Shown: piece by piece, positions 1-64,000 of the stretch
Layout of the letters: every line of letters starts with the position of its first letter
Numbering within the stretch: position 1 is the stretch's first letter
Source of the DNA: Alphaproteobacteria bacterium
Lineage (GTDB): Bacteria; Pseudomonadota; Alphaproteobacteria; Rhodobacterales; Rhodobacteraceae
Length of the DNA stretch: 64,000 nucleotides
Direction of reading: 5' to 3'
NCBI GenBank assembly: GCA_030429105.1
Contig: JAUIDE010000002.1
Span: 7,896 to 71,895 of the forward strand
Program-made: the position numbers and the translations under genes
The notes under the pieces: model-generated
What the model was told of the DNA's origin: nothing
The model's input: the letters and a program-made list of their open reading frames with translations, nothing else
Database searches by the model: none

Positions 1-80
1 CTGAACCCGCCGCCGCCCCCGCCGCCCTTGCTGCGGTTCTTGTTCCCGCGTGAGCGGCCGGATTTCTGCTGAGGTCTCAT
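1..80 (-). CDS. 5' end of a gene running off the left edge. N-terminus MRPQQKSGRSRGNKNRSKGGGGGGGF resembles the basic/Gly-rich start of DUF4167-type proteins.
   Basis: ATG at 78-80 (minus), translated by hand and open to the window edge. Absent from the ORF track because it is truncated. Position downstream of prfA-prmC fits common alphaproteobacterial synteny. Confidence 0.35.
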   Translation of the reverse strand, partial: MRPQQKSGRSRGNKNRSKGGGGGGGF

Positions 81-275
81 AGGTTCGTCTCGGTCGGTTA
101 AGCGCCGTTCCGGTCGCAGCCCATCGGGGCCGATACCGCCGATCCCGACGCGGCTTCGCCGCCGGATCGCCCTTTGCTGTGTGGGTCTCTCTCGTCCGCC
201 CATTCGTGCGGCCCCCGCCGCACCGGACGATCACAAGGTAACCCGCCGCGGCGGCCGCCACAAGCGCAAAAGGAC

Positions 276-1130
276 TCAGGCCTTGCGCCGCCATTCGAGG
301 CACCGGTCCCGCCCGTCCATGTCCCGGTGGAGGATCGGTTCTGGCCATCCATAGGCCGCGAAGATGGCGGAGACTGGCGCCGCCTGGTCAGGCCCGATCT
401 CGAAAAAGGCGCGGCCCCGGCGGCGGAGGAAGGCGGCAAGGTCGGGCGCGATGCGGCGATAGGGGTCGAGCCCGTCTCCCCCCGGCGTGAGGGCGAGGCG
501 CGGCTCATGGTCCCGCACCTCGGGCGCCAGCGCCTCCACCTCCGCCTCGGCGATATAGGGCGGGTTGCAGAGGATCAGGTCGAACCCCTCCTCCAGCCCG
601 TCCAGCCAGTCCCCAATCCGGAGCGCGGCGCGGTGGGTCAGCCCGTGCCGCGCGAGGTTGCGGGCCGCGACGGCGAGCGCGGCGCGGCTCGCGTCGATCC
701 CGAGGCCGGTCGCCTCCGGCAGCTCTGCGAGGATCGTGGCGAGGAGCGCGCCGGAGCCCACCCCGAGGTCCAGCACCTTTCCGGGAGGCGCGGCGTCTTC
801 GGGCTCGGCCAACGCCGCGGCGATCATCGTCTCGGTTTCGGGCCGCGGGTCCAGCACGTCCTTCGTCACCTCGAACCAGCGGCCCCAGAATTCGCGCCCG
901 CCGACGATGTGGGAGAGCGGCGCCCGCCCTGCCCGTCTCGCCAACGCCTCGTCATAGCGCAGCCGCGCGTCAGGCGGCGCGGGCTCGGCGCCGCGTGCGG
1001 CGAGCGCCGCGCCTTCGAGCCCTCCCGCCCAGCGGAGAAGACGCTCAGCATCCCGCGCCGCGCCCTCGACCCCGGCCGACGCAAGGAGCGCGGCGCCGCG
1101 GCGGCGCGCCTCGTCCCAGCTCTCGCTCAC
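276..1130 (-). CDS. prmC: Release-factor glutamine N5-methyltransferase (PrmC/HemK)
   Basis: SAM motif [11 protein letters not shown] and catalytic NPPY (LILCNPPYI). GTG start overlaps the prfA stop (GTGA at 1127-1130). Confidence 0.9.
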
Positions 1131-2182
1131 GGCTCCATCGCCGCGAGGCGCGCCGCCTCGTCCGCCTCCGTCAGCGCGGCGACCACCTCGTCGAGATCGC
1201 CGGCCATGATCTCCGGCAGGCGATAGAGCGTGAGGCCGATGCGATGGTCCGTCACCCTTCCTTGAGGGAAGTTGTAGGTCCGGATGCGCTCCGACCGGTC
1301 GCCGGATCCGACCTGCCCCTTACGGTCGGCGGCGCGGGCCGCGTCGGCCGCGCGGCGCTTCTCGTCGAAGAGCCGCGCACGGAGGATCTCCATCGCCCGC
1401 GCGCGGTTCTGGTGCTGCGACTTCTCCGAGGCGGTGACGACGATGCCGGTCGGGAGATGCGTGATGCGGACGGCGGAATCGGTCGTGTTCACATGCTGGC
1501 CGCCGGCGCCCGAGGCGCGCATCGTGTCGATCCGGATGTCGCCCTCCGCGATCTCGACATCGATCGCCTCTGCCTCCGGCAGGACGGCGACGGTGGCGGC
1601 GGAGGTGTGGATGCGCCCGCCCGACTCCGTCTCCGGCACGCGCTGCACGCGGTGAACCCCGCTCTCGAATTTCAGCGCGGCGAAAGCCCCCTGCCCCCGG
1701 ATCGCGGCGACAAGCTCCTTCAGCCCGCCAAGCTCCGTCTCCGCCTGCTCGACGATCTCCGCCGTCCAGCCGCACCGCTCTGCGAAGCGGGCGTACATGC
1801 GCCACAGCGCGGCGGCGAAAAGCGCGGCCTCCTCCCCCCCGGTTCCGGGGCGTATCTCCAGAATGGCGGGCCGGGAATCCGCGGCGTCGCGCGGGATCAG
1901 CGCGCGGCGCATCGCGGCTTCGAGCGCGGGGCGCGAGGCTTCGAGCGCGGCGATCTCCTCGCGCGCCAGCGGCGCCATCTCCGGGTCCGCCAGCATCGCC
2001 TCGGCCGCGGCGATCTCCTCGTCGAGGCGAAGGAAGGCGGCGGCCTGCTCCGCCACGGGCTTCAGCTCCGCATATTCGCGCGAAAGACTCGCCAGCTCCT
2101 CCGGAGCGAGCGCGGAGGAGAGCTTCGCCTCGAGGAAGCCGAGGCGGCGGACGAGCTGATCGACCTTTTCGCGCTGGATCAT
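1127..2182 (-). CDS. prfA: Peptide chain release factor 1
   Basis: GGQ motif ([23 protein letters not shown]) and RF1-type length. Start placed at [10 protein letters not shown] (ATG 2180-2182) with AGAGGG upstream. An in-frame ATG at 2203 is also possible. Confidence 0.93.
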
Positions 2183-2260
2183 GCGCCCTCTTCGCGCCCG
2201 CATGGGGGCGGGTCAAGGGCGGCCTGTTGCCGTCGGATGCGGCTGTGTTATCCTTCGCGT

Positions 2261-2569
2261 ATGGGACGGATCGCGCTCGCACTCATCCTTCTGGCCGGCC
2301 CCGCGGCGGCGGACCCGATCTTCAAGCGCCCGCCGGCGGCGAAGGGCTATTCCTACCCCGAATGCTACTGCACCAATCGGGGGGAGCGGGTGGAGATGGG
2401 CGAACTCGCGTGCATCCGCATCGGCTCGAACGCCTTCACCGCGCGCTGCGGCATGTCGCAGAACAGCCCGACCTGGCGCAAGGTCGAGGATGGGTGCCCG
2501 CCCCCGGGCGACATCTCCCTCGCGCCTCCCGGACTCCTCGAAGGATCAGAGGCGCGACAGCCAGGCTGA
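2261..2569 (+). CDS. Small secreted Cys-rich protein (102 aa), function unknown
   Basis: Internal start of track ORF 995..2569. Signal peptide MGRIALALILLAGPAAADP, five Cys and GC-rich third codon positions. The 3' end overlaps the convergent gene by 24 nt. Confidence 0.5.
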   Translation: MGRIALALILLAGPAAADPIFKRPPAAKGYSYPECYCTNRGERVEMGELACIRIGSNAFTARCGMSQNSPTWRKVEDGCPPPGDISLAPPGLLEGSEARQPG

Positions 2570-3004
2570 GACTCGCGCGGCGTTGACGCCGAGATCGTCG
2601 AGCCCGAAGCGGGAGCGAGAATGGATGAAGAGCGCGGCGCCGCCGCCCTCCGCAGGAACCGCCTTTACCGAGACATAGTCCGGATAGGCCATGAGCCGCG
2701 TCCGCGCGACGAAGGTCAGGAAACCGTCTTCGTCGGACAGCAGCGTGACGCGCGGCTCCGAGAGCGCGACGTCCCGGAACCGGGCGAGCAGCGAGTTCGG
2801 CGTCTCCGCATAGACGGGCGAGGCCATGTCCGCCCCCTGCCCGCCCGGCTTCACGATGAAGTCGTTCTTCAGATCGCGTTCTACCGCCGTCTCGGGGTCC
2901 TGATGCCAGCGGGCCGGATCGTCCGGCGCGACCCGGACCCAGAGCGCGAAGGCCAGGAAGGCGGTGAGGAGCGCAAGGAGGACCGAGGTCAGCACCCGCC
3001 TCAC
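2546..3004 (-). CDS. DUF1499-like membrane-anchored protein
   Basis: N-terminal TM helix and family-like core ([24 protein letters not shown]). GTG start overlaps the ispG stop (GTGA at 3001-3004). Confidence 0.65.
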
Positions 3005-4125
3005 TCCGCCGCCTCCATCGGGCGCACGGCGCCCGCCTCGATCTCGGCCGCCCGCTTCTCGACGAGCTCGACGATGTGGTCGATCATCCGTGCGTTGTCC
3101 ATCTTGTGGTCTTGCTTGCCGGCCAGATAGACCATGCCGGAGCCGGCGCCGCCGCCGGTGAAGCCCACATCCGTCATCAGCGCCTCGCCCGGCCCGTTCA
3201 CCACGCAGCCGATGATCGACAGGCTCATCGGCGTCTTGATGTGTTCGAGCCGCTTTTCGAGCGCCGCGACCGTCTTGATGACGTCGAAGCCCTGCCGCGC
3301 GCAGGACGGGCAGGAGATGATGTTCACGCCGCGATGGCGAAGGCCGAGCGCCTTCAGGATCTCGAAGCCGATCTTCACCTCCTCCACCGGATCGGCGGAG
3401 AGGGAGACTCGGATCGTGTCGCCGATCCCCATCCAGAGCAGGAAGCCGAGGCCGATTGCGGATTTCACGGAGCCGGAGACGAACCCGCCCGCCTCCGTGA
3501 TGCCTAGGTGGATCGGCGCGTCCGTCGCTTCCGCGAGGCCCTGATATGCGGCGGCGGCGAGGAAGACGTCGGAGGCCTTCACGCTGATCTTGAATTCGTG
3601 GAAGTCGTTATCCTGAAGGATGCGGATATGATCGAGCCCGCTCTCGATCATCGCCTCCGGGCAGGGCTCCCCGTATTTCTCGAGGAGGTGCTTTTCGAGG
3701 CTCCCGGCGTTGACGCCGATGCGGATGGAGCAGCCATGATCCTTCGCCGCGCGGATGACCTCGCGCACCCGCTCGGCGGAACCGATATTGCCTGGGTTTA
3801 TCCGGAGGCAGGCCGCGCCCGCCTCCGCCGCCTCAATCGCCCTGCGATAGTGGAAATGGATGTCGGCGACGATCGGAACCGGGCTCTCGCGCACGATCTC
3901 CCGCAGCGCGGCGGTCGACCCCTCGTCCGGGCAGGAGACGCGCACGATGTCCGCCCCCGCCTCCGCGCAGGCGAGGATCTGCGCGATGGTCGCCTTCGCG
4001 TCTGTCGTCAGCGTGTTGGTCATGGTCTGGACGGAAATCGGCGCTCCGCCCCCGACCTCGACGGAGCCGACGCGGATCCGGCGGGAGGGGCGGCGCGCGA
4101 TGTCGCGCCAGGGGCGAATGCTCAT
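3001..4125 (-). CDS. ispG: 4-hydroxy-3-methylbut-2-en-1-yl diphosphate synthase (IspG/GcpE)
   Basis: 374 aa with typical IspG blocks ([34 protein letters not shown]). Confidence 0.95.
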
Positions 4126-4197
4126 CGGAGGCTCCGATACTGTCTCGCCGTCAGAGATATTGCCCGGCGCGCGCGATGTCCACCGCGGCTGGCACGG

Positions 4198-5475
4198 TCA
4201 CTCGGAGCGGAGCGCCACGGCTCCGGGTGCGCTCTCCGCGGCCTCCTCCACCGTCGCCGCCGCCGGACGCGGCGACGCCGCCACGTGCGGAGCGAGGGGG
4301 AAGGCGGCGCGAACGGCGTCCGGCAGGAGGTTCACCCGCCGCGCCACGTCCGGGCCGGAGCCGAGCGGCCCGAAGGCGGCTCCGTCGACGAGGATATATA
4401 CGGCGCCGGCGTTGCCCGCGCGCAGTTCGGGCTCCTCAGCGCCTTCGGGCAGGCTGAACCGCTCGCCGGGCCCGAGAATGCCGGTGAAGAGCGTGCGCCG
4501 CTCCCCGTCGCGGACCCGGATCCACGCGTCTTCCAGCGCGAGAACGTCGACTCCGCGCATCGGCGCCCCGCCCTGGTCCTGCGCGATCGGCGGCTCCGCG
4601 CCGTCGTCCGCCGCGGCGATCATTACTTCAGGCGCAGGTTCGGCGGACGCGACCGTGGCCGCGATCGCCGAAGGCGCCGCGGTCAGCGCCGGCTCCGCCG
4701 CCGGCAAGGCGAAGACGCCGGCGCGGCGCGGGTCGATGGAGGAGATCGGGCCGTCCCTCGGAGTGGGCGCGGGGGGCGGCGGCGCTTCCTGTGCGGCGTA
4801 GATCGCCGCCAGGCTCACCCGCGGCGTCGCTTCCGGCGAGGCGGCCGGCGCTCCGGCGAAGCCGCCCTCGGCCGGGTTCGGCAGTTCGGGGGCGGCCACG
4901 AGCACCTCGGGCGCCGTCGGCAGCGGCGCGAAGCCGAGGCGCTGCAGATCCTGAAGCAGGGACCATCCGCCATAGCCGAGGCCGATGACGAGCGCCCCGA
5001 GGGCCGCCACCGATCCGAGGCCGCGAAGGCCGACCGCGAAGGCGCGGCGCTCCTGCGCCCGGTTCGCTGCGAGGAAGCGGGTAGAGATGGCGGCCGCGGC
5101 CGGCCTGGCGGTCTGGGCGGGAGCCGACGCAACCTGTGGGCGAGCGGCGGCCAGCACCTCCCGCGGGTCCACGCTCTGCGTCGGCGCGACGCCGGCGAAC
5201 CCGGATTCCTCCCGGAAGCGGCGATAGACATCGTCCTCGTCGAGGCCGAGGTAGCGGGCGTAGGCGCGTACATAGCCAGCCGCGAAACCGGCGAAAGGAA
5301 AGGCGGAGGCGTCCGCATCCTCGATCGCCGCAAGATAGTCGGCGCGGATGCGAAGGTCGCGCTGGACGTCCAGAAGCGACTTGCCGAGCGAGGCGCGCTC
5401 CCCGCGCAACTCGTCTCCTAGCTTCAACTCATACGAATCGAAGCCGCGCAACCCGGGATGATGCTCGCTCCCCAT
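4198..5475 (-). CDS. RodZ-like protein: HTH, Pro/Ala-rich linker with TM segment, DUF4115-like C-terminus
   Basis: N-terminal HTH-like LGDELRGERASLGKSLLDVQRDLRIRADYLAAIE, one hydrophobic segment (VAALGALVIGLGYGGW) and a C-terminal beta-rich domain. Position next to ispG is conserved for rodZ. Confidence 0.7.
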   Translation of the reverse strand: MGSEHHPGLRGFDSYELKLGDELRGERASLGKSLLDVQRDLRIRADYLAAIEDADASAFPFAGFAAGYVRAYARYLGLDEDDVYRRFREESGFAGVAPTQSVDPREVLAAARPQVASAPAQTARPAAAAISTRFLAANRAQERRAFAVGLRGLGSVAALGALVIGLGYGGWSLLQDLQRLGFAPLPTAPEVLVAAPELPNPAEGGFAGAPAASPEATPRVSLAAIYAAQEAPPPPAPTPRDGPISSIDPRRAGVFALPAAEPALTAAPSAIAATVASAEPAPEVMIAAADDGAEPPIAQDQGGAPMRGVDVLALEDAWIRVRDGERRTLFTGILGPGERFSLPEGAEEPELRAGNAGAVYILVDGAAFGPLGSGPDVARRVNLLPDAVRAAFPLAPHVAASPRPAAATVEEAAESAPGAVALRSE

Positions 5476-5778
5476 GCCCGATTCCGACGCCTCTCCACAG
5501 CCAAGCGTGCCTTAGGGCGAACGCTGCCCCCCCGCAAGCGCCCGTGAGTCAAATTAGCATGAAACGAACGGAAACCCACCCGCGAAAACCGGCTTCCGCC
5601 AACCGTTTCCGCGACGATGATGATACGAGAGCATTAACAGGCGGTAACCAAAGGCCCGACTTCGCGCATGGCGCGCATCCGGCCGCGATTGCGGGCGGCG
5701 GGGCCGGTTTACGCGCCCGCAGGGTGATCCGGAAGGCGACGACAGACGTATTCGAGAGAGAATCACCACGGGCGGAAA

Positions 5779-6576
5779 ATGGACCCGATCGACCTCTATC
5801 TCTCCGCGCTCGCACTCGGCCTCGGCGTGTTCGTCGCGCTCTGGCCGGTCAGTCTCCTGCGGCGGGACGCCAGCGTGGTGGACGCGTGGTGGGGCCCCGG
5901 CTTCCTCGCCGGGCTGGCGCTCGTCTGGTCGCTTTCAGGCGCGCCGGACCACGCGCGCGCAGTGCTTCTCCTCGCGCTTGTCGGCGCATGGTCGCTCCGG
6001 CTCGGCTTCGTCCTCATGCGCCGGCGGCTGGCCGAAGGCGAGGAAGACGCGCGCTATCGCGACATCAGGAAGAGCTGGGGGCTCGCCTTCTGGTGGAAAA
6101 GCCTGTTCATCGTCTTCGTGCTCCAGGGCGTGCTTCAGTTCCTCGTCGCCCTCGCACCGCTTGCCGGCCTGTTAGCCGCACCGGCGCCGCTCGGCGTGCT
6201 CGGAATCGCCGGCGCGACCCTCGCGCTCCTCGGCCTTGCGGTCGAAACGCAGGCGGACCGGGAACTGGATCGGTTCAAGGCGACGGCCCAGGCCGGCGCA
6301 CTGCTGACCACCGGGCTGCGCGCGCATGTGCGCCACCCGAACTATGCCGGGGAGATCGCCTTCTGGTGGGGGATATGGTTGATCGCGGCGGAGGCGGGCG
6401 CATGGTGGGCGGTTCTCTCCCCACTCCTGCTGACCTTACTCCTCGTGAAGGTCTCGGGCGCGGCGATGACCGGGGATCATCTTCGCCGTTCCAAGCCCGG
6501 CTACGCCGAGTGGGCGGCGCGAACGCCCGCCTTTCTGCCGGGTCTCCGCCGGAAAACGAGGATGCCGGCGGAGTGA
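5779..6576 (+). CDS. DUF1295 / steroid-5-alpha-reductase-like membrane protein
   Basis: Multi-TM protein with the characteristic RHPNYAGEIAFWWGIW motif. Confidence 0.8.
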   Translation: MDPIDLYLSALALGLGVFVALWPVSLLRRDASVVDAWWGPGFLAGLALVWSLSGAPDHARAVLLLALVGAWSLRLGFVLMRRRLAEGEEDARYRDIRKSWGLAFWWKSLFIVFVLQGVLQFLVALAPLAGLLAAPAPLGVLGIAGATLALLGLAVETQADRELDRFKATAQAGALLTTGLRAHVRHPNYAGEIAFWWGIWLIAAEAGAWWAVLSPLLLTLLLVKVSGAAMTGDHLRRSKPGYAEWAARTPAFLPGLRRKTRMPAE

Positions 6577-6592
6577 CCGCGGCGCGGGGCGG

Positions 6593-7207
6593 TCACGTCT
6601 TTCGGAGCACGACCACATCCGCGCCCATTCCGCGCGCACGGATATGGTCGCCATATTCGCGGCTTACGATCTCAAGCTTCCCCGCCTCCTCCAGGGTCCT
6701 GAGCCGGGCCTCATGCGCGCCGTCAGCGATGGTGAAGTCGTTGAGCGAGAAACACATCAATCCGCCGGGCGCGAGAAGCCGCAGGCACTGGTCGAGCGCC
6801 TCGGGCGGCGCCAGGCCGGGCGCAAGCACGCCGACGGCGACGATCGCCGCATAGGCGCCGGCCGGGGCCGTCAACGGCCTGTCCGGCTCGATCTGGCGCA
6901 GCACGCGGTACGTGTCCCGCACCTCGGCCCTGCGGATCATCTCGGCGGACGGGTCCCATCCGTCGATCACCGCAAAGCCTTCCGCCCGGAGCGCGACGCC
7001 CGAAAGGCCGGTCCCGCAGCCGAGGTCGAGCACCGGGCGGCTGCGTTCCGCGGTCGCGGCGGCGAGCGCGAGGGCGCAGCGCCGCGGCGTCACATAGCCG
7101 TTTTCAGCCAGTTCCTCGTCGTAAGATTCAGCCCACGCATCGTAGAAGCGTTCCGCTTCCAGACCGGGCCCATGCTTGTACGCATCGTCAAGAAACTTCT
7201 TGACCAT
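6593..7207 (-). CDS. Class I SAM-dependent methyltransferase
   Basis: Motif I VLDLGCGTGLSG. Start set at ATG 7205-7207 (MVKKFLDD). The track start at 7261 is a TTG overlapping the trmFO stop and remains possible. Confidence 0.7.
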   Translation of the reverse strand: MVKKFLDDAYKHGPGLEAERFYDAWAESYDEELAENGYVTPRRCALALAAATAERSRPVLDLGCGTGLSGVALRAEGFAVIDGWDPSAEMIRRAEVRDTYRVLRQIEPDRPLTAPAGAYAAIVAVGVLAPGLAPPEALDQCLRLLAPGGLMCFSLNDFTIADGAHEARLRTLEEAGKLEIVSREYGDHIRARGMGADVVVLRKT

Positions 7208-7257
7208 CACACCCCCGAACGCCCCCACTACGACAGTCGTCTCAGGCTCCGCCTCTG

Positions 7258-8610
7258 TCAATTCTCAAAGACACAATTCCACCGCATGAAGGCCTCTTTC
7301 GCCCTTGTCGTGTAAAGGCTTTTCCGGCTCGCCTTGCCGCGGCGCCCGCCCGGCGCCGCCTCGGGCGGCGGGAAGAGGCCGAAATTCACGTTCATCGGCT
7401 GGAACGTCTCCGCCTCCGCCCCGCCCGTGATATGGGCGAGGAGCGCTCCGTGCGCCGTTTCGGGCGGCGGCGGCGGCAGGCTCCGCCCGAGCCGTTCCGC
7501 AGCCGCGAGCCGGCCGGCCAGCCCCCCCATCGCCGCGCTTTCGACGTAGCCCTCGACGCCGGTGATCTGCCCCGCGAATCTCAACCGCGGCGCAGCGCGG
7601 AGTCGCATCTCCCCGTCGAGCACGCGGGGAGAATTGAGGAACGTGTTCCGGTGGATGCCCCCCAGCCGGGCGAACCGCGCCTCCTCCAGCCCCGGAATGA
7701 GGGACAATGCCTCGGCTTGCGCCGCATACTTCATCTTCGTCTGGAAGCCGACGATGTTGAAGAGCGTGCCGAGCGCATTGTCCCGCCGGAGCTGGACGAC
7801 CGCATGCGGCTTCTCCCCCGGCGCATGGGGGTTGGTGAGACCAACTGGCTTCATCGGCCCGTGCCTCAGCGTCTCCCGCCCCCGCGCGGCCATGACCTCG
7901 ATAGGCAGGCATCCTTCGAAATAGGGCGTGTCCTTCTCCCACTCGCGAAATTCGGAGACGGGCGCGGCGAGGAGGGCGTCGATGAAGCGGTCGTATTCCT
8001 CCCGGCTCATGGGGCAGTTGAGATAGGCCGTCCGCTCCGCCTCGCTCTCCCCCTTGTCGTAGCGGGACTGGAACCAGGCCTTCTCCATGTTCACGCTGTC
8101 GGCGTAGACGATCGGCGCGATGGCGTCGAAGAAGGCGAGGCTCTCCTCCCCCGTCAGCGAACGGATCGCCTCCGCCAGCGCAGGCGAGGTGAGCGGACCG
8201 GTGGCGACGATGACGGAGGACCACTCCGCCGGCGGCAGGCCGGCGACCTCGCCGCGCTCGACCCGGATCAGGGGATGAGCCTCGATCCGCGCGGTGACCT
8301 CGGCGGAGAACCGGTCCCTGTCCACCGCGAGCGCGCCGCCGGCGGGCAGCTTCGCCTCCGCGGCCGCGGCCATGACGAGCGAGCCCGCCGCGCGCATCTC
8401 CCAGTGCAGGAGGCCGACGGCGTTCGATTCGTCGTCATCCGAGCGGAAGGAATTGGAGCAGACGAGTTCGGCCAGCCCCTCGGTCCGGTGCGCCTCGGTC
8501 CCGCGGAGGGGGCGCATTTCGTGAAGGATGACCGGCACGCCCGCCTCCGCCGCCGCCCAGGCGGCCTCCGAGCCCGCCATGCCGCCGCCGATGATGTGGA
8601 TCGGCTCCAT
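7258..8610 (-). CDS. trmFO: Methylenetetrahydrofolate--tRNA-(uracil-5-)-methyltransferase TrmFO (Gid)
   Basis: FAD dinucleotide fold [18 protein letters not shown] and TrmFO-length body. ATG 8608-8610 is preceded by AAGGAGGG. The longer track ORF (to 8883) has a non-homologous Arg/Ala-rich extension. Confidence 0.9.
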
Positions 8611-8740
8611 GCCGCCCTCCTTAACGCTCTCTTCGCGGGGCGACATGTAGCCTCCCCGCGCCGCCCGCGCGAGGGCGCCGTCGCGCCATGAGGCCGCCGC
8701 ATTGCCGGGGCAAGGCGTCTGACGAACACGGGGGGTCCGG

Positions 8741-8899
8741 ATGAGAGGCAAGGCTGGCCTGACATTGATCGCGCTCTTCTGCGCCGCCGCGGCGGCGAGC
8801 GCGCTCTGGAGCGCCTTCGCCGGCGGGCCAGAGGCGGAGCGTCTGGCGCGCGAAGGCGGCGCCGCCTTCCTCCTGTCCCGCATTCTCCCCGGCGCCTGA
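8741..8899 (+). CDS. Possible 52-aa small membrane/secreted protein (below the track's length cut-off)
   Basis: Hand-translated: [52 protein letters not shown]. Hydrophobic N-terminus and GC-rich third positions. It lies in an otherwise empty 300-nt gap. Confidence 0.25.
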
Positions 8900-8909
8900 A
8901 CCCGACAGG

Positions 8910-9743
8910 TCAGGTTTTTCGGATCATGCAGGTCGCGCCCGCGCGGCGGATGCGGAGGCAGAGCTTCTGCGCCTCGGCCCGCGTCTCGGCCCCGAGGATG
9001 GCGAGGTAGCGGGGCCCGGCGCTCTTCCGCGGGGCGCGGATCACCGTCATCTCCGCCGCATCGATGGCCCCGCGCGCCGCGCGGCGCGCCCGGTCGAAGG
9101 CGATATGCGCCGCCCTTGCGTTCCGCCCCCCGGCGACGACGACGCCCCAGGCGGGTCGCGGTGCGGCGCGGGTCTCCATCACGGGCAGCTTCGCACAGTC
9201 CGCCTCGAACGGGCCGGGGCCGAGCGGCCGGGGGCCGACCTCGGCTCCCTTGCGCAGGAAATAGGCCGCAGGCTGGCCGGTTATCGAGAGAACATAGTCC
9301 TGGGTCTCCGCCGGCAGCCCGCCCCGCCCCGTCCGCCAGCGCGCCACCCGGTCCGGCCCGCCATTATAGGCGGCGGCGGCGAGGCCCCAGTTGCCGAAGG
9401 CGGCGCGTAGATCGGCGAGAAAGTCGGCCGAGGCGGGGATGGCCTGTTCCGGGTCGAACGGATCGGCCAGCCCCCGCTCTCGCGCCGTATACGGCATGAA
9501 CTGCGCCACGCCCTGCGCGCCGACAGGGGAGACGGCCTCGACGTCGAACCGGCTCTCCTTCCAGATCAGGCGCGCGAAATAGTCCTTAGGCAGGCCGCGG
9601 CGTTCGGCGTTGGCGGCGATGAGGGCGCAGAGGCCGGCCGGAGAGGCCGGGTCATGGCGGACGGGCCATGAGGGCTCCTCCACGCCGGTATAGGCGTGCG
9701 CCGAGGAGGCGAGAAGGACGAGAGCCAGGCCCGTCGCCCTCAC
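8910..9743 (-). CDS. Lytic transglycosylase (SLT domain) with a SPOR-like C-terminal domain
   Basis: SLT catalytic block IWKESRFD...[10 protein letters not shown]...AYNGGP and signal peptide [20 protein letters not shown] start at 9741-9743 overlaps the stop of the upstream VOC gene (GTGA). Confidence 0.78.
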
Positions 9744-10132
9744 GCCCGGCTCCGCTGAAGGAGGTCCCACCGGTTGCCGGAGAGATCGCGGAACACGGCG
9801 ACACGGCCATAAGGCTCGTCCCGCGGCGCCTCCTCGAACTCGACTCCGGCGGCGAGCATCCGGGCGTGATCCGCCGCGAAATCGTCGGTTTCGAGGAAGA
9901 AGGCCACGCGCCCTCCGGCCGCCCTGCCCATCGCCGCGCGCTGATCCTCGCTCGCCGCCTCGGCGAGGAGAATGTCGGCGCCGCCGCCGGGCGGGCTCAT
10001 GACGACCCAACGGCCGCCCGCCGCGCGCGGCGCGTCCTCCGTCAGCGTGAAACCGAGCGCATTGACGAACCACAGAATGGCCGGATCATAGGCCTCGACG
10101 ACGATCGCGACGAGAGCGAGCCTCCCGCTCAC
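9740..10132 (-). CDS. VOC (glyoxalase/bleomycin-resistance/dioxygenase) family protein
   Basis: About 130 aa with VOC-like beta-alpha-beta pattern (FVNALGF...FFLETDDF...GNRWDL). GTG start at 10130-10132 overlaps the gyrA stop (GTGA). Confidence 0.7.
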
Positions 10133-12870
10133 CCCTCCGCCTCCTCCCCGCCCTGTTCCGCGATCCGCGCGACGGAGACGACGCGCTCGCCCGACGCTGC
10201 GTTCAGCACCTTCACGCCGCCCGCGTTGCGGGAGCGGAAGGAGATGCCGGAGACGGGGCACCGGATTGACTGGCCGCCATCCGTCACCGCCATGATCTGG
10301 TCGTCGATCTCGACCGGGAAGGAGGCGACGACCGGCCCGCCCCGCATCGCCCGGTCCATCGCGAAGACGCCCTGGCCGCCCCGGCCCCGCACAGGATAAT
10401 CATGGCTGGAGGAGAGTTTGCCCTGCCCGCGCTCGGTGAGCGTCAGGATGAGGTTCTCCGCCGCCGACATCTCGGCGTAGCGCTCGGGCGAAAGGGCGAC
10501 GACGGCCACCGCCTCCTCCTCGGGCTCCGCCTCCTCCTCCACGCCCTCGGCCTGCCCCGCCACCGCGCGGCGCATCTTGAGATAGGCGGCGCGCTCCTCC
10601 GGCGTCGCCTCGAAATGACGGATGATCGACATGGAGACCACCCGGTCGCCCTCCGCCAGCCGAATGCCGCGAACGCCAGTGGAGCCCCGCCCTTCGAACA
10701 CCCGCACATCCGTCGTCGGGAAGCGAATCGCCTTGCCCGCGGCGGTGACAAGCATCACGTCGTCCTCCTCGGAGGAGATGCGGGCGTTCACAAGCGTATC
10801 GTCGGCGTCCTCGCCTTCGAACTTCATCGCGATCTTGCCGTTCCGCATGACGTTGGTGAAGTCGGAGAGCCGGTTGCGCCGGACCCCGCCCTTCGCCGTG
10901 GCGAACGTGATCTGCAGATCGGCCCAGTCCTCCTCGGGACGGTCGACCGGCATCAGCGCGGCGATGGAGACGCCGGACGTCACCGGCAGGACGTTCACGA
11001 TCGCCTTGCCCCGGCTCGCCCGCCCGCCGAGCGGGAGCTGCCAAGTCTTGAGCTTGTAGCAGATGCCGTCCGTCGTGAAGAAGAGGATCGGCGTGTGCGT
11101 GTTGGCGACGAAGAGCGTGGTGACGAAATCGTCGTCCTTTGTCGCCATTCCGGAAAGGCCCTTGCCGCCCCGCGCCTGAGCCCGGTATTCCGCCAACGGC
11201 GTGCGCTTCAGATAGCCGCCATGGGTGACGGTGACGACCATCTCCTCCCGCTCGATCAGGTCCTCGTCGTCCACGTCGCCGTCGAACTCGACGATCTCGG
11301 AGCGACGGGGCGTCGCGAAGGCCGCCCTCACGGCGGAAAGCTCCTCCGAGATGATGGCCATGATCCGCTCGCGCGAGCGGAGGATGGCGAGATAGTCCAC
11401 GATCCGCGCGGCGAGGGATTCCAGCTCGTCCGTCACTTCCTTGACGCCGAGCGCGGTGAGCCGCTGGAGCCGGAGTTCGAGGATCGCCCGCGCCTGCGCG
11501 TCGGAGAGGTTGTAGGTCCCGTCCTCGTTCATCGGATGCGCCGGGTCGTCGATCAGGCGGAGATAGTCGGCGATCTGCGCCGCAGGCCAGCGCCGCTCCA
11601 TCAGGCTCCGCCGCGCCTCCGCCGCGTCCGCCGAGGCGCGGATCGTGCGCACCACCTCGTCCACGTTCTCCACCGCGACGGCGAGGCCGCAGAGGAGATG
11701 CGCCCGCTCCCGGGCCTTCCGCAGCTCGAAGGCGGTGCGCCGCGTCACGACCTCCTCGCGGAAGGCGATGAAGGAAGAGAGGATGCGCCGCAGGTCCATC
11801 TGCTCCGGCCGGCCGCCGTTCAGCGCCAGCATGTTGCAGGGGAAGCTCTGCTGCAGCGGCGTGAAGCGGAAGAGCTGGTTCAGCACCACGTCCGGCGTCG
11901 CGTCCCGCTTCAGCTCGATGACGACGCGGACGCCCTGCCGGTCGCTTTCGTCCTGCACATGGTGGAGCCCGTCGATCTTCTTCTCGCGCACCAGCTCCGC
12001 GATCTTCTCGATCATGGCGGACTTGTTCACCTGATAGGGCACCTCGTCCACGATGATGGCGAAGCGGTCCTTCCGGATCTCCTCGATATGCGTCTTCGCG
12101 CGCATGATCACGGAGCCGCGGCCCTCATGATACGCCTTCCGCGCGCCGGAACGGCCGAGGATCAGCGCGCCGGTCGGGAAATCGGGCGCCGGGATGTGCT
12201 GCATGAGGTCGGAGACTGTGAGGTCTGGGTCGGCGATCAGCGCCAGCGTCGCATCGATCACCTCGCCGAGATTGTGGGGCGGTATGTTCGTCGCCATGCC
12301 GACGGCGATGCCGCCCGCGCCGTTGACGAGTATATTGGGGAAGCGGGCGGGAAGCACGGTCGGCTCCCGGTCCTTCCCGTCGTAATTGTCCTGGAAATCG
12401 ACCGTCTCCTTGTCGATGTCCTCGAGCAGCGCGCCGGCGGATTTCGCCATTCGCACCTCGGTGTAGCGCATGGCTGCGGGCGCATCGCCGTCCATCGAGC
12501 CGAAATTGCCCTGCCCGTCGAGGAGCGGCAGCCGCATGGAAAAGGTCTGCGCCATCCGCACGAGCGCGTCGTAGATCGCGCTGTCGCCATGCGGATGGTA
12601 TTTCCCCATCACATCGCCAACAGGCCGGGCGGACTTCCGGTAGGGTTTGTCGAAGGTGTTTCCCGTCTCATGCATCGCATAGAGGATGCGCCGGTGCACG
12701 GGCTTCAATCCGTCCCGCACGTCCGGAATGGCGCGGGAGACGATGACGGACATCGCATAGTCGAGATAGGACCGCCGCATCTCGTCCTCGATCGAGATCG
12801 TCGGGCCGGAATGGGTGGGTCTTGCCGGACCGGCCTCTTCGGGGCCGTCCTGTGTCTCGTCGTCGCTCAA
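10129..12870 (-). CDS. gyrA: DNA gyrase subunit A
   Basis: 913 aa. Contains the active-site region ([10 protein letters not shown]), the QRDR-type block [17 protein letters not shown] and C-terminal beta-pinwheel repeats. Confidence 0.97.
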
Positions 12871-12970
12871 GGGGATGTCCTGCTTCGCCAGCCGAAAGGG
12901 TGTGACGGGTATATTACGCAGGGGGGCGCGCGTCTATCTTGCGCAGGTACTCCGTGACATTGCCAGCCGG

Positions 12971-13002
12971 CGACATGTCGACTACATGTATCTCGCGTAG
13001 TC
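12971..13002. promoter_or_regulatory. Candidate RelB operator: palindromes directly upstream of the TA pair
   Basis: Perfect 10-nt palindrome CGACATGTCG (12971-12980), repeated ACATGT (12973-12978 and 12984-12989) and inverted GACTAC/GTAGTC (12980-12985 and 12997-13002). About 30 nt before the relB ATG. Confidence 0.3.
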
Positions 13003-13030
13003 ATGATCCAGCGCCGACAGGAGGCTCCCT

Positions 13031-13252
13031 ATGGTCACCTCGATCCGCCTCGCGCCAGAGGAGGAAGCTCGCCTGAACGCCCTCGCGGAGAGAACGGGAC
13101 GAACGAAGGCGTTCTACCTGCGGGAACTCATTTCCTCCGGCCTTACCGACCTCGAGGATTATTATCTCGGCCAGGAGGTTCTTGAGCGGATCAGAAAAGG
13201 GGAGGAGCGAATCCTGACCTCAGAGGAATTCTGGAGTGGCCTGGACAATTGA
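13031..13252 (+). CDS. Type II antitoxin, ribbon-helix-helix (RelB/CopG-like)
   Basis: 73 aa. RHH-like N-terminus MVTSIRLAPEEEARLNALAERTGRTKAFYLRELI. Overlaps the toxin gene by 17 nt. AGGAGG precedes the ATG. Confidence 0.8.
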   Translation: MVTSIRLAPEEEARLNALAERTGRTKAFYLRELISSGLTDLEDYYLGQEVLERIRKGEERILTSEEFWSGLDN

Positions 13253-13505
13253 ATACGCCGAAGGCGCGCGGAAGCCGCTCCGGAAGATGGACAAAGAGAC
13301 ACGCTCCCGCATCAGGATCTTCCTTGAGGAACGGATCGCCGGATCGGACGATCCCCGGACGACGGGGAAAGCCCTGAAGGGCCCGCTCGCGACGCTTTGG
13401 CGATATCGGGTCGGGGACTGGCGGATCATCTGCCGGATCGAGGACGGGCGGCTGGTCGTCCTCGTCCTCGAGATCGGCCATCGGCGGGAGGTCTATCGCT
13501 CCTGA
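13236..13505 (+). CDS. Type II toxin, RelE/ParE superfamily (RelE/StbE-like)
   Basis: 89 aa with the signature WRYRVGDWRIICRIEDGRLVVLVLEIGHRREVY. Confidence 0.85.
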   Translation: MAWTIEYAEGARKPLRKMDKETRSRIRIFLEERIAGSDDPRTTGKALKGPLATLWRYRVGDWRIICRIEDGRLVVLVLEIGHRREVYRS

Positions 13506-13508
13506 GCC

Positions 13509-14588
13509 TCAGGCCGCCTCCGGCGCCCCCACCGAGCGCGCGGCCGCGACGAGGCTCTCCCATGTTTCCCGCGGCAGGGGCACGCCCTCCGCGAGGCGCT
13601 TCGCCCGCGCCTGCCGCTCCGGGTCGCCGGGGATCATGACGGGCGCGGCCGGGTCCGCCGGCCGGGCCGACTTCACGAAGGCGATGTAATCCGCCGTCGC
13701 GGCGCCCCAGCCGAAGCCGTCATCGAGCCGGTTCGGGTCGATATAGATGGAGAGCATTCCGTTGTAGGGCCCCTCCCCCGGCCCGGCGGCGCCCGATCCC
13801 GTCAGCGTCCCGGCCAGCAATTCGCAGGCGAGCGCGAGACCGGAGCCCTTGTGCGCGCCCATCGCGGTCAGCGCCCCCGGCCCCTTCCGCGGATCGGGGA
13901 CGGCACCGGGCTCCGTCTCGCCATAGAGCGCGCGCGGGTCCTCCGTCAGGCGCCCGTCTCCGTCGATCAGGGAGCCGGCGGGCGGCGCCTTGCCGCCCTT
14001 CATCGCAACGAGGATTTTTCCCTCCGCCGCCGTCGCGGTCGCGAAATCGAGCAGGAAATCCTCCCCGCTCGGGTTCGGCACGCCGATGCAGACCGGGTTG
14101 GTGGAAAAGCGCCGCTCCGCCGCGCCGAAGGGCGCGACGAGCATGGAGCGCCCGACATTCACGAAATGGATCGAAGCGAGGCCGGCGGCCGAAGCCCGCT
14201 CCGCCCATTCCCCGATCCGCCCGAGATGACCGGCGCGGCGGAGCGCGACGAGCGCGACCCCTTCGCGTTTGGCGCGCTCCACGCCGATCTCCACGGCCTG
14301 CCGCCCAACCGTCTGTCCGAAGCCGAAGCCGCCGTCGAGGAGGAGGAAGGCGCCTCCGTCCGTCACCACCTCCGCCTTGCCGCCGAAGACCATCTGGCCC
14401 AGCCGCGCATTCTCAAGATAGCGCGGCGTGCGGACGACGCCGTGGCTGTCATGCCCGGCGAGATTGGCTCCAACGAGATTGCCCGCGATCTCCTGCGCCT
14501 CCTCGGCGGAGGCGCCGGCGGCGGCGAAGGTTCCGGCGATGAAGGCGGTGAGCCGCTCCGCCGGGATCAGCACGTCATCCTGCGCCAT
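13509..14588 (-). CDS. Ldh_2 family (malate/L-lactate/ureidoglycolate-type) NAD(P)-dependent oxidoreductase
   Basis: 359 aa with family blocks GHDSHGV, STNPVCIGVP and AMGAHKGSGLAL. Confidence 0.82.
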   Translation of the reverse strand: MAQDDVLIPAERLTAFIAGTFAAAGASAEEAQEIAGNLVGANLAGHDSHGVVRTPRYLENARLGQMVFGGKAEVVTDGGAFLLLDGGFGFGQTVGRQAVEIGVERAKREGVALVALRRAGHLGRIGEWAERASAAGLASIHFVNVGRSMLVAPFGAAERRFSTNPVCIGVPNPSGEDFLLDFATATAAEGKILVAMKGGKAPPAGSLIDGDGRLTEDPRALYGETEPGAVPDPRKGPGALTAMGAHKGSGLALACELLAGTLTGSGAAGPGEGPYNGMLSIYIDPNRLDDGFGWGAATADYIAFVKSARPADPAAPVMIPGDPERQARAKRLAEGVPLPRETWESLVAAARSVGAPEAA

Positions 14589-14972
14589 TCACTGATACCG
14601 CGCCCAGTCCTGCCCGCGGCAGAAGACGATCACGCAGCCCTCCACCGCCAGCACGTCGCCCTTCAGCTCCATGTTGGCCGAATAGGTCTTGTCGTCATCC
14701 GGGGCCCAGATTTCCCCGTCGTCCCACTTGTTCTCTCCGTCGGGCTTCATGCCCGTGATCATCTGCCGGCCAAGATGCTCGTAGGTCTCGTTCACGGCGC
14801 CGGAGACGTTCCGCGCCTCGACGATCGTGCCGCAGAGCGCGTCTCCGCAGGGCGCGACCTCGACGACGAGGAACCCCCCCTCCTCATTCGGATTGGTCAT
14901 CCACTTCCCCGTCGCGTCGGCGGCGGCGGCGCCGGCGAGGAGGGAGAGGGCGGCGGCGGCGATTAGTCTCAT
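14589..14972 (-). CDS. DUF2147-like periplasmic protein
   Basis: Signal peptide, then GKW...CGDALCGTIV...DGEIWAPDDDKTY pattern. Its stop abuts the Ldh_2 start. Confidence 0.7.
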   Translation of the reverse strand: MRLIAAAALSLLAGAAAADATGKWMTNPNEEGGFLVVEVAPCGDALCGTIVEARNVSGAVNETYEHLGRQMITGMKPDGENKWDDGEIWAPDDDKTYSANMELKGDVLAVEGCVIVFCRGQDWARYQ

Positions 14973-15092
14973 GGCGGGCTCCCGTTGGATGTTGCCATCG
15001 TAAAGATGCCGGCTTCCCCGGCTTCGTCAACCCCGTTTGCGAGCCCGCGCGAAAGCCGTTAAGACGCGCGGCGGAGCCCGGCGGAGCGCAGC

Positions 15093-15827
15093 ATGATCCT
15101 CTATCCCGCGATCGACCTCAAGGCCGGCGCCTGCGTGCGGCTCCTGCGGGGCGAGATGGACCAGGCGACCGTCTTCAACGAGGACCCGGCGGCGCAGGCG
15201 CGCGCCTTCGCCGCTTCCGGCGCCGAATGGCTCCATGTGGTCGATCTCGACGGGGCCTTCGCCGGCCGGCCGGAGAACGCCGCGGCGGTGGAGGCGATCC
15301 TTTCGGCCGTCTCGATCCCGGTCCAGCTCGGCGGCGGGGTGCGGGACATGGGCGCGCTCGAGGGCTGGCTCGCCAAGGGAATATCCCGTGTCATCCTCGG
15401 CACCGCCGCCGTGCGGGACCCGGCCTTCGTGAAGGCCGCCGCGAAGGCGCATCCCGGCCGCGTCGCCGTCGGCATCGACGCCCGCGGCGGAAAGGTCGCG
15501 GTCGAAGGCTGGGCGGAAACGACGGGCGAGGGGGCGACGGACCTCGCGAAAGCCTATGAAGGCGCCGGCGTCGCCGCGATCATCTACACCGATATCGAGC
15601 GGGACGGGGCGATGCAGGGCCCGAACGTCGCCGCAACCGCGGCCCTCGCCCGCGCCGTCTCGATCCCCGTCATCGCCTCCGGCGGCGTCTCCTCGCTCGA
15701 CGATCTCCGCGCCCTCCGCGAGTGCGGCGCCCCGCTTGACGGCGCGATCTCGGGCCGCGCGCTCTATGACGGGCGGATCGACCTCGCCGAGGCGATGGCG
15801 CTCCTGAAGGAGCCCGCCTCATGCTGA
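15093..15827 (+). CDS. hisA: ProFAR isomerase HisA
   Basis: [17 protein letters not shown] start and two (beta/alpha)4 halves with GGGVR and SGGVSS phosphate sites. Overlaps hisF. Confidence 0.93.
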
Positions 15828-16579
15828 AAACCCGCGTCATCCCCTGCCTCGACGTGAAGGACGGGCGCGTGGTGAAGGGCGTCAACTTCGTCGACCTTCG
15901 CGACGCGGGGGACCCGGTGGAGCAAGCCGCGCTCTATGACGCCGCGGGGGCGGACGAGCTCTGCTTCCTCGACATCACGGCGAGCTCCGACAATCGGGAG
16001 ACGATTCTCGACGTCGCGCAGCGCACGGCGGAGCGCTGCTTCATGCCGCTCACCGTGGGCGGCGGCGTGCGGACGCTGGAGAACATCCGGGACCTCCTGC
16101 GCGCCGGGGCCGACAAGGTCTCGATCAACACCGCGGCGGTGAAGGACCCGGATTTCGTCGCCCGCGCAGCCGAGAAGTTCGGCGCGCAGTGCATCACCGT
16201 CGCCATCGACGCCAAGACGGTCGCCCCCGGCAAGTGGGAGATCTTCACCCATGGCGGGCGGGAGCGGACGGGGATCGACGCCGTCGCCTTCGCCCGCCAG
16301 ATGGCTGAGAAGGGCGCGGGGGAGATCCTCCTCACCTCGATGGACCGGGACGGGACGAAGGCGGGCTACAACCTCCCCCTCACCCGCGCAGTCGCCGAAG
16401 CCGTCCCGATCCCGGTCATCGCCTCGGGCGGGGTCGGGACACTGGAGCATCTCGTGGAGGGAGTGACGGAGGGCCGCGCCTCCGCCGTCCTCGCCGCCTC
16501 GATCTTCCATTTCGGCCAGCACACGATCCGCGAGGCGAAGGAGGCGCTGGCCGCGGCCGGCGTTCCGGTGCGGCTGTGA
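15821..16579 (+). CDS. hisF: Imidazole glycerol phosphate synthase cyclase subunit HisF
   Basis: [27 protein letters not shown] and ASGGVG blocks. 252 aa. Confidence 0.95.
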
Positions 16580-16893
16580 GCGCGCTCGAGCGGCTCGCCG
16601 CCACCATCGCCGCGCGGAAAGCGGCGGGGGACGCGGCGAGTTCCCACACCGCCCGTCTCCTCGCCGCCGGCCCCTCGAAATGCGCGCAGAAATTCGGGGA
16701 GGAGGCGGTGGAGGCCGTCATCGCCGCCGCCTCCGGCGGGCGGGAGGAGACGGTCTCCGAGGCGGCGGACGCGCTCTATCACCTCCTCGTCATGCTCGCC
16801 GCGCGGGACATCACGCTCGCGGATGTGGAGGCGGAACTGGCGCGGCGCGAGGGCGTCTCCGGCCTCGCGGAGAAGGCCGCGCGGAGAGGGTGA
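16576..16893 (+). CDS. hisE: Phosphoribosyl-ATP pyrophosphatase HisE
   Basis: 105 aa with [24 protein letters not shown]...[16 protein letters not shown] start overlaps the hisF stop. Confidence 0.9.
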
Positions 16894-18287
16894 GCGCCCC
16901 GGAACTCTATGTCGTCAACCGCGCGGCGGACGAAGCCCGACTCGCCCGCTTCGCCGCCTCCGCCGAGGCGCTCGGCCTCCCCTTCGCGCGGATCGAGGCG
17001 ATGGACGGGCATGACCCGGCCTTCCCCTTCTTCCTTTACGAACACCTGCTGCCCGACGCCTTCTGGGGCGAGCAGCGGATCAAGCCCGGTGCCTTCGGCT
17101 GCTTCCTCTCGCACCGCGCCGCCTGGGCGCGGATGCTGGCCGACGGGACGGAGACGGCGCTGATCTGCGAGGACGACGCCGTCCTCTCCGCCCCGCCCGG
17201 CTCGGTCGCGGCGCCGGATGGATTCGATCTCGTCTTCTGCGGCTCCCGCCTCGCCTCATGGCGCGACGGGCCGGGCCTCTCCTCCGTGTCCGACGTCCTC
17301 TCCGCCATGGGCGCGCGGCGCCCCGGCGCGGGCGGGCTTGCGTCGGCGCCGGGGGCGGAGGCCTATCTCCTGAGCCGAGAAGGAGCGCGGCTCCTCCTCG
17401 CGCTTTCGGAGCGGGACGGCGCGTGCGCAGGCGTCGACTGGCTGATGCTCGGCTGGGCGGCGCCCGCCGCCGCGCGCCCCCCCTGGCCGGAATGGGCGCA
17501 TCTGCCCGAAGCCGAACTGACGGCCTTCATCGCCGATCCCCTCGCCAAAACAGCCCCCGCGCCGAGCGCGATCCGCCACCGGGAGACCGCCACCCTCGCT
17601 GCGCTCCGCGACCTCGCGCCGCTGGCCGGGCTCGTGGAGACGGGCGGGCTCAACGATCCGTCGGCGCGCACGCTGGCGGCTGGGCGGTTCCCGGCGCTCC
17701 CGGCGCTGGAACTCCTCTTTCGCTGGATGAAGCGCCGGGGCCTCTTCGTCGATATCGGCGCCCATCTCGGCGCGGCGACGCTCTTCATGCTCCGCCATGG
17801 CGGCGCGGCGCGGGCCATCCCTTTCGAATGGGCGGAGGCTGCCCATGGCCCTCTCCGGCGCAGCCTAGCCGCGGCCGGGCTCGAAGACAGGGCGCAGACG
17901 GCGCATCTCGGCCTCGGGCTGGCGGAGGCGCGGGGGCGGCGGGCCGTTCGCGGCGACGCGGCCGCGCCCTGGGCCGCGCGTCTGAAGCCCGACTTCGCGG
18001 AGACCGTCCCCGTAAGGGCAGGCGATACGCTTCTCCGCACAGAGGCGCCGGACCTGATCCTCATCGACGTGAACGGGGAGGAGAAGGAAGTCCTGAAGGG
18101 CCTCCGCAAGACCATCGGCCGCCATTCCCCCGTCATCGCTCTCGCGCTTGGTCATGAGCGGAGCGCGAAGGCCCTGCCCCTCCTCGCCCGGCGCGGCTAC
18201 GCCGAGGCGGAGCGGGCGGAATGGGAGGAGGGGGGCGAGGCCCGCCGCCTCGCCGTCTTCGTGAAGCGCGGCGGCGCGGGCGGCTAA
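16890..18287 (+). CDS. Two-domain protein: GT25-like glycosyltransferase (N) fused to an FkbM-type methyltransferase (C)
   Basis: The N-terminus ([15 protein letters not shown]...[13 protein letters not shown]...LICEDDA) resembles family-25 LOS glycosyltransferases. The C-terminus ([14 protein letters not shown]...[14 protein letters not shown]) resembles FkbM methyltransferases. GTG at 16890-16892 overlaps the hisE TGA; the upstream part of the track ORF is out-of-gene. Confidence 0.6.
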
Positions 18288-18385
18288 TCGTTGCCCCCCC
18301 GCGCCCCCGCGGCGATAGTTGCTGCGCGGCAGGGGCGCGCGGGTCGATTCGGCGCGCCGATCAGACCGTTGAGAGAGGGACAGGG

Positions 18386-18733
18386 ATGAGCAATCTGGCG
18401 ACAGCGGTCGGGCGGCTCCGGGGCGCCGTGAGCGCGCTCGAAGCCGCCTTGCGCGCAGAGCGGGCGGCGGCGGGCGCAGCGGCGGCGGAGGCGGAGCGCC
18501 GCGCAGCCCATGCGGAGGCGCGGATCGCCGCGCTCGAAGTCGAGGCGCGGGGCAAGGCGGACGAGGGCGCCCTGAAGGCCGCGCTCGCCCGCGCCGAAGC
18601 GGCCGAGTCAGAGGCCGCGCAGCTGCGGGAGGCGCTGGCCGAGGACGAGAAGCTGAAGGAGGAGGCCGCGCAGGCGCTCGACGCGGCCATCATCGAATTG
18701 CGGACGATGGGCGGGGTCGCGGCGCATGGCTGA
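18386..18733 (+). CDS. Coiled-coil protein of the DUF4164 type usually found upstream of zapA
   Basis: 115 aa, Ala/Glu-rich coiled coil. Overlaps the zapA start by 8 nt. ATG at 18386 is preceded by GAGAGAGGGA. Confidence 0.55.
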   Translation: MSNLATAVGRLRGAVSALEAALRAERAAAGAAAAEAERRAAHAEARIAALEVEARGKADEGALKAALARAEAAESEAAQLREALAEDEKLKEEAAQALDAAIIELRTMGGVAAHG

Positions 18734-19160
18734 AGTTTCGGTCCGCGTCGGCGGCAGGACCTATCCCGTCCACTGCGAGGACGGGCAGGAGCCGCGCGTC
18801 GCCGCCCTCGCCCGCCGGATCGACGCTGAGGCGGCGGCGCTTCTCGCCGGCGGCGGCGCGGCGCCGAGCGAGCCGCGCCTTCTCCTCATGGCGGCGCTGA
18901 TGCTCGCCGACAAGCTCGACGAGGCGGAGGCTGCGCTCGCGAAGCCCGCGCCCACTCCCCCGCCCCCGGCGGCGGATCTCTTCGCCGCCGAAGAGGCCGA
19001 GCGCGCCGCCGCCGCGATGGAGGAGGCCGCCCGCCGGCTCGACGCGCTCCGCGAGGGCGACGACGGGGAGGATGACGGGCCGGAAGATCAGGGAGACGGT
19101 CTGAGCCGCGCGGAGCGGCGCGCCATCCGCCGCGCGCGGCGGGAGAACGGCGAGGACTAG
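18726..19160 (+). CDS. zapA: Cell division protein ZapA
   Basis: N-terminal ZapA fold signature VSVRVGGRTYPVHCEDGQEPRVAALARRIDAE, followed by an acidic disordered tail. Confidence 0.78.
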   Translation: MAEVSVRVGGRTYPVHCEDGQEPRVAALARRIDAEAAALLAGGGAAPSEPRLLLMAALMLADKLDEAEAALAKPAPTPPPPAADLFAAEEAERAAAAMEEAARRLDALREGDDGEDDGPEDQGDGLSRAERRAIRRARRENGED

Positions 19161-19261
19161 GGGCTTCCATCACGTTTCGTGAAAGGAGCCATCGGCAATC
19201 CGCGCTTCCCCTCCTCGCGCGCCGTGATAAAGCGGAGGGGCACATCCCTCCGGAGCCTGCC

Positions 19262-20446
19262 ATGCCCCTCGCCAACGGCCGCCATTTCCTCGCCATTCCC
19301 GGCCCTTCGGTGATGCCGGACGAGGTGCTGCGGGCGATGCACCGGCCGGGCGCGAATATCTACGAAGGCAAGCTCGTCGAGATGACCTTCGCCATGCTGC
19401 CGGACCTCGCGAAGGTCGCGCGCACGGCGGGGCGGCCGATGATATATATCGGCAACGGCCACGCGGCATGGGAGGCCGCGCTGGTCAACACGCTCGATCC
19501 GGGGGAGACGGCGCTGGTGCTCGAATCCGGGCGTTTCGCCGTCACCTGGGGGGAAATGGCCTCCGCGCTCGGCGTGAAGGTCGAGGTGCTGAACGCCCGC
19601 CCCCGACGCGCGGTGGATCCGGATGCGGTGGAGGCGCGGCTGCGGGCCGACCGGAACCATGAGATCAAGGCGATCCTCGTCGTGCAGATCGACACCGCCA
19701 CGGGCTGCTGGAACGACATCGCCGCCATCCGCCGCGCCATCGACGCGGCCGGCCACCCCGCCCTCTTCCTCGTCGATTGCATGGCCTCGCTCGGCTGCGT
19801 CCCCTACGAGATGGACGCATGGGGCGCGGACGTGACGATCGCCGGCTCGCAGAAGGGCCTGATGACCCCGCCGGGCCTCGGCTTCGTCTGGGCCGGGGAG
19901 AAGGCCTGGGCGAAGACGCCCACGCTTACCCGCGGCCGCTCTCATTGGGCGTGGGAGAAGCGGGCGGAGCCCGAATTCTTCTACCAGCTCTTCCACGGCA
20001 CCGCGCCGGTGCAGCATCTTTACGCGCTCCGCGCCGCGCTCGACATGATCCTGGAGGAAGGGCTGGAGGCCGTCTGGGCCCGCCACGCCGCGCTCGCCGC
20101 CGGCGTCCGCGCCGCGGTGCTTCGCTGGGGCGAAGGCGGGCCGCTGGAACTGAACATGACCGAGGCGGCGGAGCGCTCCGATGCGGTGACGACAGTGCTG
20201 ACCGGCTCCATCGACGCGAAGCGGCTGCGGACGGTGGCGGAGACCAATCTCAACGTCACGCTCGGCATCGGCCTCGGCATCTCGGAGACGGGCGCCTTCC
20301 GCATCGGCCATATGGGCCATGTGAACGCGCCCATGGTTCTCGGCGCGCTCGGTGCGGTGGAGCTTGCGTTGACGCATATCGGCGCGCCCTTCGCGCCCGG
20401 CGGGGTCGAAGCGGCGATCCGGGCGATGGCGCCTGGCGTCGCCTGA
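19262..20446 (+). CDS. Class V PLP-dependent aminotransferase (serine/alanine--glyoxylate aminotransferase-like)
   Basis: 394 aa. LAIPGPSVMPDEV start and PLP-lysine block AGSQKGLMTPPGLGF. Confidence 0.82.
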   Translation: MPLANGRHFLAIPGPSVMPDEVLRAMHRPGANIYEGKLVEMTFAMLPDLAKVARTAGRPMIYIGNGHAAWEAALVNTLDPGETALVLESGRFAVTWGEMASALGVKVEVLNARPRRAVDPDAVEARLRADRNHEIKAILVVQIDTATGCWNDIAAIRRAIDAAGHPALFLVDCMASLGCVPYEMDAWGADVTIAGSQKGLMTPPGLGFVWAGEKAWAKTPTLTRGRSHWAWEKRAEPEFFYQLFHGTAPVQHLYALRAALDMILEEGLEAVWARHAALAAGVRAAVLRWGEGGPLELNMTEAAERSDAVTTVLTGSIDAKRLRTVAETNLNVTLGIGLGISETGAFRIGHMGHVNAPMVLGALGAVELALTHIGAPFAPGGVEAAIRAMAPGVA

Positions 20447-20455
20447 GAGCCGCGC

Positions 20456-21112
20456 CTACCGCGACGAGGCGAGCCGGAGCGGCAACGGAGGCGGCGGCAG
20501 CGCCGGCGCGCCTTCCGCGACGACGTCGCGCATCAGCGCCCGATAGACCTGCAACGCCTGAATGCGCCGGTTGATCGAGATCAGCGCGTCGACGGGCGGC
20601 GTCCCCGCCGTGAGCTCGCCGCGCTCCAGCAGCCGCTCGACATGCTGGGCGAAGTCGAAGAGCGGCATGTAGGCCTTTTCCAGAGCCTCGATCATCAGCG
20701 ATTCCGGATCGCCCGCAAGGGCGCGACGCGCATGCGAGCCTTCGGCGAAAAAGGTCAGGAGCGCGCCGCGATGCCGGTTGAAGCGGACCATGATCTGCTC
20801 GCCTCCGTCCACCGCGCCGGCGACGATCACCGAACAATCGGAGAGGACCAGCCCGCCGAGCCGCGCGACGTGATCGGGCATCGCCAGCATCCCCGGCCGC
20901 TCAAGCGCCTTGCGGGCGAGGCTCGCCATTTCCGCGCTGGCGGGGCCGGAGAGGGCCGATGCGATGTCGGCTTCCCCGGGAAAAGAGAACCGGACGCGTG
21001 ACCGCCGGGCGACGAGTTCGACCGAGCGAAGCATCAGGGCCCCGTCGGGCTCCGCTTTCATCGTCACGACGAGCGCTTCGGGCGCCGCCGATCCAGAACC
21101 TTCGTGAGCCAT
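20456..21112 (-). CDS. Hypothetical protein (218 aa), no family recognised
   Basis: Long ORF with host-like codon bias, divergent from the PpiD-like gene. No motif I can name. Confidence 0.45.
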   Translation of the reverse strand: MAHEGSGSAAPEALVVTMKAEPDGALMLRSVELVARRSRVRFSFPGEADIASALSGPASAEMASLARKALERPGMLAMPDHVARLGGLVLSDCSVIVAGAVDGGEQIMVRFNRHRGALLTFFAEGSHARRALAGDPESLMIEALEKAYMPLFDFAQHVERLLERGELTAGTPPVDALISINRRIQALQVYRALMRDVVAEGAPALPPPPLPLRLASSR

Positions 21113-21293
21113 CGGTTTCCACCCCTGTGCCTCGCATGTTCATAGGCTATCGAAATTAATTTTAGGTAAATTGTCGCAGCCGCGCGGCTCGCCGTCGTGC
21201 GGGGGCCCCGGCTGTGGCGCACTTGCGTCGCCGCCCCAGCGCCGCATATGGTCCGCGCTCCAAAGACCGGCGGACGGAAACAAGGATCGCTCG

Positions 21294-23180
21294 ATGCTCG
21301 ACCTGCTCAGACGCGGCGTGAAAACCTGGGTCGCGAAGGCGCTCTTCGCGCTTCTCGTCGTCTCTTTCGCCGTATGGGGCATCGGCGACGTCTTCTCCGG
21401 CGGGCTCTCCTCCTCCGTCGCGACGGTGGGGGAGCGGAAGATCCCGGCCGAGCGCTTCGCCAATGCGCTGGAGCGCGAGACGCGGACAATGGCGCAGCGT
21501 TTCGGCCAGCCGCTGGACCGGGAGATGACGCAGGCCCTCGGCATCCCGCAGCGCGTTCTCGCCGGGCTGGCGCAGGAGGCGACGCTGGACGAGGCGGTGG
21601 CCGCCCTCCGCGTCTCGGCGCCGGACGAGGCGGTGCGCGACGCGATCCTCGCCGACCCGTCTTTCCTGAGCGCCTCCGGCGGGTTCGACCAGGCGCAATA
21701 CCGTTATCTCCTCGCCCAGAGCGGCTATTCGGTGGAGGCGTACGAGGCGCTGACGCGCCGCGCGCTGGCGCGCGACCAGTTCGTCCGCGCGCTGACGGAC
21801 GGGGCCGCCGCCCCCGCGCCGCTGGTGGACGCGCTCTACCGTCACCAGACCGAACAGCGCCGCGTCGCCTTCGTCACCCTCGGCGCGGATCAGGCAGGAG
21901 AGATCGCGGCCCCGGACGAGGCGGCGCTCGCCGCGCATCACGAGGCGAATGCGGAGCGCTACACCGCGCCCGAGACGCGCGACGCCGTGTTCCTGCATGT
22001 CTCGCTCGAGGCGGCCGGCGCCGGCTTCGAGCCTGACGAGGCGGAGCTTCGCTCCATGTATGAGGCGCGGAACGCGGAGTTCGACCGGCCGGAGCGGCGG
22101 CGCCTCTTCCAGATCGTCTATGACGACCGCGCCGCCGCGGAGACCGCGCTCGCGAAGGTCGAGGGCGGCGCGAGCTTCGAAGACCTTCTCGCCGAGCGGC
22201 GCGAAACGCGGGCCGATGTGGATCTCGGCTTCGTGACGCGGAACGAGGTGGCGGCGGCGGCCGGCGAGGCGGCCTTCGCGCTCGCCGCGCCGGGCGTAGC
22301 CGGCCCGGTGGACACCGGCTTCGGCCACGCCCTTGTCGAGGTGGCGGAGATCGTTCCGGCGGAGACGACTTCCTTCGAGGATGCGCGGGAGATGCTGACC
22401 GCCACGCTCCGCCGCGACCATGCGATAGACCGGGCGCCCGAACTCGCCGGGGAGATCGAGGACCGGCGCGCGGCCGGCGCAACGCTGGAGGAGATCGCCG
22501 CCGAACTCTCGCTTCCCCTCGGCAGCGTCATGGGCGTTGCGGCCGACGGGACGGGCGCGACGGGCTTCGCCGCCGACCGCGCCTTCCTCGCCGAGCTTTT
22601 CGCCGCCGAGGAGGGCGAGGAGCGGGACTTCGTGGAGACCGCCGCCGGCGAATACTTCGTGCTCCGGGTGGAGGCGGTGAAGGAAGCGGCGCTCCGCCCG
22701 CTGGACGAGGTCCGCGCCGAGGTCGAGGCGGACTGGCGCGCCGCCCGCACCGTGGAGGCGCTGGAGGCGAAGGCCGAGGCGCTCGTCGCCCGCATCGAGG
22801 GCGGGGAGGAACTCGCAACCATCGCCGCCGAGCTGGATCTTGAGCCGGAGACCGAAGGGCCGAAAACCCGCGTTGAGGGCTGGGTCTCCCTCCCGCCCGC
22901 TCTGATCGAGACGATCTTCCGGGAGGAGGAGGGCGGCGCGGCCTTCGCGCCGGCCGAGACTGAGGAGCCCGCCGTCATCGTCGCCACGCTCCTCTCCATA
23001 GCCCCCGGCGAAGCGAGCGAGGCCAACGCCGCGCTCCGCCAGTCTCTGGAGCGCCAGATGAACCAGATGGCCGCCTCCGACGCGCTGACGCTCTTCATCG
23101 CAGCCAAGCAGGCGGAGCTTGGCGTCACCGTCAACGATGCGGTGATCGACGCCGTGATGACCTCGATGCCGGGCGGCTGA
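21294..23180 (+). CDS. Periplasmic chaperone / peptidyl-prolyl isomerase PpiD-like (SurA-N plus parvulin-like domain)
   Basis: MLDLLRRGVKTWVAKALFALLVVSFAVWGIGDVF is the typical N-terminal anchor. 628 aa. Internal ATG of track ORF 21171..23180. Confidence 0.78.
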   Translation: MLDLLRRGVKTWVAKALFALLVVSFAVWGIGDVFSGGLSSSVATVGERKIPAERFANALERETRTMAQRFGQPLDREMTQALGIPQRVLAGLAQEATLDEAVAALRVSAPDEAVRDAILADPSFLSASGGFDQAQYRYLLAQSGYSVEAYEALTRRALARDQFVRALTDGAAAPAPLVDALYRHQTEQRRVAFVTLGADQAGEIAAPDEAALAAHHEANAERYTAPETRDAVFLHVSLEAAGAGFEPDEAELRSMYEARNAEFDRPERRRLFQIVYDDRAAAETALAKVEGGASFEDLLAERRETRADVDLGFVTRNEVAAAAGEAAFALAAPGVAGPVDTGFGHALVEVAEIVPAETTSFEDAREMLTATLRRDHAIDRAPELAGEIEDRRAAGATLEEIAAELSLPLGSVMGVAADGTGATGFAADRAFLAELFAAEEGEERDFVETAAGEYFVLRVEAVKEAALRPLDEVRAEVEADWRAARTVEALEAKAEALVARIEGGEELATIAAELDLEPETEGPKTRVEGWVSLPPALIETIFREEEGGAAFAPAETEEPAVIVATLLSIAPGEASEANAALRQSLERQMNQMAASDALTLFIAAKQAELGVTVNDAVIDAVMTSMPGG

Positions 23181-23192
23181 GGCCGACCGGCC

Positions 23193-24719
23193 TCACTCGA
23201 TCCCGAGCTTCCGCTTCACAAGTTCGCCCGCGGCCTGCGGGTTGGCCTTGCCGCCGGTCGCCTTCATCACCTGGCCGACGAACCAGCCGGCCATGGAGGG
23301 CTTCTCCCGCGCCTGCGCCGCCTTCTCCGGGTTGGCGGCGATAACCTCGTCCACCGCCGCCTCGATGGCGCCGGTATCGGTCACCTGACGCATCCCCCGC
23401 GCCTCGACAATCTCCGCCGGGATACCGCCCTCCGCCCAGAGGATTTCGAACAGGTCCTTCGCGATCTTGCCGGAAATCTCTCCGCTCGCGATAAGGTCGA
23501 TCACCCCGCCGAGCTGCGCGGCGGAAACCGGGCTGGCGGAGACGGCGAGCCCCTCCTTGTTCAGCCGGCCGAAAAGCTCGTTGATCACCCAGTTGGCCGC
23601 CGTCTTCCCGTCCCGCCCCGATGCGACCGCCTCAAAGAAGTCCGCGCTTTCGACTTCGGCGGTCAGAACCCCCGCGTCGTATTCGGTCACGCCGTAATCG
23701 CGCACGAACCGGGCCTTCTTCTGGTCCGGCAGCTCCGGCAGGCTCGCGGCGATCCCGTCAACGAAGTCCTGGCTGAATTCGAGAGGCAGGAGGTCGGGAT
23801 CGGGGAAATAGCGGTAATCGTGCGCCTCCTCCTTGGAGCGCATCGAGCGCGTCTCGCCCTTCGACGGGTCGTAGAGCCGCGTCTCCTGATCGACCTTGCC
23901 GCCATCCTCCAGAATGGCGATCTGCCGCTTCGCCTCGAAGTCGATCGCCTGCTGGATGAAGCGCATCGAGTTCATGTTCTTGATCTCGCAGCGAGTGCCG
24001 AGATGCCCGAAATCCCCTGTCTCACGGAAGCGCTCATAGTCGCCCGGCCGACAAACGGAGACGTTCACGTCCGCCCGGAGGCTCCCCTCCTGCATGTTGC
24101 CGTCGCAGGCGCCGAGATAGCGGAGGATCTGCCGGAGCTTCCGCACATATTCCGCCGCCTCCTCCGGGCCGCGGATATGCGGGCGGGAGACGATCTCCAT
24201 CAGCGCGACGCCAGTGCGGTTGAGATCGACGAAGGAGAGCGAAGGGTCCATGTCATGGATCGACTTGCCGGCGTCCTGTTCGAGATGGATGCGCTCGATC
24301 CCGACGCGCCGCGCGACGCCCGGAGCGAGATCGACGATCACCTCGCCCTCGCCCACGATCGGGTGCTTGAACTGGCTGATCTGATAGCCCTGCGGAAGGT
24401 CGGGATAGAAATAGTTCTTCCGGTCGAAGACCGAGCGGAGATTGATCTTCGCCCGGAGCCCGAGCCCCGCCCGCACCGCCTGCTCGACGCAGAAGGCGTT
24501 GATGACCGGCAGCATCCCCGGCATCGCAGCGTCCACGAGGCTCACATTCGTGTTCGGCTCCGCGCCGAAGGCGGTGGAGGCGCCGGAAAAGAGCTTGGAT
24601 TTCGAGGCGACCTGGGCATGGACCTCCATCCCGATCACCATCTCCCATTCACCCGTCGCGCCCTCGATGCGCTTGGCGGCGGGCTCCTCGAAGGCGAGCA
24701 GGGGGGCGTCGAGCGGCAT
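23193..24719 (-). CDS. gatB: Asp-tRNA(Asn)/Glu-tRNA(Gln) amidotransferase subunit B
   Basis: 508 aa with GatB blocks [31 protein letters not shown] and a C-terminal GatB/YqeY domain. Confidence 0.95.
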
Positions 24720-24835
24720 GGGCGGGCTCCTTCTTGCTTAGCCGGTTCTCTACGCCGCGCCCCCCGCGCCCGCAAGCCGGCCGATTTACGCCGCCTCCCC
24801 GCGCCGCTACGCTCCGCAAAATCGGGAGCGTGACG

Positions 24836-25672
24836 ATGATCCTGCGGGCCTTCCTCCTCCTCCTCTGCCTCCTCGCCGCCCCGGCGCGCGCCGACGTGCT
24901 CGACAGTGTGGCCGCCAGCGGGGAGATCGCGCTCGGCCACAGGACGGACGCGCCGCCCTTTTCCCATGTCGAGGCCGGGCGCCCCGCGGGCCTCGCCGTG
25001 CGGCTCTGCGAGGCGGTGGCGGAGGAGGTCTCTCGCGCGACGGGCCGCCCCGACCTGCGCATCCGCTGGGTCCCCGTCACCGCGGCGGACCGGTTCGAAG
25101 CCCTTGAATCGGGGCGGATCGACATGCTCTGCGGGCCGACGACGCAGACCCTCGCGCGGCGCGAGCGGTTCGACTTCTCGATCCCCTATTTCATCGACGG
25201 CATGGGAGCCGTCTTCCGCGCCGGCCCCGGAGCCGGCTTCCCCGCGCTCGCCGGGGAGGTGGTCGGCGTCCTCCAGGGGACGACGACCGCCGCGCTCCTC
25301 CCCGATATCCTCGCCGCCCGGGGCGCCGCGGGGGCCGAGATCGTCGGCTACGAGAGCCATGTGGACGGGCTGGAGGCGCTCGCTTCGGGCCATGTCGCCG
25401 CCTATTTCGGCGACGCCGCGATCCTCCGCTATCAGCTCGGCCTGCTCCGCCCGCGTACGCCGTTGCAATTCGCGCCCGGCCAGTTCTCCTTCGAGCCCTA
25501 TGCGCTGACGATGCGGCGCGGCGAGACGCGCCTCCGCCTTCTGGCCGACGCCGCGCTGAGCCGCGCCTTCCGCAGCGGCGCGGTGGAGGCGATGATCGGG
25601 GAGACGCTGGGCGAGGTCACGCTCTCCGACCTCGTGCTCTCCATCTACCGGGTGGTGACGCTGCCGGAATAA
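24836..25672 (+). CDS. Family-3 (amino-acid type) ABC substrate-binding protein, orphan
   Basis: Signal peptide MILRAFLLLLCLLAAPARA and SBP_bac_3-like blocks (ESGRIDMLCGPTT, FSIPYF). No adjacent permease or ATPase. Confidence 0.75.
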   Translation: MILRAFLLLLCLLAAPARADVLDSVAASGEIALGHRTDAPPFSHVEAGRPAGLAVRLCEAVAEEVSRATGRPDLRIRWVPVTAADRFEALESGRIDMLCGPTTQTLARRERFDFSIPYFIDGMGAVFRAGPGAGFPALAGEVVGVLQGTTTAALLPDILAARGAAGAEIVGYESHVDGLEALASGHVAAYFGDAAILRYQLGLLRPRTPLQFAPGQFSFEPYALTMRRGETRLRLLADAALSRAFRSGAVEAMIGETLGEVTLSDLVLSIYRVVTLPE

Positions 25673-25783
25673 GCGCCGCGGCGCCGGCCGCGGAGGTCGC
25701 AATGCGATCCTCCTGTGGCCTCCGGCGCGCCGCGGCGTTATGCAGCGCCAGACGCCCCGGTTCGCCCGGAAGAGGAGACGCCC

Positions 25784-26686
25784 ATGGAGGTTTCGCGCGC
25801 CATGAAACGCGACTGGATCGCCACCGCCCGCACGCTGAGCGAGGCCCTGCCCTATCTGCAACGCCATGCCGGCGCGACTGTCGTCGTCAAGTTCGGCGGC
25901 CATGCGATGGGCGACTCCGAGGCGATGGCCGGCTTCGCGCGCGACATCGTACTGATGAAGCAATGCGGCCTTCATCCCGTCGTCGTCCATGGCGGCGGGC
26001 CGCAGATCAACGAGATGCTCGCGAAGCTCGGCATCGTCTCCGAATTTGTAGAGGGGCGGCGCGTGACCGACGAGAAGACGGTCGAGGTCGTCGAGATGGT
26101 CCTCGCCGGGCTCATCAACAAGCGGATCGTGCAGGCGCTGAACGCGCAGGGCGGCCGCGCCGTGGGCCTCTCGGGCAAGGACGCCGACCTCATCGTCTGC
26201 GAAAAGGCACTGACCTGGAGCCGTAACCCCGAGAGCAACATCGAGAAGGTGCTCGATCTCGGCTTCGTCGGCGAGCCGGTCGAGGTGAACCCGGACGTGC
26301 TGCGCATGTTCATCAAGGGCGACTTCATCCCCGTCGTCGCCCCTGTCGGTGTCGGGAGGGACGGCGAGACCTACAACATCAACGGGGACACGGCCGCCGG
26401 GGCCGTAGCCGGGGCGATGAAGGCGGAGCGGCTCCTCCTTCTCACCGACGTCTCGGGCGTCAAGAACGCCGAGGGCGAGGTGCTGACCCGCCTGACGGCG
26501 GAGGATGTGGACCGGCTCCGCGCCTCCGGCGTGATCCACGGCGGCATGATCCCGAAGGTGGAGACGGCGCTCGGCGCGATTCGCGCCGGGGTGAAGGCCG
26601 TCGTCATCATGGACGGCCGGCAGCCGCATGCCTGCCTCCTCGAGCTTTTCACCGAGCACGGGGCGGGGACGATGATCCTCCCCTGA
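25784..26686 (+). CDS. argB: Acetylglutamate kinase
   Basis: [32 protein letters not shown] and GGMIPKV blocks. ATG 25784 lies behind GAGGAG. Confidence 0.93.
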
Positions 26687-26784
26687 GGGCCGGGCGGGAG
26701 GCTCCTGACATGGCCCGTCACGGCCCCGTCGTCTCGTCTCCCGCGCGGCGAGGACGCCGCACCGTTGGGAACAGGAGACCTCAG

Positions 26785-27087
26785 ATGACCACACAATGCC
26801 TCGAATCCGTCCGCTTCCGCCTCGCCGCGGGGGCGGACGAGGCGGCGTTCCGCGCCGCAGCGCCGCTCGTGACCGAATGGGCCTCCCGCCAGCCCGGCTT
26901 CCGCTCCCGGATGCTGGTGGAGGAGGGGGAAGGCTGGTTCCGCGACTTCGTGCTCTGGGAGGATGAGGCCTCGGCCTCCGCCGCGGCCGCAGCCTTCGGC
27001 AATGCGATGGGCGGGAGCGCCTTTGCCCGCGCCATCGAGGGCGCGAGCGTGGAGATGCGTCACCTTCCCGTCGTTTCGGCGGCCTGA
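26785..27087 (+). CDS. Small hypothetical protein (100 aa), possibly ABM/Dabb-like
   Basis: AGGAG before ATG 26785. Size and beta-alpha pattern only; no firm motif. Confidence 0.4.
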   Translation: MTTQCLESVRFRLAAGADEAAFRAAAPLVTEWASRQPGFRSRMLVEEGEGWFRDFVLWEDEASASAAAAAFGNAMGGSAFARAIEGASVEMRHLPVVSAA

Positions 27088-27773
27088 TGAACCGGGCGGA
27101 GCGGCTCTTCCGGCTGGCGGAGCTGCTCCGCGGCCGGCGGCTCGCCGTCACCGCCGCGGCGCTCGCCGCCGATCTCGAAGTCTCCCCGCGCACGATCTAT
27201 CGCGACATCGACGCGCTTCGCGCCGCGGGCGCGCCGATCGACGGGGAGGCGGGCGTCGGCTTCCGCCTCGCCTCGGGCTGGGAAATGCCGCCGCTCAGCT
27301 TCGACGGGGAGGAGGTGGAGGCGCTGCTCGTCGGCCTCCGCATGACGCGCGCCTTCACCGATGACGATCTCGCCCGCGCGGCGCGGCGGGCGGAGGCGAA
27401 GCTCCGCGCGGCGCTCGGCGAGGCCGGGTTGCGGCGGGCCGACCTCTCCCCCTACCACGCCCCGCCGACGGAACTGGCGGAGCGCCGGACGCTGCATCGC
27501 GCCGTGCGCCGCGCGGCGGAGACGGCGCGGAAGCTGCGCATCGTCTACCGGGACGAGGCGGGGGCGGAGACGGAGCGGGTGATCCACCCTTTCGCCCTCC
27601 TCCGCTGGCGCGCCGTCTGGACGATGATCGCGCATTGCGAGCTGCGGGGGGCGGAGAGGCATTTCCGGCTCGACCGCATCCTCCGGGCCGAGACGCTGGA
27701 GGAAAGGTTCCCCGAGCCCTCCGCCGCGCTCCGCGCGAAGATGGCGGCGCTGATCGAGGGCGAGCGGCCCTGA
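27087..27773 (+). CDS. YafY-family transcriptional regulator (HTH plus WYL domain)
   Basis: MNRAERLFRLAELLRGRR...LEVSPRTIYRDIDALRAAGAPI N-terminus and a WYL-like central region. Confidence 0.82.
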   Translation: MNRAERLFRLAELLRGRRLAVTAAALAADLEVSPRTIYRDIDALRAAGAPIDGEAGVGFRLASGWEMPPLSFDGEEVEALLVGLRMTRAFTDDDLARAARRAEAKLRAALGEAGLRRADLSPYHAPPTELAERRTLHRAVRRAAETARKLRIVYRDEAGAETERVIHPFALLRWRAVWTMIAHCELRGAERHFRLDRILRAETLEERFPEPSAALRAKMAALIEGERP

Positions 27774-27790
27774 GCGCCGGCGGCGCGGCC

Positions 27791-28846
27791 TCAGCCGCGG
27801 CCGAAGGAGGGGAAGCCGTGGATGAGCTGGCGGAGCCCCAGCGCGGCGCCCGCGGCGATGGCCGCCATCGTCACCGGCGCGCTCCAGGCGAGGGCGGAGA
27901 AGGCGGTGAGCCCCTGCCCCACCGAACAGCCGAGCGCGACGACGCCGCCCACGCCCATCAGCGCCGCGCCGAACATCTGGCGCCCGAGCTCCCGCGGGTC
28001 GTCGCAGGCCTCCCACCGGAAATGCCCGCGCCGGACCGAGCCGAGAAAGGCGCCGGCGAGCACGCCGGCCACCGAACCGACGCCGAAGGAAAGGCCCCCC
28101 GCGCTCGACGTCATCAGCCAGAAGAGGCTCTCCCCCAGCGGGGCGGTGAAGGTGTGCGACTCCGCGCGGAGCGGCGCGAAGCTCTCCGCCGCGACGAGGC
28201 TCGTCCCCACCCATCCGGACGCGATGGCGAGAGCGACCGCGACGGCGGAGAGCAAGAGCCGCCGCGCATGGCGGAAGGCTGCGTCGCGAAGCGCCCAGAT
28301 CGCAAGCGCGGCGGATACGAGCGCCGCCGTGAGCAGCGGCGGGACCCCGGCGAGGCCGAAGAGCCCGTCCGCCGCGCCGAAGGCCGCGCCCTCGGCCGGA
28401 ACGGCCGGGAGAAGCGCGGCGCGGAGCGGGGCGAGCGGCCCGCCGATCGTCATCGCCGCGGCGAGGCCCATGACGATCACCACGACGAAGGCCCGGAGGT
28501 CGCCGCCGCCAAGCCGCGCGAGGGCCCCGTAGCCGCAATTGCCGGCCAGCGCCATGCCGTAGCCGAAGGCGAGCCCGCCGAGGATCGACGCGGCCGGGCT
28601 CCAGGCCAGAGCCGCGTAGATCGAGGAGCCGAAATCGACGAGCCCGAGCGCCGCGCCGGCATGGACGAGAAGGATCGAGAGCGAAAGCGCCAGCGCCCAG
28701 GCGCGCAGCCGCGCCGTCGACCCGCCATAGAGGGCGTCCTCCACCGCGCCGAGCGTGCAGAACCTGCCGAGCCGCGCCGCGAGGCCGAGCAGGAGGCCCC
28801 CGCCGAAGCCGATCAGCGCCAGAAGGGCGCCGTCAGACATTTCCAT
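27791..28846 (-). CDS. soxT: Full-length YeeE/YedE-type sulfur-compound transporter (SoxT-like)
   Basis: 351 aa, polytopic, with two repeated halves each carrying a conserved Cys block (GNCGYGA, ALGCSVGQG). Positioned next to soxR as in the Paracoccus sox locus. Confidence 0.7.
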   Translation of the reverse strand: MEMSDGALLALIGFGGGLLLGLAARLGRFCTLGAVEDALYGGSTARLRAWALALSLSILLVHAGAALGLVDFGSSIYAALAWSPAASILGGLAFGYGMALAGNCGYGALARLGGGDLRAFVVVIVMGLAAAMTIGGPLAPLRAALLPAVPAEGAAFGAADGLFGLAGVPPLLTAALVSAALAIWALRDAAFRHARRLLLSAVAVALAIASGWVGTSLVAAESFAPLRAESHTFTAPLGESLFWLMTSSAGGLSFGVGSVAGVLAGAFLGSVRRGHFRWEACDDPRELGRQMFGAALMGVGGVVALGCSVGQGLTAFSALAWSAPVTMAAIAAGAALGLRQLIHGFPSFGRG

Positions 28847-28874
28847 GTCCGCGCCCTCCCCTGGCGGCTCCCGG

Positions 28875-29270
28875 CTATTTCTTTATGGCGTCCGGGTTGC
28901 AGAACATGTCGTAGACAAGTTCGATCATCCGCCGCGCCCGCTCGTCATGCAAGCGATAATAGATCGCCTTGCCGTCCCGCCGGAACTCGACGAGCCCTTC
29001 GAGCCGGAGGCGCGCGAGCTGCTGGGAGACGGCGGCCTGCCGGGCGGAGAGCAATTCCTCCAGCTCCGTGACCGATTTCTCGCCTGATGCGAGATGGCAG
29101 AGCAGCAGAAGCCGCCCTTCATGCGCCAGCGCCTTCAGGAAATTGGTCGCGTTGCGGGCGTTCTCGACCATTCCGTCAAGCTCGTCCTCGCTCAGCCCCT
29201 CTTCGAACACAGGCAAAGGCACGAAACAGGCTCCCCGCGCATTCCATCCTATGGCGTCGTCACCCGACAT
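28875..29270 (-). CDS. soxR: ArsR-family repressor SoxR (two-Cys type)
   Basis: wHTH FLKALAHEGRLLLLCHLASGEKSVTELEELL...VSQQLARLRLEGLV. Cys in LLLCHL and in the C-terminal MFCNP. Location soxT-soxR-soxS. Confidence 0.8.
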   Translation of the reverse strand: MSGDDAIGWNARGACFVPLPVFEEGLSEDELDGMVENARNATNFLKALAHEGRLLLLCHLASGEKSVTELEELLSARQAAVSQQLARLRLEGLVEFRRDGKAIYYRLHDERARRMIELVYDMFCNPDAIKK

Positions 29271-29303
29271 ATGAAGCGCCTTCGGCGAAAGGAAAATGAG
29301 GCG

Positions 29304-29663
29304 TCATGTCCCGCCCCCCGGCCCGCGCGGGAGCGAATCCAGCAGCCGGGCGAGGAGAACCCAGAAGAACTCGTCCCCCGGATAGCCTTCGATCCGTCCG
29401 ACCTCCCGCCCCGCCTCCACCAGAACGAAGGTCGGCGTGAAGCGCGGCGGCGTCGCGAAGGCGACGTCGCCGGGCAGGGCGTGAAGGTCGACGCGCCGGA
29501 GCGGCGCGCGGCGCCCCTCCTCCGTCTTCGGATAGGCCGGTCCGACCTCCGAATTCCAGCGCGCGCACCAGGGGCAGCCCGCCTCCTCCACCATCACCAG
29601 TTCCGCCGCGGAAGCGGGGGCGCCGAGCGCAATGACGACGAAGAGCGCCCGGAGAAGGTTCAT
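29304..29663 (-). CDS. soxS: Periplasmic thioredoxin-like protein SoxS
   Basis: Signal peptide plus CPWC redox motif. 119 aa. Divergent from soxV. Confidence 0.75.
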   Translation of the reverse strand: MNLLRALFVVIALGAPASAAELVMVEEAGCPWCARWNSEVGPAYPKTEEGRRAPLRRVDLHALPGDVAFATPPRFTPTFVLVEAGREVGRIEGYPGDEFFWVLLARLLDSLPRGPGGGT

Positions 29664-29679
29664 TGACGGCTCCTTTCTT

Positions 29680-29702
29680 CACATATACTAAATCGAATAT
29701 GT
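29680..29702. promoter_or_regulatory. AT-rich dyad in the soxS-soxV gap, candidate SoxR operator
   Basis: CACATATACTAAATCGAATATGT (arms ACATAT/ATATGT, 10-nt spacer) in an otherwise GC-rich context. 17 of 23 positions are identical to the site at 31044-31066. Confidence 0.45.
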
Positions 29703-29720
29703 TTTTGGAAGAGGGCGGCG

Positions 29721-30458
29721 ATGGGCTTCGACATCGGCTACGGCGCTGCGGGCCTTGCGGGGCTTCTCTCGTTCCTTTCGCCCTGCATCCTGCCGATCGT
29801 GCCCTTCTACCTCTGCTACCTCGCGGGCATGAGCATGGAGAGCCTGACGGGCGGGCCGCTCGAAGGCGCTGCGCGGCGGCGCGTCGTGCTGTCCTCCGTC
29901 TTCTTCGCGCTGGGCGTCATCACCATCTTCGTCGGCCTCGGCGCGACCGCGACGACCTTCGGGCAGTATCTCCGCGGCTGGTTCGATGAGCTGCGCTGGG
30001 TCGCCGCCGCGGTGATCCTGCTGCTCGGGCTGCATTTCCTCGGCGTCTTCCGGATCGGATTCCTGTACCGCGAGGCGCGGATCGACGCGGGGGAGCGGCG
30101 CTGGGGCCTCGCCGGGGCCTATCTCGTCGGCCTCGCCTTCGCCTTCGGCTGGACGCCCTGCGTGGGCCCGGTTCTGGCGACGATCCTCTTCACCGCCGGC
30201 GCGCAGGAAAGCGCGGCGGAGGGCGCGCTCCTGCTGCTCTTCTATGCGGTCGGGATGACGGCGCCCTTCGTTCTCGCGGCGCTCTTCGTCGGGCCGTTCC
30301 TGCGATGGGCCAAAGGCTTCCGCCGCCATCTTCCGAAGGTGGAGAAGGTGATGGGCGGCGCGCTCGTCGCCTTCGCCGCGCTCATCGCGACGAACAAGAT
30401 CAACGTGATCGCAGAGTGGATGCTCCGCATCGCGCCGGACATCGGAACGCTGCAATAG
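29721..30458 (+). CDS. soxV: CcdA/DsbD-like membrane electron transporter SoxV
   Basis: Six-TM CcdA fold with SFLSPCILP and GWTPCVGP Cys motifs. Confidence 0.85.
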   Translation: MGFDIGYGAAGLAGLLSFLSPCILPIVPFYLCYLAGMSMESLTGGPLEGAARRRVVLSSVFFALGVITIFVGLGATATTFGQYLRGWFDELRWVAAAVILLLGLHFLGVFRIGFLYREARIDAGERRWGLAGAYLVGLAFAFGWTPCVGPVLATILFTAGAQESAAEGALLLLFYAVGMTAPFVLAALFVGPFLRWAKGFRRHLPKVEKVMGGALVAFAALIATNKINVIAEWMLRIAPDIGTLQ

Positions 30459-30468
30459 GGAGGACGCC

Positions 30469-31029
30469 ATGAAGAGACTCGCAGCCGCCACCTTGCTCGC
30501 CCTCGCCCCGCTCGGCGCCGCCGCCGCGGAGATCGGCGAGGACGGTCTTCACAAGCAGCCCTGGTTCTCCGTCACCTTCAAGGACATGGGCGAAGACCTC
30601 GAAGCCGCCGCGGAGGCGGGCAAGCGCCTCGCGGTGATCTTCGAACAGCGCGGCTGCATCTATTGCGAGAAGCTGCACGAGGAGGTGTTCTCCGACCCCG
30701 AGATCGCCGCCTACATCGCCGAGAACTTCATGGTCGTGCAGATGAACCTCTTCGGCGACGAGGAGGTGACCGATTTCGACGGGACCGCCCTGCCGGAAAA
30801 GGAAATGGCGGGGCGCTGGGGCGTCGTCTTCACGCCGACCATCCTCTTCATGCCGGAGGCCGCGCCGGAGGGGCCGGCGAACGAGGCCGCGGTGGCGACC
30901 ATGCCCGGCGCCTTCGGCAAGCTCACCTCGCTCCACATGTTCGAATGGGTGCGGGAGAAGGGCTACGATGGCGAGGAGCACTTCCAGAAATACCACGCCC
31001 GCAAGCTCGCGGCGAAGCAGACGCAGTAG
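30469..31029 (+). CDS. soxW: Periplasmic thioredoxin SoxW
   Basis: Signal peptide and CIYC active site. 186 aa. Follows soxV. Confidence 0.85.
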   Translation: MKRLAAATLLALAPLGAAAAEIGEDGLHKQPWFSVTFKDMGEDLEAAAEAGKRLAVIFEQRGCIYCEKLHEEVFSDPEIAAYIAENFMVVQMNLFGDEEVTDFDGTALPEKEMAGRWGVVFTPTILFMPEAAPEGPANEAAVATMPGAFGKLTSLHMFEWVREKGYDGEEHFQKYHARKLAAKQTQ

Positions 31030-31043
31030 CGGCATTCCCCACT

Positions 31044-31066
31044 CACATATTGTAATCTGAATTTGT
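31044..31066. promoter_or_regulatory. AT-rich dyad in the soxW-soxX gap, candidate SoxR operator
   Basis: CACATATTGTAATCTGAATTTGT, a paralog of the 29680-29702 site. Confidence 0.45.
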
Positions 31067-31147
31067 TGTTGCCTACCGTATTCAAGCATGCGAATGTCGC
31101 TGCGTCAGAGAGTCGCCCGAAGCAAGGGCGAACCGGGGAGGACGAAC

Positions 31148-31600
31148 ATGAGAGCCAGGCTGACCGCCATCGCCATCATCGGGGCCGCCGCCGCGGCGAA
31201 TGCGTCGGAGATCGCGCCGCTCGCCGTCTCCTTCACGGACGGCGCGGTCGCGGAGTCGCTCACCGGCGTCGCCGGGGACCCGGCGGAGGGCCGCAAGGCG
31301 GTGTTCACCCGCAGCATGGGCAATTGCCTCGCCTGCCACCAGAATTCCGAGATGGAGGAGCAGCCCTTCCACGGCGAGATCGGCCCGCCGCTCGACGGCG
31401 TCGCCGACCGCTGGACTGTGGAGGAGCTGCGCGGGATCATCGTCAACGCGAAGATGATGTTCGAGGGCACGGCGATGCCCGCCTTCTACCGTGACCCTTC
31501 GGAAGCGATCCGAATTGGCGCGCAGTACGAGGGCAAGACGATCCTGACCGCGCAGCAGGTCGAGGATGTGGTCGCCTATCTCGCCACCCTTAAGGAATGA
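31148..31600 (+). CDS. soxX: Monoheme cytochrome c SoxX
   Basis: Signal peptide and a single CLACH heme motif. GGGGAGGA before ATG 31148. Confidence 0.85.
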   Translation: MRARLTAIAIIGAAAAANASEIAPLAVSFTDGAVAESLTGVAGDPAEGRKAVFTRSMGNCLACHQNSEMEEQPFHGEIGPPLDGVADRWTVEELRGIIVNAKMMFEGTAMPAFYRDPSEAIRIGAQYEGKTILTAQQVEDVVAYLATLKE

Positions 31601-31631
31601 GCCGGAAATGCCCGGCGGAAGGGAGATTGAC

Positions 31632-32057
31632 ATGAACCTGACGAGACGAGGCGCCATCGCGCTCGCTTTCGGGGCCGGTGCGGCGACGATGCTGCCGCTC
31701 CGCACGTGGGCGGCGACGAACAACGCGGAGGAGCTGATCGCGGCCTTCACCGGCGGCGCGGCGACGACGGAGGGCGGCGTGACGATCGGCGCCCCGGAAA
31801 TCGCGGAGAACGGCAACACGGTGCCCGTGGACGTCTCCGCAGAGGGCGCGACGGCGATCCTGATCGTCGCCGCCGGCAACCCGAACGCCGGCGTCGCCGA
31901 GATCACCTTCGGCCCGCTCGCCGCGCGATCCGCCGCCGCGACCCGCGTCCGCCTCGCCGGCACGCAGGACCTCGTCGCCGTCGCCCGCATGGCGGACGGC
32001 TCCTACGCCCGCGCCTCGCGCAACGTGAAAGTCACCATCGGCGGCTGCGGCGGCTGA
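31632..32057 (+). CDS. soxY: Sulfur carrier protein SoxY
   Basis: Tat signal (TRRGAIALAFGAGA) and the diagnostic C-terminal GGCGG swinging-arm motif. Confidence 0.92.
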   Translation: MNLTRRGAIALAFGAGAATMLPLRTWAATNNAEELIAAFTGGAATTEGGVTIGAPEIAENGNTVPVDVSAEGATAILIVAAGNPNAGVAEITFGPLAARSAAATRVRLAGTQDLVAVARMADGSYARASRNVKVTIGGCGG

Positions 32058-32078
32058 CGGAACCCGGAGGAACAGACC

Positions 32079-32405
32079 ATGGCAGCCGTAAAACCCCGCG
32101 TGAAGGTCCCCTCCAAGGCTTCGGCCGGGGAAACCATCACCGTCAAGACGCTGATCTCCCACCCGATGGAGAGCGGCCAGCGCAAGGACAAGGACGGGAA
32201 CGTCATCCCGCGCAAGATCATCAACACCTTCGCCGCAACCTTCGAGGGCGAGGAGGTTATCCGGATCAAGGTGGAGCCCGCAGTCTCCGCCAACCCGTAT
32301 TTCGAGTTCGACATGAAGGTGCCCGGAACCGGGACGCTGGCCTTCGCTTGGACCGACGATGACGGGACCGTCTACACCGAAGACAAGAAGATCGAGGTCG
32401 CCTGA
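32079..32405 (+). CDS. soxZ: SoxZ, partner of SoxY
   Basis: 108 aa with SoxZ-like blocks (HPMESGQRKD, ANPYFEF). Position after soxY. Confidence 0.9.
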   Translation: MAAVKPRVKVPSKASAGETITVKTLISHPMESGQRKDKDGNVIPRKIINTFAATFEGEEVIRIKVEPAVSANPYFEFDMKVPGTGTLAFAWTDDDGTVYTEDKKIEVA

Positions 32406-32433
32406 GAAACAGGCGCCGAGGGGAGGAACGAAG

Positions 32434-33279
32434 ATGAGACTCGCGCTCGGGGCGCTCGCCGCTCTCGCCGCCGTAACAATCGGGGCCGCCGGAGCCCACG
32501 CCGGGCCCGACGAGGACAAGCTGGTCGTCGACGGCGTCGAGATCGCCACGGAGGCGCCCGCGCCCGAGGGGCATCCGCTGGACAAGCTCTATTCCGGCTG
32601 GCGCTTCCGCACGGACGAGACGCAGGCGCTCCAGATGGACGATTTCGAGAACCCGGCCATGGTCGCCGTGGAATACGGGATCGAGCTCTGGGGCAAGCCG
32701 GCCGGCGCCTCCGGCAAATCCTGCGCTGATTGCCATGGCGACGTTTCGGAACTCGCCGGCCTCCGCGCCGTGATGCCGAAATGGTCCGAGGCGGCGGGCA
32801 GGCCGCTCACGATGGAGCAGTGGATCAACTGGTCCATCGAGACCCATCAGGAGGCGGAGCCCTGGAAATGGGAGAGCCAGGAGATGCTCGGCATGACCGC
32901 GCTGATCGGCCTCCAGTCCCGCGGGATGCCCGTCGCACCGGACATGTCGGGCGGCATGGCCGAATGGCAGGAGCGGGGGAAGGAAATCTACTACACCCGC
33001 ATGGGCCAGCTCGATTTCGCTTGCGCCACCTGCCATGAGGCCAATACCGGCTACATGCTGCGGGCGGACCATCTCAGCCAGGGGCAGAGCAACGGCTTCC
33101 CGACCTATCGGCTGAAATGGCAGAACATCGGTTCGCTCCACCGCCGCCTCGAAGGCTGCGTGAAGGATGCGCGGGCCGAGCCCTGGAAGCCGGGATCGGA
33201 CGAGTTCGTGGCGCTGGAAGCCTATCTCGCCACCCGCGGCGCGGGGCTGATGATCGAGACTCCTTCCGTCAGGCAGTGA
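32434..33279 (+). CDS. soxA: Diheme cytochrome c SoxA
   Basis: Signal peptide, two heme motifs (CADCH, CATCH) and the LEGC block holding the conserved Cys. GAGGGGAGGA before the ATG. Confidence 0.9.
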   Translation: MRLALGALAALAAVTIGAAGAHAGPDEDKLVVDGVEIATEAPAPEGHPLDKLYSGWRFRTDETQALQMDDFENPAMVAVEYGIELWGKPAGASGKSCADCHGDVSELAGLRAVMPKWSEAAGRPLTMEQWINWSIETHQEAEPWKWESQEMLGMTALIGLQSRGMPVAPDMSGGMAEWQERGKEIYYTRMGQLDFACATCHEANTGYMLRADHLSQGQSNGFPTYRLKWQNIGSLHRRLEGCVKDARAEPWKPGSDEFVALEAYLATRGAGLMIETPSVRQ

Positions 33280-33285
33280 TCCAGC

Positions 33286-33321
33286 GGCCCCCGCGCCCGG
33301 CGCGGGGGCCGTTTCGTTTCT
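33286..33321 (+). terminator. Intrinsic-terminator-like hairpin between soxA and soxB
   Basis: GGCCCCCGCGC-loop-GCGCGGGGGCC (10-11 bp GC stem) followed by GTTTCGTTTCT. Confidence 0.5.
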
Positions 33322-33364
33322 GAGTTCAACACCGGGTTGATGTGGAACCCGGAGACAAAAGGGT

Positions 33365-35053
33365 GTGATAATGATCTCCCGCCGCGACTTTCTCCAGGCG
33401 AGCGTCGCCGCCGCCGCCCTTCTCGGCGGCGGAGGCTGGACCCGGCTGATGGCGCAGCAGGGGCTGACGGAGGCGCAGCTCCTCGATTTCGAGACGACGG
33501 GCAACGTCACGATCATCCATGTGACGGACATCCACGCCCAGCTGAAGCCGCTCTGGTTCCGCGAGCCGGAGATCAATCTCGGCGTGGGCATGGCGGCCGG
33601 AAAGCCGCCGCATGTCACCGGCGCCGACTTCCTGAAAATGTTCGACCTGAAGCCCGGAACGCCCGAGGCCTACGCCCTCACGCATGTCGACTTCATCGAG
33701 CTCGGCAAGGCTTACGGCCGGATGGGCGGGCTCGACCGGGTGGCGACCATCGTCAAGGCGATCCGCGCCGCGCGGCCCGAGGCGCTGCTGCTCGACGGGG
33801 GCGACACCTGGACGGGCTCCTACGTCTCCGAGGCGACGAAGGGGCAGGACATGGTGGACGTGATGAACCTCCTCGCGCCCGACGCGATGACGGCGCACTG
33901 GGAGTTCACGCTCGGGCGGGAGCGGGTGGACGAGCTGATCTCCGCCCTGCCCTTCCCCTTCCTTGGCGCGAACATCTTCGACAGCGAATGGGACGAGCCG
34001 GCCTACGAGCCCTACAAGATGTTCGAGCGCGGCGGCGTGAAGATCGCCGTGATAGGGCAGGCCTTCCCCTACATGCCCATCGCCAATCCGGGCTGGATGT
34101 TCCCCGGCCTCTCCTTCGGCGTGCGGGAGGAGCGGGTCGCGGAGCTGGTCGCGGAGGTCCGGGGCGAGGGGGCGGAGCTCGTCGTCCTCCTCTCCCATAA
34201 CGGCTTCGACGTGGACCGGAAGCTGGCGGGCCAGGTGGAGGGGATCGACGTGATCCTGACCGGCCATACGCATGACGCGCTGCCCGAGCCCGTGCTCGTC
34301 GGCAATACCATGCTGATCGCCTCCGGCTCCAACGGCAAATTCGTCACCCGGCTCGATCTCGACGTGCGGGAGGGAGCAGTGAAGGGCTTCCGCCACCGCC
34401 TCATCCCCGTCTTCTCCGACGTGATCGCGCCCGACCCGGAAATGGCCGCGCTGATCGACGAGACGCGCGCACCCCACGAGGCGCGGCTCCGCGAGGTGAT
34501 CGGGCGGACGGACTCGCTCCTCTATCGCCGCGGCAACTTCAACGGCACATGGGACGACCTGATCTGCAACGCCCTGATCGAGGAGCGGGAGGCGGACCTC
34601 GCCTTCTCCCCCGGCTTCCGCTGGGGCCCCTCCCTGATGCCGGGGGACGAGATCACGCGGGAGGATATCCACAACGCCACCGCCATGTCCTACCCCGCAG
34701 CCTATCGCGTGGAGATGACGGGCGAGACGATCCACACAATCCTGGAGGACGTGGCGGACAATCTCTTCAACCCCGACCCCTATTACCAGCAGGGCGGGGA
34801 CATGGTCCGCGTCGGGGGCATGGGCTACTCCATCGACGTCGCGAAGCCGATGGGCGCGCGGATCACCGACATGACGCATCTCGCCACCGGCGAGGCCATC
34901 GACCCGGCCCGGACATACGTCGTCGCCGGCTGGGCCTCCGTCAACGAGGGAACCGAGGGCCCGCCGATCTGGGAGGTGGTGGAGAGCCACATCGCCCGGA
35001 AAGGCGTGGTGAGCGTCGATCCGAACAAGTCCGTCCGCGTGACGGGCGCCTGA
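33365..35053 (+). CDS. soxB: Thiosulfohydrolase SoxB (dimanganese 5'-nucleotidase family)
   Basis: Tat signal SRRDFLQASVAAAA, metallophosphoesterase blocks (HVTDIHAQ, GGDTW, SHNGFDVD, GHTHD). 562 aa. Confidence 0.95.
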   Translation: MIMISRRDFLQASVAAAALLGGGGWTRLMAQQGLTEAQLLDFETTGNVTIIHVTDIHAQLKPLWFREPEINLGVGMAAGKPPHVTGADFLKMFDLKPGTPEAYALTHVDFIELGKAYGRMGGLDRVATIVKAIRAARPEALLLDGGDTWTGSYVSEATKGQDMVDVMNLLAPDAMTAHWEFTLGRERVDELISALPFPFLGANIFDSEWDEPAYEPYKMFERGGVKIAVIGQAFPYMPIANPGWMFPGLSFGVREERVAELVAEVRGEGAELVVLLSHNGFDVDRKLAGQVEGIDVILTGHTHDALPEPVLVGNTMLIASGSNGKFVTRLDLDVREGAVKGFRHRLIPVFSDVIAPDPEMAALIDETRAPHEARLREVIGRTDSLLYRRGNFNGTWDDLICNALIEEREADLAFSPGFRWGPSLMPGDEITREDIHNATAMSYPAAYRVEMTGETIHTILEDVADNLFNPDPYYQQGGDMVRVGGMGYSIDVAKPMGARITDMTHLATGEAIDPARTYVVAGWASVNEGTEGPPIWEVVESHIARKGVVSVDPNKSVRVTGA

Positions 35054-35063
35054 ACGGGAGGCA

Positions 35064-36323
35064 ATGATGAGCGAAGCGAAATCCACAAGGCGCGGTTTCC
35101 TCACCGGCGGCGCCGTCGCCGCCGGGGGCGCGCTTCTCGGCGCCGGCGCGGCGCGGGCGGGCGACCCGGCGATCCTCGAGAAACAGCCCTGGGCCCAGTA
35201 TCTCGGCGAGGGGGTGGACGCGCGGCCCTACGGCTATCCCTCTCCGTTCGAGGCGCATGTCGTGCGGCGGGACGTGCCGTGGCTCACCGCCGATGCGGTC
35301 AGCTCCGTCAACTTCACGCCGCTCCATGAGCTGGACGGGATCATCACCCCGAACGGCCTCTGCTTCGAGCGGCACCATGCCGGCATCGCGGAGGTGGACC
35401 CGGCGGAATACCGGCTGATGATCAACGGCCTCGTTGACCGCTCGCTCGTCTTCACCCTTTCGGACCTGATGCGCTTCCCGCGCGTGAATCGCGTGCATTT
35501 CCTCGAATGCGCGGCGAACAGCGGCATGGAATGGCGCGGCGCGCAGCTGAACGGCTGCCAGTTCACGCACGGCATGATCCACAACGTGATGTATACCGGC
35601 GTCCGCCTCTCCGACCTCCTCAACGAGGCGGGCGTGAAGACGACCGGCAAGTGGATCCTCCCCGAGGGCGCGGACGCCTCCGCCATGACCCGCTCCATCC
35701 CGATGGAGAAGGCGATGGAGGATTGCCTGGTCGCCTTCAAGATGAACGGCGAGGCGCTCCGCCCCGAACAGGGCTATCCCGTCCGGCTCGTCGTGCCGGG
35801 CTGGGAAGGCAACATGTGGGTCAAGTGGCTCCGCCGCATCGAGGTGGGGGACGAGCCCTGGCACCACCGGGAGGAGACGTCGAAATACACCGACCTCCTG
35901 CCGAACGGGAAGGCGCGGTTCTTCACCTGGGAGATGGACGCGAAATCCGTCATCACCAACCCCTCCCCGCAGGCGCCGATCACGCACGGGCCGGGGCCGA
36001 TGGTGCTGACCGGCGTCGCCTGGTCCGGCCGCGGCACGATCCCGCGGGTGGACGTGACGCTGGACGGCGGGGCGAACTGGGTGGAGGCGCGGATGGACGG
36101 GCCGAGCCTCGACAAGTCCATGCACCGTTTTTACCACGATTTCGTCTGGGACGGGCGGCCGCTCCTCCTCCAGTCCCGCGCGCATGATTCCACCGGCTAT
36201 GTCCAGCCGACCAAGGACGAGCTCCGCAAGGCGCGGGGCGAAAACTCCATCTACCACAACAACGGCATCCAGACCTGGGCCGTGAACGAGTCCGGGGAGG
36301 CGGAAAATGTCGAGATTTCCTAA
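35064..36323 (+). CDS. soxC: Sulfane dehydrogenase molybdopterin subunit SoxC
   Basis: Tat signal TRRGFLTGGAV and a sulfite-oxidase-family Moco domain (ECAANSG, GYPVRLVVPGWEGNMWVKWL). Confidence 0.92.
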   Translation: MMSEAKSTRRGFLTGGAVAAGGALLGAGAARAGDPAILEKQPWAQYLGEGVDARPYGYPSPFEAHVVRRDVPWLTADAVSSVNFTPLHELDGIITPNGLCFERHHAGIAEVDPAEYRLMINGLVDRSLVFTLSDLMRFPRVNRVHFLECAANSGMEWRGAQLNGCQFTHGMIHNVMYTGVRLSDLLNEAGVKTTGKWILPEGADASAMTRSIPMEKAMEDCLVAFKMNGEALRPEQGYPVRLVVPGWEGNMWVKWLRRIEVGDEPWHHREETSKYTDLLPNGKARFFTWEMDAKSVITNPSPQAPITHGPGPMVLTGVAWSGRGTIPRVDVTLDGGANWVEARMDGPSLDKSMHRFYHDFVWDGRPLLLQSRAHDSTGYVQPTKDELRKARGENSIYHNNGIQTWAVNESGEAENVEIS

Positions 36324-37386
36324 GGCGCTCACGCTCGCCGCATTGTCTCTCGCGGTCGCCGGCGGCGCCGCCGCGCAGAACTTCGGACTCGGCCGCGCGG
36401 CGCTCCCCGAAGAAGTCGCGGCATGGGACATAGACATCCGGCCCGACGGCGCGGGCCTTCCCGAAGGCTCCGGCGACGTGGCGACCGGGGAGGAGCTCTT
36501 CACCGAGAAATGCGCCGTCTGTCACGGCGATTTCGGCGAGGGCGCCGGCCGCTGGCCGGTGCTCGCGGGCGGGATCGACACGCTGAAGGCGGAGCATCCG
36601 GTCAAGACCGTGGGCTCCTACTGGCCCTATCTCTCCACCGTCTACGATTATGTCCACCGCGCCATGCCCTTCGGCGAGGCGCAGTCGCTGAGCCCGGACG
36701 AGACCTATGCGCTCGTCGCCTACATCCTCTATCTCAACGACATCGTGGATGACGAGTTCACGCTCTCGAAGGAGAATTTCCTCGAAGTCGAGATGCCGAA
36801 CGCCGCCGGGTTCTTCCCGGACGACCGCGCAGAGGAGGCTTTCGCCGGTCCGCGCGATATCTGCATGACGGATTGCAAGACGGACGTGCGGATCACCGCC
36901 CGCGCCGCCGTGCTCGACGTGACGCCGGAGGACGGCTCGGCGCCCGTCGGCGTCAGCCTCGAAGGGGACGGCGCGCCGCCCGCCCCCGCCGCCGAGCCGG
37001 AGAAAAAGGCGGAGGCGGAGCCTGTCGTCGTCGCCGCCGCCGAGCCCGCCAACGCCGCCTTCGACGCCGCGCTCGCGGCGGAGGGCGAGACGCTCTTCAA
37101 GAAGTGCAAGGCCTGCCACAAGGTGGAGGCCGGGGCGAAGCACGGCACGGGCCCCGTTCTCCACGGGATCGTCGACGCGCCGATCGGCCAGGCGGAGGGC
37201 TACAAATACTCCAAGGCCTTCGCGGAACTCGCGGAGAGCGGCGCGACATGGGACGAGGCGGCGCTCCACGCCTTCCTCGAAAAGCCGAAGGACTTCGCCA
37301 AGGGCACGAAGATGAGTTTCGCCGGCCTCAAGACGGCGGAGGAGCGGGCGGCGGTGATCGAATACCTGAGATCGGTCTCGCAATGA
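36307..37386 (+). CDS. soxD: Diheme cytochrome c SoxD
   Basis: Signal peptide and CAVCH plus CKACH motifs. Overlaps soxC and soxE. Confidence 0.88.
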   Translation: MSRFPKALTLAALSLAVAGGAAAQNFGLGRAALPEEVAAWDIDIRPDGAGLPEGSGDVATGEELFTEKCAVCHGDFGEGAGRWPVLAGGIDTLKAEHPVKTVGSYWPYLSTVYDYVHRAMPFGEAQSLSPDETYALVAYILYLNDIVDDEFTLSKENFLEVEMPNAAGFFPDDRAEEAFAGPRDICMTDCKTDVRITARAAVLDVTPEDGSAPVGVSLEGDGAPPAPAAEPEKKAEAEPVVVAAAEPANAAFDAALAAEGETLFKKCKACHKVEAGAKHGTGPVLHGIVDAPIGQAEGYKYSKAFAELAESGATWDEAALHAFLEKPKDFAKGTKMSFAGLKTAEERAAVIEYLRSVSQ

Positions 37387-38072
37387 CCCGGCTCGCCCTC
37401 GCCCTCCTCCTCGCCCTCGCCGCGCCCGCCTCGGCGGACCGGGCGCAGGTCGCGGCGGGCGAGGCGGCCTTCCGGAAATGCGCCTCCTGCCACAAGATCG
37501 GCCCCGGCGCGAAACATGCGACGGGGCCGCATCTGAACGGCGTCTTCGGGCGGAAGGCCGGCGCGCTGGAGGATTTCCGATACTCGCCGGACATCGTGCG
37601 CATGGGGAATGACGGCCTCGTCTGGGATTACGAGAAGCTGCACCTCTATCTCGAAAACCCCAAGACGCTCGTCTCCGGCACCCGCATGAACTTCCGCGGC
37701 GTTCGGGACGAGGCGGAGCGGGCGGCGATCATCGCCTTCCTCCGCGCCTATTCCGACAAGCCCTCGGACATCCCTGAAAGCGCGCCGACCAATCCGGGCG
37801 GGGACCCGCAGGTCGCCGCCGCCATCCTCGCCATCCAGGGCGACCCGGATTACGGCGAATATCTCTCCGGCGAATGCGTCACCTGCCATCAGGTCGACGG
37901 GGCGGACGAGGGGATTCCGTCCATCACCGGCTGGAACGAGGACGATTTCGTCACGGCGCTCCACGCCTACCGGGCGAAGCACAGGGCGAACCCGGCGATG
38001 CAGCTCGTCGCCGCGCGGCTCTCCGATGAGGAGATCGCCGGCCTCGCCGCCTTTTTCGCGAAGATCGACTGA
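37383..38072 (+). CDS. soxE: Diheme cytochrome c SoxE
   Basis: Internal ATG of track ORF 36873..38072, overlapping the soxD stop (ATGA). Signal peptide and CASCH plus CVTCH motifs. Confidence 0.8.
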   Translation: MTRLALALLLALAAPASADRAQVAAGEAAFRKCASCHKIGPGAKHATGPHLNGVFGRKAGALEDFRYSPDIVRMGNDGLVWDYEKLHLYLENPKTLVSGTRMNFRGVRDEAERAAIIAFLRAYSDKPSDIPESAPTNPGGDPQVAAAILAIQGDPDYGEYLSGECVTCHQVDGADEGIPSITGWNEDDFVTALHAYRAKHRANPAMQLVAARLSDEEIAGLAAFFAKID

Positions 38073-38098
38073 ACAAGAACCAGAACCGGGAGGAAGCC

Positions 38099-39364
38099 AT
38101 GTCCATTCACCTAAGCCGCCGCGGATTTCTCGGCGCCGGCGCCGCAGCCTCTGCGCTGCTCGCTGCGCCGATGCTCCGCGCGCAGGGCAAGCCGCGCGTC
38201 GTCGTCATCGGCGGCGGCGCGGGCGGCGCCACCGCGGCGCGCTACATCGCGAAGGACTCGAAGGGGGAGATCGAGGTCACGCTGGTCGAGCCGTCGAAAA
38301 CCTATCACACCTGCTTCTTCTCCAACCTCTATATCGGCGGCTTCCGGACCTGGGAGTCGCTCGAACATTCCTATGCCGGGCTCGAGGCAGGCGGCGTCAC
38401 GGTCGTCCACGACATGGCGTCAGGGGTGGACCGGGCGGCGAAGACGGTCGCGCTCGCGGGCGGCGGCTCCCTTCCCTACGACCGGCTGATCCTCTCCCCC
38501 GGCATCGAATTCGTGGAAGGCTCCGTCCCCGGCTGGTCGGAGGCGGATGCCGGGGTCATGCCACACGGCTACAAGAGCGGGACGCAGGCCGCGCTGAAGG
38601 CGCAGATCGACGCCATGCCCGCGGGCGGAACCTTCGTCATGATCGCCCCGCCGAACCCCTATCGCTGCCCGCCGGGGCCCTATGAGCGCATCTCCATGGT
38701 CGCCCATGCGCTGAAGGCGAAGAACCCGACCGCGAAGATCCTCGTCGCCGACCCGAAGGAGAAGTTCTCCAAGCAGGCGCTCTTCGAGGAGGGCTGGGGC
38801 AAACACTATCCCGGCATGATCGAGCGGATCGGGCCGGATTTCGGCGGCGGCAATGTCGAGGTGCGCCCCGGCTCCATGGAGGTCGTGATCGACGGCGAGG
38901 TGGTGAAGGCGGACGCCGTCAACGTCATACCGGCGCAGAAGGCGGGCATGATCGCCGCCGCCGCGGGGCTGACGGCGGACTCGGGCTGGGCGCCGGTGAA
39001 CGCCGCCGACATGTCCTCCAAGATGGACGAGAATGTCCATGTGCTGGGAGACGCCGCGGCGCAGGGGGACATGCCGAAATCCGGCTTCGCCGCCAACAGC
39101 CAGGCCAAGGTCTGCGCCATGGCGGTCCGCGGCGCGCTCACCGGCTCCAAGGTCTTCCCCGCCAAGTTCTCGAACACCTGCTGGTCTCTGATCGACGCGG
39201 AGGATGGCGTGAAGGTCGGCGCCAACTACGAAGCGACGCCGGAAAAGATCGCCTCGACCGAGAGCTTCATCAGCCAGACGGGAGAGGACGCGGCGCTGAG
39301 GAAGCAGACCTACGAGGAAAGCCTCGGCTGGTATGCCGGGATCACCGCCGACATGTTCGGCTGA
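38099..39364 (+). CDS. soxF: Flavocytochrome-c-sulfide-dehydrogenase-type flavoprotein SoxF
   Basis: Tat signal SRRGFLGAGAAA, FAD fold VVVIGGGAGGATAA and the FCSD-type Cys pair region (YRCPPGPYER). Confidence 0.88.
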   Translation: MSIHLSRRGFLGAGAAASALLAAPMLRAQGKPRVVVIGGGAGGATAARYIAKDSKGEIEVTLVEPSKTYHTCFFSNLYIGGFRTWESLEHSYAGLEAGGVTVVHDMASGVDRAAKTVALAGGGSLPYDRLILSPGIEFVEGSVPGWSEADAGVMPHGYKSGTQAALKAQIDAMPAGGTFVMIAPPNPYRCPPGPYERISMVAHALKAKNPTAKILVADPKEKFSKQALFEEGWGKHYPGMIERIGPDFGGGNVEVRPGSMEVVIDGEVVKADAVNVIPAQKAGMIAAAAGLTADSGWAPVNAADMSSKMDENVHVLGDAAAQGDMPKSGFAANSQAKVCAMAVRGALTGSKVFPAKFSNTCWSLIDAEDGVKVGANYEATPEKIASTESFISQTGEDAALRKQTYEESLGWYAGITADMFG

Positions 39365-39370
39365 AACCCC

Positions 39371-39406
39371 GCCGCCCCGGCCCCCGCGCCGGGGCGGCGC
39401 ATTTCT
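39371..39406 (+). terminator. Intrinsic-terminator-like hairpin after soxF
   Basis: GCCGCCCCGGC-ccccgc-GCCGGGGCGGC followed by GCATTTCT. Confidence 0.5.
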
Positions 39407-39416
39407 GGAGGTTGAG

Positions 39417-39848
39417 ATGAAACGGATCGCCGGAACCCTGCTCGCCCTCGCCCTGCCCCTCGCGGCCTCGGCCGAAGGCGCCAAGACCTATCCTTTCGAC
39501 GGCTCGTTCGAGGACGCGGCCTTCGCCGTGGAAAGCGCCATCGTCGGGCGCGGGCTCGTTATCGACTATGTGAGCCATGTGGGCGAGATGCTGGAGCGGA
39601 CGAAGGCTGATGTGGGGGGCGCCGAGACGCTCTTCGCCGAGGCGGACGTCTTCCTCTTCTGCTCCGCCGTCCTCTCCCGCAAGGTGATGGAGGCGGACCC
39701 GATGAACATCGCCCATTGCCCCTACGGGATATTCGTCGCGGAGCGGGAGGGCGCGGTGATGATCGGCTACCGACCCATGCCGGAGGGCGCGATGAAGGAG
39801 GTCGAGGCATTGCTGGACGAGATCGCGCAGGAAGCCGCGGGCGGGTGA
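39417..39848 (+). CDS. DUF302 domain protein with signal peptide
   Basis: MKRIAGTLLALALPLAASA signal and a DUF302-like core (FEDAAFAVESAIVGRGLVIDYVSHVG...CPYGIFV). CTGGAGG before the ATG. Confidence 0.78.
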   Translation: MKRIAGTLLALALPLAASAEGAKTYPFDGSFEDAAFAVESAIVGRGLVIDYVSHVGEMLERTKADVGGAETLFAEADVFLFCSAVLSRKVMEADPMNIAHCPYGIFVAEREGAVMIGYRPMPEGAMKEVEALLDEIAQEAAGG

Positions 39849-40033
39849 GCCGGGCTATGTGCACACGGTGTGCAGAGGGCTTATATATCTGAAATAGATA
39901 CCTAATCTGAAAATGGCGCGCGTGACGCCTTTGCCGGCCCCGGCCCTGAGCCGGGGCCCCGATGAGGGGAGCGGGGCGCTCATTTCCGCGAGGCCCCAAA
40001 TCAAGTCCGGGGCCGGCGCAAGGGCCGGGCGCT

Positions 40034-41560
40034 CTACCGTTCCGCCAGCGCCGGATCGGTCAGAAGGCGCGAAAGGAGCCGGTCTACCGGCGCATAATCG
40101 TCGGTCAGGAACGCCGTCTCGCCCGCGGGGAGCACGGCGAGCATCGCCTCCGTCGGCGCGCGGAGCCAGGTGCGCGGGAGGCCGTAGGTCGAGTTCACCT
40201 CGTCCACGCCAGTCGCCCTGTCGGAGGCGAGCACGATCCACGTCGTCCGCGCCTCGCCGGGGCCCAGCTCCGCCGCGTCGAGCCACAGTTCCACATGGGC
40301 GAACCGGGCCTGAAGCGTCCGCGCGAGCGAGAGCATGAAGCGCGGCTCCCGCTTCGCGTCGATCACGTTGGCGATGTAGAGCCCGCCGGGCTTCAGCCGC
40401 GCCGCGACCTCCGCATGGAACTCGTCTGTCGTCAGGTGGGCGGGGATCGTCACGTCATGGAAGGCGTCCGCGAAGATCACGTCGAAGCGCCGTTCGGGCG
40501 GAAGGCGGCGAAGGGCGAGGCGGGCGTCGGCGTGGATCAGCTCTGCGCTTTCGGGCAGGAACCCCATGCGCTCCGCCGCGAGGCGCGTCACCTCCGGGTC
40601 GATCTCCGCCACAATCAGCCGCGCGCCCGGCTTCGTCGCGCCCCAGGCCCGCGGCAGGGTGTAGGCGCCGCCGCCGAGGAAGAGCGCGTCGATCTCCGGC
40701 GCGGGCAGGCGGCGTTTCACGATCTCGTCCACGCCGTGGAGATAGGGCGAGGGAAGCCAGGCCGGGTCCGCCGCGTCGTTCACCCCATGCGCGAGATGGT
40801 CCAGCGCCATGATCCGCGCCGGGCGGCCGAAGAGAGCCGTCTCGTCGATCCGGATGCAGAAATACTCGCTTTCCTCCAGACAGGGCGAGGCGAGGAGCGC
40901 GCGGCCCGGCCCGAAGCCGCCGAGCCCGAGCAGCAGTCCGAGCGCGACGGCCGCCCCCGCCCCGCCCCTCATCCCGAGGAAGGGCAGCGCCGAGACGCCA
41001 TAGATCGCCGCCAGCAGCAGGAGCGAGGCCGAGGTTCCGATCCAGGAGACGAGGACGAGCCCCGCCGCCAGCGTGCCGAGGATCGCCCCCGCCGCGCCGA
41101 GCGCGAACATGAGGCCAAGCGCCCGGCCCTGCCGCGCCGGCGGCTCCGCCTCCATCGCCATCCGCGTGAGGACGGGCGAGACGATCCCGGCGGCGAGCGA
41201 GGGCGCTAGGAAGGCGGCGAGCGCCAGCGCCCCGGCATGGCCGACCGGCCCCATCCCCTCCGCCATCGGCGCCGCGAGCCGCAGGAGCGGGAGGGAGAGC
41301 GCCGTCGTCGCTGCGGCGACGAGCAGCGTGAGCCCCACAGCCCGCGCGGGCCGCGCGGCCCGGTCCGCCACGATCCCGCCGACCCAGTGGCCGAAGGAGA
41401 GCCCGGCGAGGACGACGGCGATGATGATCGTCCAGGAATAGAGCGACATGCCCACATAAGGCGCCAGCGCCCGCCCCGCGACGATCTCCACCGCCATCGA
41501 GCAGGCGGAGGCGAGGGTGAGCGCGGCGGGCGGCAGCGCCCGGGCGAGCGCGTCAGCCAT
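40034..41560 (-). CDS. Fused polytopic membrane domain plus spermidine-synthase-like (class I SAM-fold) domain
   Basis: The first ~200 aa are hydrophobic helices. The C-terminal part has LFLGGGAYTLPR and DVIFADAFHD, typical of spermidine-synthase-like proteins. Confidence 0.72.
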   Translation of the reverse strand: MADALARALPPAALTLASACSMAVEIVAGRALAPYVGMSLYSWTIIIAVVLAGLSFGHWVGGIVADRAARPARAVGLTLLVAAATTALSLPLLRLAAPMAEGMGPVGHAGALALAAFLAPSLAAGIVSPVLTRMAMEAEPPARQGRALGLMFALGAAGAILGTLAAGLVLVSWIGTSASLLLLAAIYGVSALPFLGMRGGAGAAVALGLLLGLGGFGPGRALLASPCLEESEYFCIRIDETALFGRPARIMALDHLAHGVNDAADPAWLPSPYLHGVDEIVKRRLPAPEIDALFLGGGAYTLPRAWGATKPGARLIVAEIDPEVTRLAAERMGFLPESAELIHADARLALRRLPPERRFDVIFADAFHDVTIPAHLTTDEFHAEVAARLKPGGLYIANVIDAKREPRFMLSLARTLQARFAHVELWLDAAELGPGEARTTWIVLASDRATGVDEVNSTYGLPRTWLRAPTEAMLAVLPAGETAFLTDDYAPVDRLLSRLLTDPALAER

Positions 41561-42524
41561 TCCAGCGCATCAGGGCGGGAACGAAGCGGTAGGCGCCCCC
41601 CTCGCGCGCCACATGGCCGAGGCCGGGGAACGGCAGGTGATAGGCGCTCACCGCCATCCTCTCCGTCGCCGCCATGTCGAGCAGGCGCTTCCGCGTCTCC
41701 ACCGCCTGCGCCGGGTCGGCGTCGAAGCCGAAGGCCCAGTCCGGCCGCTCGAAGCTCACATGGGCGTGGTTGATCGCGTCCCCGAGGACGAGGAGGCTCT
41801 CGCCCCCGCTCTCCGCAACGACGCACATATGGCCGAAGGTGTGGCCGGGGCTGGCGATCATCCGCACGCCCGGCGCGATCTCCTCCCCGTCCGCGACCAT
41901 GGTCAGCCGCTCCGCCATCGGCTCCAGCGCGTTGACGGCGCCGACGACGAAGGGCTTCATCCCGTCGGGCATTTCGTCCACCCGGCCGGGCTTCATCCAC
42001 CAGTCGAATTCCGCGGCGCCGATGGCGTAATGCTCCGCCGGGAAGACGGGCTCATCCCCGAAATCGTCCATCATCCCCCAGACATGATCGGGGTGCGCAT
42101 GGGTGAGCGCGACATGGGTGATCGCGGCCGGGTCGATCCCCGCCGCCTCCAGATTGGCGAGGAGCCGCCCCGCGCTCGGCTGGAAGCGGGCGCCGGAGCC
42201 GACATCGACGAGCACCGTCGCGCCCCCGGTCTCGATCACCACATGGTTGGTGTGGGCGTAGTTCGTCTCGGTGGAGAGGAACCGCGCCTCGAGGAAGGCG
42301 TTCACCTCCTCCCGCGGCGCGTTGGCGCCGAGCATGGAGGCGGGGGTGAGGAGATTGCCGTCGGAGACGACCGTCACCTTCATCTCCCCGAGCGTGAAGC
42401 GCGCGAAGCCAGGCGCCTGCGCCGCCTCGCCGGGCCCGCCGATGGTCGCGGCGCGGGCGGCGGTTGGGATGACGAAGGGCGCGGCGAGCGCGCCGAACGC
42501 GGCGCGGCGGGTGAGGCGGGGCAT
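41553..42524 (-). CDS. Tat-exported metallo-beta-lactamase-fold hydrolase (SoxH-like)
   Basis: Tat signal MPRLTRRAAFGALAAP and zinc motif LTHAHPDH. 323 aa. Confidence 0.78.
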   Translation of the reverse strand: MPRLTRRAAFGALAAPFVIPTAARAATIGGPGEAAQAPGFARFTLGEMKVTVVSDGNLLTPASMLGANAPREEVNAFLEARFLSTETNYAHTNHVVIETGGATVLVDVGSGARFQPSAGRLLANLEAAGIDPAAITHVALTHAHPDHVWGMMDDFGDEPVFPAEHYAIGAAEFDWWMKPGRVDEMPDGMKPFVVGAVNALEPMAERLTMVADGEEIAPGVRMIASPGHTFGHMCVVAESGGESLLVLGDAINHAHVSFERPDWAFGFDADPAQAVETRKRLLDMAATERMAVSAYHLPFPGLGHVAREGGAYRFVPALMRWNG

Positions 42525-42533
42525 CGGGCGTCT

Positions 42534-42567
42534 CCCTACATATTATGTGATTTGAATGTATGTAGGG
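42534..42567. promoter_or_regulatory. AT-rich inverted repeat upstream of the SoxH-like gene
   Basis: CCCTACATA-N16-TATGTAGGG (9-bp arms). The interior ACATATTATGTGATTTGAATGTATGT shares ACATAT...GAAT...TGT with the two sox gaps. Confidence 0.4.
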
Positions 42568-42613
42568 AAGCGGCACGCCTGTCCAGCGCCGGGCGCCGGG
42601 TTCGAGGCGTGGT

Positions 42614-43045
42614 TCAGGCCGGCCGCAACTTCGCCCCGCCCTCCGAGAGCATCCGCGCCGCCCACATGCCGATCAGCATGGCCGGCATGAATGCGAGGAT
42701 GCCCGTGGAGCCGAGTCCGAGCGCGGTGAGCGCCGGGCCGGGGCAGAAGCCGCCGAGCCCCCAGCCGACGCCGAAGAGCGCCGGGCCGGCGAGAAGCTTG
42801 CTGTCGATGTCTCGCCGCGTCGGGACCTGGAACTTGCCCCCGAGGATCGGCGCCTTCATGCCGAAGACGATCCGGTAGCCGATGAAGGCGACGATCACGC
42901 CGCCGCCCATCACGAAGGCGAGCGACGGGTCCCATGTCCCGAACACGTCCAGGAAGTTAAGCACCTTGGCCGGGTCCGCCATGCCGGAGACGATGAGGCC
43001 CACGCCGAAGAGAAGCCCGAGGGCGAGGTTGACGATGAAGGACAT
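42614..43045 (-). CDS. Half-size YeeE/YedE-family membrane protein (C-terminal-half type)
   Basis: 143 aa, four TM helices, GWGLGGFCPGPA Cys block. ATG at 43043-45; the track ORF extends upstream without homology. Confidence 0.72.
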   Translation of the reverse strand: MSFIVNLALGLLFGVGLIVSGMADPAKVLNFLDVFGTWDPSLAFVMGGGVIVAFIGYRIVFGMKAPILGGKFQVPTRRDIDSKLLAGPALFGVGWGLGGFCPGPALTALGLGSTGILAFMPAMLIGMWAARMLSEGGAKLRPA

Positions 43046-43049
43046 GGCT

Positions 43050-43478
43050 TCAGCCTCCGATGACGTGGCGGGTGAGAAGAACGGTGACGAAGGCCGTCGC
43101 CATGAACGTCCCCACCGCCACCGCCGAACGCGGCGAGAGGCGGGAGAGGCCGCAGATGCCATGCCCCGAAGTGCAGCCCGAACCCCAGACGGAGCCGAAG
43201 CCGACGAGGAGGCCGGCGGCGGCCATCAGGGGAACATTGGCGGAGACGGTCTGCATCACGCCCTCCCCCGTCGCCGCCATCCAGAGGAAGGGCGCGGCCA
43301 CGAGGCCGATGACAAACCCGAGCCGGCCGCCGAGCGCCTCTCCGCTCCACGGCGGAAGCAGGCGGGAGGCGATGCCGCTGATCCCGGCGATGCGGCCTTC
43401 GAAGGCCATCAGCAGAACGGCGGAAAGCCCGATCAGGGCGCCGCCGATCAGCGAGGCGATTGGGGTGAACTCGGTCAT
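43050..43478 (-). CDS. Half-size YeeE/YedE-family membrane protein (N-terminal-half type)
   Basis: 142 aa, four TM helices, GSGCTSGHGICGLSR Cys block. Start overlaps the ArsR stop (ATGA). Confidence 0.72.
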   Translation of the reverse strand: MTEFTPIASLIGGALIGLSAVLLMAFEGRIAGISGIASRLLPPWSGEALGGRLGFVIGLVAAPFLWMAATGEGVMQTVSANVPLMAAAGLLVGFGSVWGSGCTSGHGICGLSRLSPRSAVAVGTFMATAFVTVLLTRHVIGG

Positions 43479-43804
43479 GTCTCGGAGCCTCCATCGGCGC
43501 AGAACAGGCGGTGCATCACCGCTACGAACGCCGCCGCGCGATCATCCGCGAGACGGTAGAAGACGGATTTGGATTCCTTCCGCGCCGCGATCAGCCCCGC
43601 CTCTCGGAGCGCGGCGAGCTGCTGCGAAAGCGCGGGCTGCCGGAGGCCGAGCCCGTCCTCCAGCGCGCGCACGGAACGCTCGCCCTCGACGAGCGCGCAG
43701 ACGATCATGAGCCTGGCCGGATGGGCGAGCGTCTTCAGGAAGCCGGAAGCGGCCTCCGCGCGCGCCAGCATCTCCTCTGTCTCGGGCCTGAGATCGAGCG
43801 CCAT
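43475..43804 (-). CDS. ArsR-family repressor of the two-Cys SqrR/BigR type
   Basis: wHTH FLKTLAHPARLMIVCALVEGERSVRALEDGL...LSQQLAALREAGLI. Cys in MIVCAL and in the C-terminal LFCAD, the same spacing pattern as in soxR here. Confidence 0.78.
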   Translation of the reverse strand: MALDLRPETEEMLARAEAASGFLKTLAHPARLMIVCALVEGERSVRALEDGLGLRQPALSQQLAALREAGLIAARKESKSVFYRLADDRAAAFVAVMHRLFCADGGSET

Positions 43805-43814
43805 GGGCGGCCTT

Positions 43815-43865
43815 TCGATTGCGATTCTTCGATTGCATAAATACGCAATCGACTTTCCGCAATCA
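43815..43865. promoter_or_regulatory. Nested dyad upstream of the second ArsR gene
   Basis: TCGATTGC-ATAAATAC-GCAATCGA (43829-43852), flanked by a second TCGATTGC (43815-43822) and GCAATCA (43859-43865). Confidence 0.4.
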
Positions 43866-43874
43866 AGAGCCGCC

Positions 43875-45437
43875 TCACCCCAGCGCGGCGATCACCGCGT
43901 CCGTCTTCGTCACCAGCGCCACGTTCTGCATCGCATAGTCGATGGAGGCGCGGTGCCAGTCCGCGTTCATCGTGGAGCAGGCGTCCTCCGGGATCACCAT
44001 GACATAACCCTTGTCGGCGCCGGTGCGGGCCGTGTGCTCGATGCTCATGTTGGTCCAGGCGCCCGTCTCGATGATGATGTCCCGCCCCTCGGCCTTCAGA
44101 ACCGTCTCAAGCGTCGAGCCCTCCCAGGCGGACATGCGCATCTTCTCGACCACATGGTCGCCCTCGACCGGCTCCAGCCCCGGCGCCGGCGCGGCGCCCC
44201 ATGTCCCGCGGACGAGGGCGTTCGCCTCGTAGGCGCCTTCGAAAAGGGGGCAGTTGAGCGTCAATCCCTTCGCCCCCGGCGGCACGATGAAATGGACATG
44301 GATCACCGGCACGCCCCGCGCCCGGCAATGGGCGGCGAGGCGGGCCGCGTTCTCCACCGAGCGCTGCGCGCGGGCGTGCTCCGGCGCGCCCGAGGAGGCG
44401 AAGGCGCCGCCCTCCATCACCACGTCGTTCTGCATGTCCTGGATGACGAGGGCGCAGCGCGACGGGTCGAGCCGCAGGTCGCCGTCAGCCGCCGGCGCCG
44501 CGGGCGCGGAACCGGCGGCGGGGCGGGCGCGCATGAAGGGCTCGTTCCGCGGCCCGATCTTCACGTCCACCGCATAGACGGAGGTGGAGGCGGCGACGAA
44601 GAGCGTCCGCCAGTCCTCCCCGCCCCAGTGGAGATTGGCGGGATGTTCGGGGATCGAAACCTTCCCGATATGCCGCCCGTCCGGCGCATAGACCCAGAGT
44701 CCGCCCGGCCCGGTGACCCAGATGTTCCCTTCCGCATCGCATTTCATCCCGTCCGGCACGCCGGATTTCAGGCTGTCGCGGATGCCGGAGGCGAAGACGC
44801 GGCCGTTCTTCAGCCTTCCCCCGTCCACCTCGAAGACGCGGATGTTCGCCTGCTCCGTGTCGTTCACGTAGAGCTTCGACTCGTCGGGGCAGAAGCAGAG
44901 CCCGTTGGGCTGGGTGAACATGTAGCGGTCCACGACCAGCTCCGGCTCCGCCCCCGGGCGCGCATTCGGCGGGATGCGGAAGACGCCCTGCCAGCCGAGC
45001 TGCCGCGGCCGCTCCACCCCGTAATGCGGCATCCGCCCGTACCAGGGGTCGGTGAACCAGATCGAGCCGTCCGACTTCACGACGATGTCGTTCGGGGAGT
45101 TCAGCTCCCGCCCCTCGAAATGGCTCGCCAGCACCTCCCGCGCCCCGTCGGGCCGGAAGCGGGCGACGCTGGACGTGGCGTGTTCGCAAACGATGAGGTT
45201 GAGCGCCGCGTCATAGGTCATCCCGTTGCCCTTGTTGGAGGGCTTCAGGACTTCGCGGACGCCGTGCCGGTCCCACCGCCGACGCACATCCGCCGGCATG
45301 TCGGAGAAGAGCAGGTAATGCTCCGCCGGGTGCCAGATCGGCCCCTCGGTGAAGGTGAAGCCCGTGCCGATCTGGCGGACGGGCGCATGCTCGTCGATCA
45401 GCCGGCGAAAGGCCGGGTCCAGCGCGTCATGGGCCAT
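43875..45437 (-). CDS. Fusion protein: SMP-30/gluconolactonase/LRE-like beta-propeller (N) plus isochorismatase-like hydrolase (C)
   Basis: N-terminus: FTEGPIWHPAEHYLLFSDMP and repeated propeller blades. Ala/Pro linker. C-terminus: LVIQDMQNDV...EKMRMSAW...ETGAWTNMSIEHTARTG...VIPEDA. ATG 45435-37 lies behind AAGGAGG. Confidence 0.75.
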   Translation of the reverse strand: MAHDALDPAFRRLIDEHAPVRQIGTGFTFTEGPIWHPAEHYLLFSDMPADVRRRWDRHGVREVLKPSNKGNGMTYDAALNLIVCEHATSSVARFRPDGAREVLASHFEGRELNSPNDIVVKSDGSIWFTDPWYGRMPHYGVERPRQLGWQGVFRIPPNARPGAEPELVVDRYMFTQPNGLCFCPDESKLYVNDTEQANIRVFEVDGGRLKNGRVFASGIRDSLKSGVPDGMKCDAEGNIWVTGPGGLWVYAPDGRHIGKVSIPEHPANLHWGGEDWRTLFVAASTSVYAVDVKIGPRNEPFMRARPAAGSAPAAPAADGDLRLDPSRCALVIQDMQNDVVMEGGAFASSGAPEHARAQRSVENAARLAAHCRARGVPVIHVHFIVPPGAKGLTLNCPLFEGAYEANALVRGTWGAAPAPGLEPVEGDHVVEKMRMSAWEGSTLETVLKAEGRDIIIETGAWTNMSIEHTARTGADKGYVMVIPEDACSTMNADWHRASIDYAMQNVALVTKTDAVIAALG

Positions 45438-45447
45438 CGGAGCCTCC

Positions 45448-46299
45448 TTACATCGGGAACCAGTCGCGCTTGCGCACGGTTTGCGTGACCGGGCCGGGGA
45501 CGGCCATGTCGAGCCGGCCGACAACCTGCCCGTGCTCGATCTTCGCCGGCTTGTCATGGACGGGGAGGAGGAACTTCGCGCCGGAATGCATCAGCTTCCC
45601 GATCTGCCCCTTCTCCTCCCGCTTCGAGACGCCGTGGTTGCCCGTCACCTGGAATTCCTCCGGCCCGAAGGAGTGGAAGGGTGCGATGATCTGGTCCTGG
45701 AAGTCATAGATCACGTCGCCGCAGATCGTCGCCCGGCCCTCGGCCGTGTCCACATGCACGTTCATCGAGCCTTCGGTATGCGCCCCCGCCATCTCCAGAT
45801 AGACGCCGGGGCAGAGCTCGATCGGCCCGGAAATCTCGAGGTCGACGAGCCGCAGCGCGCCGGGCGTGTGCAAACGCTCCACCAGATGGATGATGTCCGG
45901 CTTCGGATATTGCGGGTGCATCAGGCCGGAGACGGAATATTCCAGCTCCCGCCGGTTGATGAGCACGGTCGTGTTCATCGGGAACTGGTCGTCCTTCCCC
46001 GCATGGTCGATATGGAGATGGGTGTGCAGGATGTACCGCACATCCCCCATCTTCACGCCGTGGCGGGCGAGCTGGTTCTGGATCATGTTCTCGTGGAACT
46101 GGAGCCCGCGCATCCCCAGCGTCTCCATGATCGCGTTGTCGCGATAGCCGGTATCCACGACGATGGGCCACGGACCGCCGAGGATCAGGAAGCCATAGGT
46201 CGGCACCCGCCGCACCCGCCCGCACTCCCGCCCGAGGACGAGGAAGCTCGATTCGAGCTCGATGTCGCCGAAGTCCAGAATCTTGATCTCAAGGGCCAT
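45448..46299 (-). CDS. MBL-fold hydrolase, N-acyl-homoserine-lactonase-like
   Basis: HTHLHIDHAG (HxHxDH). 283 aa. ATG 46297-99 lies behind GGGAGGGG; the longer track ORF is Arg/Ser-rich non-homologous sequence. Confidence 0.8.
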   Translation of the reverse strand: MALEIKILDFGDIELESSFLVLGRECGRVRRVPTYGFLILGGPWPIVVDTGYRDNAIMETLGMRGLQFHENMIQNQLARHGVKMGDVRYILHTHLHIDHAGKDDQFPMNTTVLINRRELEYSVSGLMHPQYPKPDIIHLVERLHTPGALRLVDLEISGPIELCPGVYLEMAGAHTEGSMNVHVDTAEGRATICGDVIYDFQDQIIAPFHSFGPEEFQVTGNHGVSKREEKGQIGKLMHSGAKFLLPVHDKPAKIEHGQVVGRLDMAVPGPVTQTVRKRDWFPM

Positions 46300-46312
46300 G
46301 GTCCCCTCCCTG

Positions 46313-47194
46313 TCAGAGCCGGTAGACCCGGCATGCGGTGTTGTGGAAGATCGCCTCCTGCTCCGCCGTCGAGAGCCCGCCCGCGGCGGCCCGGTGGGCG
46401 GAAAGGAGGGAGGCGTAGTCGGTCCAGAGCTTCTCGATGGGGAAGTTGGAGCCGAAGAGGCAGCGGTCCGCGCCGAAAAGCGCGACCGTCTCCGAGACGA
46501 GCCAGCCGATATGGGCCGGGTCGTTCCGGTGGATGAAGGTGCCGAAGCCGGAGAGCTTGGCGAAGACGTTTGGCCGCTTCGCGAGCGCTGCCATGCCGGC
46601 GCGCCATTCGGCGCGGCCCGCCTCCGAAAGATCCTCCAGCATCCCCGCATGTTGCAGGATCAGCGTCGTCCGCGGCGCCGCTTCAGCGAGTTCGCACGCC
46701 CCCGCCATTTGCGGGGCGAAGACCTGAAGGTCGAAAGCCCAGCCGTAATCGGCCAGCCGGGCGACGTTTGTCTGCACATTCCGGTCAAGGCAGAGATCGG
46801 GCCGCGCGGCGAAGCGGTAGAGCGGGTTCTCGTGCCAGTGGAGTTGCTGCCGCACGCCCCGCATCCGCGGGTGGCGGGAAAGGCGGTCGAGCGCCGGCCG
46901 CGCGTCCTCCGCCGTCATGTCCGCGTAACCGACAATCCCGTGCGGCCACCCCGTCTCCCGCGCGAGGTTTTCGAGCCACAGGACCTCGTCCTCCGCCCGC
47001 TCCGCCGGCCAGTTCGCCTGCACATAGACGGATTTCTCGACGCCCGATCCTTCGAGATCGGCGAGATATTCCGCCATCGGATAATCCCGCCTTATCGGCT
47101 CGTAGGGGCCGAAGATGCGCGGCTGCATCGGCCCGCTCAGCCAGGGCAGGTCGGCCTGCCGCCAGACATGGAAATGGCTGTCGATCACCCTCAT
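46313..47194 (-). CDS. Amidohydrolase_2 family protein (lactonase/decarboxylase type TIM barrel)
   Basis: MRVIDSHFHVW start (HxH metal site). 293 aa. ATGA overlap with the upstream VWA gene. Confidence 0.8.
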   Translation of the reverse strand: MRVIDSHFHVWRQADLPWLSGPMQPRIFGPYEPIRRDYPMAEYLADLEGSGVEKSVYVQANWPAERAEDEVLWLENLARETGWPHGIVGYADMTAEDARPALDRLSRHPRMRGVRQQLHWHENPLYRFAARPDLCLDRNVQTNVARLADYGWAFDLQVFAPQMAGACELAEAAPRTTLILQHAGMLEDLSEAGRAEWRAGMAALAKRPNVFAKLSGFGTFIHRNDPAHIGWLVSETVALFGADRCLFGSNFPIEKLWTDYASLLSAHRAAAGGLSTAEQEAIFHNTACRVYRL

Positions 47195-48288
47195 CGCCGC
47201 GCCCCCTTGGCGAAGGCCAGCGTCTCGGCGGCGAGGGCGGCGGGGCCGGAGCCGTCCCCCAGCCGGTCGAGCAGCGGCAGGATCGCACGCATCGCCCCCG
47301 TCTCGGGCCGGTAGGCCGGGTCGGCGGCGAGGGGAGAGAGCCAGAGGAGCCCGTGGGCGAGGCCGCGGAGCCGCTCCATCGCCGCGACCAGCGCCTCCGG
47401 CCCACCCCGCTCCAGTCCGTCGGAGACGACGATGGCGAGCGCGGCGCGCGCATGGGCGGCGAAGCGGGGGACGGAGAGGAAGACAGAGAGCGCCTCGCCA
47501 AGCCGCGTCCCCCCGTCCCAGTCCGCGACGAGCCCCGTCGCGAGCTGGAGCGCCTGCGCCTCGTCCCGCCGCCTGAGCGCCGGCGTCACGCGGGTGAGCC
47601 GCGTGCCGAGGGTGAAGGCCTCGCCACGCTCGGCGGCGCGGAGCAGAGCATGGCCGAAGCGGAGCGCGCCCTCCGTCCCCGCCTTCATCGAGCCCGAGAC
47701 GTCGATGAGGAGGAGGACGCGGCGCTGTCGCAGACGGCGGCGGCGGGAGGGGAGGCGCGTCAGCTCCCCGTCCTTCCGCATCATCTCCCGGAACGCCGCC
47801 CGCGGATCAGCCCGCCGCCCCCCGCCCGAAGCGAAGCGGCGGGAGCGGCGGCGCGGCAGGCGCCGCTCCGCGAGGCGGGAGAAGGCGCGAAGGCCGGAGG
47901 CTTTGCCCTCTCCGAAGGCCCGCGTGAAGAGCCTCTCGGCGACGGAGGCGTCGGCGCCCGAAGGCTCCTCCTCCCCCGCCTCGGGCAGAAGCTCCATCCC
48001 CGCCGCGTCATAGGCCGCCGGCATTTCCTCCGGCGCGCCGAGGGCGGGGGCGGAAAGCGCGCGGCCCAGAAAGGCGGCGTCGAAGAGATCGTCGAACGCC
48101 TCCGCCCGCTCCGGCCCCGGCCCGTAGATGGCGCGGGCGGCGCGGCGGATGTCGTGGATCGAGGCCGGCCCGAGGAGGCCGATTGCGGCGATGAAGCTCT
48201 CCGTCTGCTCCGGCGAGGCGGGAAAGCCCGCGCCCCTGAGGAGCGCGGCGAAGCCGAGGACCGGGCGGAGGGGGGCGGGGAAGGTCAT
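47191..48288 (-). CDS. VWA-domain protein, CoxE-like
   Basis: MIDAS motif LLIDVSGSM and an Arg-rich linker as in CoxE-type proteins. ATG at 48286-88; a GTG at 48300 is possible. Confidence 0.75.
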   Translation of the reverse strand: MTFPAPLRPVLGFAALLRGAGFPASPEQTESFIAAIGLLGPASIHDIRRAARAIYGPGPERAEAFDDLFDAAFLGRALSAPALGAPEEMPAAYDAAGMELLPEAGEEEPSGADASVAERLFTRAFGEGKASGLRAFSRLAERRLPRRRSRRFASGGGRRADPRAAFREMMRKDGELTRLPSRRRRLRQRRVLLLIDVSGSMKAGTEGALRFGHALLRAAERGEAFTLGTRLTRVTPALRRRDEAQALQLATGLVADWDGGTRLGEALSVFLSVPRFAAHARAALAIVVSDGLERGGPEALVAAMERLRGLAHGLLWLSPLAADPAYRPETGAMRAILPLLDRLGDGSGPAALAAETLAFAKGARR

Positions 48289-48300
48289 GGGCGCCCCCAC

Positions 48301-48790
48301 CAGATAAGCGCGCGACAGCTTCCGTAAGCGCCCGGCAGATCAGACCCGCGGCTGATCTGCCCGCGGCCGCGTCGGGCGTATACGCCCGACCCCGGCGGCC
48401 GCGTTTCCGCGCCCGCCGCGGCGACCGCGGTCAGATCTACGACCGACGCGGCGGCTCGGCGCCCCTCGGCCTGCGGCTTGCGCCTTCGGCCGACGGCCTC
48501 GGCGTCTCTCCCCCGGAGAGACGCTGATCGAGGCCGGGGCGCAGACCTCCTGGCGTCGCCTTCGGCTACGAAACCGTCTCCCCGAGACCAGGTTCCGGCG
48601 ACGTCGAGGACAGGGAAGAGCGGAGGGGAGAAGGGCGCGGGGATCACCGGCTCGCAAAATCGACTCTTGAGATTTACCAATGAAATCAACGAAAAAACGC
48701 CCATAACCATGGTTATGAGCCCTCTGGAGCCCCGAAAGGCCCCCTCTGCGCGCCCCTCCCGAGCGGCTTCGACGAGGCGGAGAGCCCCCC
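48301..48790. other. 490-bp non-coding, palindrome-dense spacer inside the operon
   Basis: Hairpins or palindromes at 48334-48361, 48362-48403 (contains a 20-nt perfect palindrome), 48502-48524 and 48576-48588. Direct repeat CGCCTTCGGC at 48481 and 48557. AT-rich block 48654-48720 carries the 16-nt perfect palindrome CATAACCATGGTTATG. Confidence 0.6.
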
Positions 48791-49672
48791 TCACGCCGCG
48801 ACCTCCCCGAGCAGTTTCTCCAGCCCCGGAGCTACAAAAGTGAGGTCGTCCTGATCCTTCAGCGCCACCCCGATGGCCCGCGCGAAGGCGCGCGGCCAGG
48901 GCGCGCCCTGCTCATGGAGGAGCGTCGCCGCCTCCGCCCATTCCACCGTCTCGGCGACGCCCGGCGGCTTCGCCAGCGGCTGCGCCCGGAGCCGCCCGAC
49001 GGCGCGCACCACACGGTCCGCCGTATCGCGGGCGACCGTGGAGGCGCGCATCATCACGATCTCCGCCTCCAGCGCCGGGTCCGGATACCCGATCCAGTGA
49101 TAGACGCAGCGCCGCCGCAGCGCCTCATGCAGCTCCCGAGTCCGGTTCGAGGTGAGGATGACGACCGGCGGCTCCGCGGCGCGGATCGTCCCCCGCTCCG
49201 GGATCGAGATGGTGAAGTCGGAGAGGAATTCGAGCAGGAAGGCCTCGAACTCATGGTCCGCCCGGTCGATCTCGTCGATCAGCAGCACCCGACCGCGCGG
49301 CTGCTGGAGCGCCAGCAGCATGGGCCGGGCGAGAAGGAAATCGTCCGCATAGAGGTTCACATAGGCGTCCCCGGCCTGCCGGATCGCCAGCATCTGCCGC
49401 GGGAAGTTCCACTCATAGAGCGCCGCCGCCGCGTCGATCCCCTCATAGCATTGCAGCCGCGTAAGCTCCCGCCCGAGCACCGAGGCGAGCGCCTTCGCCG
49501 CCTCCGTCTTGCCGACGCCCGGCGCCCCTTCCAGCAGCAGGGGCTTGCCAAGCGCGAGCGCGAGATAGGCCGCCGTCGCCAGCCCCTCGTCGGCCACATA
49601 CTGCGCGTCCCGCATCGCGTGGGAAAGCGGCGCGGGGCCGTCGATGCCGAGGATGGAGCGGCGGACGCTCAT
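48791..49672 (-). CDS. MoxR-type AAA+ ATPase, CoxD-like
   Basis: Walker A LLEGAPGVGKTE, Walker B VLLIDEIDRA. 293 aa. Confidence 0.88.
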   Translation of the reverse strand: MSVRRSILGIDGPAPLSHAMRDAQYVADEGLATAAYLALALGKPLLLEGAPGVGKTEAAKALASVLGRELTRLQCYEGIDAAAALYEWNFPRQMLAIRQAGDAYVNLYADDFLLARPMLLALQQPRGRVLLIDEIDRADHEFEAFLLEFLSDFTISIPERGTIRAAEPPVVILTSNRTRELHEALRRRCVYHWIGYPDPALEAEIVMMRASTVARDTADRVVRAVGRLRAQPLAKPPGVAETVEWAEAATLLHEQGAPWPRAFARAIGVALKDQDDLTFVAPGLEKLLGEVAA

Positions 49673-50697
49673 CAGAGCCGCTTCTTCGGCTTCGCGCCGC
49701 CCTGCGCCCGAAGCCCGCGCAGCACCTTCTCCGGCGTCACCGGCAAGTCGTCGATCCTGACGCCGACCGCCTCATAGACCGCGTTGACGACCGCGGGGAG
49801 GACGGGGTTGGCGCACATCTCTCCCGGCCCCTTGCCGCCGAAAGGCCCATCCGCCGCCGGCCTCTCCAGCACGGAGATATGGTGCGGCGCGAGGTCCCCC
49901 ATGCCAGGCATGAGGTAATGGTTGAAGTCGACAGGCCCGTGATCCCGCGCCGGGTAATAGGGCTCCGTCGTCTCCCAGGCCGCATGGCTCATGCCCATCC
50001 AGGCGCCCCCGCGCAGCTGCTGCTCCACCAGCTTCGGGTTGAGCGCGCGGCCGACCTCATAGGCGGATTTCACGTCGAGGACGGAGACCTCGCCCGTCTC
50101 GTCGTCCACCTCCACCTCCACGATCATCGCCGCGTGGGCGAAGGTGGAGACGGGCGTCATCTCGCCTGTCTCCGCATCCACCTCGGACAGAGGGATGAGA
50201 AAGATGCCGCGCCCGGCGATGGTCCGCCCCTGCCGGAACTGCGCCGCCTGCGCCGCCGCCATGGTGGTGATCGAGCGGGAGGGCGCGCCCTTCACATGAA
50301 TGTTCCCCTTCCCGTCCGTCACGAGATCGGCGGCGTCCACCTCCAGCTCCTCCGCCGCCGCCTCCAGCATCACCGCCCGCGCCTCCTCCGCCGCGCGCAT
50401 CACGGCGTTGCCGACGCGGTGCGTGCCGCGGGAGGCGAAAGAGCCCATGTCATGCGGGCCGGTGTCGCTGTCCGCCGTGTCGACGTAAACGTCCTCGACC
50501 GGCACGCCGAGCGTCTCCGCCGCGATCTGGCGCGTGACGGACTTCATCCCCTGCCCGAGGTCGATGGCGGAGAGGGCGACAGTGAACTTCCCGTCCGGGT
50601 TGGAATGGACGAGCGCCTGGCTCGGGTCGCCCCCGAGATTCATGCCGATCGGATAATTGATCGCCGCGAAGCCGCGGCCCCGGTGCAGCGCCATCAC
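49672..50697 (-). CDS. Molybdopterin hydroxylase large subunit, C-terminal part (separate ORF)
   Basis: Begins at the conserved RGRGFA...GMN..G block and contains GQGMKSV and GSFASRGT, typical of the Moco-binding C-terminal domains of XDH/CoxL-family proteins. Its start overlaps the stop of the preceding ORF. Confidence 0.85.
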   Translation of the reverse strand: MMALHRGRGFAAINYPIGMNLGGDPSQALVHSNPDGKFTVALSAIDLGQGMKSVTRQIAAETLGVPVEDVYVDTADSDTGPHDMGSFASRGTHRVGNAVMRAAEEARAVMLEAAAEELEVDAADLVTDGKGNIHVKGAPSRSITTMAAAQAAQFRQGRTIAGRGIFLIPLSEVDAETGEMTPVSTFAHAAMIVEVEVDDETGEVSVLDVKSAYEVGRALNPKLVEQQLRGGAWMGMSHAAWETTEPYYPARDHGPVDFNHYLMPGMGDLAPHHISVLERPAADGPFGGKGPGEMCANPVLPAVVNAVYEAVGVRIDDLPVTPEKVLRGLRAQGGAKPKKRL

Positions 50698-52337
50698 CGC
50701 CTCCTGAAGCCGGAAAGGGAGGAGAAACGCAGCGCCCCCTTTCGCGCCGCATCCGGCGCTGGAGGCGGAGCCGGCGTCGGGGCGGCCTGCTGAGGCGCCG
50801 GCGTCGGAGCCGACTGATACTGAGGCGCCGCCGGCCTCGGCGGCGTCGGAACGGAAACGGAGGCCCCGCCGCCCTTCCGCGCATAGCCGCCCGTGTCGAT
50901 CCCCTCGACGCGCCCGTCCTGATCAGTGACGGTATGCGCCGGAAGCCGCCCCCGTTCGCCGCCGCCGCCCTTAGTCGACGCCGCCGCCGCCGCCTCGCCC
51001 GAGAGCCGCACACCCGCCTTCTCCGCCACCACCTGACAGCACTCGACAAGGGCGCAGTTCTTTGCCTCCCGCCGGTGCGCCTTCATGTCCCCGTCGCGAT
51101 AGGCGTTGAGGATGCGGAACTCGATCGGGTTCATCCCCACCGCCTCCGCCCCCTTGTCCATATGCGCCTCGATGGCGAAATCGACGCCGGTGATGCCGAA
51201 GCCCCGCATCGCCGTCGCCGGCGTCCGGTTGGTGTAGACGCAGTAGACGTTCGCCGAGACGTTGGGGATCGTGTAGGGCCCGGGCAGGTGCCCCACCCCC
51301 TTGATGATCGCGTAGGAGGAGAGGCGGGTATAGGCCCCGCTGTCGAAATAGCCGGTGAACTGGCGGGCTATGATCCGCCCGTCCTTCATCACCCCGTCCT
51401 TCAGATACCAGCGCTCCGCCCCCCGCGGGGCGCCGACCTGCATCTCCTCCTCCCGGTCCCACGCGAACTTGCAGGGCTTGCCGGTCAGCATCGCGCCGAG
51501 GATGGCGATGGGTTCGTGAATCGAATCCACCTTCCCCCCGAACCCGCCGCCGACCGTGCCGCCGACGAAATGCAGCCGGCTCGACGGCATGGAGAGCACC
51601 TTCGCCGCCGTGCCGAGAGAGAAGAAGAGCGCCTGCGTGCCCGTGTAGCAGACATAGCGGTCGTTCACCTCCGGCGCAGCGATAGCCCCGCAGGTCTCCA
51701 TCGGGGCCTGCTCGATGGGGGACATCTGGTAGCGCCCCTCGACGATGTGGTCGGCCTGCCGGAAGGCGGCCTCGACATCGCCGTAGCGGAGCTTCTGATG
51801 GTCGTATTTCCCGTGATAGACGAACTTGTTGCCGGGATAGACCTCGCAGACGGTCGGCGCGCCGGGGCGGATCGCCTCCTCCACGTCGAGGACATGGGGC
51901 AGCACGTCCCAGTCCACCCGCACCTTCTTCACCGCGGCGCGGGCGGCCGCCTCGCTCGTCGCGATCACGGCGGCGACCGGCTCGCCCTTGTAGGCGCATT
52001 TCGTCTCGGCGAGCAGCGGCTCGTCGTCGAGCCCGAAGTCGAGCAGCGAAAGGAGCGTGTTGAGATTCCGCGGCACATCCTTCCCGGTGAGGACGCGCAC
52101 AACGCCTTCCGACCGTTCCGCCTCGCTCACGTCGATACGGCGGATGCGGGCGTGATGATGGGGGGAGCGGGCGCAGCGGATGTGCAGCAGCCCCTCGAAC
52201 AGGTGATCGTCATAGAAGGGCGAGCGCCCGGTGACATGGCCGAGAATGTCCTGCCGGCGGGTCGGCTTGCCGATCTCGTTCAGGTTGTCGTCCCGCTCGT
52301 CGCGGAAGAATTCCTTGCGAAACTCGATCATGCTCAT
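50694..52337 (-). CDS. Molybdopterin hydroxylase large subunit, N-terminal part with a Pro/Ala-rich tail
   Basis: GKPTRRQDILGHVTGRSPFYDD start and an a/b-hammerhead plus first Moco domain (GGGFGGK). The last ~95 aa are low-complexity (PTPPRPAAPQYQSAPTPAPQQAAPTPAPPPAP). Confidence 0.85.
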   Translation of the reverse strand: MSMIEFRKEFFRDERDDNLNEIGKPTRRQDILGHVTGRSPFYDDHLFEGLLHIRCARSPHHHARIRRIDVSEAERSEGVVRVLTGKDVPRNLNTLLSLLDFGLDDEPLLAETKCAYKGEPVAAVIATSEAAARAAVKKVRVDWDVLPHVLDVEEAIRPGAPTVCEVYPGNKFVYHGKYDHQKLRYGDVEAAFRQADHIVEGRYQMSPIEQAPMETCGAIAAPEVNDRYVCYTGTQALFFSLGTAAKVLSMPSSRLHFVGGTVGGGFGGKVDSIHEPIAILGAMLTGKPCKFAWDREEEMQVGAPRGAERWYLKDGVMKDGRIIARQFTGYFDSGAYTRLSSYAIIKGVGHLPGPYTIPNVSANVYCVYTNRTPATAMRGFGITGVDFAIEAHMDKGAEAVGMNPIEFRILNAYRDGDMKAHRREAKNCALVECCQVVAEKAGVRLSGEAAAAASTKGGGGERGRLPAHTVTDQDGRVEGIDTGGYARKGGGASVSVPTPPRPAAPQYQSAPTPAPQQAAPTPAPPPAPDAARKGALRFSSLSGFRRR

Positions 52338-52810
52338 GCGCGCGCCCTTTCCCCGGCGGCGTCCAGCACCGCCTCGATGATCGGCTCATAGCCCGTGCAG
52401 CGGCAGAGATTGCCGGAAAGCGCCTCGATGACCTCCTCGCGCGTCGGGCGGGGGTTCCGGTCCAGCAGCGCCTTGGCGGAAACAAGCATCCCCGGCGTGC
52501 AGAAGCCGCATTGCGCGGCGAAGCGCTCCATGAACGCCTCCTGAAGCCGGTGGAGGACGGGCCCCGTCGCGAGGCCCGAAGCCGTCTCCACCTTCCGGCC
52601 CGCGGCGGCCTCCGCCAGCGTGAGGCAGGAGAGATGCGGCTCCCCGTCGATCAGCACGGTGCAGCCGCCGCAGCCGCCCTGCCCGCAGCCGTATTTCGGC
52701 GAAAGGTCGCCGACGGAGCGGCGGAGGAAGTCGAGCAGGTTCTGCCCCTCCTCCGCGAAGGCGGCGCTCTCCCGCCCGTTCAGCGTGAAGGTGACCGGTT
52801 TCTTCGCCAT
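52334..52810 (-). CDS. [2Fe-2S] small subunit of the molybdopterin hydroxylase
   Basis: Two cluster motifs, CGQGGCGGCTV and CGFCTPG...CRCTGY. 158 aa. Confidence 0.92.
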   Translation of the reverse strand: MAKKPVTFTLNGRESAAFAEEGQNLLDFLRRSVGDLSPKYGCGQGGCGGCTVLIDGEPHLSCLTLAEAAAGRKVETASGLATGPVLHRLQEAFMERFAAQCGFCTPGMLVSAKALLDRNPRPTREEVIEALSGNLCRCTGYEPIIEAVLDAAGERARA

Positions 52811-53610
52811 CAGCCGCGCTCCATCCGTTCGAGGAGGCGGCGGAGATGCACGCCCGCGACCTCCTTCCGGTACCAGGCGCTCGCCAGCGCGTCCGTCGGC
52901 GGGTCAAGCCCCTCCGCCGCCTGCGCGGCGGCGCGGGCGATGGTCGCGGCGTCGAGCGCCCCGCCTTCCAGCGCGCGCTCCGCCCCCTGCCCCCGCATCG
53001 GCGCAGGCCCCATCGCGCCCCAGGCGACGCGCGCGCCGCGGATGCGCCCGCCCTCGGCGGGGAGGAAGGCGGCGACGGAGAGGACGGAGACGCCCTTTGG
53101 CTTGACCCGCGAAACCTTCAGAAAGCTGAATTCCCGCCCGCTCCGGGGCCGGGGAATCTCTACGGCGGCGACGAGCGGTGGGCGCGCCCGCTCCCGCATC
53201 AGTTCCTCCACCGGGCGCGCGCCCCCCTGCCCGGCCAGAACCGCGCGCGCGCCGAGCGCGATGAGCGCGACGGCGAAATCGCCGTAGGGATGGGGCGCGA
53301 AGAGGTTGCCGCCCAGCGTCCCCATATTCCGCACCTGCGGCCCGCCGATCTGCCGCGCGACCGAGTGGAGGAAGGCGAGGTCCCGCTCCGCGAGTATCCG
53401 CGCCATAGTTACCCCGGCGCCGAGCCGGACCGTCTCCCCCTGCGCCCTGACTTCCTTCAGCGCCGGGTCGGCGGAGCGGACGAGGCGCTGCGGCCCCTCG
53501 CCCGCGTTGACGTCGCGCATCAACACAGTGCCGCCGCCGAAGAAGGCGGCGCCGGAGCCCATCGCGCGGGCCGCCTCGGCGAGCGTGGGGAAGGTTTCGA
53601 CCGTCGTCAT
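52810..53610 (-). CDS. FAD-binding medium subunit of the molybdopterin hydroxylase (CoxM-like)
   Basis: 266 aa with FFGGGTVLM, VRNMGTLGGNL and a C-terminal CO-dehydrogenase-flavoprotein-like domain. ATG 53608-10 overlaps the upstream stop (ATGA). Confidence 0.83.
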   Translation of the reverse strand: MTTVETFPTLAEAARAMGSGAAFFGGGTVLMRDVNAGEGPQRLVRSADPALKEVRAQGETVRLGAGVTMARILAERDLAFLHSVARQIGGPQVRNMGTLGGNLFAPHPYGDFAVALIALGARAVLAGQGGARPVEELMRERARPPLVAAVEIPRPRSGREFSFLKVSRVKPKGVSVLSVAAFLPAEGGRIRGARVAWGAMGPAPMRGQGAERALEGGALDAATIARAAAQAAEGLDPPTDALASAWYRKEVAGVHLRRLLERMERG

Positions 53611-54050
53611 GCCGCCCTCGCCAGATGCGCGCGGATCGCGTCGAACCCGCCCTGATAGATGTCTTCCGCCACCATCCGCCCAAGCTCCTGTTCCCGCCCT
53701 GCGGGCGTGTCGAACCGGCTCTCCCAGCGCCAGAAGGTCCGGTCCCCGTCCGTCACCGGCGCGAGGCGGACATGGGCGACGTAGTTGAGAAGCGGCACCG
53801 GCGTCTCGTGCAGGCAGTAGGAGAACGCCATGTCGGCGTCCGAGAGCGTCAGCAGCCGCTCCCGGAGTTCCGACCCGTCCCTGAGATGAAAGCGCCGGAC
53901 GCAGCCGATCCGGTCCGAAGGCTGGCCGCGCTCGATCTCGCTGTCTGCGACCGCCGGGTGCCATTCGTCATGGCCGTTGAAGTCCCGCAGCACGGCCCAG
54001 ACATCCTCTACCGGATGATCCAGCACCGTGCTCTTGACGACCTTCACCAT
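53607..54050 (-). CDS. SRPBCC (Bet v1-like) ligand-binding protein, paralog 2
   Basis: 147 aa. DVWAVLRDFNGHDEWHP...GCVRRFHL...VTDGDRTFWRWESRF. About half of positions are identical to the upstream paralog by eye. Confidence 0.72.
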   Translation of the reverse strand: MVKVVKSTVLDHPVEDVWAVLRDFNGHDEWHPAVADSEIERGQPSDRIGCVRRFHLRDGSELRERLLTLSDADMAFSYCLHETPVPLLNYVAHVRLAPVTDGDRTFWRWESRFDTPAGREQELGRMVAEDIYQGGFDAIRAHLARAA

Positions 54051-54054
54051 CGCC

Positions 54055-54492
54055 TCAGCCCGCCATCTGCCGCTTCAGCGCGTCGAACCCGGCCTGGAAG
54101 ACGTCGAGCCCGATGCCGCTGACGAGGCCCTCCGCCGCCTCCGCCGCGCAGTCGAATTCCGCCGTCCATTCCGCGAAGGTCCGGTCGCCATCCGTGACTG
54201 GCGTGAGGCGCAGCGTAGCTACGTAATCCGTCAGCGGCATCGGGCTTTCGAGGATCGAGTAGGTGCAGAAATAGTCGTAATCGGAGAGGCCGAGCAGCTT
54301 CTCGCGGATGCGGTCCCCGTTCTGGAGGTGGAAGTCGCGAATGCAGCCGACCCGGTCCGCCGGCTCGCCGTTCTCGATCCGGCTGTCGCGGATGCGCGGG
54401 TGCCAGCGGGGGAGGCCGTTGAAATCCCGCACCCGCTCCCAGACCTTCGCGGCGGGCGCGTCGATGACGGAGGAAATATAGACGCGCGGCAT
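54055..54492 (-). CDS. SRPBCC (Bet v1-like) ligand-binding protein, paralog 1
   Basis: 145 aa. KVWERVRDFNGLPRWHP...GCIRDFHL...VTDGDRTFAEWTAEF. Its ATG abuts the flotillin TAG. Confidence 0.72.
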   Translation of the reverse strand: MPRVYISSVIDAPAAKVWERVRDFNGLPRWHPRIRDSRIENGEPADRVGCIRDFHLQNGDRIREKLLGLSDYDYFCTYSILESPMPLTDYVATLRLTPVTDGDRTFAEWTAEFDCAAEAAEGLVSGIGLDVFQAGFDALKRQMAG

Positions 54493-57441
54493 CTACTTCT
54501 TCTCCCCTTCCGGCTTCCCGCCCTCGCCTTTCGGCGCCTTCTTCACGGCGTCCGAGATACGCTGCATGTCGGAGGCTTCGCGGATCAGCCCGCCCTGCTT
54601 CGTGAGATTCCCGCCCTCGATGCCGATATCGCTCAGGAGGCTGTCGATCAGCGGCGCCTGGACGCGATAGCGAAGCGCGGAGTTGATGACCTCGTCGGTC
54701 GGGCTCCCGTCCCGGCTCCCGCCGCCGCCCGTCACGCCGTCGAGCTGCATGATGCGGATGTCCTGGATCTTCTCCAGCGGCTTGACGCTCGCCGCGACGA
54801 TGCCCTCCACATGCTCGAGCAGCTTGCGGCGGAAGAGCGAGGAGCGGGCCGGGTCGGTCAGCACGTTCTCCGCCTCGTTGAGGAGCTTCTGCGCCTCGGC
54901 CTCGACCGCGCGGCGAACCGCTTCCGCCTCGGCGGCGATCTTGGCTTCCGAAGCCGCCTTCTCCGCCATCAGCACGTCGATCTTCTGGCGGCGGGAGGCC
55001 TGTTCCGTCTCCCGCACGGTCTTGACGCGTTCCTCCGCCTCGGCGGCGCGGGCGCGCGCCGCGTCCGCCTCGGCGCGGGCGGCGCTCTCCTCCAGCGACT
55101 TCTTGTAGAGCGCGACGGCCTTCTCCATCTGCGCCGTCTCGACCGTCTTCTCGCGTTCGACCTCGAGCCTGCGGCGCTCGGTCTGATGGGAGATGCGGAT
55201 TTCGTCGAGCCCGCGTTCGGAGGCGATGCGCGCACGCTCGATATCCTCCTGGCTCTCGATCTCGGCCTCGCGCAGCGCCTGGACGCGGGCGATCTCCAGC
55301 TGCTCGATGGAGCGGCGGCGTTCGAGCCGTGCGGCTTCGAGCGCGCGCTCGCGCTCCACATCCGCCGTCTCGACATCCTTCCGCGCGGCGATCTCGGCCT
55401 GCTTGACCTCCGCCTCGGCGGCGGCGGCCTTCGCCTTCTTGCCGGCCAGGGCGACGACGCGCTCCTGCTCCGCCGTCTCGACGACGCGCTTGCGCTCGAT
55501 CTCCGTCACCTCGCGGGTGCGCTGGCTGCCGATCCGGTCCTCCTCCAGCGCCAGCTCGGCGGCGATGCGCGCCTTCTCCACAGCCTCGCGGCGCCCGATC
55601 TCGGCGGCTTCGATCTCCTTCTCCCGGGCGATGGCGCGGGCGCGGACGGCCTCCTCCGCCGCGATCCGGTCGGCCTCCACAGCGCGGGTCTGCGCGATCT
55701 CGCGAAGCGCGGTGGCCTCGGCCGCGGCGATGCGCTTCGCGTCGAGCTCCAGCTTCTGGGCGATGCGCGCGGCCTCAACCGCCTCGTCTGCGGCGACGCG
55801 GGCCTCGTCCACCGCCTTGTTGCGCGCGATCTCCTCCGCGCGGGTCGCGCCGTCCGCCGCGATGCGCTCAGCAGCGAGCGCCTTCTCTCGCGCGATGCGG
55901 GCCGCCTCGGTCGCCTGCCCGGCGGCGATTTCCGCCGCCTCGATGGCCTGCTGCCGCTCGATTTCCAGCGCGCGGATGCGCCGGTCCTCCGCGATGCGCG
56001 TCTCGTTGACGACGGCGGCCTCCGCGATGCGGAGCCGCTCCGTCGCCTCGCGCGCTTCGATCTCGGCCTCGTCGAGCCCCTTCTGCCGGGCGATCTCCCG
56101 CCGGCGGATATCCTCCTCGCCGCGGATGCGCGTCTGGGCGAGGACGAGGGTCCGCGCCATGCGGGCCTTTTCGGTTTCCTCATTTGCGGCGATCTCGGCC
56201 TGCTCCACCGTCCGCTGACGCTCGATCTCCAGCGACTGCGTCTCACGGTCCTTCGCGATGCGCGCCTCGGCGACCGCCTTTTCCTGCGCGATCTGCGCGC
56301 GTTCCGTCGCCTCGCGGGCGGCGATGGCGGCCTCTTCGAGCAGCTTGCGGCGGGCGATCTCCTTCGCCTCCGTCTCCTGCTCGTTGAGGATCCGCGCCTC
56401 CCTCACCGCCCGCTCCTGCAGGATGCGGGCAGTCTCCGTCGCCTCGCGGGCCGCGATTTCCTCCGCCTCGTCGGCGCGGGCGCGGGCGATCTCGCGGGCG
56501 CGGACCTCGCGCTCGGAGGCGATGCGCGCCTCGGCGATGCCGCGCTCGTTCGCGATGCGCGCCTTCTCGATCGCCTCCCGCGCTGCGATCTGCGCGCTCT
56601 CGGCCTCCGTCTCCCGCTCAGCGCGCTCCCGCGCCAGCATGGCGCGCTGCTGCGCCCGGCGGAACTCGACCTCGCGCTCCTGTTCGAGCCGCGCCTCCTC
56701 GCTCTCGCGCTCGATGTCCAGCGCCTGCTTCTCCGCCTCGAGGTTGCGGGCGCGGATGAGGATGGAGGTTTCCTGCTCGATATCGTTGCGAAGCTTCCGC
56801 CGCGCCTCGATCTCCTTGATGATCGAGGTGAGACCCTCGGCGTCGAACCGGTTGGACGGGTTGAAGAATTCGAGCGCCGTCTGGTCGATGTCGAGGATCG
56901 CGACGGATTCGAGCTCCAGCCCGTTGCGGCTGAGATCCTCCTGCGCCGCCTCCTTCACCCGGGCGACATAGGAGCCGCGCTGCTCGTGCATCTCGCCCAT
57001 CGCCATCTCGGCGGCGACGGCGCGCATCGCGCTCTCGAACTTGCCGGCGAGAAGGGCGTGGAGGCTCTCCGGCTCAAGCGTCCGCCGCCCCAGCGTGGAG
57101 GCGGCCATCGAGACGGCGTCCTGCGCCGGGCGGACGCGGACATAGAACTCCGCCTCCACATCCACCCGCATCCGGTCCTTCGTGATGAGCGCCTCGCCCT
57201 TCGTGCGGCTCACCTTCAGCGGCAGGGTGTTCATGTTGACGGGCGTGTAGTCGTGGATGATCGGCCAGACGAAGGCGCCGCCGTCGATCACCACCTTCTC
57301 CCCGAGGAAGCCGGTGCGGACGAAGGCGATCTCCTTCGTCGAACGGCGGTAGAGCCATTGCATGACCCAGTAGACGATGGCGATGACGACCACCGCCACG
57401 ATGAGCCAGAGGATCAGCTGCCCTATGATCTGACCTGTCAT
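54493..57441 (-). CDS. Oversized flotillin/YqiK-like SPFH protein (982 aa)
   Basis: N-terminal TM helix, SPFH domain (AFVRTGFLGEKVVIDGGAFVWPIIH...), very long Glu/Ala/Arg coiled coil and a flotillin-type C-terminal region. AAGGGAGGA before the ATG. Confidence 0.85.
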   Translation of the reverse strand: MTGQIIGQLILWLIVAVVVIAIVYWVMQWLYRRSTKEIAFVRTGFLGEKVVIDGGAFVWPIIHDYTPVNMNTLPLKVSRTKGEALITKDRMRVDVEAEFYVRVRPAQDAVSMAASTLGRRTLEPESLHALLAGKFESAMRAVAAEMAMGEMHEQRGSYVARVKEAAQEDLSRNGLELESVAILDIDQTALEFFNPSNRFDAEGLTSIIKEIEARRKLRNDIEQETSILIRARNLEAEKQALDIERESEEARLEQEREVEFRRAQQRAMLARERAERETEAESAQIAAREAIEKARIANERGIAEARIASEREVRAREIARARADEAEEIAAREATETARILQERAVREARILNEQETEAKEIARRKLLEEAAIAAREATERAQIAQEKAVAEARIAKDRETQSLEIERQRTVEQAEIAANEETEKARMARTLVLAQTRIRGEEDIRRREIARQKGLDEAEIEAREATERLRIAEAAVVNETRIAEDRRIRALEIERQQAIEAAEIAAGQATEAARIAREKALAAERIAADGATRAEEIARNKAVDEARVAADEAVEAARIAQKLELDAKRIAAAEATALREIAQTRAVEADRIAAEEAVRARAIAREKEIEAAEIGRREAVEKARIAAELALEEDRIGSQRTREVTEIERKRVVETAEQERVVALAGKKAKAAAAEAEVKQAEIAARKDVETADVERERALEAARLERRRSIEQLEIARVQALREAEIESQEDIERARIASERGLDEIRISHQTERRRLEVEREKTVETAQMEKAVALYKKSLEESAARAEADAARARAAEAEERVKTVRETEQASRRQKIDVLMAEKAASEAKIAAEAEAVRRAVEAEAQKLLNEAENVLTDPARSSLFRRKLLEHVEGIVAASVKPLEKIQDIRIMQLDGVTGGGGSRDGSPTDEVINSALRYRVQAPLIDSLLSDIGIEGGNLTKQGGLIREASDMQRISDAVKKAPKGEGGKPEGEKK
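55528..56583 (-). repeat. Eight tandem 132-bp (44-codon) in-frame repeats inside the flotillin gene
   Basis: Repeat units start at residues 287, 331, 375, 419, 463, 507, 551 and 595 (AREA/ANEE/AGQA/ADEA/AEEA...). One codon register (res 331, nt 56451) was checked by hand. Confidence 0.75.
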
Positions 57442-57459
57442 GTCATCCTCCCTTTCGGC

Positions 57460-58284
57460 TTACCTGCCGATGCGCTTGAACGCGCGCGTCTGTTCGGTGA
57501 GCGCGGTTTCCGCCGGCAGCCGCTCCATGGAGGACGCGCCGTAGAACCCGTCGCAGCGTTTCGCGGCCTTCAGGACGAACTCCGCATCCGCCGGCATGGA
57601 GACCGGGCCGCCATGAACGAGGATCAGCGCGTCCGGCTTCACGGCCAGCGCCGCCGCCGCCCACTTGTCCACGAGGCCCGGGCAATCCTCCAGCTTCAGC
57701 GCCGTCTCGGCGCCGATGGAGCCGCCCGTGGTGAGCCCGAGATGGCAAACGATGATGTCGGCCCCTGCCCCCGCCATCGCCGCCGCCGACGCCTCGTCGA
57801 AGACGTAAGGTGTCGTCAGCATGTCCTTCCGGCCCGCCTCCGCGATCATCTCGACCTCGAGCGCGTAGCCCATCCCCGTCTCTTCGAGGTTGGCGCGGAA
57901 CGTGCCGTCGATCAGGCCGACCGTGGGGAAGTTCTGCACGCCGGAGAAGCCCGCCGCCTTCACCTCGTCGAGGAAGCGTGGCATCAGCCGGAACGGGTCG
58001 GTCGCGCAGACCCCGGCGAGAACCGGGGTATGCTTCACGACCGGCAGCACCTCCGAAGCCATCTCCATGACGATGGCGTTCGCGTCGCCATAGGGCATCA
58101 GTCCGGCCAGCGAGCCGCGCCCGGCCATGCGGTAGCGGCCGGAATTGTAGATGACGATGAGGTCGATCCCCCCCGCCTCCTCGCACTTCGCCGAAAGCCC
58201 TGTGCCGGCGCCGCCGCCGACGATGGGCTCCCCGCGCGCCTTCATGGCGTGGAGCCGTTCCAGAATGTCCTTGCGGGGGATCAT
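57460..58284 (-). CDS. PEP-hydrolase-like TIM-barrel protein (usual partner of UPF0261; C-terminal half of plant Tm-1)
   Basis: 274 aa. [33 protein letters not shown]...GVQNFPTVG family pattern. ATGA overlap with the upstream gene. Confidence 0.78.
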
Positions 58285-60441
58285 CGCCGCGCCTCTTTCT
58301 TCTTGGCCGGCCTGCCGCCATGCAGCTCGCGGAAGGCGGCGACGAGCGCCGCCGAGAAGGCCGGGTCGTTGATGTTGTGCGGCAGGCGGATCAGTCGCCG
58401 GTTCGCGCTCTGGCGCACTGTCGCCTCCAGCGCGGAGAAGAGCGCGGCGCGCGCCGCCGGATCGTGGAAATCCCGCCCCGGCGCGTCGAGGGCGGAGACG
58501 CCGCCCTCGGGCAGGAGGAACCGCACCGGCCCCTCCATCTCGTTCAGCCGCCCGCCGATCCATCGCCCCATCGCCGCGCATTCCTCCGCCGTGGTGCGCA
58601 TCAGCGTCACCTGCGGGTTGTGGACATGGAGCTTCCGCCCCCGATAGCGCTCCGGCACGGTCTCCATTGCGCCGAAATTCACCATGTCGAGCGCGCCGAC
58701 CGAACCGACATAGGGGAGCCGCCGGCGGATGACGGCGCCGAACCGGTCCTCCGTCGCGGGGAAGACGCCGCTCATCATCATGTCGGCGACTTCCGTCGTC
58801 GTCGCATCGATCACGCCGAGGAGGCGGCCATTGTCGGCGAGGCTCTCCATCGCCCGGCCGCCGACGCCGGTGGCGTGGAAGACGAGGCAATCGTAATCCT
58901 CGCCGAGGGCCGATACGACCTGCTGCACGCAGGGCGTCGTCACGCCGAACATCGTCAGGCCGATGGCTGGTTTTCGCGGCGGGGCCGGCCGCGCCGCCCT
59001 TCGCGCGCGGACCATGCCGACCATCGCCTGCGCGGCGTTTCCAAGCACCTCCTCCGTGATTGCGTTGAGGCCCTGCATGTCCGCCACCGAATGCATCATC
59101 ATGATATCGGACGCGCCGACATATTGCCCGACCTCGCCGCTCGCCACGGTGGAGACGAGAAGCTTCGGCGCGCCGAACGGCAGCGCGCGCATCGCCGGGG
59201 CCGCGAGCGCAGCGGCGCCGGAGCCGCCGGCGGAGACGATCCCCGCGATCCCCTCCTGCCGGGCGATCCAGCGCTCGAAGGCCAGCGCCATCGCCGTCAC
59301 CGCCGCGCCCCGGTCCCCGGTGAAGACGCCGGCAGCGCCGCGCGGGTGGAAGGCTGCGACCTGGTGCGCCGGAATGTCCGCGCCTGAATGCGCGCCGGTT
59401 GTGGAAAGATCGACGAGCCGGACGGGCAGCCCGGCCGCCAGGATCAGGTCGCGCAGATGGCGGAGTTCCGGCCCCTTGGTGTCGAGCGTGCCCGCGACGA
59501 GAACCACCTGCGCCCCCGGCGCGGCGAGCGGGCGGATCTCCGCGGAGGGCGCGGCGAGCGGCCCTGTCGTCACGACCCGCGCCTCCCGCTCCAGCCGGTG
59601 GACGGGGACGGGCGCGCTCCAGCGCGTCGGCGCCGTCGGGTTGGCGTTATAGATCTTCACCGCGGCAGGGGCGGAGGGAGCCGCCGCCTTCGCCGCGCCC
59701 TGCGCCGGCTCCGGCGTCTCATCATGACCGTGCCGGCCGACGCCGAGCAGGCGCTGCTGCAATTCCCGGTCCGCCGCCAGCGCCGCGGCGGGCGCGATGC
59801 GGTTGATCCGGCCGTTGACCATGATCGCAACCTCGGAGGCCACGCCGCAGGCGACGCCGATGTTCTGCTCGATCACCAGCACGTCAATCTCGCCCTCGTC
59901 CCCGAGGCGGAGCAGCATCTCCTCCACCTGCGCGACAATGACGGGGGCGAGCCCTTCGGTCGGCTCGTCCATCACGAGGAGCTTCGGGTTGGAGAGGAGC
60001 GCGCGGGAGATGGCGAGCATCTGCTGCTCCCCGCCCGAAAGCTGCGCGCCGCCGTTCCCCTTCCGCTCCGCGAGGCGCGGGAATGTCGAATAGACCCGCT
60101 CGATGGACCAGGCGCCGCCCGGCTTCGCGACCATCCGCAGATGCTCGTCCACCGTGAGCGAACGCCAGAGCCGCCGCCCCTGCGGCACATAGCCGACGCC
60201 CATCCGCGCGATCTCCGCCGCGCTCCGCCCCGTCAGCGGCTGGCCGCGGAAGCTGATCGTCCCGGAAGCGGCGGGGACGAGGCCCATGATCGCCTTGCAG
60301 AGCGTCGTCTTGCCCATCCCGTTCCGCCCGACGACGGAGAGGACGCCGGATTTCAGCGTCAGATCGACGCCCTGCAAGGCATGGCTCGCGCCGTAGAAGA
60401 CGTTGAGTCCCTTGATCTCGAGGCCGGGCGGGCCGACGCGC

Positions 60442-60449
<8 letters not shown>
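58281..60449 (-). CDS. Fusion protein: LivF-type ABC ATPase (N) plus UPF0261 / Tm-1-like ATP-binding domain (C)
   Basis: Residues 1-~235: Walker [10 protein letters not shown], signature LSGGEQQML, Walker [14 protein letters not shown]. An ~80-aa Pro/Ala linker follows. From ~314: [22 protein letters not shown]...[11 protein letters not shown]...[14 protein letters not shown], typical of UPF0261. ATG 60447-49 lies behind GGAGGGG. Confidence 0.8.
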
Positions 60450-61217
<768 letters not shown>

Positions 61218-61221
<4 letters not shown>

Positions 61222-62261
61222 CGCGAGCCCCCGCGCAGAGGATCGGCCTTGCTCGCCCGCCGCGCGCGCCACCGCTCCCAGAGGCCGAGAACGCCATCCG
61301 GCGAGAAGAAGACGATGAGGAGGAAGCCGAGCCCGATCAGGAGCTTGAAGCGTTCCGTCGAGAGCCCGAACGCGCTCAGCGCATCCGGAGCGAAAGAGCG
61401 GAGGAGAACGTAGATGAGCGCCCCGATGAAGGGCCCGATGGGCCGCTTCAGCCCGCCGACGACTGCGATCACGAGGATGTCGATCACCGCCGGAATCCCT
61501 GCCGTGCCGGGCGATATCTGCGCGTTCTGCCAGACGAGGAGGATGCCGCCGAAAGCCGCAATCACGGAGGCGAAGGCGTAGGCGGCGATCCGGTGCGCGG
61601 TGACGTTGAAGCCGAGCGCGGCCATCCGGCGCGGATTGTCCCGCACCCCCTGCAGCGCCAGCCCGAAGGGCGAGCGCGAGACATAGACGACCACGAGCCA
61701 GGAGAGCGCCGCCATGCCGAGCGTCAGGTAGTAGAACGGAACCGGCTGCCTCCAGTCCACCCCGAAGAGTTGCGGCGGGACGACGAGGTTGAACCCGGTA
61801 TAGCCGTTGAAGATCCCGTAATTCTGCCGCGTGAAGTAGAAGAAGGCGGAGGCGATGGCGAGGGTGATCATGATCGTGTAGATTCCCTCCGTCCGCACCG
61901 CCAGCGCGCCGACCAGCGCCCCCCCGATCGTCGCGATCACGACCGCGACGGGGATGTAGACATACCAGGGCAGGAAGAGGCTCAGCGCCTCCACCCCGCT
62001 CGGCCCGAAGATGGCGACCATGTAGCCGGCGAGGGCCGCGACGCTCATCTGGATAAGGCTCACCATCCCGCCATAGCCGGCGAGGAACATGAGGCTCAGC
62101 GCGATCATCCCGAGGATGAAGGTCCAGCCGAAGACCTGGAAGAGCACGAAATCGTTCGCCACCGCCGGCATGATGAGGAGGAGGAACCCGACCGCCCAGA
62201 CCGGAGCGGGAATCCGCTCCACCCAGTAGGGCTCCGCAGGCTGGCGCTCGATCACCGCCAT
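61218..62261 (-). CDS. LivM-type branched-chain-amino-acid-family ABC permease
   Basis: 347 aa, polytopic, LivM-like. ATG 62259-61 lies behind GAGGG. Confidence 0.85.
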
Positions 62262-62268
62262 CGCGCCC

Positions 62269-63282
62269 TCACCGCCTGTCGCCGAGCAGGCCCTGCGGCC
62301 GGAAGGCCAGCACCAGCGCCATGATGAGGAAGGTGAAGACGACCGAATAGGTCGGCGCATAGACGAGGCCGAGCTGCTCCGAGAGCCCGATCACCAGCGC
62401 GCCGATGGCGGCCCCCGGGATCGAGCCCATCCCGCCCACGATAACGACGACAAGCGATGCGAGGAGGAAGCGCGTATCCTCCCCCGGGGAAAGAGACTGG
62501 AACGTGCCGCCCACGATCCCGCCCATCCCCGCGAGCCCGGCGCCGAAGCCGAAGACGGCGAGGAAGACGTACTGGATGCGGACGCCGGAGGCCGCCAGCA
62601 TCTCCCGGTCGTCCACCCCGGCGCGGATCAGCATGCCGAGCCGGGTGCGGTTCAGCACCAGCCACATCGCGACGCCCATGACGATGGCGGCGACGAGGAT
62701 CGCGATGCGGACGGCGGGATACCGCAGATAGACGATCTCCCCGTCGCTCTTGATCGAGGAGATGACGGGCAGCGTCGTCGGGCCGGAGAGCCATTCCGGC
62801 GAAAGGATGGTGTAGGACTGCCCGCCCCAGATCCAGAGCATCAGGTCGGCGAGGACGACGGAGATTCCGATCGTCACCAGCGTCTGGCGCAGGTCCTCCC
62901 CCTCCATCCGGCGGAAGACCTGATTCTGCATCAGGAGGCCGAGCGCCGCGACGAGCACGAAGACGACGGGAAAGGCGAGAAGCCAGGAGCCCGTCGAATC
63001 CGATATCTCGAAGCCGACATAGCCGCCGAGGAGATAAAGCGAGCCGTGCGCGAGATTCACGTTGCGCATCAGCCCGAAGATCAGCGTGAAGCCGGCGGCG
63101 ACGAGGAAATAGAGTGCGCCGAGCGTGATCCCGCCGAAAACGGCGTTGAGGAAGATCCGCTTCCTGCCGATTGCATCCTCAAGCCCGTCCGGCCATGGCG
63201 CGAAAACGAGCCAGAGCAGCGCCGCCACGACAATGGCGATCACCAGGGTCCAGATCGGATGTCGCGAAGCGAAGCGCTGCAT
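62269..63282 (-). CDS. LivH-type ABC permease
   Basis: 337 aa, polytopic, with the typical NLAHGSLYLLGGY block. Confidence 0.88.
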   Translation of the reverse strand: MQRFASRHPIWTLVIAIVVAALLWLVFAPWPDGLEDAIGRKRIFLNAVFGGITLGALYFLVAAGFTLIFGLMRNVNLAHGSLYLLGGYVGFEISDSTGSWLLAFPVVFVLVAALGLLMQNQVFRRMEGEDLRQTLVTIGISVVLADLMLWIWGGQSYTILSPEWLSGPTTLPVISSIKSDGEIVYLRYPAVRIAILVAAIVMGVAMWLVLNRTRLGMLIRAGVDDREMLAASGVRIQYVFLAVFGFGAGLAGMGGIVGGTFQSLSPGEDTRFLLASLVVVIVGGMGSIPGAAIGALVIGLSEQLGLVYAPTYSVVFTFLIMALVLAFRPQGLLGDRR

Positions 63283-63405
63283 GATCCCTTCCGCCGGAGC
63301 GCGCCCGCAGGCCCACCCTCATCTCTTCACCCTAAGCCGCGGGGCCGCGCTGCGCTTTACCCCTCAGTCTGATCATTCTTCGCCCCGTCCGCTTATCGGG
63401 CCGGT

Positions 63406-64000
63406 TCAGCCGTGCTGGACGAGCACGCTCCGCCGGTAGACCGAGGGCGGCACGACTCCGTTGGCGATGAAGAAGCGGGAGAAGCTCGCCTGGCTTGAGA
63501 AACCAAGGTCGAGCCCGATCTCGGAGACGGCCTCCGTCGTCTCCGCCAGCCGGTCGATCGCACGCTCCATGCGAAGGGCGTTGAGATAGATGTTCGGCGT
63601 CGCGCCTACCTGCTCGCGGAAGAGCTTGTAGAAATGCGGGCGGGAAAGGCCGACCTCCCGCGCCACCTCGTCGAGGCCCAGCGTCTCCCCCAGCCGCTCC
63701 TGCAGCAGCCGTAGCGCGTTACGGATTCGATAATCCCGCTTCGGCAGCGCTGGTCCGACGAACGCGGGGCCGCGCTTCGTCCACTGCCACGACTGGTCGA
63801 AGGCCGCCTGCGTGAGCGCGCAGAGCCGTTCTTCCAGCGCCGGGTCCACCCGCTCCGCATCCAGCATCGAGGTCGCGATCCCGTAGACATGTCGCGCCAT
63901 GTGGTCCGCCACGTCCACGCCGACGCGCCCGAAGCGGAGCGAGGCCGCGGCGCGGCGGGAGGCTTCGAGGAACCAGCCGGGACGAATGTAGAGGACGAGC
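63406..64000 (-). CDS. AraC-family transcriptional regulator, 5' end beyond the window
   Basis: C-terminal double HTH (LDEVAREVGLSRPHFYKLFREQVG...EIGLDLGFSSQASFSRFF). The frame stays open from 63918 to the window edge when read by hand. Confidence 0.8.
   Translation of the reverse strand, partial: LVLYIRPGWFLEASRRAAASLRFGRVGVDVADHMARHVYGIATSMLDAERVDPALEERLCALTQAAFDQSWQWTKRGPAFVGPALPKRDYRIRNALRLLQERLGETLGLDEVAREVGLSRPHFYKLFREQVGATPNIYLNALRMERAIDRLAETTEAVSEIGLDLGFSSQASFSRFFIANGVVPPSVYRRSVLVQHG

Follow-up and report, generated by a model that had tools for sequence, protein, structure and literature searches.

Seventeen genes packed on one strand raise the question of whether they act as a single unit and which compound such a unit would serve. 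They were found in the window, the whole 64,000-nt stretch of alphaproteobacterial DNA that was analysed, and run on the minus strand from livH to the gene for an SMP30::isochorismatase fusion (Table 1). This extent, proposed in the initial annotation, proved exact, and every domain call was confirmed with Pfam.

Table 1. Features of the gene train and its upstream regulator, with window coordinates.
Feature	Coordinates	Strand	Length	Domains and remarks
AraC-family regulator, C-terminal HTH part	63406..64000 (ORF to at least 63918, off window end)	-		HTH_18, HTH_AraC (Pfam)
livH-type permease	62269..63282	-	337 aa	BPD_transp_2, 2.7e-33
livM-type permease	61218..62261	-	347 aa	BPD_transp_2, 7.3e-30
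livG-type ABC ATPase	60442..61221	-	259 aa	ABC_tran, BCA_ABC_TP_C; ATGA overlap with livM
LivF-type ABC ATPase (aa ~1-240) :: Tm-1-like UPF0261 ATP-binding/kinase domain (aa ~314-712)	58281..60449	-	722 aa	ABC_tran, UPF0261, UPF0261_C
PEP-hydrolase-like TIM-barrel protein, UPF0261 partner	57460..58284	-	274 aa	PF09370, 1.5e-128; ATGA overlap with fusion gene
Giant flotillin	54493..57441	-	982 aa	Band_7, Flot
SRPBCC protein 1	54055..54492	-	145 aa	Polyketide_cyc2 (PF10604), 1.4e-26
SRPBCC protein 2	53607..54050	-	147 aa	Polyketide_cyc2 (PF10604), 1.5e-23; ATGA overlap with FAD subunit gene
FAD subunit	52810..53610	-	266 aa	FAD_binding_5, CO_deh_flav_C
Two-[2Fe-2S] subunit	52334..52810	-	158 aa	Fer2, Fer2_2; 8 Cys
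Mo-cofactor subunit, N-terminal half	50694..52337	-	547 aa	Ald_Xan_dh_C, MoCoBD_1
Mo-cofactor subunit, C-terminal half	49672..50697	-	341 aa	MoCoBD_2
MoxR-type AAA+ ATPase	48791..49672	-	293 aa	AAA_5, AAA
Non-coding spacer	48301..48790	-	490 nt	Terminator-like hairpin 48720-48699, palindrome CATAACCATGGTTATG, then T-run
VWA_CoxE-type protein	47191..48300	-	369 aa	PF05762, 3.9e-42
Amidohydro_2 hydrolase	46313..47194	-	293 aa	PF04909, 3.3e-44
MBL-fold hydrolase, lactonase-like	45448..46299	-	283 aa	Lactamase_B
SMP30/gluconolactonase-like beta-propeller :: isochorismatase-like hydrolase	43875..45437	-	520 aa	SGL, Isochorismatase

Intergenic gaps in gene order were 7, -4, -8, -4, 18, 0, 4, -4, -1, -4, -4, -1, 490, -4, 13 and 10 nt, so that 15 of 16 junctions measured 18 nt or less, as had been claimed, and the spacer was the sole break. 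The annotated junctions were all verified base by base: ATGA at 61218-61221, 58281-58284, 53607-53610, 52334-52337 and 47191-47194, the GTGA overlap at 50694-50697, a TAG abutting an ATG (TAGATG) at 54490-54495, and TGATG with 1-nt overlaps at both 52810 and 49672. By these overlaps and junctions, the train is translationally coupled. The spacer is derived and lineage-specific, being common only to a Pikeienuella MAG (84% nucleotide identity) and missing from most orthologous loci; the MoxR and VWA genes overlapped or abutted in about 55 of 71 loci.

The train's 3' limit was set at 43875, beyond which sulfur-oxidation genes follow. On the other side, an AraC regulator had been placed immediately upstream; its AraC domains were recovered by Pfam, and its reading frame is incomplete at the window edge. 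Orthologues of 278-279 aa, which have a cupin/AraC_binding N-terminal domain, lie directly upstream of livH in loci L001, L003, L005, L093 and L094. Beyond the window edge the unit goes on with genes for an Fe-alcohol dehydrogenase (Fe-ADH) and a Peripla_BP_6 binding protein, and a Liv-type solute-binding protein, an Fe-ADH and an AraC regulator were encoded upstream of livH in five of five genomes checked.

With the N-terminal Mo half as query, relatives were found in 311 species-representative genomes, and synteny was analysed in the 80 best loci, which belonged to Rhodobacterales, Hyphomicrobiales, Acetobacterales and Geminicoccaceae. Gene order and the single strand were common to essentially all of the best 80 loci long enough to show them. 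Among 16 testable genes, 15 were found in 100% of the loci spanning their position (71/71 for MoxR), and the Amidohydro_2 gene was present in 59/63. Synteny thus extends well beyond this genome, the whole train keeping its collinearity in dozens of species that represent at least four orders of Alphaproteobacteria, and its recurring order and strand mark the 17 packed genes as a real, strongly conserved unit, more than chance. A literature search found no publication on the gene cluster.

We favour, with a probability of roughly 0.55, one co-inherited, AraC-controlled and inducible catabolic island for a compound that we infer to be a small (hetero)aromatic or heterocyclic carboxylic acid. The initially proposed sequence of import, ring hydroxylation and ring opening agrees with the domains present and with the way the modules are distributed, and is retained here as the probable route. 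As a separate observation against an island, in this genome the terminator-like hairpin divides the train in two.

Judging by family membership and context, a Liv/HAAT-type ABC importer would first take the compound in, with the binding protein encoded just beyond the window. PDB relatives of this Peripla_BP_6 protein include 4ey3 and 4evq, which we take to be R. palustris binders of benzoate derivatives. The Liv-type (COG0683) binding proteins of R. palustris have benzoate-type acids as ligands and not branched-chain amino acids (PMC3223731). The aromatic-acid Liv/HAAT importers of that species (HbaE-I, RPA0668; PMC3223731) likewise combine two BPD_transp_2 permeases, LivG and LivF ATPases and a Peripla_BP_6 protein, whereas LivF here bears a 480-aa kinase-like extension and the binding-protein gene does not adjoin the permease genes but lies upstream of the regulator.

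The extension on LivF matched tomato Tm-1 (5.6e-93) and MarK (9MPY, 2.6e-55), and a single HSP covered both domains of the fusion in 63/69 loci. UPF0261 and flotillin had been described as without a known role in such routes; for UPF0261 this does not hold, given that acetovanillone catabolism employs the UPF0261 protein MarK as an ATP-dependent kinase of aromatics (phenols) (PMC12624787). With MarK (Saro_1862, Novosphingobium aromaticivorans) and Tm-1 the domain shares the two-domain UPF0261 fold, the DTK motif and the phenolic-oxygen-binding Gly/His/His, and with MarK also the setting in aromatic catabolism. The DTK ATP motif and the equivalents of G195, H219 and H304 (phenol site) are conserved in the orthologues as well, and the ketone-binding His348 of MarK is replaced by Leu. 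It differs from MarK in its fusion to an ABC ATPase, its Tm-1-like pairing with a TIM barrel, its much greater closeness to Tm-1 and the absence of acvCDEF carboxylase genes. In the second step of the favoured route the UPF0261 domain may act at the membrane on a hydroxyl of the incoming compound or an intermediate, most likely by ATP-dependent phosphorylation, together with the TIM barrel and the two small SRPBCC ligand-binding proteins, and the giant flotillin would keep this assembly in a membrane patch.

The sole PDB match of the TIM barrel was Mll9387 (2P10, 2e-115), to which no function is assigned. Homologues of SRPBCC protein 1 (48-57% identity) come after UPF0261-TIM pairs in Azospirillum and Bosea, and a homologue of SRPBCC protein 2 in Variovorax is fused to a Zn-dependent dehydrogenase. 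In Thermomicrobium, LivF and UPF0261 are separate adjacent genes beside phenylphosphate-synthase-like genes and an XDH-family enzyme. UPF0261-TIM(-SRPBCC) sets are also found amid catabolic genes of unrelated kinds (in Bosea, sugar ABC/ThuA/Gfo-Idh-MocA genes; in Azospirillum, an XDH-family enzyme) and adjoin regulators of about 580 aa or a sigma-54 activator headed by a TIM-barrel domain of the same family. Because of these sugar-transporter and Gfo/Idh/MocA neighbours and the TIM domains on adjoining regulators, it is possible, though rather doubtful, that the LivF::UPF0261 protein, TIM barrel and SRPBCC proteins have a sensing or regulatory function coupled to transport, comparable to that of the MalK regulatory domain, and gate the importer or signal to regulators while the remaining genes do the chemistry. 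An ATPase is a typical fusion site for regulatory domains, and Tm-1 works through ATP-bridged protein binding (PMC12624787). However, biochemistry on the only UPF0261 protein so far assayed showed a catalytic kinase, whose ATP- and phenol-site residues are kept here (PMC12624787), and the TIM barrel is a stand-alone protein with 74-85% identity across orders, as expected of an enzyme.

The giant flotillin consists of an N-terminal TM helix (hydrophobic segment aa 5-23), an SPFH domain, about ten Ala/Glu/Arg-rich repeats with 44-residue periodicity and a Flot C-terminal domain. Its orthologues measure 974-1129 aa and the Variovorax homologue 562 aa. The membrane anchor, SPFH/Band_7 domain, Ala/Glu-rich coiled coil and Flot domain are those of FloT/FloA-type scaffolds; by comparison, the repeats roughly double the usual length, the gene lies inside a catabolic operon with a TAGATG junction to the next gene, the 17 genes include no NfeD partner, and the protein scored 33 bits against the NCBIfam FloT model (cut-off 700). 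The flotillin and SRPBCC genes go with the transporter/Tm-1-like module and not with the Mo enzyme.

For the third step, family and context point to a cytoplasmic FAD/[2Fe-2S]/Mo hydroxylase, matured by MoxR and VWA, that would add a water-derived hydroxyl to the ring carbon next to the heteroatom, with a lactam or lactone tautomer as product. Genes for all three cofactor modules are present, and the FAD subunit has no 4Fe-4S insert, since the protein contains no Cys. The best PDB matches of the Mo halves were NdhL (3hrd_A, 1.4e-54) and NdhM (3hrd_B, 6.3e-47). By sequence comparison, E. barkeri NdhFSLM (3HRD) is a clear structural precedent, with an FAD subunit, a two-[2Fe-2S] subunit and a Mo subunit split at the same point into parts of about 50 and 37 kDa; the similarity is nevertheless moderate and marks the two enzymes as alike, not necessarily as orthologues, the N-terminal half here has an additional C-terminal tail of about 110 aa with an invariant terminal RFSSLSGFRRR, and the host is aerobic. 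Orthologues of the C-terminal half were 83-92% identical, and the next relatives in a library of 1.8 billion proteins reached at most 47% and carried generic names only. The hydroxylase did not cluster tightly with any enzyme of known substrate, NdhL/NdhM being best but moderate (1e-54, 6e-47) and others at most 47% identical. In the NCBIfam search, it reached none of the equivalog cut-offs, nor did any enzyme of the cluster reach a curated cut-off.

These matches bear on an island for nicotinate (vitamin B3) or a close pyridine carboxylate, an unlikely reading in which nicotinate 6-hydroxylation would be the genuine reaction of the Mo enzyme and the isochorismatase domain would serve as an amidase of the NicF or PncA kind. 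Both Mo halves share the rare split of their top matches NdhL/NdhM, an isochorismatase-fold amidase is encoded, the Gaiellaceae relative adjoins a second XDH-family enzyme as in sequential ring-hydroxylation pathways, and the binding-protein family takes benzoate-shaped acids (PMC3223731). Yet the similarity is moderate (E about 1e-50) and the scores of 4-hydroxybenzoyl-CoA reductase come close to those of NdhL/NdhM. The downstream enzymes of the nicotinate routes, presumably NicC/NicX-type oxygenases or Hnr reductase with an Amidohydro_1 enamidase, were unmatched in the cluster; the E. barkeri nicotinate-fermentation cluster, we assume, encodes the latter two, and neither an Amidohydro_1 enamidase-type hydrolase nor a reductase of that kind was found here with Pfam. 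The top NCBIfam matches of the isochorismatase domain were a generic hydrolase, BiuH and RutB rather than PncA, and Ser replaces Cys at the nucleophile position (TNMSIEHT) in all orthologues.

In aerobic CO dehydrogenase clusters (Oligotropha carboxidovorans), the cox-type accessories are CoxD (MoxR ATPase), CoxE (VWA) and CoxG (SRPBCC). The train has a MoxR/VWA_CoxE pair beside an XDH-family enzyme, presumably maturing its Mo centre, and SRPBCC genes directly upstream of the enzyme genes, and CODH large subunits were among the PDB matches. That it encodes a cox-type dehydrogenase for CO or another small molecule, anchored to the membrane by the flotillin, is nonetheless extremely improbable: on inspection, the Mo subunit had no active-site loop AYxCSFR or AYRGAGR, CODH matches were far weaker than those to NdhLM and HcrA, and the SRPBCC proteins matched Polyketide_cyc2, with no COXG match at E up to 0.001, and in other genomes accompany the UPF0261-TIM module. 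CO oxidation, moreover, would call for neither an importer and binding protein nor four hydrolases.

In the fourth step of the favoured catabolic island, again from family and context, the MBL, SMP30::isochorismatase and Amidohydro_2 proteins would open the ring and remove an amide. The upstream Fe-ADH, whose top NCBIfam match was 4-hydroxybutyrate dehydrogenase, could then oxidise the resulting hydroxy acid, and variable ALDH, SDR and FAH genes would contribute where present. In keeping with a hydrolytic route, no oxygenase or CoA-ligase family was detected by Pfam among the 17 genes. The Amidohydro_2 protein is distantly related to L-fucono-1,5-lactonase (PDB 4dlf, 2.4e-15), retaining HxH and carrying GSNFP in place of the lactonase GSDWP (Asn for Asp). 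The MBL hydrolase has an intact HxHxDH and weak NCBIfam matches to AiiA and 4-pyridoxolactonase, and the SMP30::isochorismatase protein matched 3e5z (2.7e-44) and 3kl2 (1.9e-24). Against the favoured reading, the cluster hydrolases are remote from characterised lactonases and amidases, and catalytic residues of the isochorismatase domain and the Amidohydro_2 protein are atypical.

Across genomes, the train is made of two separable modules. The import module (importer, LivF::Tm-1-like kinase domain, TIM barrel, flotillin and two SRPBCC proteins) stands alone in Variovorax without any Mo enzyme, so the modules need not in principle share one substrate. The enzyme module (NdhFSLM-type four-subunit Mo hydroxylase, MoxR/VWA, MBL, SMP30 and isochorismatase) stands alone in Gaiellaceae, where the split hydroxylase, MoxR/VWA and MBL (60% identity) occur with SGL and isochorismatase encoded by two separate, adjacent genes (60% identity, Ser likewise at the nucleophile position). 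Copies of the cluster lie on a plasmid in Yoonia and, in Shinella, on a replicon of 1.9 Mb that was deposited as a plasmid, and its proteins retain a high identity of 70-90% across orders, which suggests transfer. Together with the terminator-like site, these findings could indicate that importer/flotillin, Mo enzyme and hydrolases are independent modules for different substrates, united only by shared horizontal transfer. We consider this quite improbable, as order, strand and the 4-nt and 1-nt overlaps, including ATGA across the boundary between SRPBCC protein 2 and the FAD subunit, were retained in essentially all loci, and the spacer holding the terminator-like site is derived and lineage-restricted. 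Another relative, of 43% identity, also adjoins a HAAT transporter and an Fe-ADH, so that transporter, Fe-ADH and split hydroxylase occur together there too, and an XDH-family enzyme stands beside UPF0261-TIM in both Thermomicrobium and Azospirillum.

The 17 minus-strand genes at 43875-63282 were assigned domains with Pfam, and the assignments matched those called in the initial annotation exactly. Coordinates of the genes and of the other features discussed here are collected in the table.

Genes and features of the cluster and its surroundings, in window coordinates
Feature	Position	Strand	Source
Two BPD_transp_2 permeases and LivG-type ATPase	within 43875-63282	-	Pfam
LivF-type ATPase fused to UPF0261 N and C domains	within 43875-63282	-	Pfam
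PEP_hydrolase TIM barrel	within 43875-63282	-	Pfam
982-aa Band_7/Flot protein (flotillin)	54493-57441	-	Pfam
Two Polyketide_cyc2 (SRPBCC) proteins	within 43875-63282	-	Pfam
FAD subunit and two-[2Fe-2S] subunit	within 43875-63282	-	Pfam
Split Mo-binding subunit: Ald_Xan_dh_C+MoCoBD_1 half (Mo-N) and MoCoBD_2 half (Mo-C)	within 43875-63282	-	Pfam
C-terminal tail of Mo-N (~110 aa)	50694-51030	-	
MoxR AAA+ ATPase and VWA_CoxE protein	within 43875-63282	-	Pfam
Spacer between moxR and VWA gene (490 nt)	48301-48790		
Palindrome in spacer	48702-48717		
Amidohydro_2 protein	46313-47194	-	Pfam
MBL protein and SGL::isochorismatase fusion	within 43875-63282	-	Pfam
Isochorismatase domain of the fusion	43875-44480	-	
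Stop-free antisense ORF (1539 codons)	54028-58647	+	
Sulfur-oxidation region	32300-43550		

Each of the gene junctions listed initially was right to the base. Neighbouring genes overlapped or were separated by at most 18 nt at 15 of the 16 junctions, the sole break being the spacer between moxR and the VWA gene. An AraC-family gene was confirmed upstream of the train on the same strand, where it is truncated by the window end. Sulfur-transport and sox/FCSD genes follow downstream of 43875, so the cluster was taken to end there. The sulfur-oxidation region directly downstream comprises a SoxA-like cytochrome, a SoxB-like 5'-nucleotidase/metallophosphatase with a TAT signal, a SoxC-like Mo oxidoreductase, a di-haem cytochrome c, a flavocytochrome c sulfide dehydrogenase, an MBL protein and YeeE/DUF6691 sulfur-transport proteins. 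G+C content of the window is ~70%, and its first 20 kb carry chromosomal housekeeping genes (peptide-chain release factor gene, ispG, rodZ, gyrA and hisA/F). Rfam gave no match anywhere in the window, including the moxR/VWA spacer, and no sigma-70-like promoter was found in a promoter scan of the cluster.

The LivF::UPF0261 fusion protein was 97% identical to a protein of a Pikeienuella (Paracoccaceae) MAG and had >100 further full-length relatives of like architecture at 73-90% identity. One gene order was shared by five neighbourhoods (Pikeienuella, Tepidamorphus, Hoeflea, Jannaschia and another Paracoccaceae genome): Peripla_BP_6 binding protein (SBP), iron-containing alcohol dehydrogenase (Fe-ADH), AraC, livH, livM, livG, livF::UPF0261 and TIM barrel, followed by a flotillin of ~1000 aa, two SRPBCC proteins, FAD subunit, FeS subunit, Mo-N, Mo-C, MoxR and VWA. 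Distribution was scanned using the Mo-N half as query, with one genome per species, and relatives were found in 311 species. The 80 best loci, at 71-97% identity, were all alphaproteobacterial (Rhodobacterales, many Hyphomicrobiales, Acetobacterales and Geminicoccaceae), and in the tblastn table of these loci all 17 genes were collinear on one strand, which answers the initial annotation's question of whether the same set co-occurs in other genomes. Gene presence was counted only in loci spanning the expected position. Of the 15 genes other than livH and livM, 13 were present in 100% of the spanning loci (58-76 loci each), the Amidohydro_2 gene was present in 59/63 and the MBL gene in 62/63. 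Too few loci extend to livH and livM (2/2 each); with these included, 15 genes stand at 100%. The genes are inherited together and translationally coupled as one unit.

A Yoonia plasmid carries a further copy of the cluster, as does a Shinella replicon of 1.9 Mb that was deposited as a plasmid. On the plasmid of Yoonia sp. SS1-5 (locus L086), the livG, TIM-barrel and FeS-subunit genes each matched as two frame-shifted pieces (16260-16990, 19158-19963 and 25322-25776) and have no entry in the gene table of the plasmid; either pseudogenes or sequencing indels would account for this. Neighbours of the cluster vary and include ALDH (alpha-ketoglutarate-semialdehyde-dehydrogenase-like), SDRs and an FAH-family hydrolase. 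In the Pikeienuella MAG (locus L001, 1-3564, just past the equivalent of the window end), genes for shikimate dehydrogenase, a dehydroshikimate-dehydratase-like protein and the alpha and beta subunits of protocatechuate 3,4-dioxygenase precede the SBP gene on the same strand. As RraA-like, SDR, FAH and ALDH genes occupy this place in other genera, the aromatic-type genes may be coincidental. The names on record for the cluster members and for the nearest relatives of the Mo subunits are all generic. No description of the cluster was found in the searchable literature, whose coverage is incomplete, and an earlier one may exist elsewhere.

The cluster holds every part of a HAAT importer, all four subunits of an XDH-family hydroxylase together with its maturation factors, and four hydrolase domains. 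The importer (Liv-type) consists of two BPD_transp_2 permeases, two ATPases and the Peripla_BP_6 binding protein, whose gene lies just beyond the window equivalent and was seen in the 97%-identical Pikeienuella locus and four other genomes. PDB relatives of the binding protein include 4ey3 and 4evq. In R. palustris, the ligands of Liv-type binding proteins are benzoate-type acids, dicarboxylates and fatty acids, not branched-chain amino acids (PMC3223731). The best NCBIfam match of the Fe-ADH was 4-hydroxybutyrate dehydrogenase, below cut-off. Maleylacetate reductase was also considered for this protein and rejected on the basis of that ranking and a weak PDB match.

The UPF0261 domain matched tomato Tm-1 best in the PDB (5.6e-93), followed by MarK (2.6e-55). 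As in Tm-1-like proteins, UPF0261 N and C domains are followed by a PF09370 TIM barrel, here as two genes overlapping at an ATGA junction. The sole PDB match of the TIM barrel was Mll9387 (2P10), itself without an assigned function. The first activity shown for any UPF0261 protein was that of MarK, the ATP-dependent phosphorylation of phenolic aromatics (PMC12624787). MarK's DTK ATP-site motif and phenol-oxygen ligands G195/H219/H304, aligned by GTLDTKG, mfGvtt, FHATG and HNPQ, have equivalents here that are kept in 66-67 orthologues of the fusion protein. The ketone-binding His348 is however replaced by Leu, Phe283 and Ile285 are also not kept, and the acvCDEF carboxylase/phosphatase context is missing, with no biotin-carboxylase-type genes in the cluster. 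The domain has the core residues of MarK but not its substrate-specific or context features. By architecture, it is a Tm-1-like protein attached to a transporter.

The flotillin has the membrane anchor (TM segment at aa 5-23), the Band_7/SPFH domain (2e-17) and the Flot C-terminal domain (2.2e-32) of flotillin/SPFH scaffolds. It departs from them in scoring 33.5 bits with NCBIfam FloT against a cut-off of 700, and no NfeD domain is found in neighbouring genes. About 450 residues in the middle are made up of ~10 copies of a 44-residue (4 x 11) Ala/Glu/Arg-rich repeat. These repeats account for the strong AT skew at 54-58 kb and for the stop-free antisense ORF, which was taken to be a composition artefact.

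The Mo hydroxylase has the complete subunit set of the XDH/CoxSML type: Fer2 and Fer2_2 (8 Cys), FAD_binding_5 and CO_deh_flav_C, and Ald_Xan_dh_C, MoCoBD_1 and MoCoBD_2, with GGGFGGK and GxGE motifs. Both Mo halves matched the nicotinate dehydrogenase of E. barkeri (NdhFSLM) best in the PDB, Mo-N residues 22-441 aligning to NdhL 8-415 (E=1.4e-54) and Mo-C residues 5-332 to NdhM 3-328 (E=6.3e-47). The second-ranked match was 4-hydroxybenzoyl-CoA reductase (HcrA, 5e-45 for each half). The split at the MoCoBD_1/MoCoBD_2 boundary is common to NdhFSLM and the window enzyme, but these E values indicate neither orthology nor a close relationship. Nicotinate pathways have characteristic gene sets, with 6-hydroxynicotinate reductase, enamidase and others in the anaerobic case and nicC/nicX types in the aerobic case; no such domains were found by Pfam among the 17 genes. 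Since both close relationship and pathway context fail, the enzyme was not filed as nicotinate dehydrogenase. It is built like NdhFSLM and probably works like it.

None of the subunits reached an NCBIfam equivalog cut-off. Aerobic CO dehydrogenase (cox) was rejected, as a regex search found neither AYxCSFR (form I) nor AYRGAGR (form II) in either Mo half. 4-Hydroxybenzoyl-CoA reductase (HcrABC) was rejected on the FAD subunit, which at 266 aa and 0 Cys is without the Cys-containing [4Fe-4S] insert; NCBIfam 4hydrxCoA_B gave 58 bits against a cut-off of 404. With the CODH loop absent and the FAD subunit cysteine-free, the enzyme is neither CODH nor HCR. No hydrophobic leader was found on any of the enzyme proteins.

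The C-terminal tail of Mo-N opens with a conserved block (GGGGERxRLPxxTATDxxGRVxGF..SYARKG), continues in a variable linker rich in Pro/Ala (40-70 aa) and ends in an invariant peptide, RFSS[LI]SG[FLY]R[RK]R (RFSSLSGFRRR in the window). E. barkeri NdhL (425 aa) and the homologue from Gaiellaceae (461 aa) lack the length for a tail of this kind. The final Arg codons of the peptide include the AGGAGG that serves the next gene as ribosome-binding site, an overlap that explains the peptide's conservation only in part. The arrangement resembles a tethered docking peptide.

Of the hydrolase domains (MBL, Amidohydro_2, SGL and isochorismatase), SGL matched putative gluconolactonases, and isochorismatase matched uncharacterised members, then biuret hydrolase, RutB and CSHase. 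The isochorismatase domain retains Asp and Lys and has Ser, not Cys, at the nucleophile position (TNMSIEHT) in all orthologues and in Gaiellaceae. The Amidohydro_2 protein is a distant relative of L-fucono-1,5-lactonase in which the strand-8 Asp is replaced by Asn in all orthologues (GSNFP vs GSDWP), and the MBL protein retains HxHxDH. There were no oxygenase or CoA-ligase families among the Pfam domains of the cluster.

Comparison with more distant loci divides the cluster into two separable modules, import and enzyme. A 2.5-Mb replicon of Variovorax paradoxus VAI-C, deposited as a plasmid, carries livHM, SBP, livG, livF::UPF0261, TIM barrel, a normal-sized flotillin (562 aa) and two SRPBCC proteins, of which the second is joined to a Zn-dependent dehydrogenase. 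The transporter is preceded by FAH, alpha/beta-hydrolase and Amidohydro_1 genes, and the Mo enzyme is not present in this cluster. The enzyme module was traced with Mo-C, which in a library of 1.8 billion proteins forms a clade of its own, then a gap, the next relatives being generically named and at most 47% identical. The 47% relative belongs to a Gaiellaceae cluster with FAD, FeS, Mo-N (no tail) and Mo-C subunits, XdhC, VWA and MoxR (53% identity), MBL (60% identity), and isochorismatase and SGL as separate adjacent genes (60% identity, likewise with the Ser variant); importer, UPF0261, flotillin and SRPBCC genes are all absent from it. A 43% relative adjoins a HAAT transporter and an Fe-ADH, and a 42% relative from Xanthobacteraceae has different neighbours.

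In Thermomicrobium, LivF and UPF0261 are separate neighbouring genes followed by a TIM barrel, phenylphosphate-synthase-like genes, FAH and an unsplit XDH-family enzyme. An unfused UPF0261-TIM-SRPBCC triad adjoins an XDH-family enzyme in Azospirillum, and sugar transporters and Gfo/Idh/MocA oxidoreductases in Bosea. On pMLa of Mesorhizobium (M. japonicum), a UPF0261-TIM pair has a cupin and a Gfo/Idh/MocA oxidoreductase as neighbours and no SRPBCC match. Regulators near the sets of the last three loci, whose catabolic settings are unrelated, often have the same TIM-barrel domain, the triad or pair often being divergent from ~580-aa proteins, or a sigma-54 activator, bearing the PEP-hydrolase-like barrel. 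These regulators hint at a signalling link for the family, and the main alternative to a catalytic role is that the UPF0261/TIM/SRPBCC set senses the compound instead of transforming it.

We rated the locus as a Mo-hydroxylase catabolic cluster whose accessory parts, the ABC ATPase::Tm-1-like fusion and an operon-embedded giant flotillin, are without precedent. Hundreds of alphaproteobacterial species from marine, freshwater and soil habitats share the cluster gene for gene and no component is specifically named, so it probably encodes a widespread, unrecognised route for a common environmental compound. We infer an AraC-controlled pathway that would import a (hetero)aromatic or heterocyclic acid. 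The Mo enzyme would hydroxylate the carbon adjoining the ring heteroatom with water, lactonase- and amidase-type hydrolases would open the lactam or lactone product, and the Fe-ADH would oxidise the hydroxy acid, aided by ALDH, SDR and FAH where present. More speculatively, the kinase-like domain borne by LivF might act at the membrane to phosphorylate a hydroxyl on either the substrate or the hydroxylated intermediate, helped by the TIM barrel and SRPBCC proteins, and the flotillin might scaffold the assembly. If the domain is catalytic, a kinase-like domain on an ABC ATPase would be a new coupling of import to chemical trapping. Homarine catabolism was considered on account of the marine hosts and rejected, the published hom operon being flavin-based and unrelated.

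A bolder reading, which we consider improbable as a whole, joins a flotillin SPFH cage, a group-translocating ABC importer and a recruited Mo hydroxylase into a membrane-attached catabolic compartment. The giant flotillin would form an SPFH-type cage on the cytoplasmic membrane face, its ~10 extra 44-residue coiled-coil repeats widening the enclosed space. The importer would pass substrate straight to the kinase domain on its own ATPase, an ABC form of group translocation; the SRPBCC proteins would ferry the compound onward, and the split hydroxylase would be recruited through RFSSLSGFRRR on its flexible Pro/Ala-rich tether. Such a compartment would give the Tm-1-like UPF0261/TIM-barrel family a physiological role.

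The catabolic cluster itself offers a genetic handle on the role of Tm-1-like UPF0261/TIM-barrel proteins, which occur from bacteria to plants with one kinase activity reported (2025), and on the specific clients of bacterial flotillins, as a flotillin is hard-wired into an operon with a defined importer and enzyme. Cultured carriers exist, making these questions directly testable; they include Hoeflea halophila KCTC 23107, Tateyamaria pelophila DSM 17270, Jannaschia pohangensis DSM 19073, Maliponia aquimaris CECT 8898, Ahrensia marina ac1 and Shinella zoogloeoides Teo12.

In the stretch that separates moxR from the VWA gene, a perfect 16-bp palindrome, CATAACCATGGTTATG, forms part of a hairpin followed by a T-run, and several further GC-rich hairpins are present; the sole minus-strand terminator-like hairpin of the cluster lies in this spacer. 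In about 55/71 loci the MoxR and VWA genes overlap or abut. A counterpart is absent from most orthologous clusters and was found in the Pikeienuella MAG only, at 84% nucleotide identity. A repeat element was rejected, with no second copy in the window or in other loci except the Pikeienuella orthologue. The spacer is a derived feature and may be an internal terminator/attenuator, or a regulator site gained in this lineage.

Follow-up and report, generated by a model that had tools for sequence, protein, structure and literature searches.

A single gene in the window, the 64,000-nucleotide stretch of alphaproteobacterial (Rhodobacteraceae) DNA that we analyzed, encodes the second ATPase of an ABC importer of the HAAT family joined in frame, through a long linker, to a complete UPF0261 domain of the Tm-1-like type. 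Judged by its conservation, the fusion is real and ancient. Its conservation, and the flotillin and SRPBCC genes that always adjoin it, make it very probable that the orphan UPF0261 family has its site of action at a membrane importer. We give slightly less than even probability to a more specific reading, in which the fused domain would be a tethered kinase module whose target is an aromatic or phenolic solute brought in by a transporter that flotillin organizes. We found no publication on the fusion or on the gene cassette around it.

An importer ATPase and a UPF0261 domain share one reading frame

The gene and its parts are as follows.

58281..60449, minus strand: fusion gene, 722 aa, HAAT-family second ABC ATPase plus linker plus UPF0261 (Tm-1-like) (ORF and translation, Pfam, NCBIfam, homologs)
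59730..60449, minus strand: ABC nucleotide-binding domain of LivF/UrtE type, residues 1-240 (Pfam, NCBIfam, alignment, AF2)
59514..59729, minus strand: linker, residues 241-312 (per-column conservation in 120 homologs, pLDDT)
59565..59657, minus strand: linker motif K-I-Y-x-S-N-P-x-x-P-T-R-W-S-x-P-V-P-V..L-E-R-x-A-R-V-V-T, residues 265-295 (homolog alignments)
58284..59513, minus strand: UPF0261 N- and C-terminal domains, residues 313-722 (Pfam, NCBIfam, PDB alignments)

An earlier note, made from these letters alone, had described an uninterrupted frame of 722 codons, and this was confirmed: the ORF runs from an ATG at 60449 to a TGA at 58283-58281 with no internal stop. Since long chance ORFs are frequent in DNA of about 70% G+C, the reality of the gene rests on domain E-values and conservation, not on ORF length. 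A spurious ORF of 1539 codons lies on the opposite strand. In Pfam searches, ABC_tran (PF00005) matched residues 25-164 (E = 7e-28), the UPF0261 N-terminal domain (PF06792) residues 315-483 (E = 3e-56, 190.6 bits), and UPF0261_C (PF23189) residues 493-709 (E = 2e-88, 295.7 bits); the gathering cutoff of both UPF0261 models is 27 bits. The NCBIfam model NF002673 scored 584.5 bits (cutoff, 520). The full UPF0261 domain that had been placed from about residue 314 thus spans residues 313-722, and the quoted peptides, of 21 and 14 residues, were all found in the translation. The NCBI name for the fusion is "ABC transporter permease," a systematic misnaming in the database.

The nucleotide-binding domain is complete, as first described. 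Its Walker A (G41RNGMGKT48), signature (L137SGGEQ142), and Walker B (L157LVMDE162) motifs are invariant in 99 aligned homologs, across which a 14-residue peptide and the LLVMDE of the ATPase domain show no variation. "EQN" replaces the H-loop histidine, as it does in Escherichia coli LivF. The AF2 model of the fusion is confident for residues 4-236, the ATPase domain. The best NCBIfam models for this domain were UrtE (211 bits; cutoff, 286) and LivF (150 bits; cutoff, 441), and because both scores fall below their cutoffs, the assignment as LivF type is valid at the level of the HAAT family and fails at the level of a LivF or UrtE equivalog. By these scores, the ATPase is a HAAT-family member of a subfamily distinct from LivF and UrtE proper.

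The fusion is widespread among proteobacteria

Full-length homologs of the fusion formed more than 120 protein clusters at 73 to 100% identity, and more distant fusion matches, whose overall identity fell as low as 42%, added other clusters at the 50% level. Of about 570 genome hits, 80 were retrieved, and the comparison covered 87 related genome loci. The in-frame fusion was present in 72 of these loci, in Alpha-, Beta-, and Gammaproteobacteria, and is conserved in more than 70 bacterial species. Carriers include Variovorax paradoxus (INQ48_40445 region), Bradyrhizobium, Hoeflea, and Phaeobacter. It is the dominant architecture among the closest relatives, common and not rare. The refuting condition raised in the earlier note, of orthologs that are always separate genes with an internal start and no conserved linkage to ABC transporters, is contradicted by orthologs that are mostly fused and always ABC linked.

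An artifact of assembly or annotation, in which a missed stop or a frameshift joins two genes, has practically no chance of explaining these observations. High-G+C DNA does yield long spurious ORFs, and one locus (L069) truly has LivF and UPF0261 as separate neighboring genes in one operon, an intermediate form. However, the frame is open in 72 independent assemblies, complete replicons included, with neither frameshift nor stop, and the linker is conserved at the amino acid level. Another locus, L025, was rejected as an unfused case, the apparent exception being a run of N in a scaffold gap of 690 N, and three more (L006, L038, and L060) appear unfused only through contig edges.

Flotillin and SRPBCC genes accompany the fusion

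The genes around the fusion are listed below in the order of transcription.

63406..64000, minus strand: AraC-family regulator, truncated at the window edge (Pfam)
62269..63282, minus strand: LivH-type permease, 337 aa (Pfam)
61218..62261, minus strand: LivM-type permease, 347 aa (Pfam BPD_transp_2; start set by comparison with L003)
60442..61221, minus strand: LivG/UrtD-type first ABC ATPase, 259 aa, with an 8-nt overlap between its stop and the fusion ATG (Pfam, NCBIfam, junctions)
57460..58284, minus strand: PEP-hydrolase-like TIM barrel, 274 aa, start overlapping the fusion stop in an ATGA (Pfam, PDB)
54493..57441, minus strand: flotillin-like protein, 982 aa, beginning 18 nt past the TIM gene (Pfam Band_7, Flot)
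54055..54492, minus strand: SRPBCC (Polyketide_cyc2) protein 1, 145 aa, 0-nt gap after the flotillin gene (Pfam)
53607..54050, minus strand: SRPBCC (Polyketide_cyc2) protein 2, 147 aa (ORF; L003 ortholog with PF10604)
48791..53610, minus strand: xanthine-dehydrogenase-family molybdenum hydroxylase gene set including MoxR/CoxD, specific to type A loci (Pfam, NCBIfam), consisting of the next four lines
53610..52810, minus strand: Mo-hydroxylase FAD subunit
52810..52334, minus strand: Mo-hydroxylase 2Fe-2S subunit
52337..50694 plus 50697..49672, minus strand: split Mo subunit of the Mo-hydroxylase
49672..48791, minus strand: MoxR/CoxD ATPase
48300..47191, minus strand: CoxE-like VWA protein
47194..46313, minus strand: Amidohydro_2 family protein

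The 13 window genes from LivH to CoxD are separated by -8 to +18 nt, and by this tight packing LivH, LivM, LivG, the fusion, the TIM barrel, flotillin, and the two SRPBCC genes are a translationally coupled cassette. A scan for terminators and promoters gave 3 terminator-like sites against 3.2 expected, no excess. Directly upstream of the fusion stand a LivG-type ATPase and two BPD_transp_2 permeases, the set of a HAAT operon, and a Peripla_BP_5/6 binding-protein gene is present in related loci. The substrate-binding protein and Fe-ADH genes lie outside the window and were seen in the Pikeienuella locus (L003), 97% identical, which served as the stand-in for the window's own protein and locus; the ortholog of the binding-protein gene lies at L003 3700-4956. 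Together, the 72 fused loci, the intermediate form, and the gene packing strengthen the earlier suggestion that the UPF0261/TIM pair acts at the transporter.

The gene after the fusion is the PEP-hydrolase-like TIM barrel that the earlier note had described, ATGA overlap included. The PF09370 (PEP_hydrolase) model matched it at 266 of its 267 positions (E = 1.5e-128, 428 bits), and PDB entry 2P10 (Mll9387 of Mesorhizobium japonicum) aligned with the entire protein, scoring 388 bits. We know of no published function for Mll9387. Its gene adjoins an unfused UPF0261 gene, in the company of a cupin gene, a Gfo/Idh/MocA gene, and a sigma-54 regulator gene; the ABC transporter and flotillin of the window cassette are absent from that locus.

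The TIM barrel was not the most faithful partner of the fusion: it follows 64 of 70 fusions, and six fused loci are without it. In contrast, all 67 of 67 fused loci encode a flotillin, against none of 12 unfused loci (Fisher P = 1.7e-14, uncorrected for phylogeny), and SRPBCC proteins were present in 60/60 fused loci. That both accompany every fused locus examined is a new observation. The flotillin has a hydrophobic N-terminal segment, visible in the translation, followed by an SPFH domain (PF01145, Band_7/SPFH), a long Glu/Ala/Arg-rich coiled coil, and a Flot domain (PF15975); the annotated example loci contain no NfeD partner gene for it.

Around this constant core, the accessory enzymes are wholly different between two kinds of loci. 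The Mo-hydroxylase set is specific to type A loci and was found in 37 of 56 fused loci, and in type B loci SRPBCC is fused to an NADPH:quinone reductase. This difference means that a single common substrate is not assured. We rejected an identification of the Mo-enzyme as CO dehydrogenase: xanthine dehydrogenase and 4-hydroxybenzoyl-coenzyme A (CoA) reductase models outscore the CO dehydrogenase models, all of them below cutoff.

The same associations could be produced by a membrane metabolon, in which the fusion would only anchor a pathway enzyme at the membrane, alongside flotillin and SRPBCC proteins. The enzyme would then act not on fresh cargo but on a later compound of the pathway, hydrophobic or membrane associated, or on a quinone or other cofactor. 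The strict co-occurrence with flotillin and SRPBCC would fit such an assembly, as would the SRPBCC-quinone reductase fusion of type B loci and the variation of accessory enzymes around a constant core; CoxG-type SRPBCC proteins, moreover, recruit Mo-enzymes to the membrane. Yet much simpler means of anchoring are possible. Moreover, the ATPase that carries the fusion always comes from one particular transporter lineage, and the binding protein and permeases of that lineage vary together with the fusion, which argues for a link to the cargo. We consider the metabolon distinctly unlikely.

The fused domain keeps the ATP site of the phenol kinase MarK

The earlier note had called the biochemical function of UPF0261 and its TIM partner unknown. 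The TIM partner is still uncharacterized, but UPF0261 is no longer without a function, because MarK, described in 2025 with a crystal structure, was shown to phosphorylate acetovanillone and further phenolics at the expense of ATP, which it turns into ADP (PMC12624787). MarK (Saro_1862 of Novosphingobium aromaticivorans, PDB 9MPY) belongs to the same two-domain UPF0261 fold family, with a full-length alignment to the fused domain. Unlike the window fusion, it is a stand-alone homodimer, encoded in the acetovanillone (acv) cluster and joined to no transporter (PMC12624787). No TIM partner, flotillin, or SRPBCC protein is reported for MarK, whereas the fusion loci carry such genes.

The ATP-site motif of the fusion is G320-T-L-D-T-K325, in which G320, T321, D323, T324, and K325 are invariant in 99 homologs. 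This G-T-x-D-T-K motif is the ATP-contacting site in Tm-1 (K20) and MarK (K16). In the PDB alignment, D323/T324/K325, H525, and H610 correspond to MarK D14/T15/K16, H219, and H304; H525 and H610, likewise invariant in the 99 homologs, match the two histidines that line the MarK substrate site. The rest of the pocket differs. Among the seven acetovanillone-contacting residues of MarK (G195, T196, H219, F283, I285, H304, and H348; roles from PMC12624787, correspondence by PDB alignment), only G195, H219, and H304 are kept, and the other four are changed (T196 to V, F283 to M, I285 to N, and H348 to L). Because of these changes the substrate of the fusion would not be that of MarK, and its kinase chemistry is extrapolated. 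The carboxylase and phosphatase genes (acvCDEF/hpeCBAD) that mark the setting of a MarK-type kinase have no counterpart in the Pfam-annotated type A loci, in the annotated examples of either type, or among frequent neighbor clusters. Translation may also initiate internally at GTG-315, which has GGGGG just before it, a point against the tethered-kinase reading.

Among solved structures, Tm-1 is closer to the fused domain than MarK is (316 against 192 bits for 9MPY) and is its closest relative. Tomato Tm-1 and the plant Tm-1-like proteins (PDB 3WRV-3WRY) join UPF0261 to the TIM-barrel family of the window's next gene (PMC5028733). The fusion partner in Tm-1 is thus a TIM barrel and not an ABC ATPase; Tm-1 is eukaryotic and cytosolic, and its sole known activity is the ATP-bridged binding of a viral replicase, that of a binder and not an enzyme. 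Three library representatives (P0185, P0186, and P0194) have the UPF0261-TIM architecture of plant Tm-1, which the window, with its two separate genes, does not. No triple fusion of nucleotide-binding domain, UPF0261, and TIM barrel occurred among the best 150 representatives. An anti-phage defense role, considered in view of the antiviral Tm-1, was rejected: PADLOC gave only generic ABC-ATPase matches and none for UPF0261, TIM, flotillin, or SRPBCC.

The linker resembles a tether with conserved motifs

The earlier note's linker of about 80 Pro/Ala-rich residues exists in a different form. It comprises about 72 residues, and variable Pro/Ala-rich sequence with indels is confined to about residues 244-263. 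Per-column conservation across 120 homologs identified residues 265-295 and 304-312 as conserved, with N270, P274, R276, and W277 invariant in the homolog alignments and an x-R-W that is near universal, as a [PF]-x-R-W core or a close variant, in 68 of 68 fusions examined. Counted from the L-L-G-V that closes the ATPase domain up to the G-T-x-D-T-K motif, its length ranged from 80 to 143 aa across the 68 fusions. AF2 models residues 237-305 as disordered (pLDDT < 50). From this model, the variable length, and the conservation, we infer that the linker is a tether with conserved docking motifs, disordered on its own, and not a rigid coupling.

These properties bear on the main rival to the tethered-kinase reading, a regulatory domain: UPF0261 and the TIM barrel would sense ATP or a cytoplasmic metabolite and switch the ABC ATPase, with no cargo chemistry. 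Regulation of importer ATPases through accessory domains at the C terminus is well known. MalK, MetN, ModC, and OpuAA likewise have an extra domain at the C terminus of the nucleotide-binding subunit, and on this reading the fused domain would resemble the regulatory domains of the first three (trans-inhibition). Those extras, however, are small ligand-binding folds (TOBE, NIL/C2, and CBS), closely attached and present on both ATPases, whereas the window fusion bears a kinase-type two-domain fold of 410 residues, on a long disordered tether, on one of two different ATPases; Pfam gave no TOBE, NIL, or CBS match in it. A linker so variable in length and predicted to be disordered is ill suited to relay a conformational change. 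The presence of the domain on only one of the two ATPases also counts against regulation. A sensing role could draw on the closeness of the fused domain to Tm-1, a pure ATP-dependent binder, on the sigma-54 regulator beside the unfused M. japonicum pair, and on the term "TIM-barrel signal transduction" domain used for the TIM family (PMC5028733). On the other hand, the equivalent of MarK's proposed catalytic histidine and the ATP-site triad are invariant, and the UPF0261-TIM(-SRPBCC) module also occurs without any transporter, next to oxidoreductases, which points to an autonomous enzymatic role. We regard regulation as unlikely.

Relatives of the transporter hint at an aromatic substrate

The HAAT transporters for aromatic acids (Rhodopseudomonas palustris HbaEFGHI, RPA0668, and RPA0985) and for urea (UrtABCDE) are of the same family and have the same subunit set. 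They differ from the fusion loci in having no UPF0261 fusion, flotillin, or SRPBCC genes, and the fusion-locus proteins score below the equivalog cutoffs. The best solved relative of the substrate-binding protein is the unannotated 4ZPJ (139 bits), followed by 4EY3, 4EVQ, and 4EVS, which we take to be R. palustris benzoate-derivative binding proteins; its similarity to aromatic-acid binders is modest, at 99 bits. RPA0668 and RPA0985 bind ligands of the benzoate-derivative type (PMC3223731). There is also a likeness, with scores below cutoff, of both the ATPases and the binding protein to the Urt system for urea and amides, the best models for the ATPases being UrtD and UrtE.

Further hints of aromatic chemistry come from the SRPBCC-quinone reductase fusion of type B loci, from Amidohydro_2, PcaD-like, and FAA-hydrolase-family genes among the locus neighbors, and from pcaHG genes that adjoin the Pikeienuella locus. 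Below cutoff, the neighboring Fe-ADH resembles 4-hydroxybutyrate dehydrogenase, the Amidohydro_2 protein a lactonase, and the type B amidohydrolases an Xaa-Pro dipeptidase; with all matches at this level, the neighbor genes gave no firm assignment of the substrate.

A possible importer with its own cargo kinase

In the tethered-kinase reading, the UPF0261 domain would be a MarK-like ATP-dependent kinase with a different substrate pocket, held at the importer, where it would phosphorylate a phenolic or enolic hydroxyl of the solute on its exit from the permease. Phosphorylation would trap or channel the solute, probably an aromatic or heteroaromatic acid, a phenol, or a quinone. The TIM barrel would then handle the phosphorylated intermediate, a two-step scheme that is not universal because six fused loci are without the TIM barrel. 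The SRPBCC proteins would bind the hydrophobic aromatic ligand and flotillin would scaffold the assembly in the membrane. In type A loci the solute would feed the Mo-hydroxylase; in type B loci it would pass to the hydrolases and the quinone reductase. Since MarK acts as a dimer and each transporter has one UPF0261 copy, dimerization would have to bridge two transporters.

The fullest form of this scheme, an ABC importer with its own cargo kinase that would perform PTS-like group translocation inside a flotillin microdomain dedicated to it, where SRPBCC proteins would carry the ligand, seems to us rather doubtful on the sequence evidence. The likeness to PTS sugar phosphorylation and to vectorial acylation by FadD/FATP is a functional analogy only, of uptake coupled to immediate trapping of the cargo. 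There is no homology, ABC ATP hydrolysis powers transport here, and the coupling is inferred.

The distribution of UPF0261 and its TIM-barrel partner is wide, taking in bacteria, archaea, fungi, and plants (Tm-1), and MarK provides, to our knowledge, the only catalytic function known for the pair. We know of no established category of importers with a built-in substrate-modifying enzyme, nor of a well-defined, genetically fixed client for a bacterial flotillin. A transporter lineage with a flotillin gene in every fused case bears on the latter question, and if the flotillin-microdomain machine exists, a bacterial flotillin would for the first time have an obligate client. The covalent link to one importer makes the function of the domain testable, in that ligands of the binding protein become candidate kinase substrates. 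An importer with its own cargo kinase, if true, would give the Tm-1/UPF0261-TIM pair its first physiological role.

A transporter ATPase is fused in frame to a UPF0261 domain

ORF analysis, translation and domain searches confirmed the earlier note's description of a LivF-like ATPase fused to UPF0261 and followed by a TIM-barrel partner.

60449 to 58281, minus strand: fusion gene, ATG 60449, TGA 58283-58281, 722 codons
Fusion residues 25-164: ABC_tran (Pfam)
Fusion residues 315-483: UPF0261 N-terminal domain (Pfam, E 3e-56)
Fusion residues 493-709: UPF0261_C (Pfam, E 2e-88)
58284..57460, minus strand: TIM-barrel gene, ATGA overlap with the fusion gene (PF09370, E 1.5e-128)

The Walker A, signature and Walker B motifs are intact and invariant among homologs. 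The protein matched NCBIfam NF002673 (584 bits; cutoff, 520), and the top models for its ATPase domain, UrtE (211 bits) and LivF (150 bits), each scored below their own cutoffs. The fusion thus belongs to both the UPF0261 family and the HAAT (Liv/Urt-type importer) ATPase family, in the latter as a "second ATPase" of a separate subfamily. The TIM-barrel protein aligned end to end with PDB 2P10 (388 bits). Because the window has a G+C content of ~70%, ORF length alone carries little weight; despite this background, the fusion frame is a real gene. A 1,539-codon plus-strand ORF (54028-58647), antisense to the flotillin, TIM-barrel and fusion genes, has no independent evidence behind it; the ~70% G+C and the Glu/Ala/Arg-rich coiled-coil coding sequence opposite account for it.

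The fusion is widespread in Proteobacteria

The earlier note proposed a domain-architecture search. Run against 5.8 billion proteins, a homolog search returned >120 full-length fusion clusters (717-745 aa long, 73-100% identical), drawn from the Rhodobacterales (Pikeienuella at 97%, Maliponia, Jannaschia and Tateyamaria) and the Hyphomicrobiales (Hoeflea, Roseitalea and Tepidamorphus). Among 50%-identity representatives, a sensitive scan found both halves in ~39 of the best 150 matches, down to 42% overall identity. We also surveyed a single genome from each GTDB species, using an alignment restricted to UPF0261, and then applied tblastn and frame analysis to sort 87 loci; 72 carried the in-frame fusion, and in an additional fused locus (L025) a stretch of N was the sole interruption. 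Among the carriers are Bradyrhizobium, Bosea, Mesorhizobium, Roseomonas, Azospirillum, Variovorax, Pseudorhodoferax, Granulosicoccus and Arenicellales, which span three classes, the Alpha-, Beta- and Gammaproteobacteria. With so many full-length clusters and open frames, the fusion is not rare and an assembly artifact is ruled out.

In a neighbor-joining tree of UPF0261 domains, fused genes formed a large grouping with unfused genes mostly outside, a pattern that fits a single ancient fusion or a small number of them. An unfused gene inside this grouping, from a Granulosicoccaceae metagenome-assembled genome (L056), had no TIM-barrel, ABC, flotillin or SRPBCC gene within 10 kb and may reflect secondary fission or a relocated copy. 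Locus L069 is an informative intermediate: its order is LivH-LivM-SBP-LivG-LivF, a stop codon, a ~12-nt spacer, ATG and UPF0261-TIM-SRPBCC, with no linker and no flotillin.

Fused loci carry flotillin and SRPBCC genes

The most unexpected result was the link to flotillin (Fisher's exact p = 1.7e-14, a value that ignores phylogeny).

Genes accompanying fused and unfused UPF0261 loci
Gene: fused loci; unfused loci
Flotillin: 67/67; 0/12
SRPBCC: 60/60; 5/9
TIM barrel: 64/70; 11/12
Mo-hydroxylase: 37/56; 0/7

The six fused loci without a TIM-barrel gene after the fusion (L040, L045, L046, L052, L053 and L057; mostly Mesorhizobium and Rhizobiaceae) have the flotillin gene directly there. Flotillin length ranges from ~560 aa (type B, below) to ~1130 aa (Yoonia), with the SPFH and Flot ends kept. 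In the window's flotillin-like protein (54493-57441, minus strand), the central region is very long, repetitive and rich in Glu, Ala and Arg; AT skew falls to -0.47 there, with 33-nt periodic repeats at 55715-55830 and 56519-56589.

Two layouts were found over all loci, sharing the transporter, the fusion, (usually) the TIM barrel, flotillin and SRPBCC. Type A, the window's own, has Mo-hydroxylase and AraC genes, and its order was identical in three Pfam-annotated loci (Hoeflea, Tepidamorphus and Pikeienuella): binding protein, Fe-ADH, AraC, LivH, LivM, LivG, fusion, TIM barrel, flotillin-like protein (980-1080 aa), two SRPBCC proteins, xanthine-dehydrogenase-family Mo-hydroxylase (FAD, 2Fe-2S and split Mo subunit), MoxR ATPase and VWA protein. 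The window covers this order from AraC, which its end cuts, onward; gaps from LivH to CoxD are -8 to +18 nt, and terminator-like sites showed no excess over shuffled sequence. The sole large gap of the train (48301-48790, minus strand; 490 nt), between MoxR/CoxD and VWA/CoxE, contains a candidate 169-codon ORF (48285..48794); the corresponding Hoeflea genes (L001) overlap directly. The Mo subunit (49672-52337, minus strand) is split into MoCoBD_1 (547 aa) and MoCoBD_2 (341 aa), which overlap by 4 nt; every type A locus seen keeps this split. Despite the CoxD/CoxE-like neighbors, the Mo enzyme scored higher with xanthine dehydrogenase and 4-hydroxybenzoyl-CoA reductase models than with CO dehydrogenase models. 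A 560-aa protein with SMP-30/gluconolactonase-like and isochorismatase domains (43878-45557, minus strand) is encoded downstream of Amidohydro_2 and metallo-beta-lactamase-fold genes; genes here may encode further pathway enzymes.

In type B, represented by Variovorax paradoxus VAI-C (L086), an FAA-hydrolase-family gene, a PcaD-like hydrolase and two amidohydrolases precede LivH-LivM-SBP-LivG-fusion-TIM-flotillin (563 aa)-SRPBCC. Downstream, a second SRPBCC is fused to an NADPH:quinone reductase-like Zn-ADH domain (16247-17719 in L086; 13/20 type B loci), which hints at a quinone-like SRPBCC ligand.

The UPF0261 domain retains the ATP site of MarK

MarK, the only UPF0261 member with demonstrated activity, is a homodimeric ATP-to-ADP kinase that phosphorylates acetovanillone and related aromatics on their phenolic hydroxyl (PMC12624787). 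"Function unknown", as the earlier note had it, therefore no longer applies to UPF0261; for the TIM-barrel half, our literature search found no publication. Placed on the fusion by PDB alignment to 9MPY, MarK D14-T15-K16 (ATP site), H219 (which bonds the phenolic oxygen) and H304 correspond to D323-T324-K325, H525 and H610, all five invariant among fusion homologs. Where MarK has T196, F283, I285 and H348, the fusion has V, M, N and L, so the chemistry may be shared with MarK, but the substrate, judged from these positions, is not MarK's. Because the pocket and gene context both differ, the fusion is not a MarK ortholog. By score, the domain is nearer tomato Tm-1 (316 bits) than MarK (192 bits). 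The fusion lacks the Tm-1 architecture and is not of the MalK/MetN regulatory type.

The linker and a proposed tethered kinase

Among 120 close homologs, only linker residues ~244-263, Pro/Ala-rich and with indels, vary. Residues 265-295 follow the consensus K-I-Y-x-S-N-P-x-x-P-T-R-W-S-x-P-V-P-V..L-E-R-x-A-R-V-V-T, with N270, P274, R276 and W277 invariant, and 304-312 (E-I-R-P-L-A-x-P-G) are likewise conserved. Across 68 fusions of both types, the linker, counted between the L-L-G-V that closes the ATPase domain and the G-T-x-D-T-K motif, spans 80-143 residues and keeps a [PF]-x-R-W core (P-x-R-W in 57; otherwise F-[NT]-R-W, I-T-R-W or P-N-K-W). An AlphaFold2 model (99-sequence alignment, mean pLDDT 79) was confident for residues 4-236 (ATPase) and 306-712 (UPF0261), with 237-305 at pLDDT <50. 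Conserved yet predicted to be disordered alone, the linker would fit a role in docking a partner protein.

Alongside the architecture, conservation, cassette and residue conservation demonstrated here, we propose that a tethered UPF0261 kinase would phosphorylate the solute brought in by the importer and that the TIM barrel would process the product, with SRPBCC proteins binding ligand and flotillin organizing the assembly. Alternatively, the UPF0261 domain might gate transport allosterically, as its proximity to Tm-1, a binder, and the "signal transduction" history of the TIM family would suggest. The long, length-variable, predicted disordered linker, the restriction of the domain to one of two non-identical ATPases, the occurrence of the module without a transporter and the invariant putative catalytic residues argue against gating and favor tethered catalysis. 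Since MarK is homodimeric and each transporter has one UPF0261 copy, dimerization would bridge two transporters, which would account for a dedicated flotillin scaffold. The earlier note's interpretation, which placed the UPF0261/TIM pair at the transporter, is partly supported.

Weak hints point to an aromatic cargo

The binding protein's top solved relative was 4ZPJ (139 bits), followed by 4EY3/4EYG/4EYK, 4EVQ/4EVR, 4EVS and 4F06, reported by Michalska et al. 2012 as binding proteins for benzoate derivatives from R. palustris. Binding of benzoate and 4-hydroxybenzoate has been shown for RPA0668 and RPA0985 (PMC3223731). Neighboring genes encode an Amidohydro_2 member in the window and a PcaD-like hydrolase, an FAA-hydrolase-family protein and a quinone reductase in type B. 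In Pikeienuella (L003, 1-3564; a region just past the window end), genes for shikimate dehydrogenase, a dehydroshikimate-dehydratase-like fusion and protocatechuate 3,4-dioxygenase alpha and beta (pcaHG) come directly before the binding-protein gene, on its upstream side; Tepidamorphus has an RraA-like gene in their place. As a counter-hint, the ATPases and binding protein also show sub-cutoff similarity to the urea/amide Urt system. Weak as a whole, these hints make an aromatic or hetero-aromatic hydroxylated compound the most likely cargo class.

Significance

The NBD-UPF0261 architecture is already in public databases, correctly described by JGI; our literature search found no publication on it, nor a paper naming flotillin, SRPBCC and an ABC transporter together. 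The NCBI/PGAP label "ABC transporter permease" (e.g., CP063167.1 INQ48_40445 and NZ_CP151764.1 AABB31_RS00830) is a systematic misannotation, because the fusion has no membrane domain. It is a variant of the ABC importer ATPase that bears an accessory domain at its C-terminus; here that domain is unusual in being of enzyme type, and the obligate flotillin/SRPBCC partnership is previously unreported. With mechanism and substrate inferred, the fusion itself is a solid and broad finding, and one approachable by experiment.
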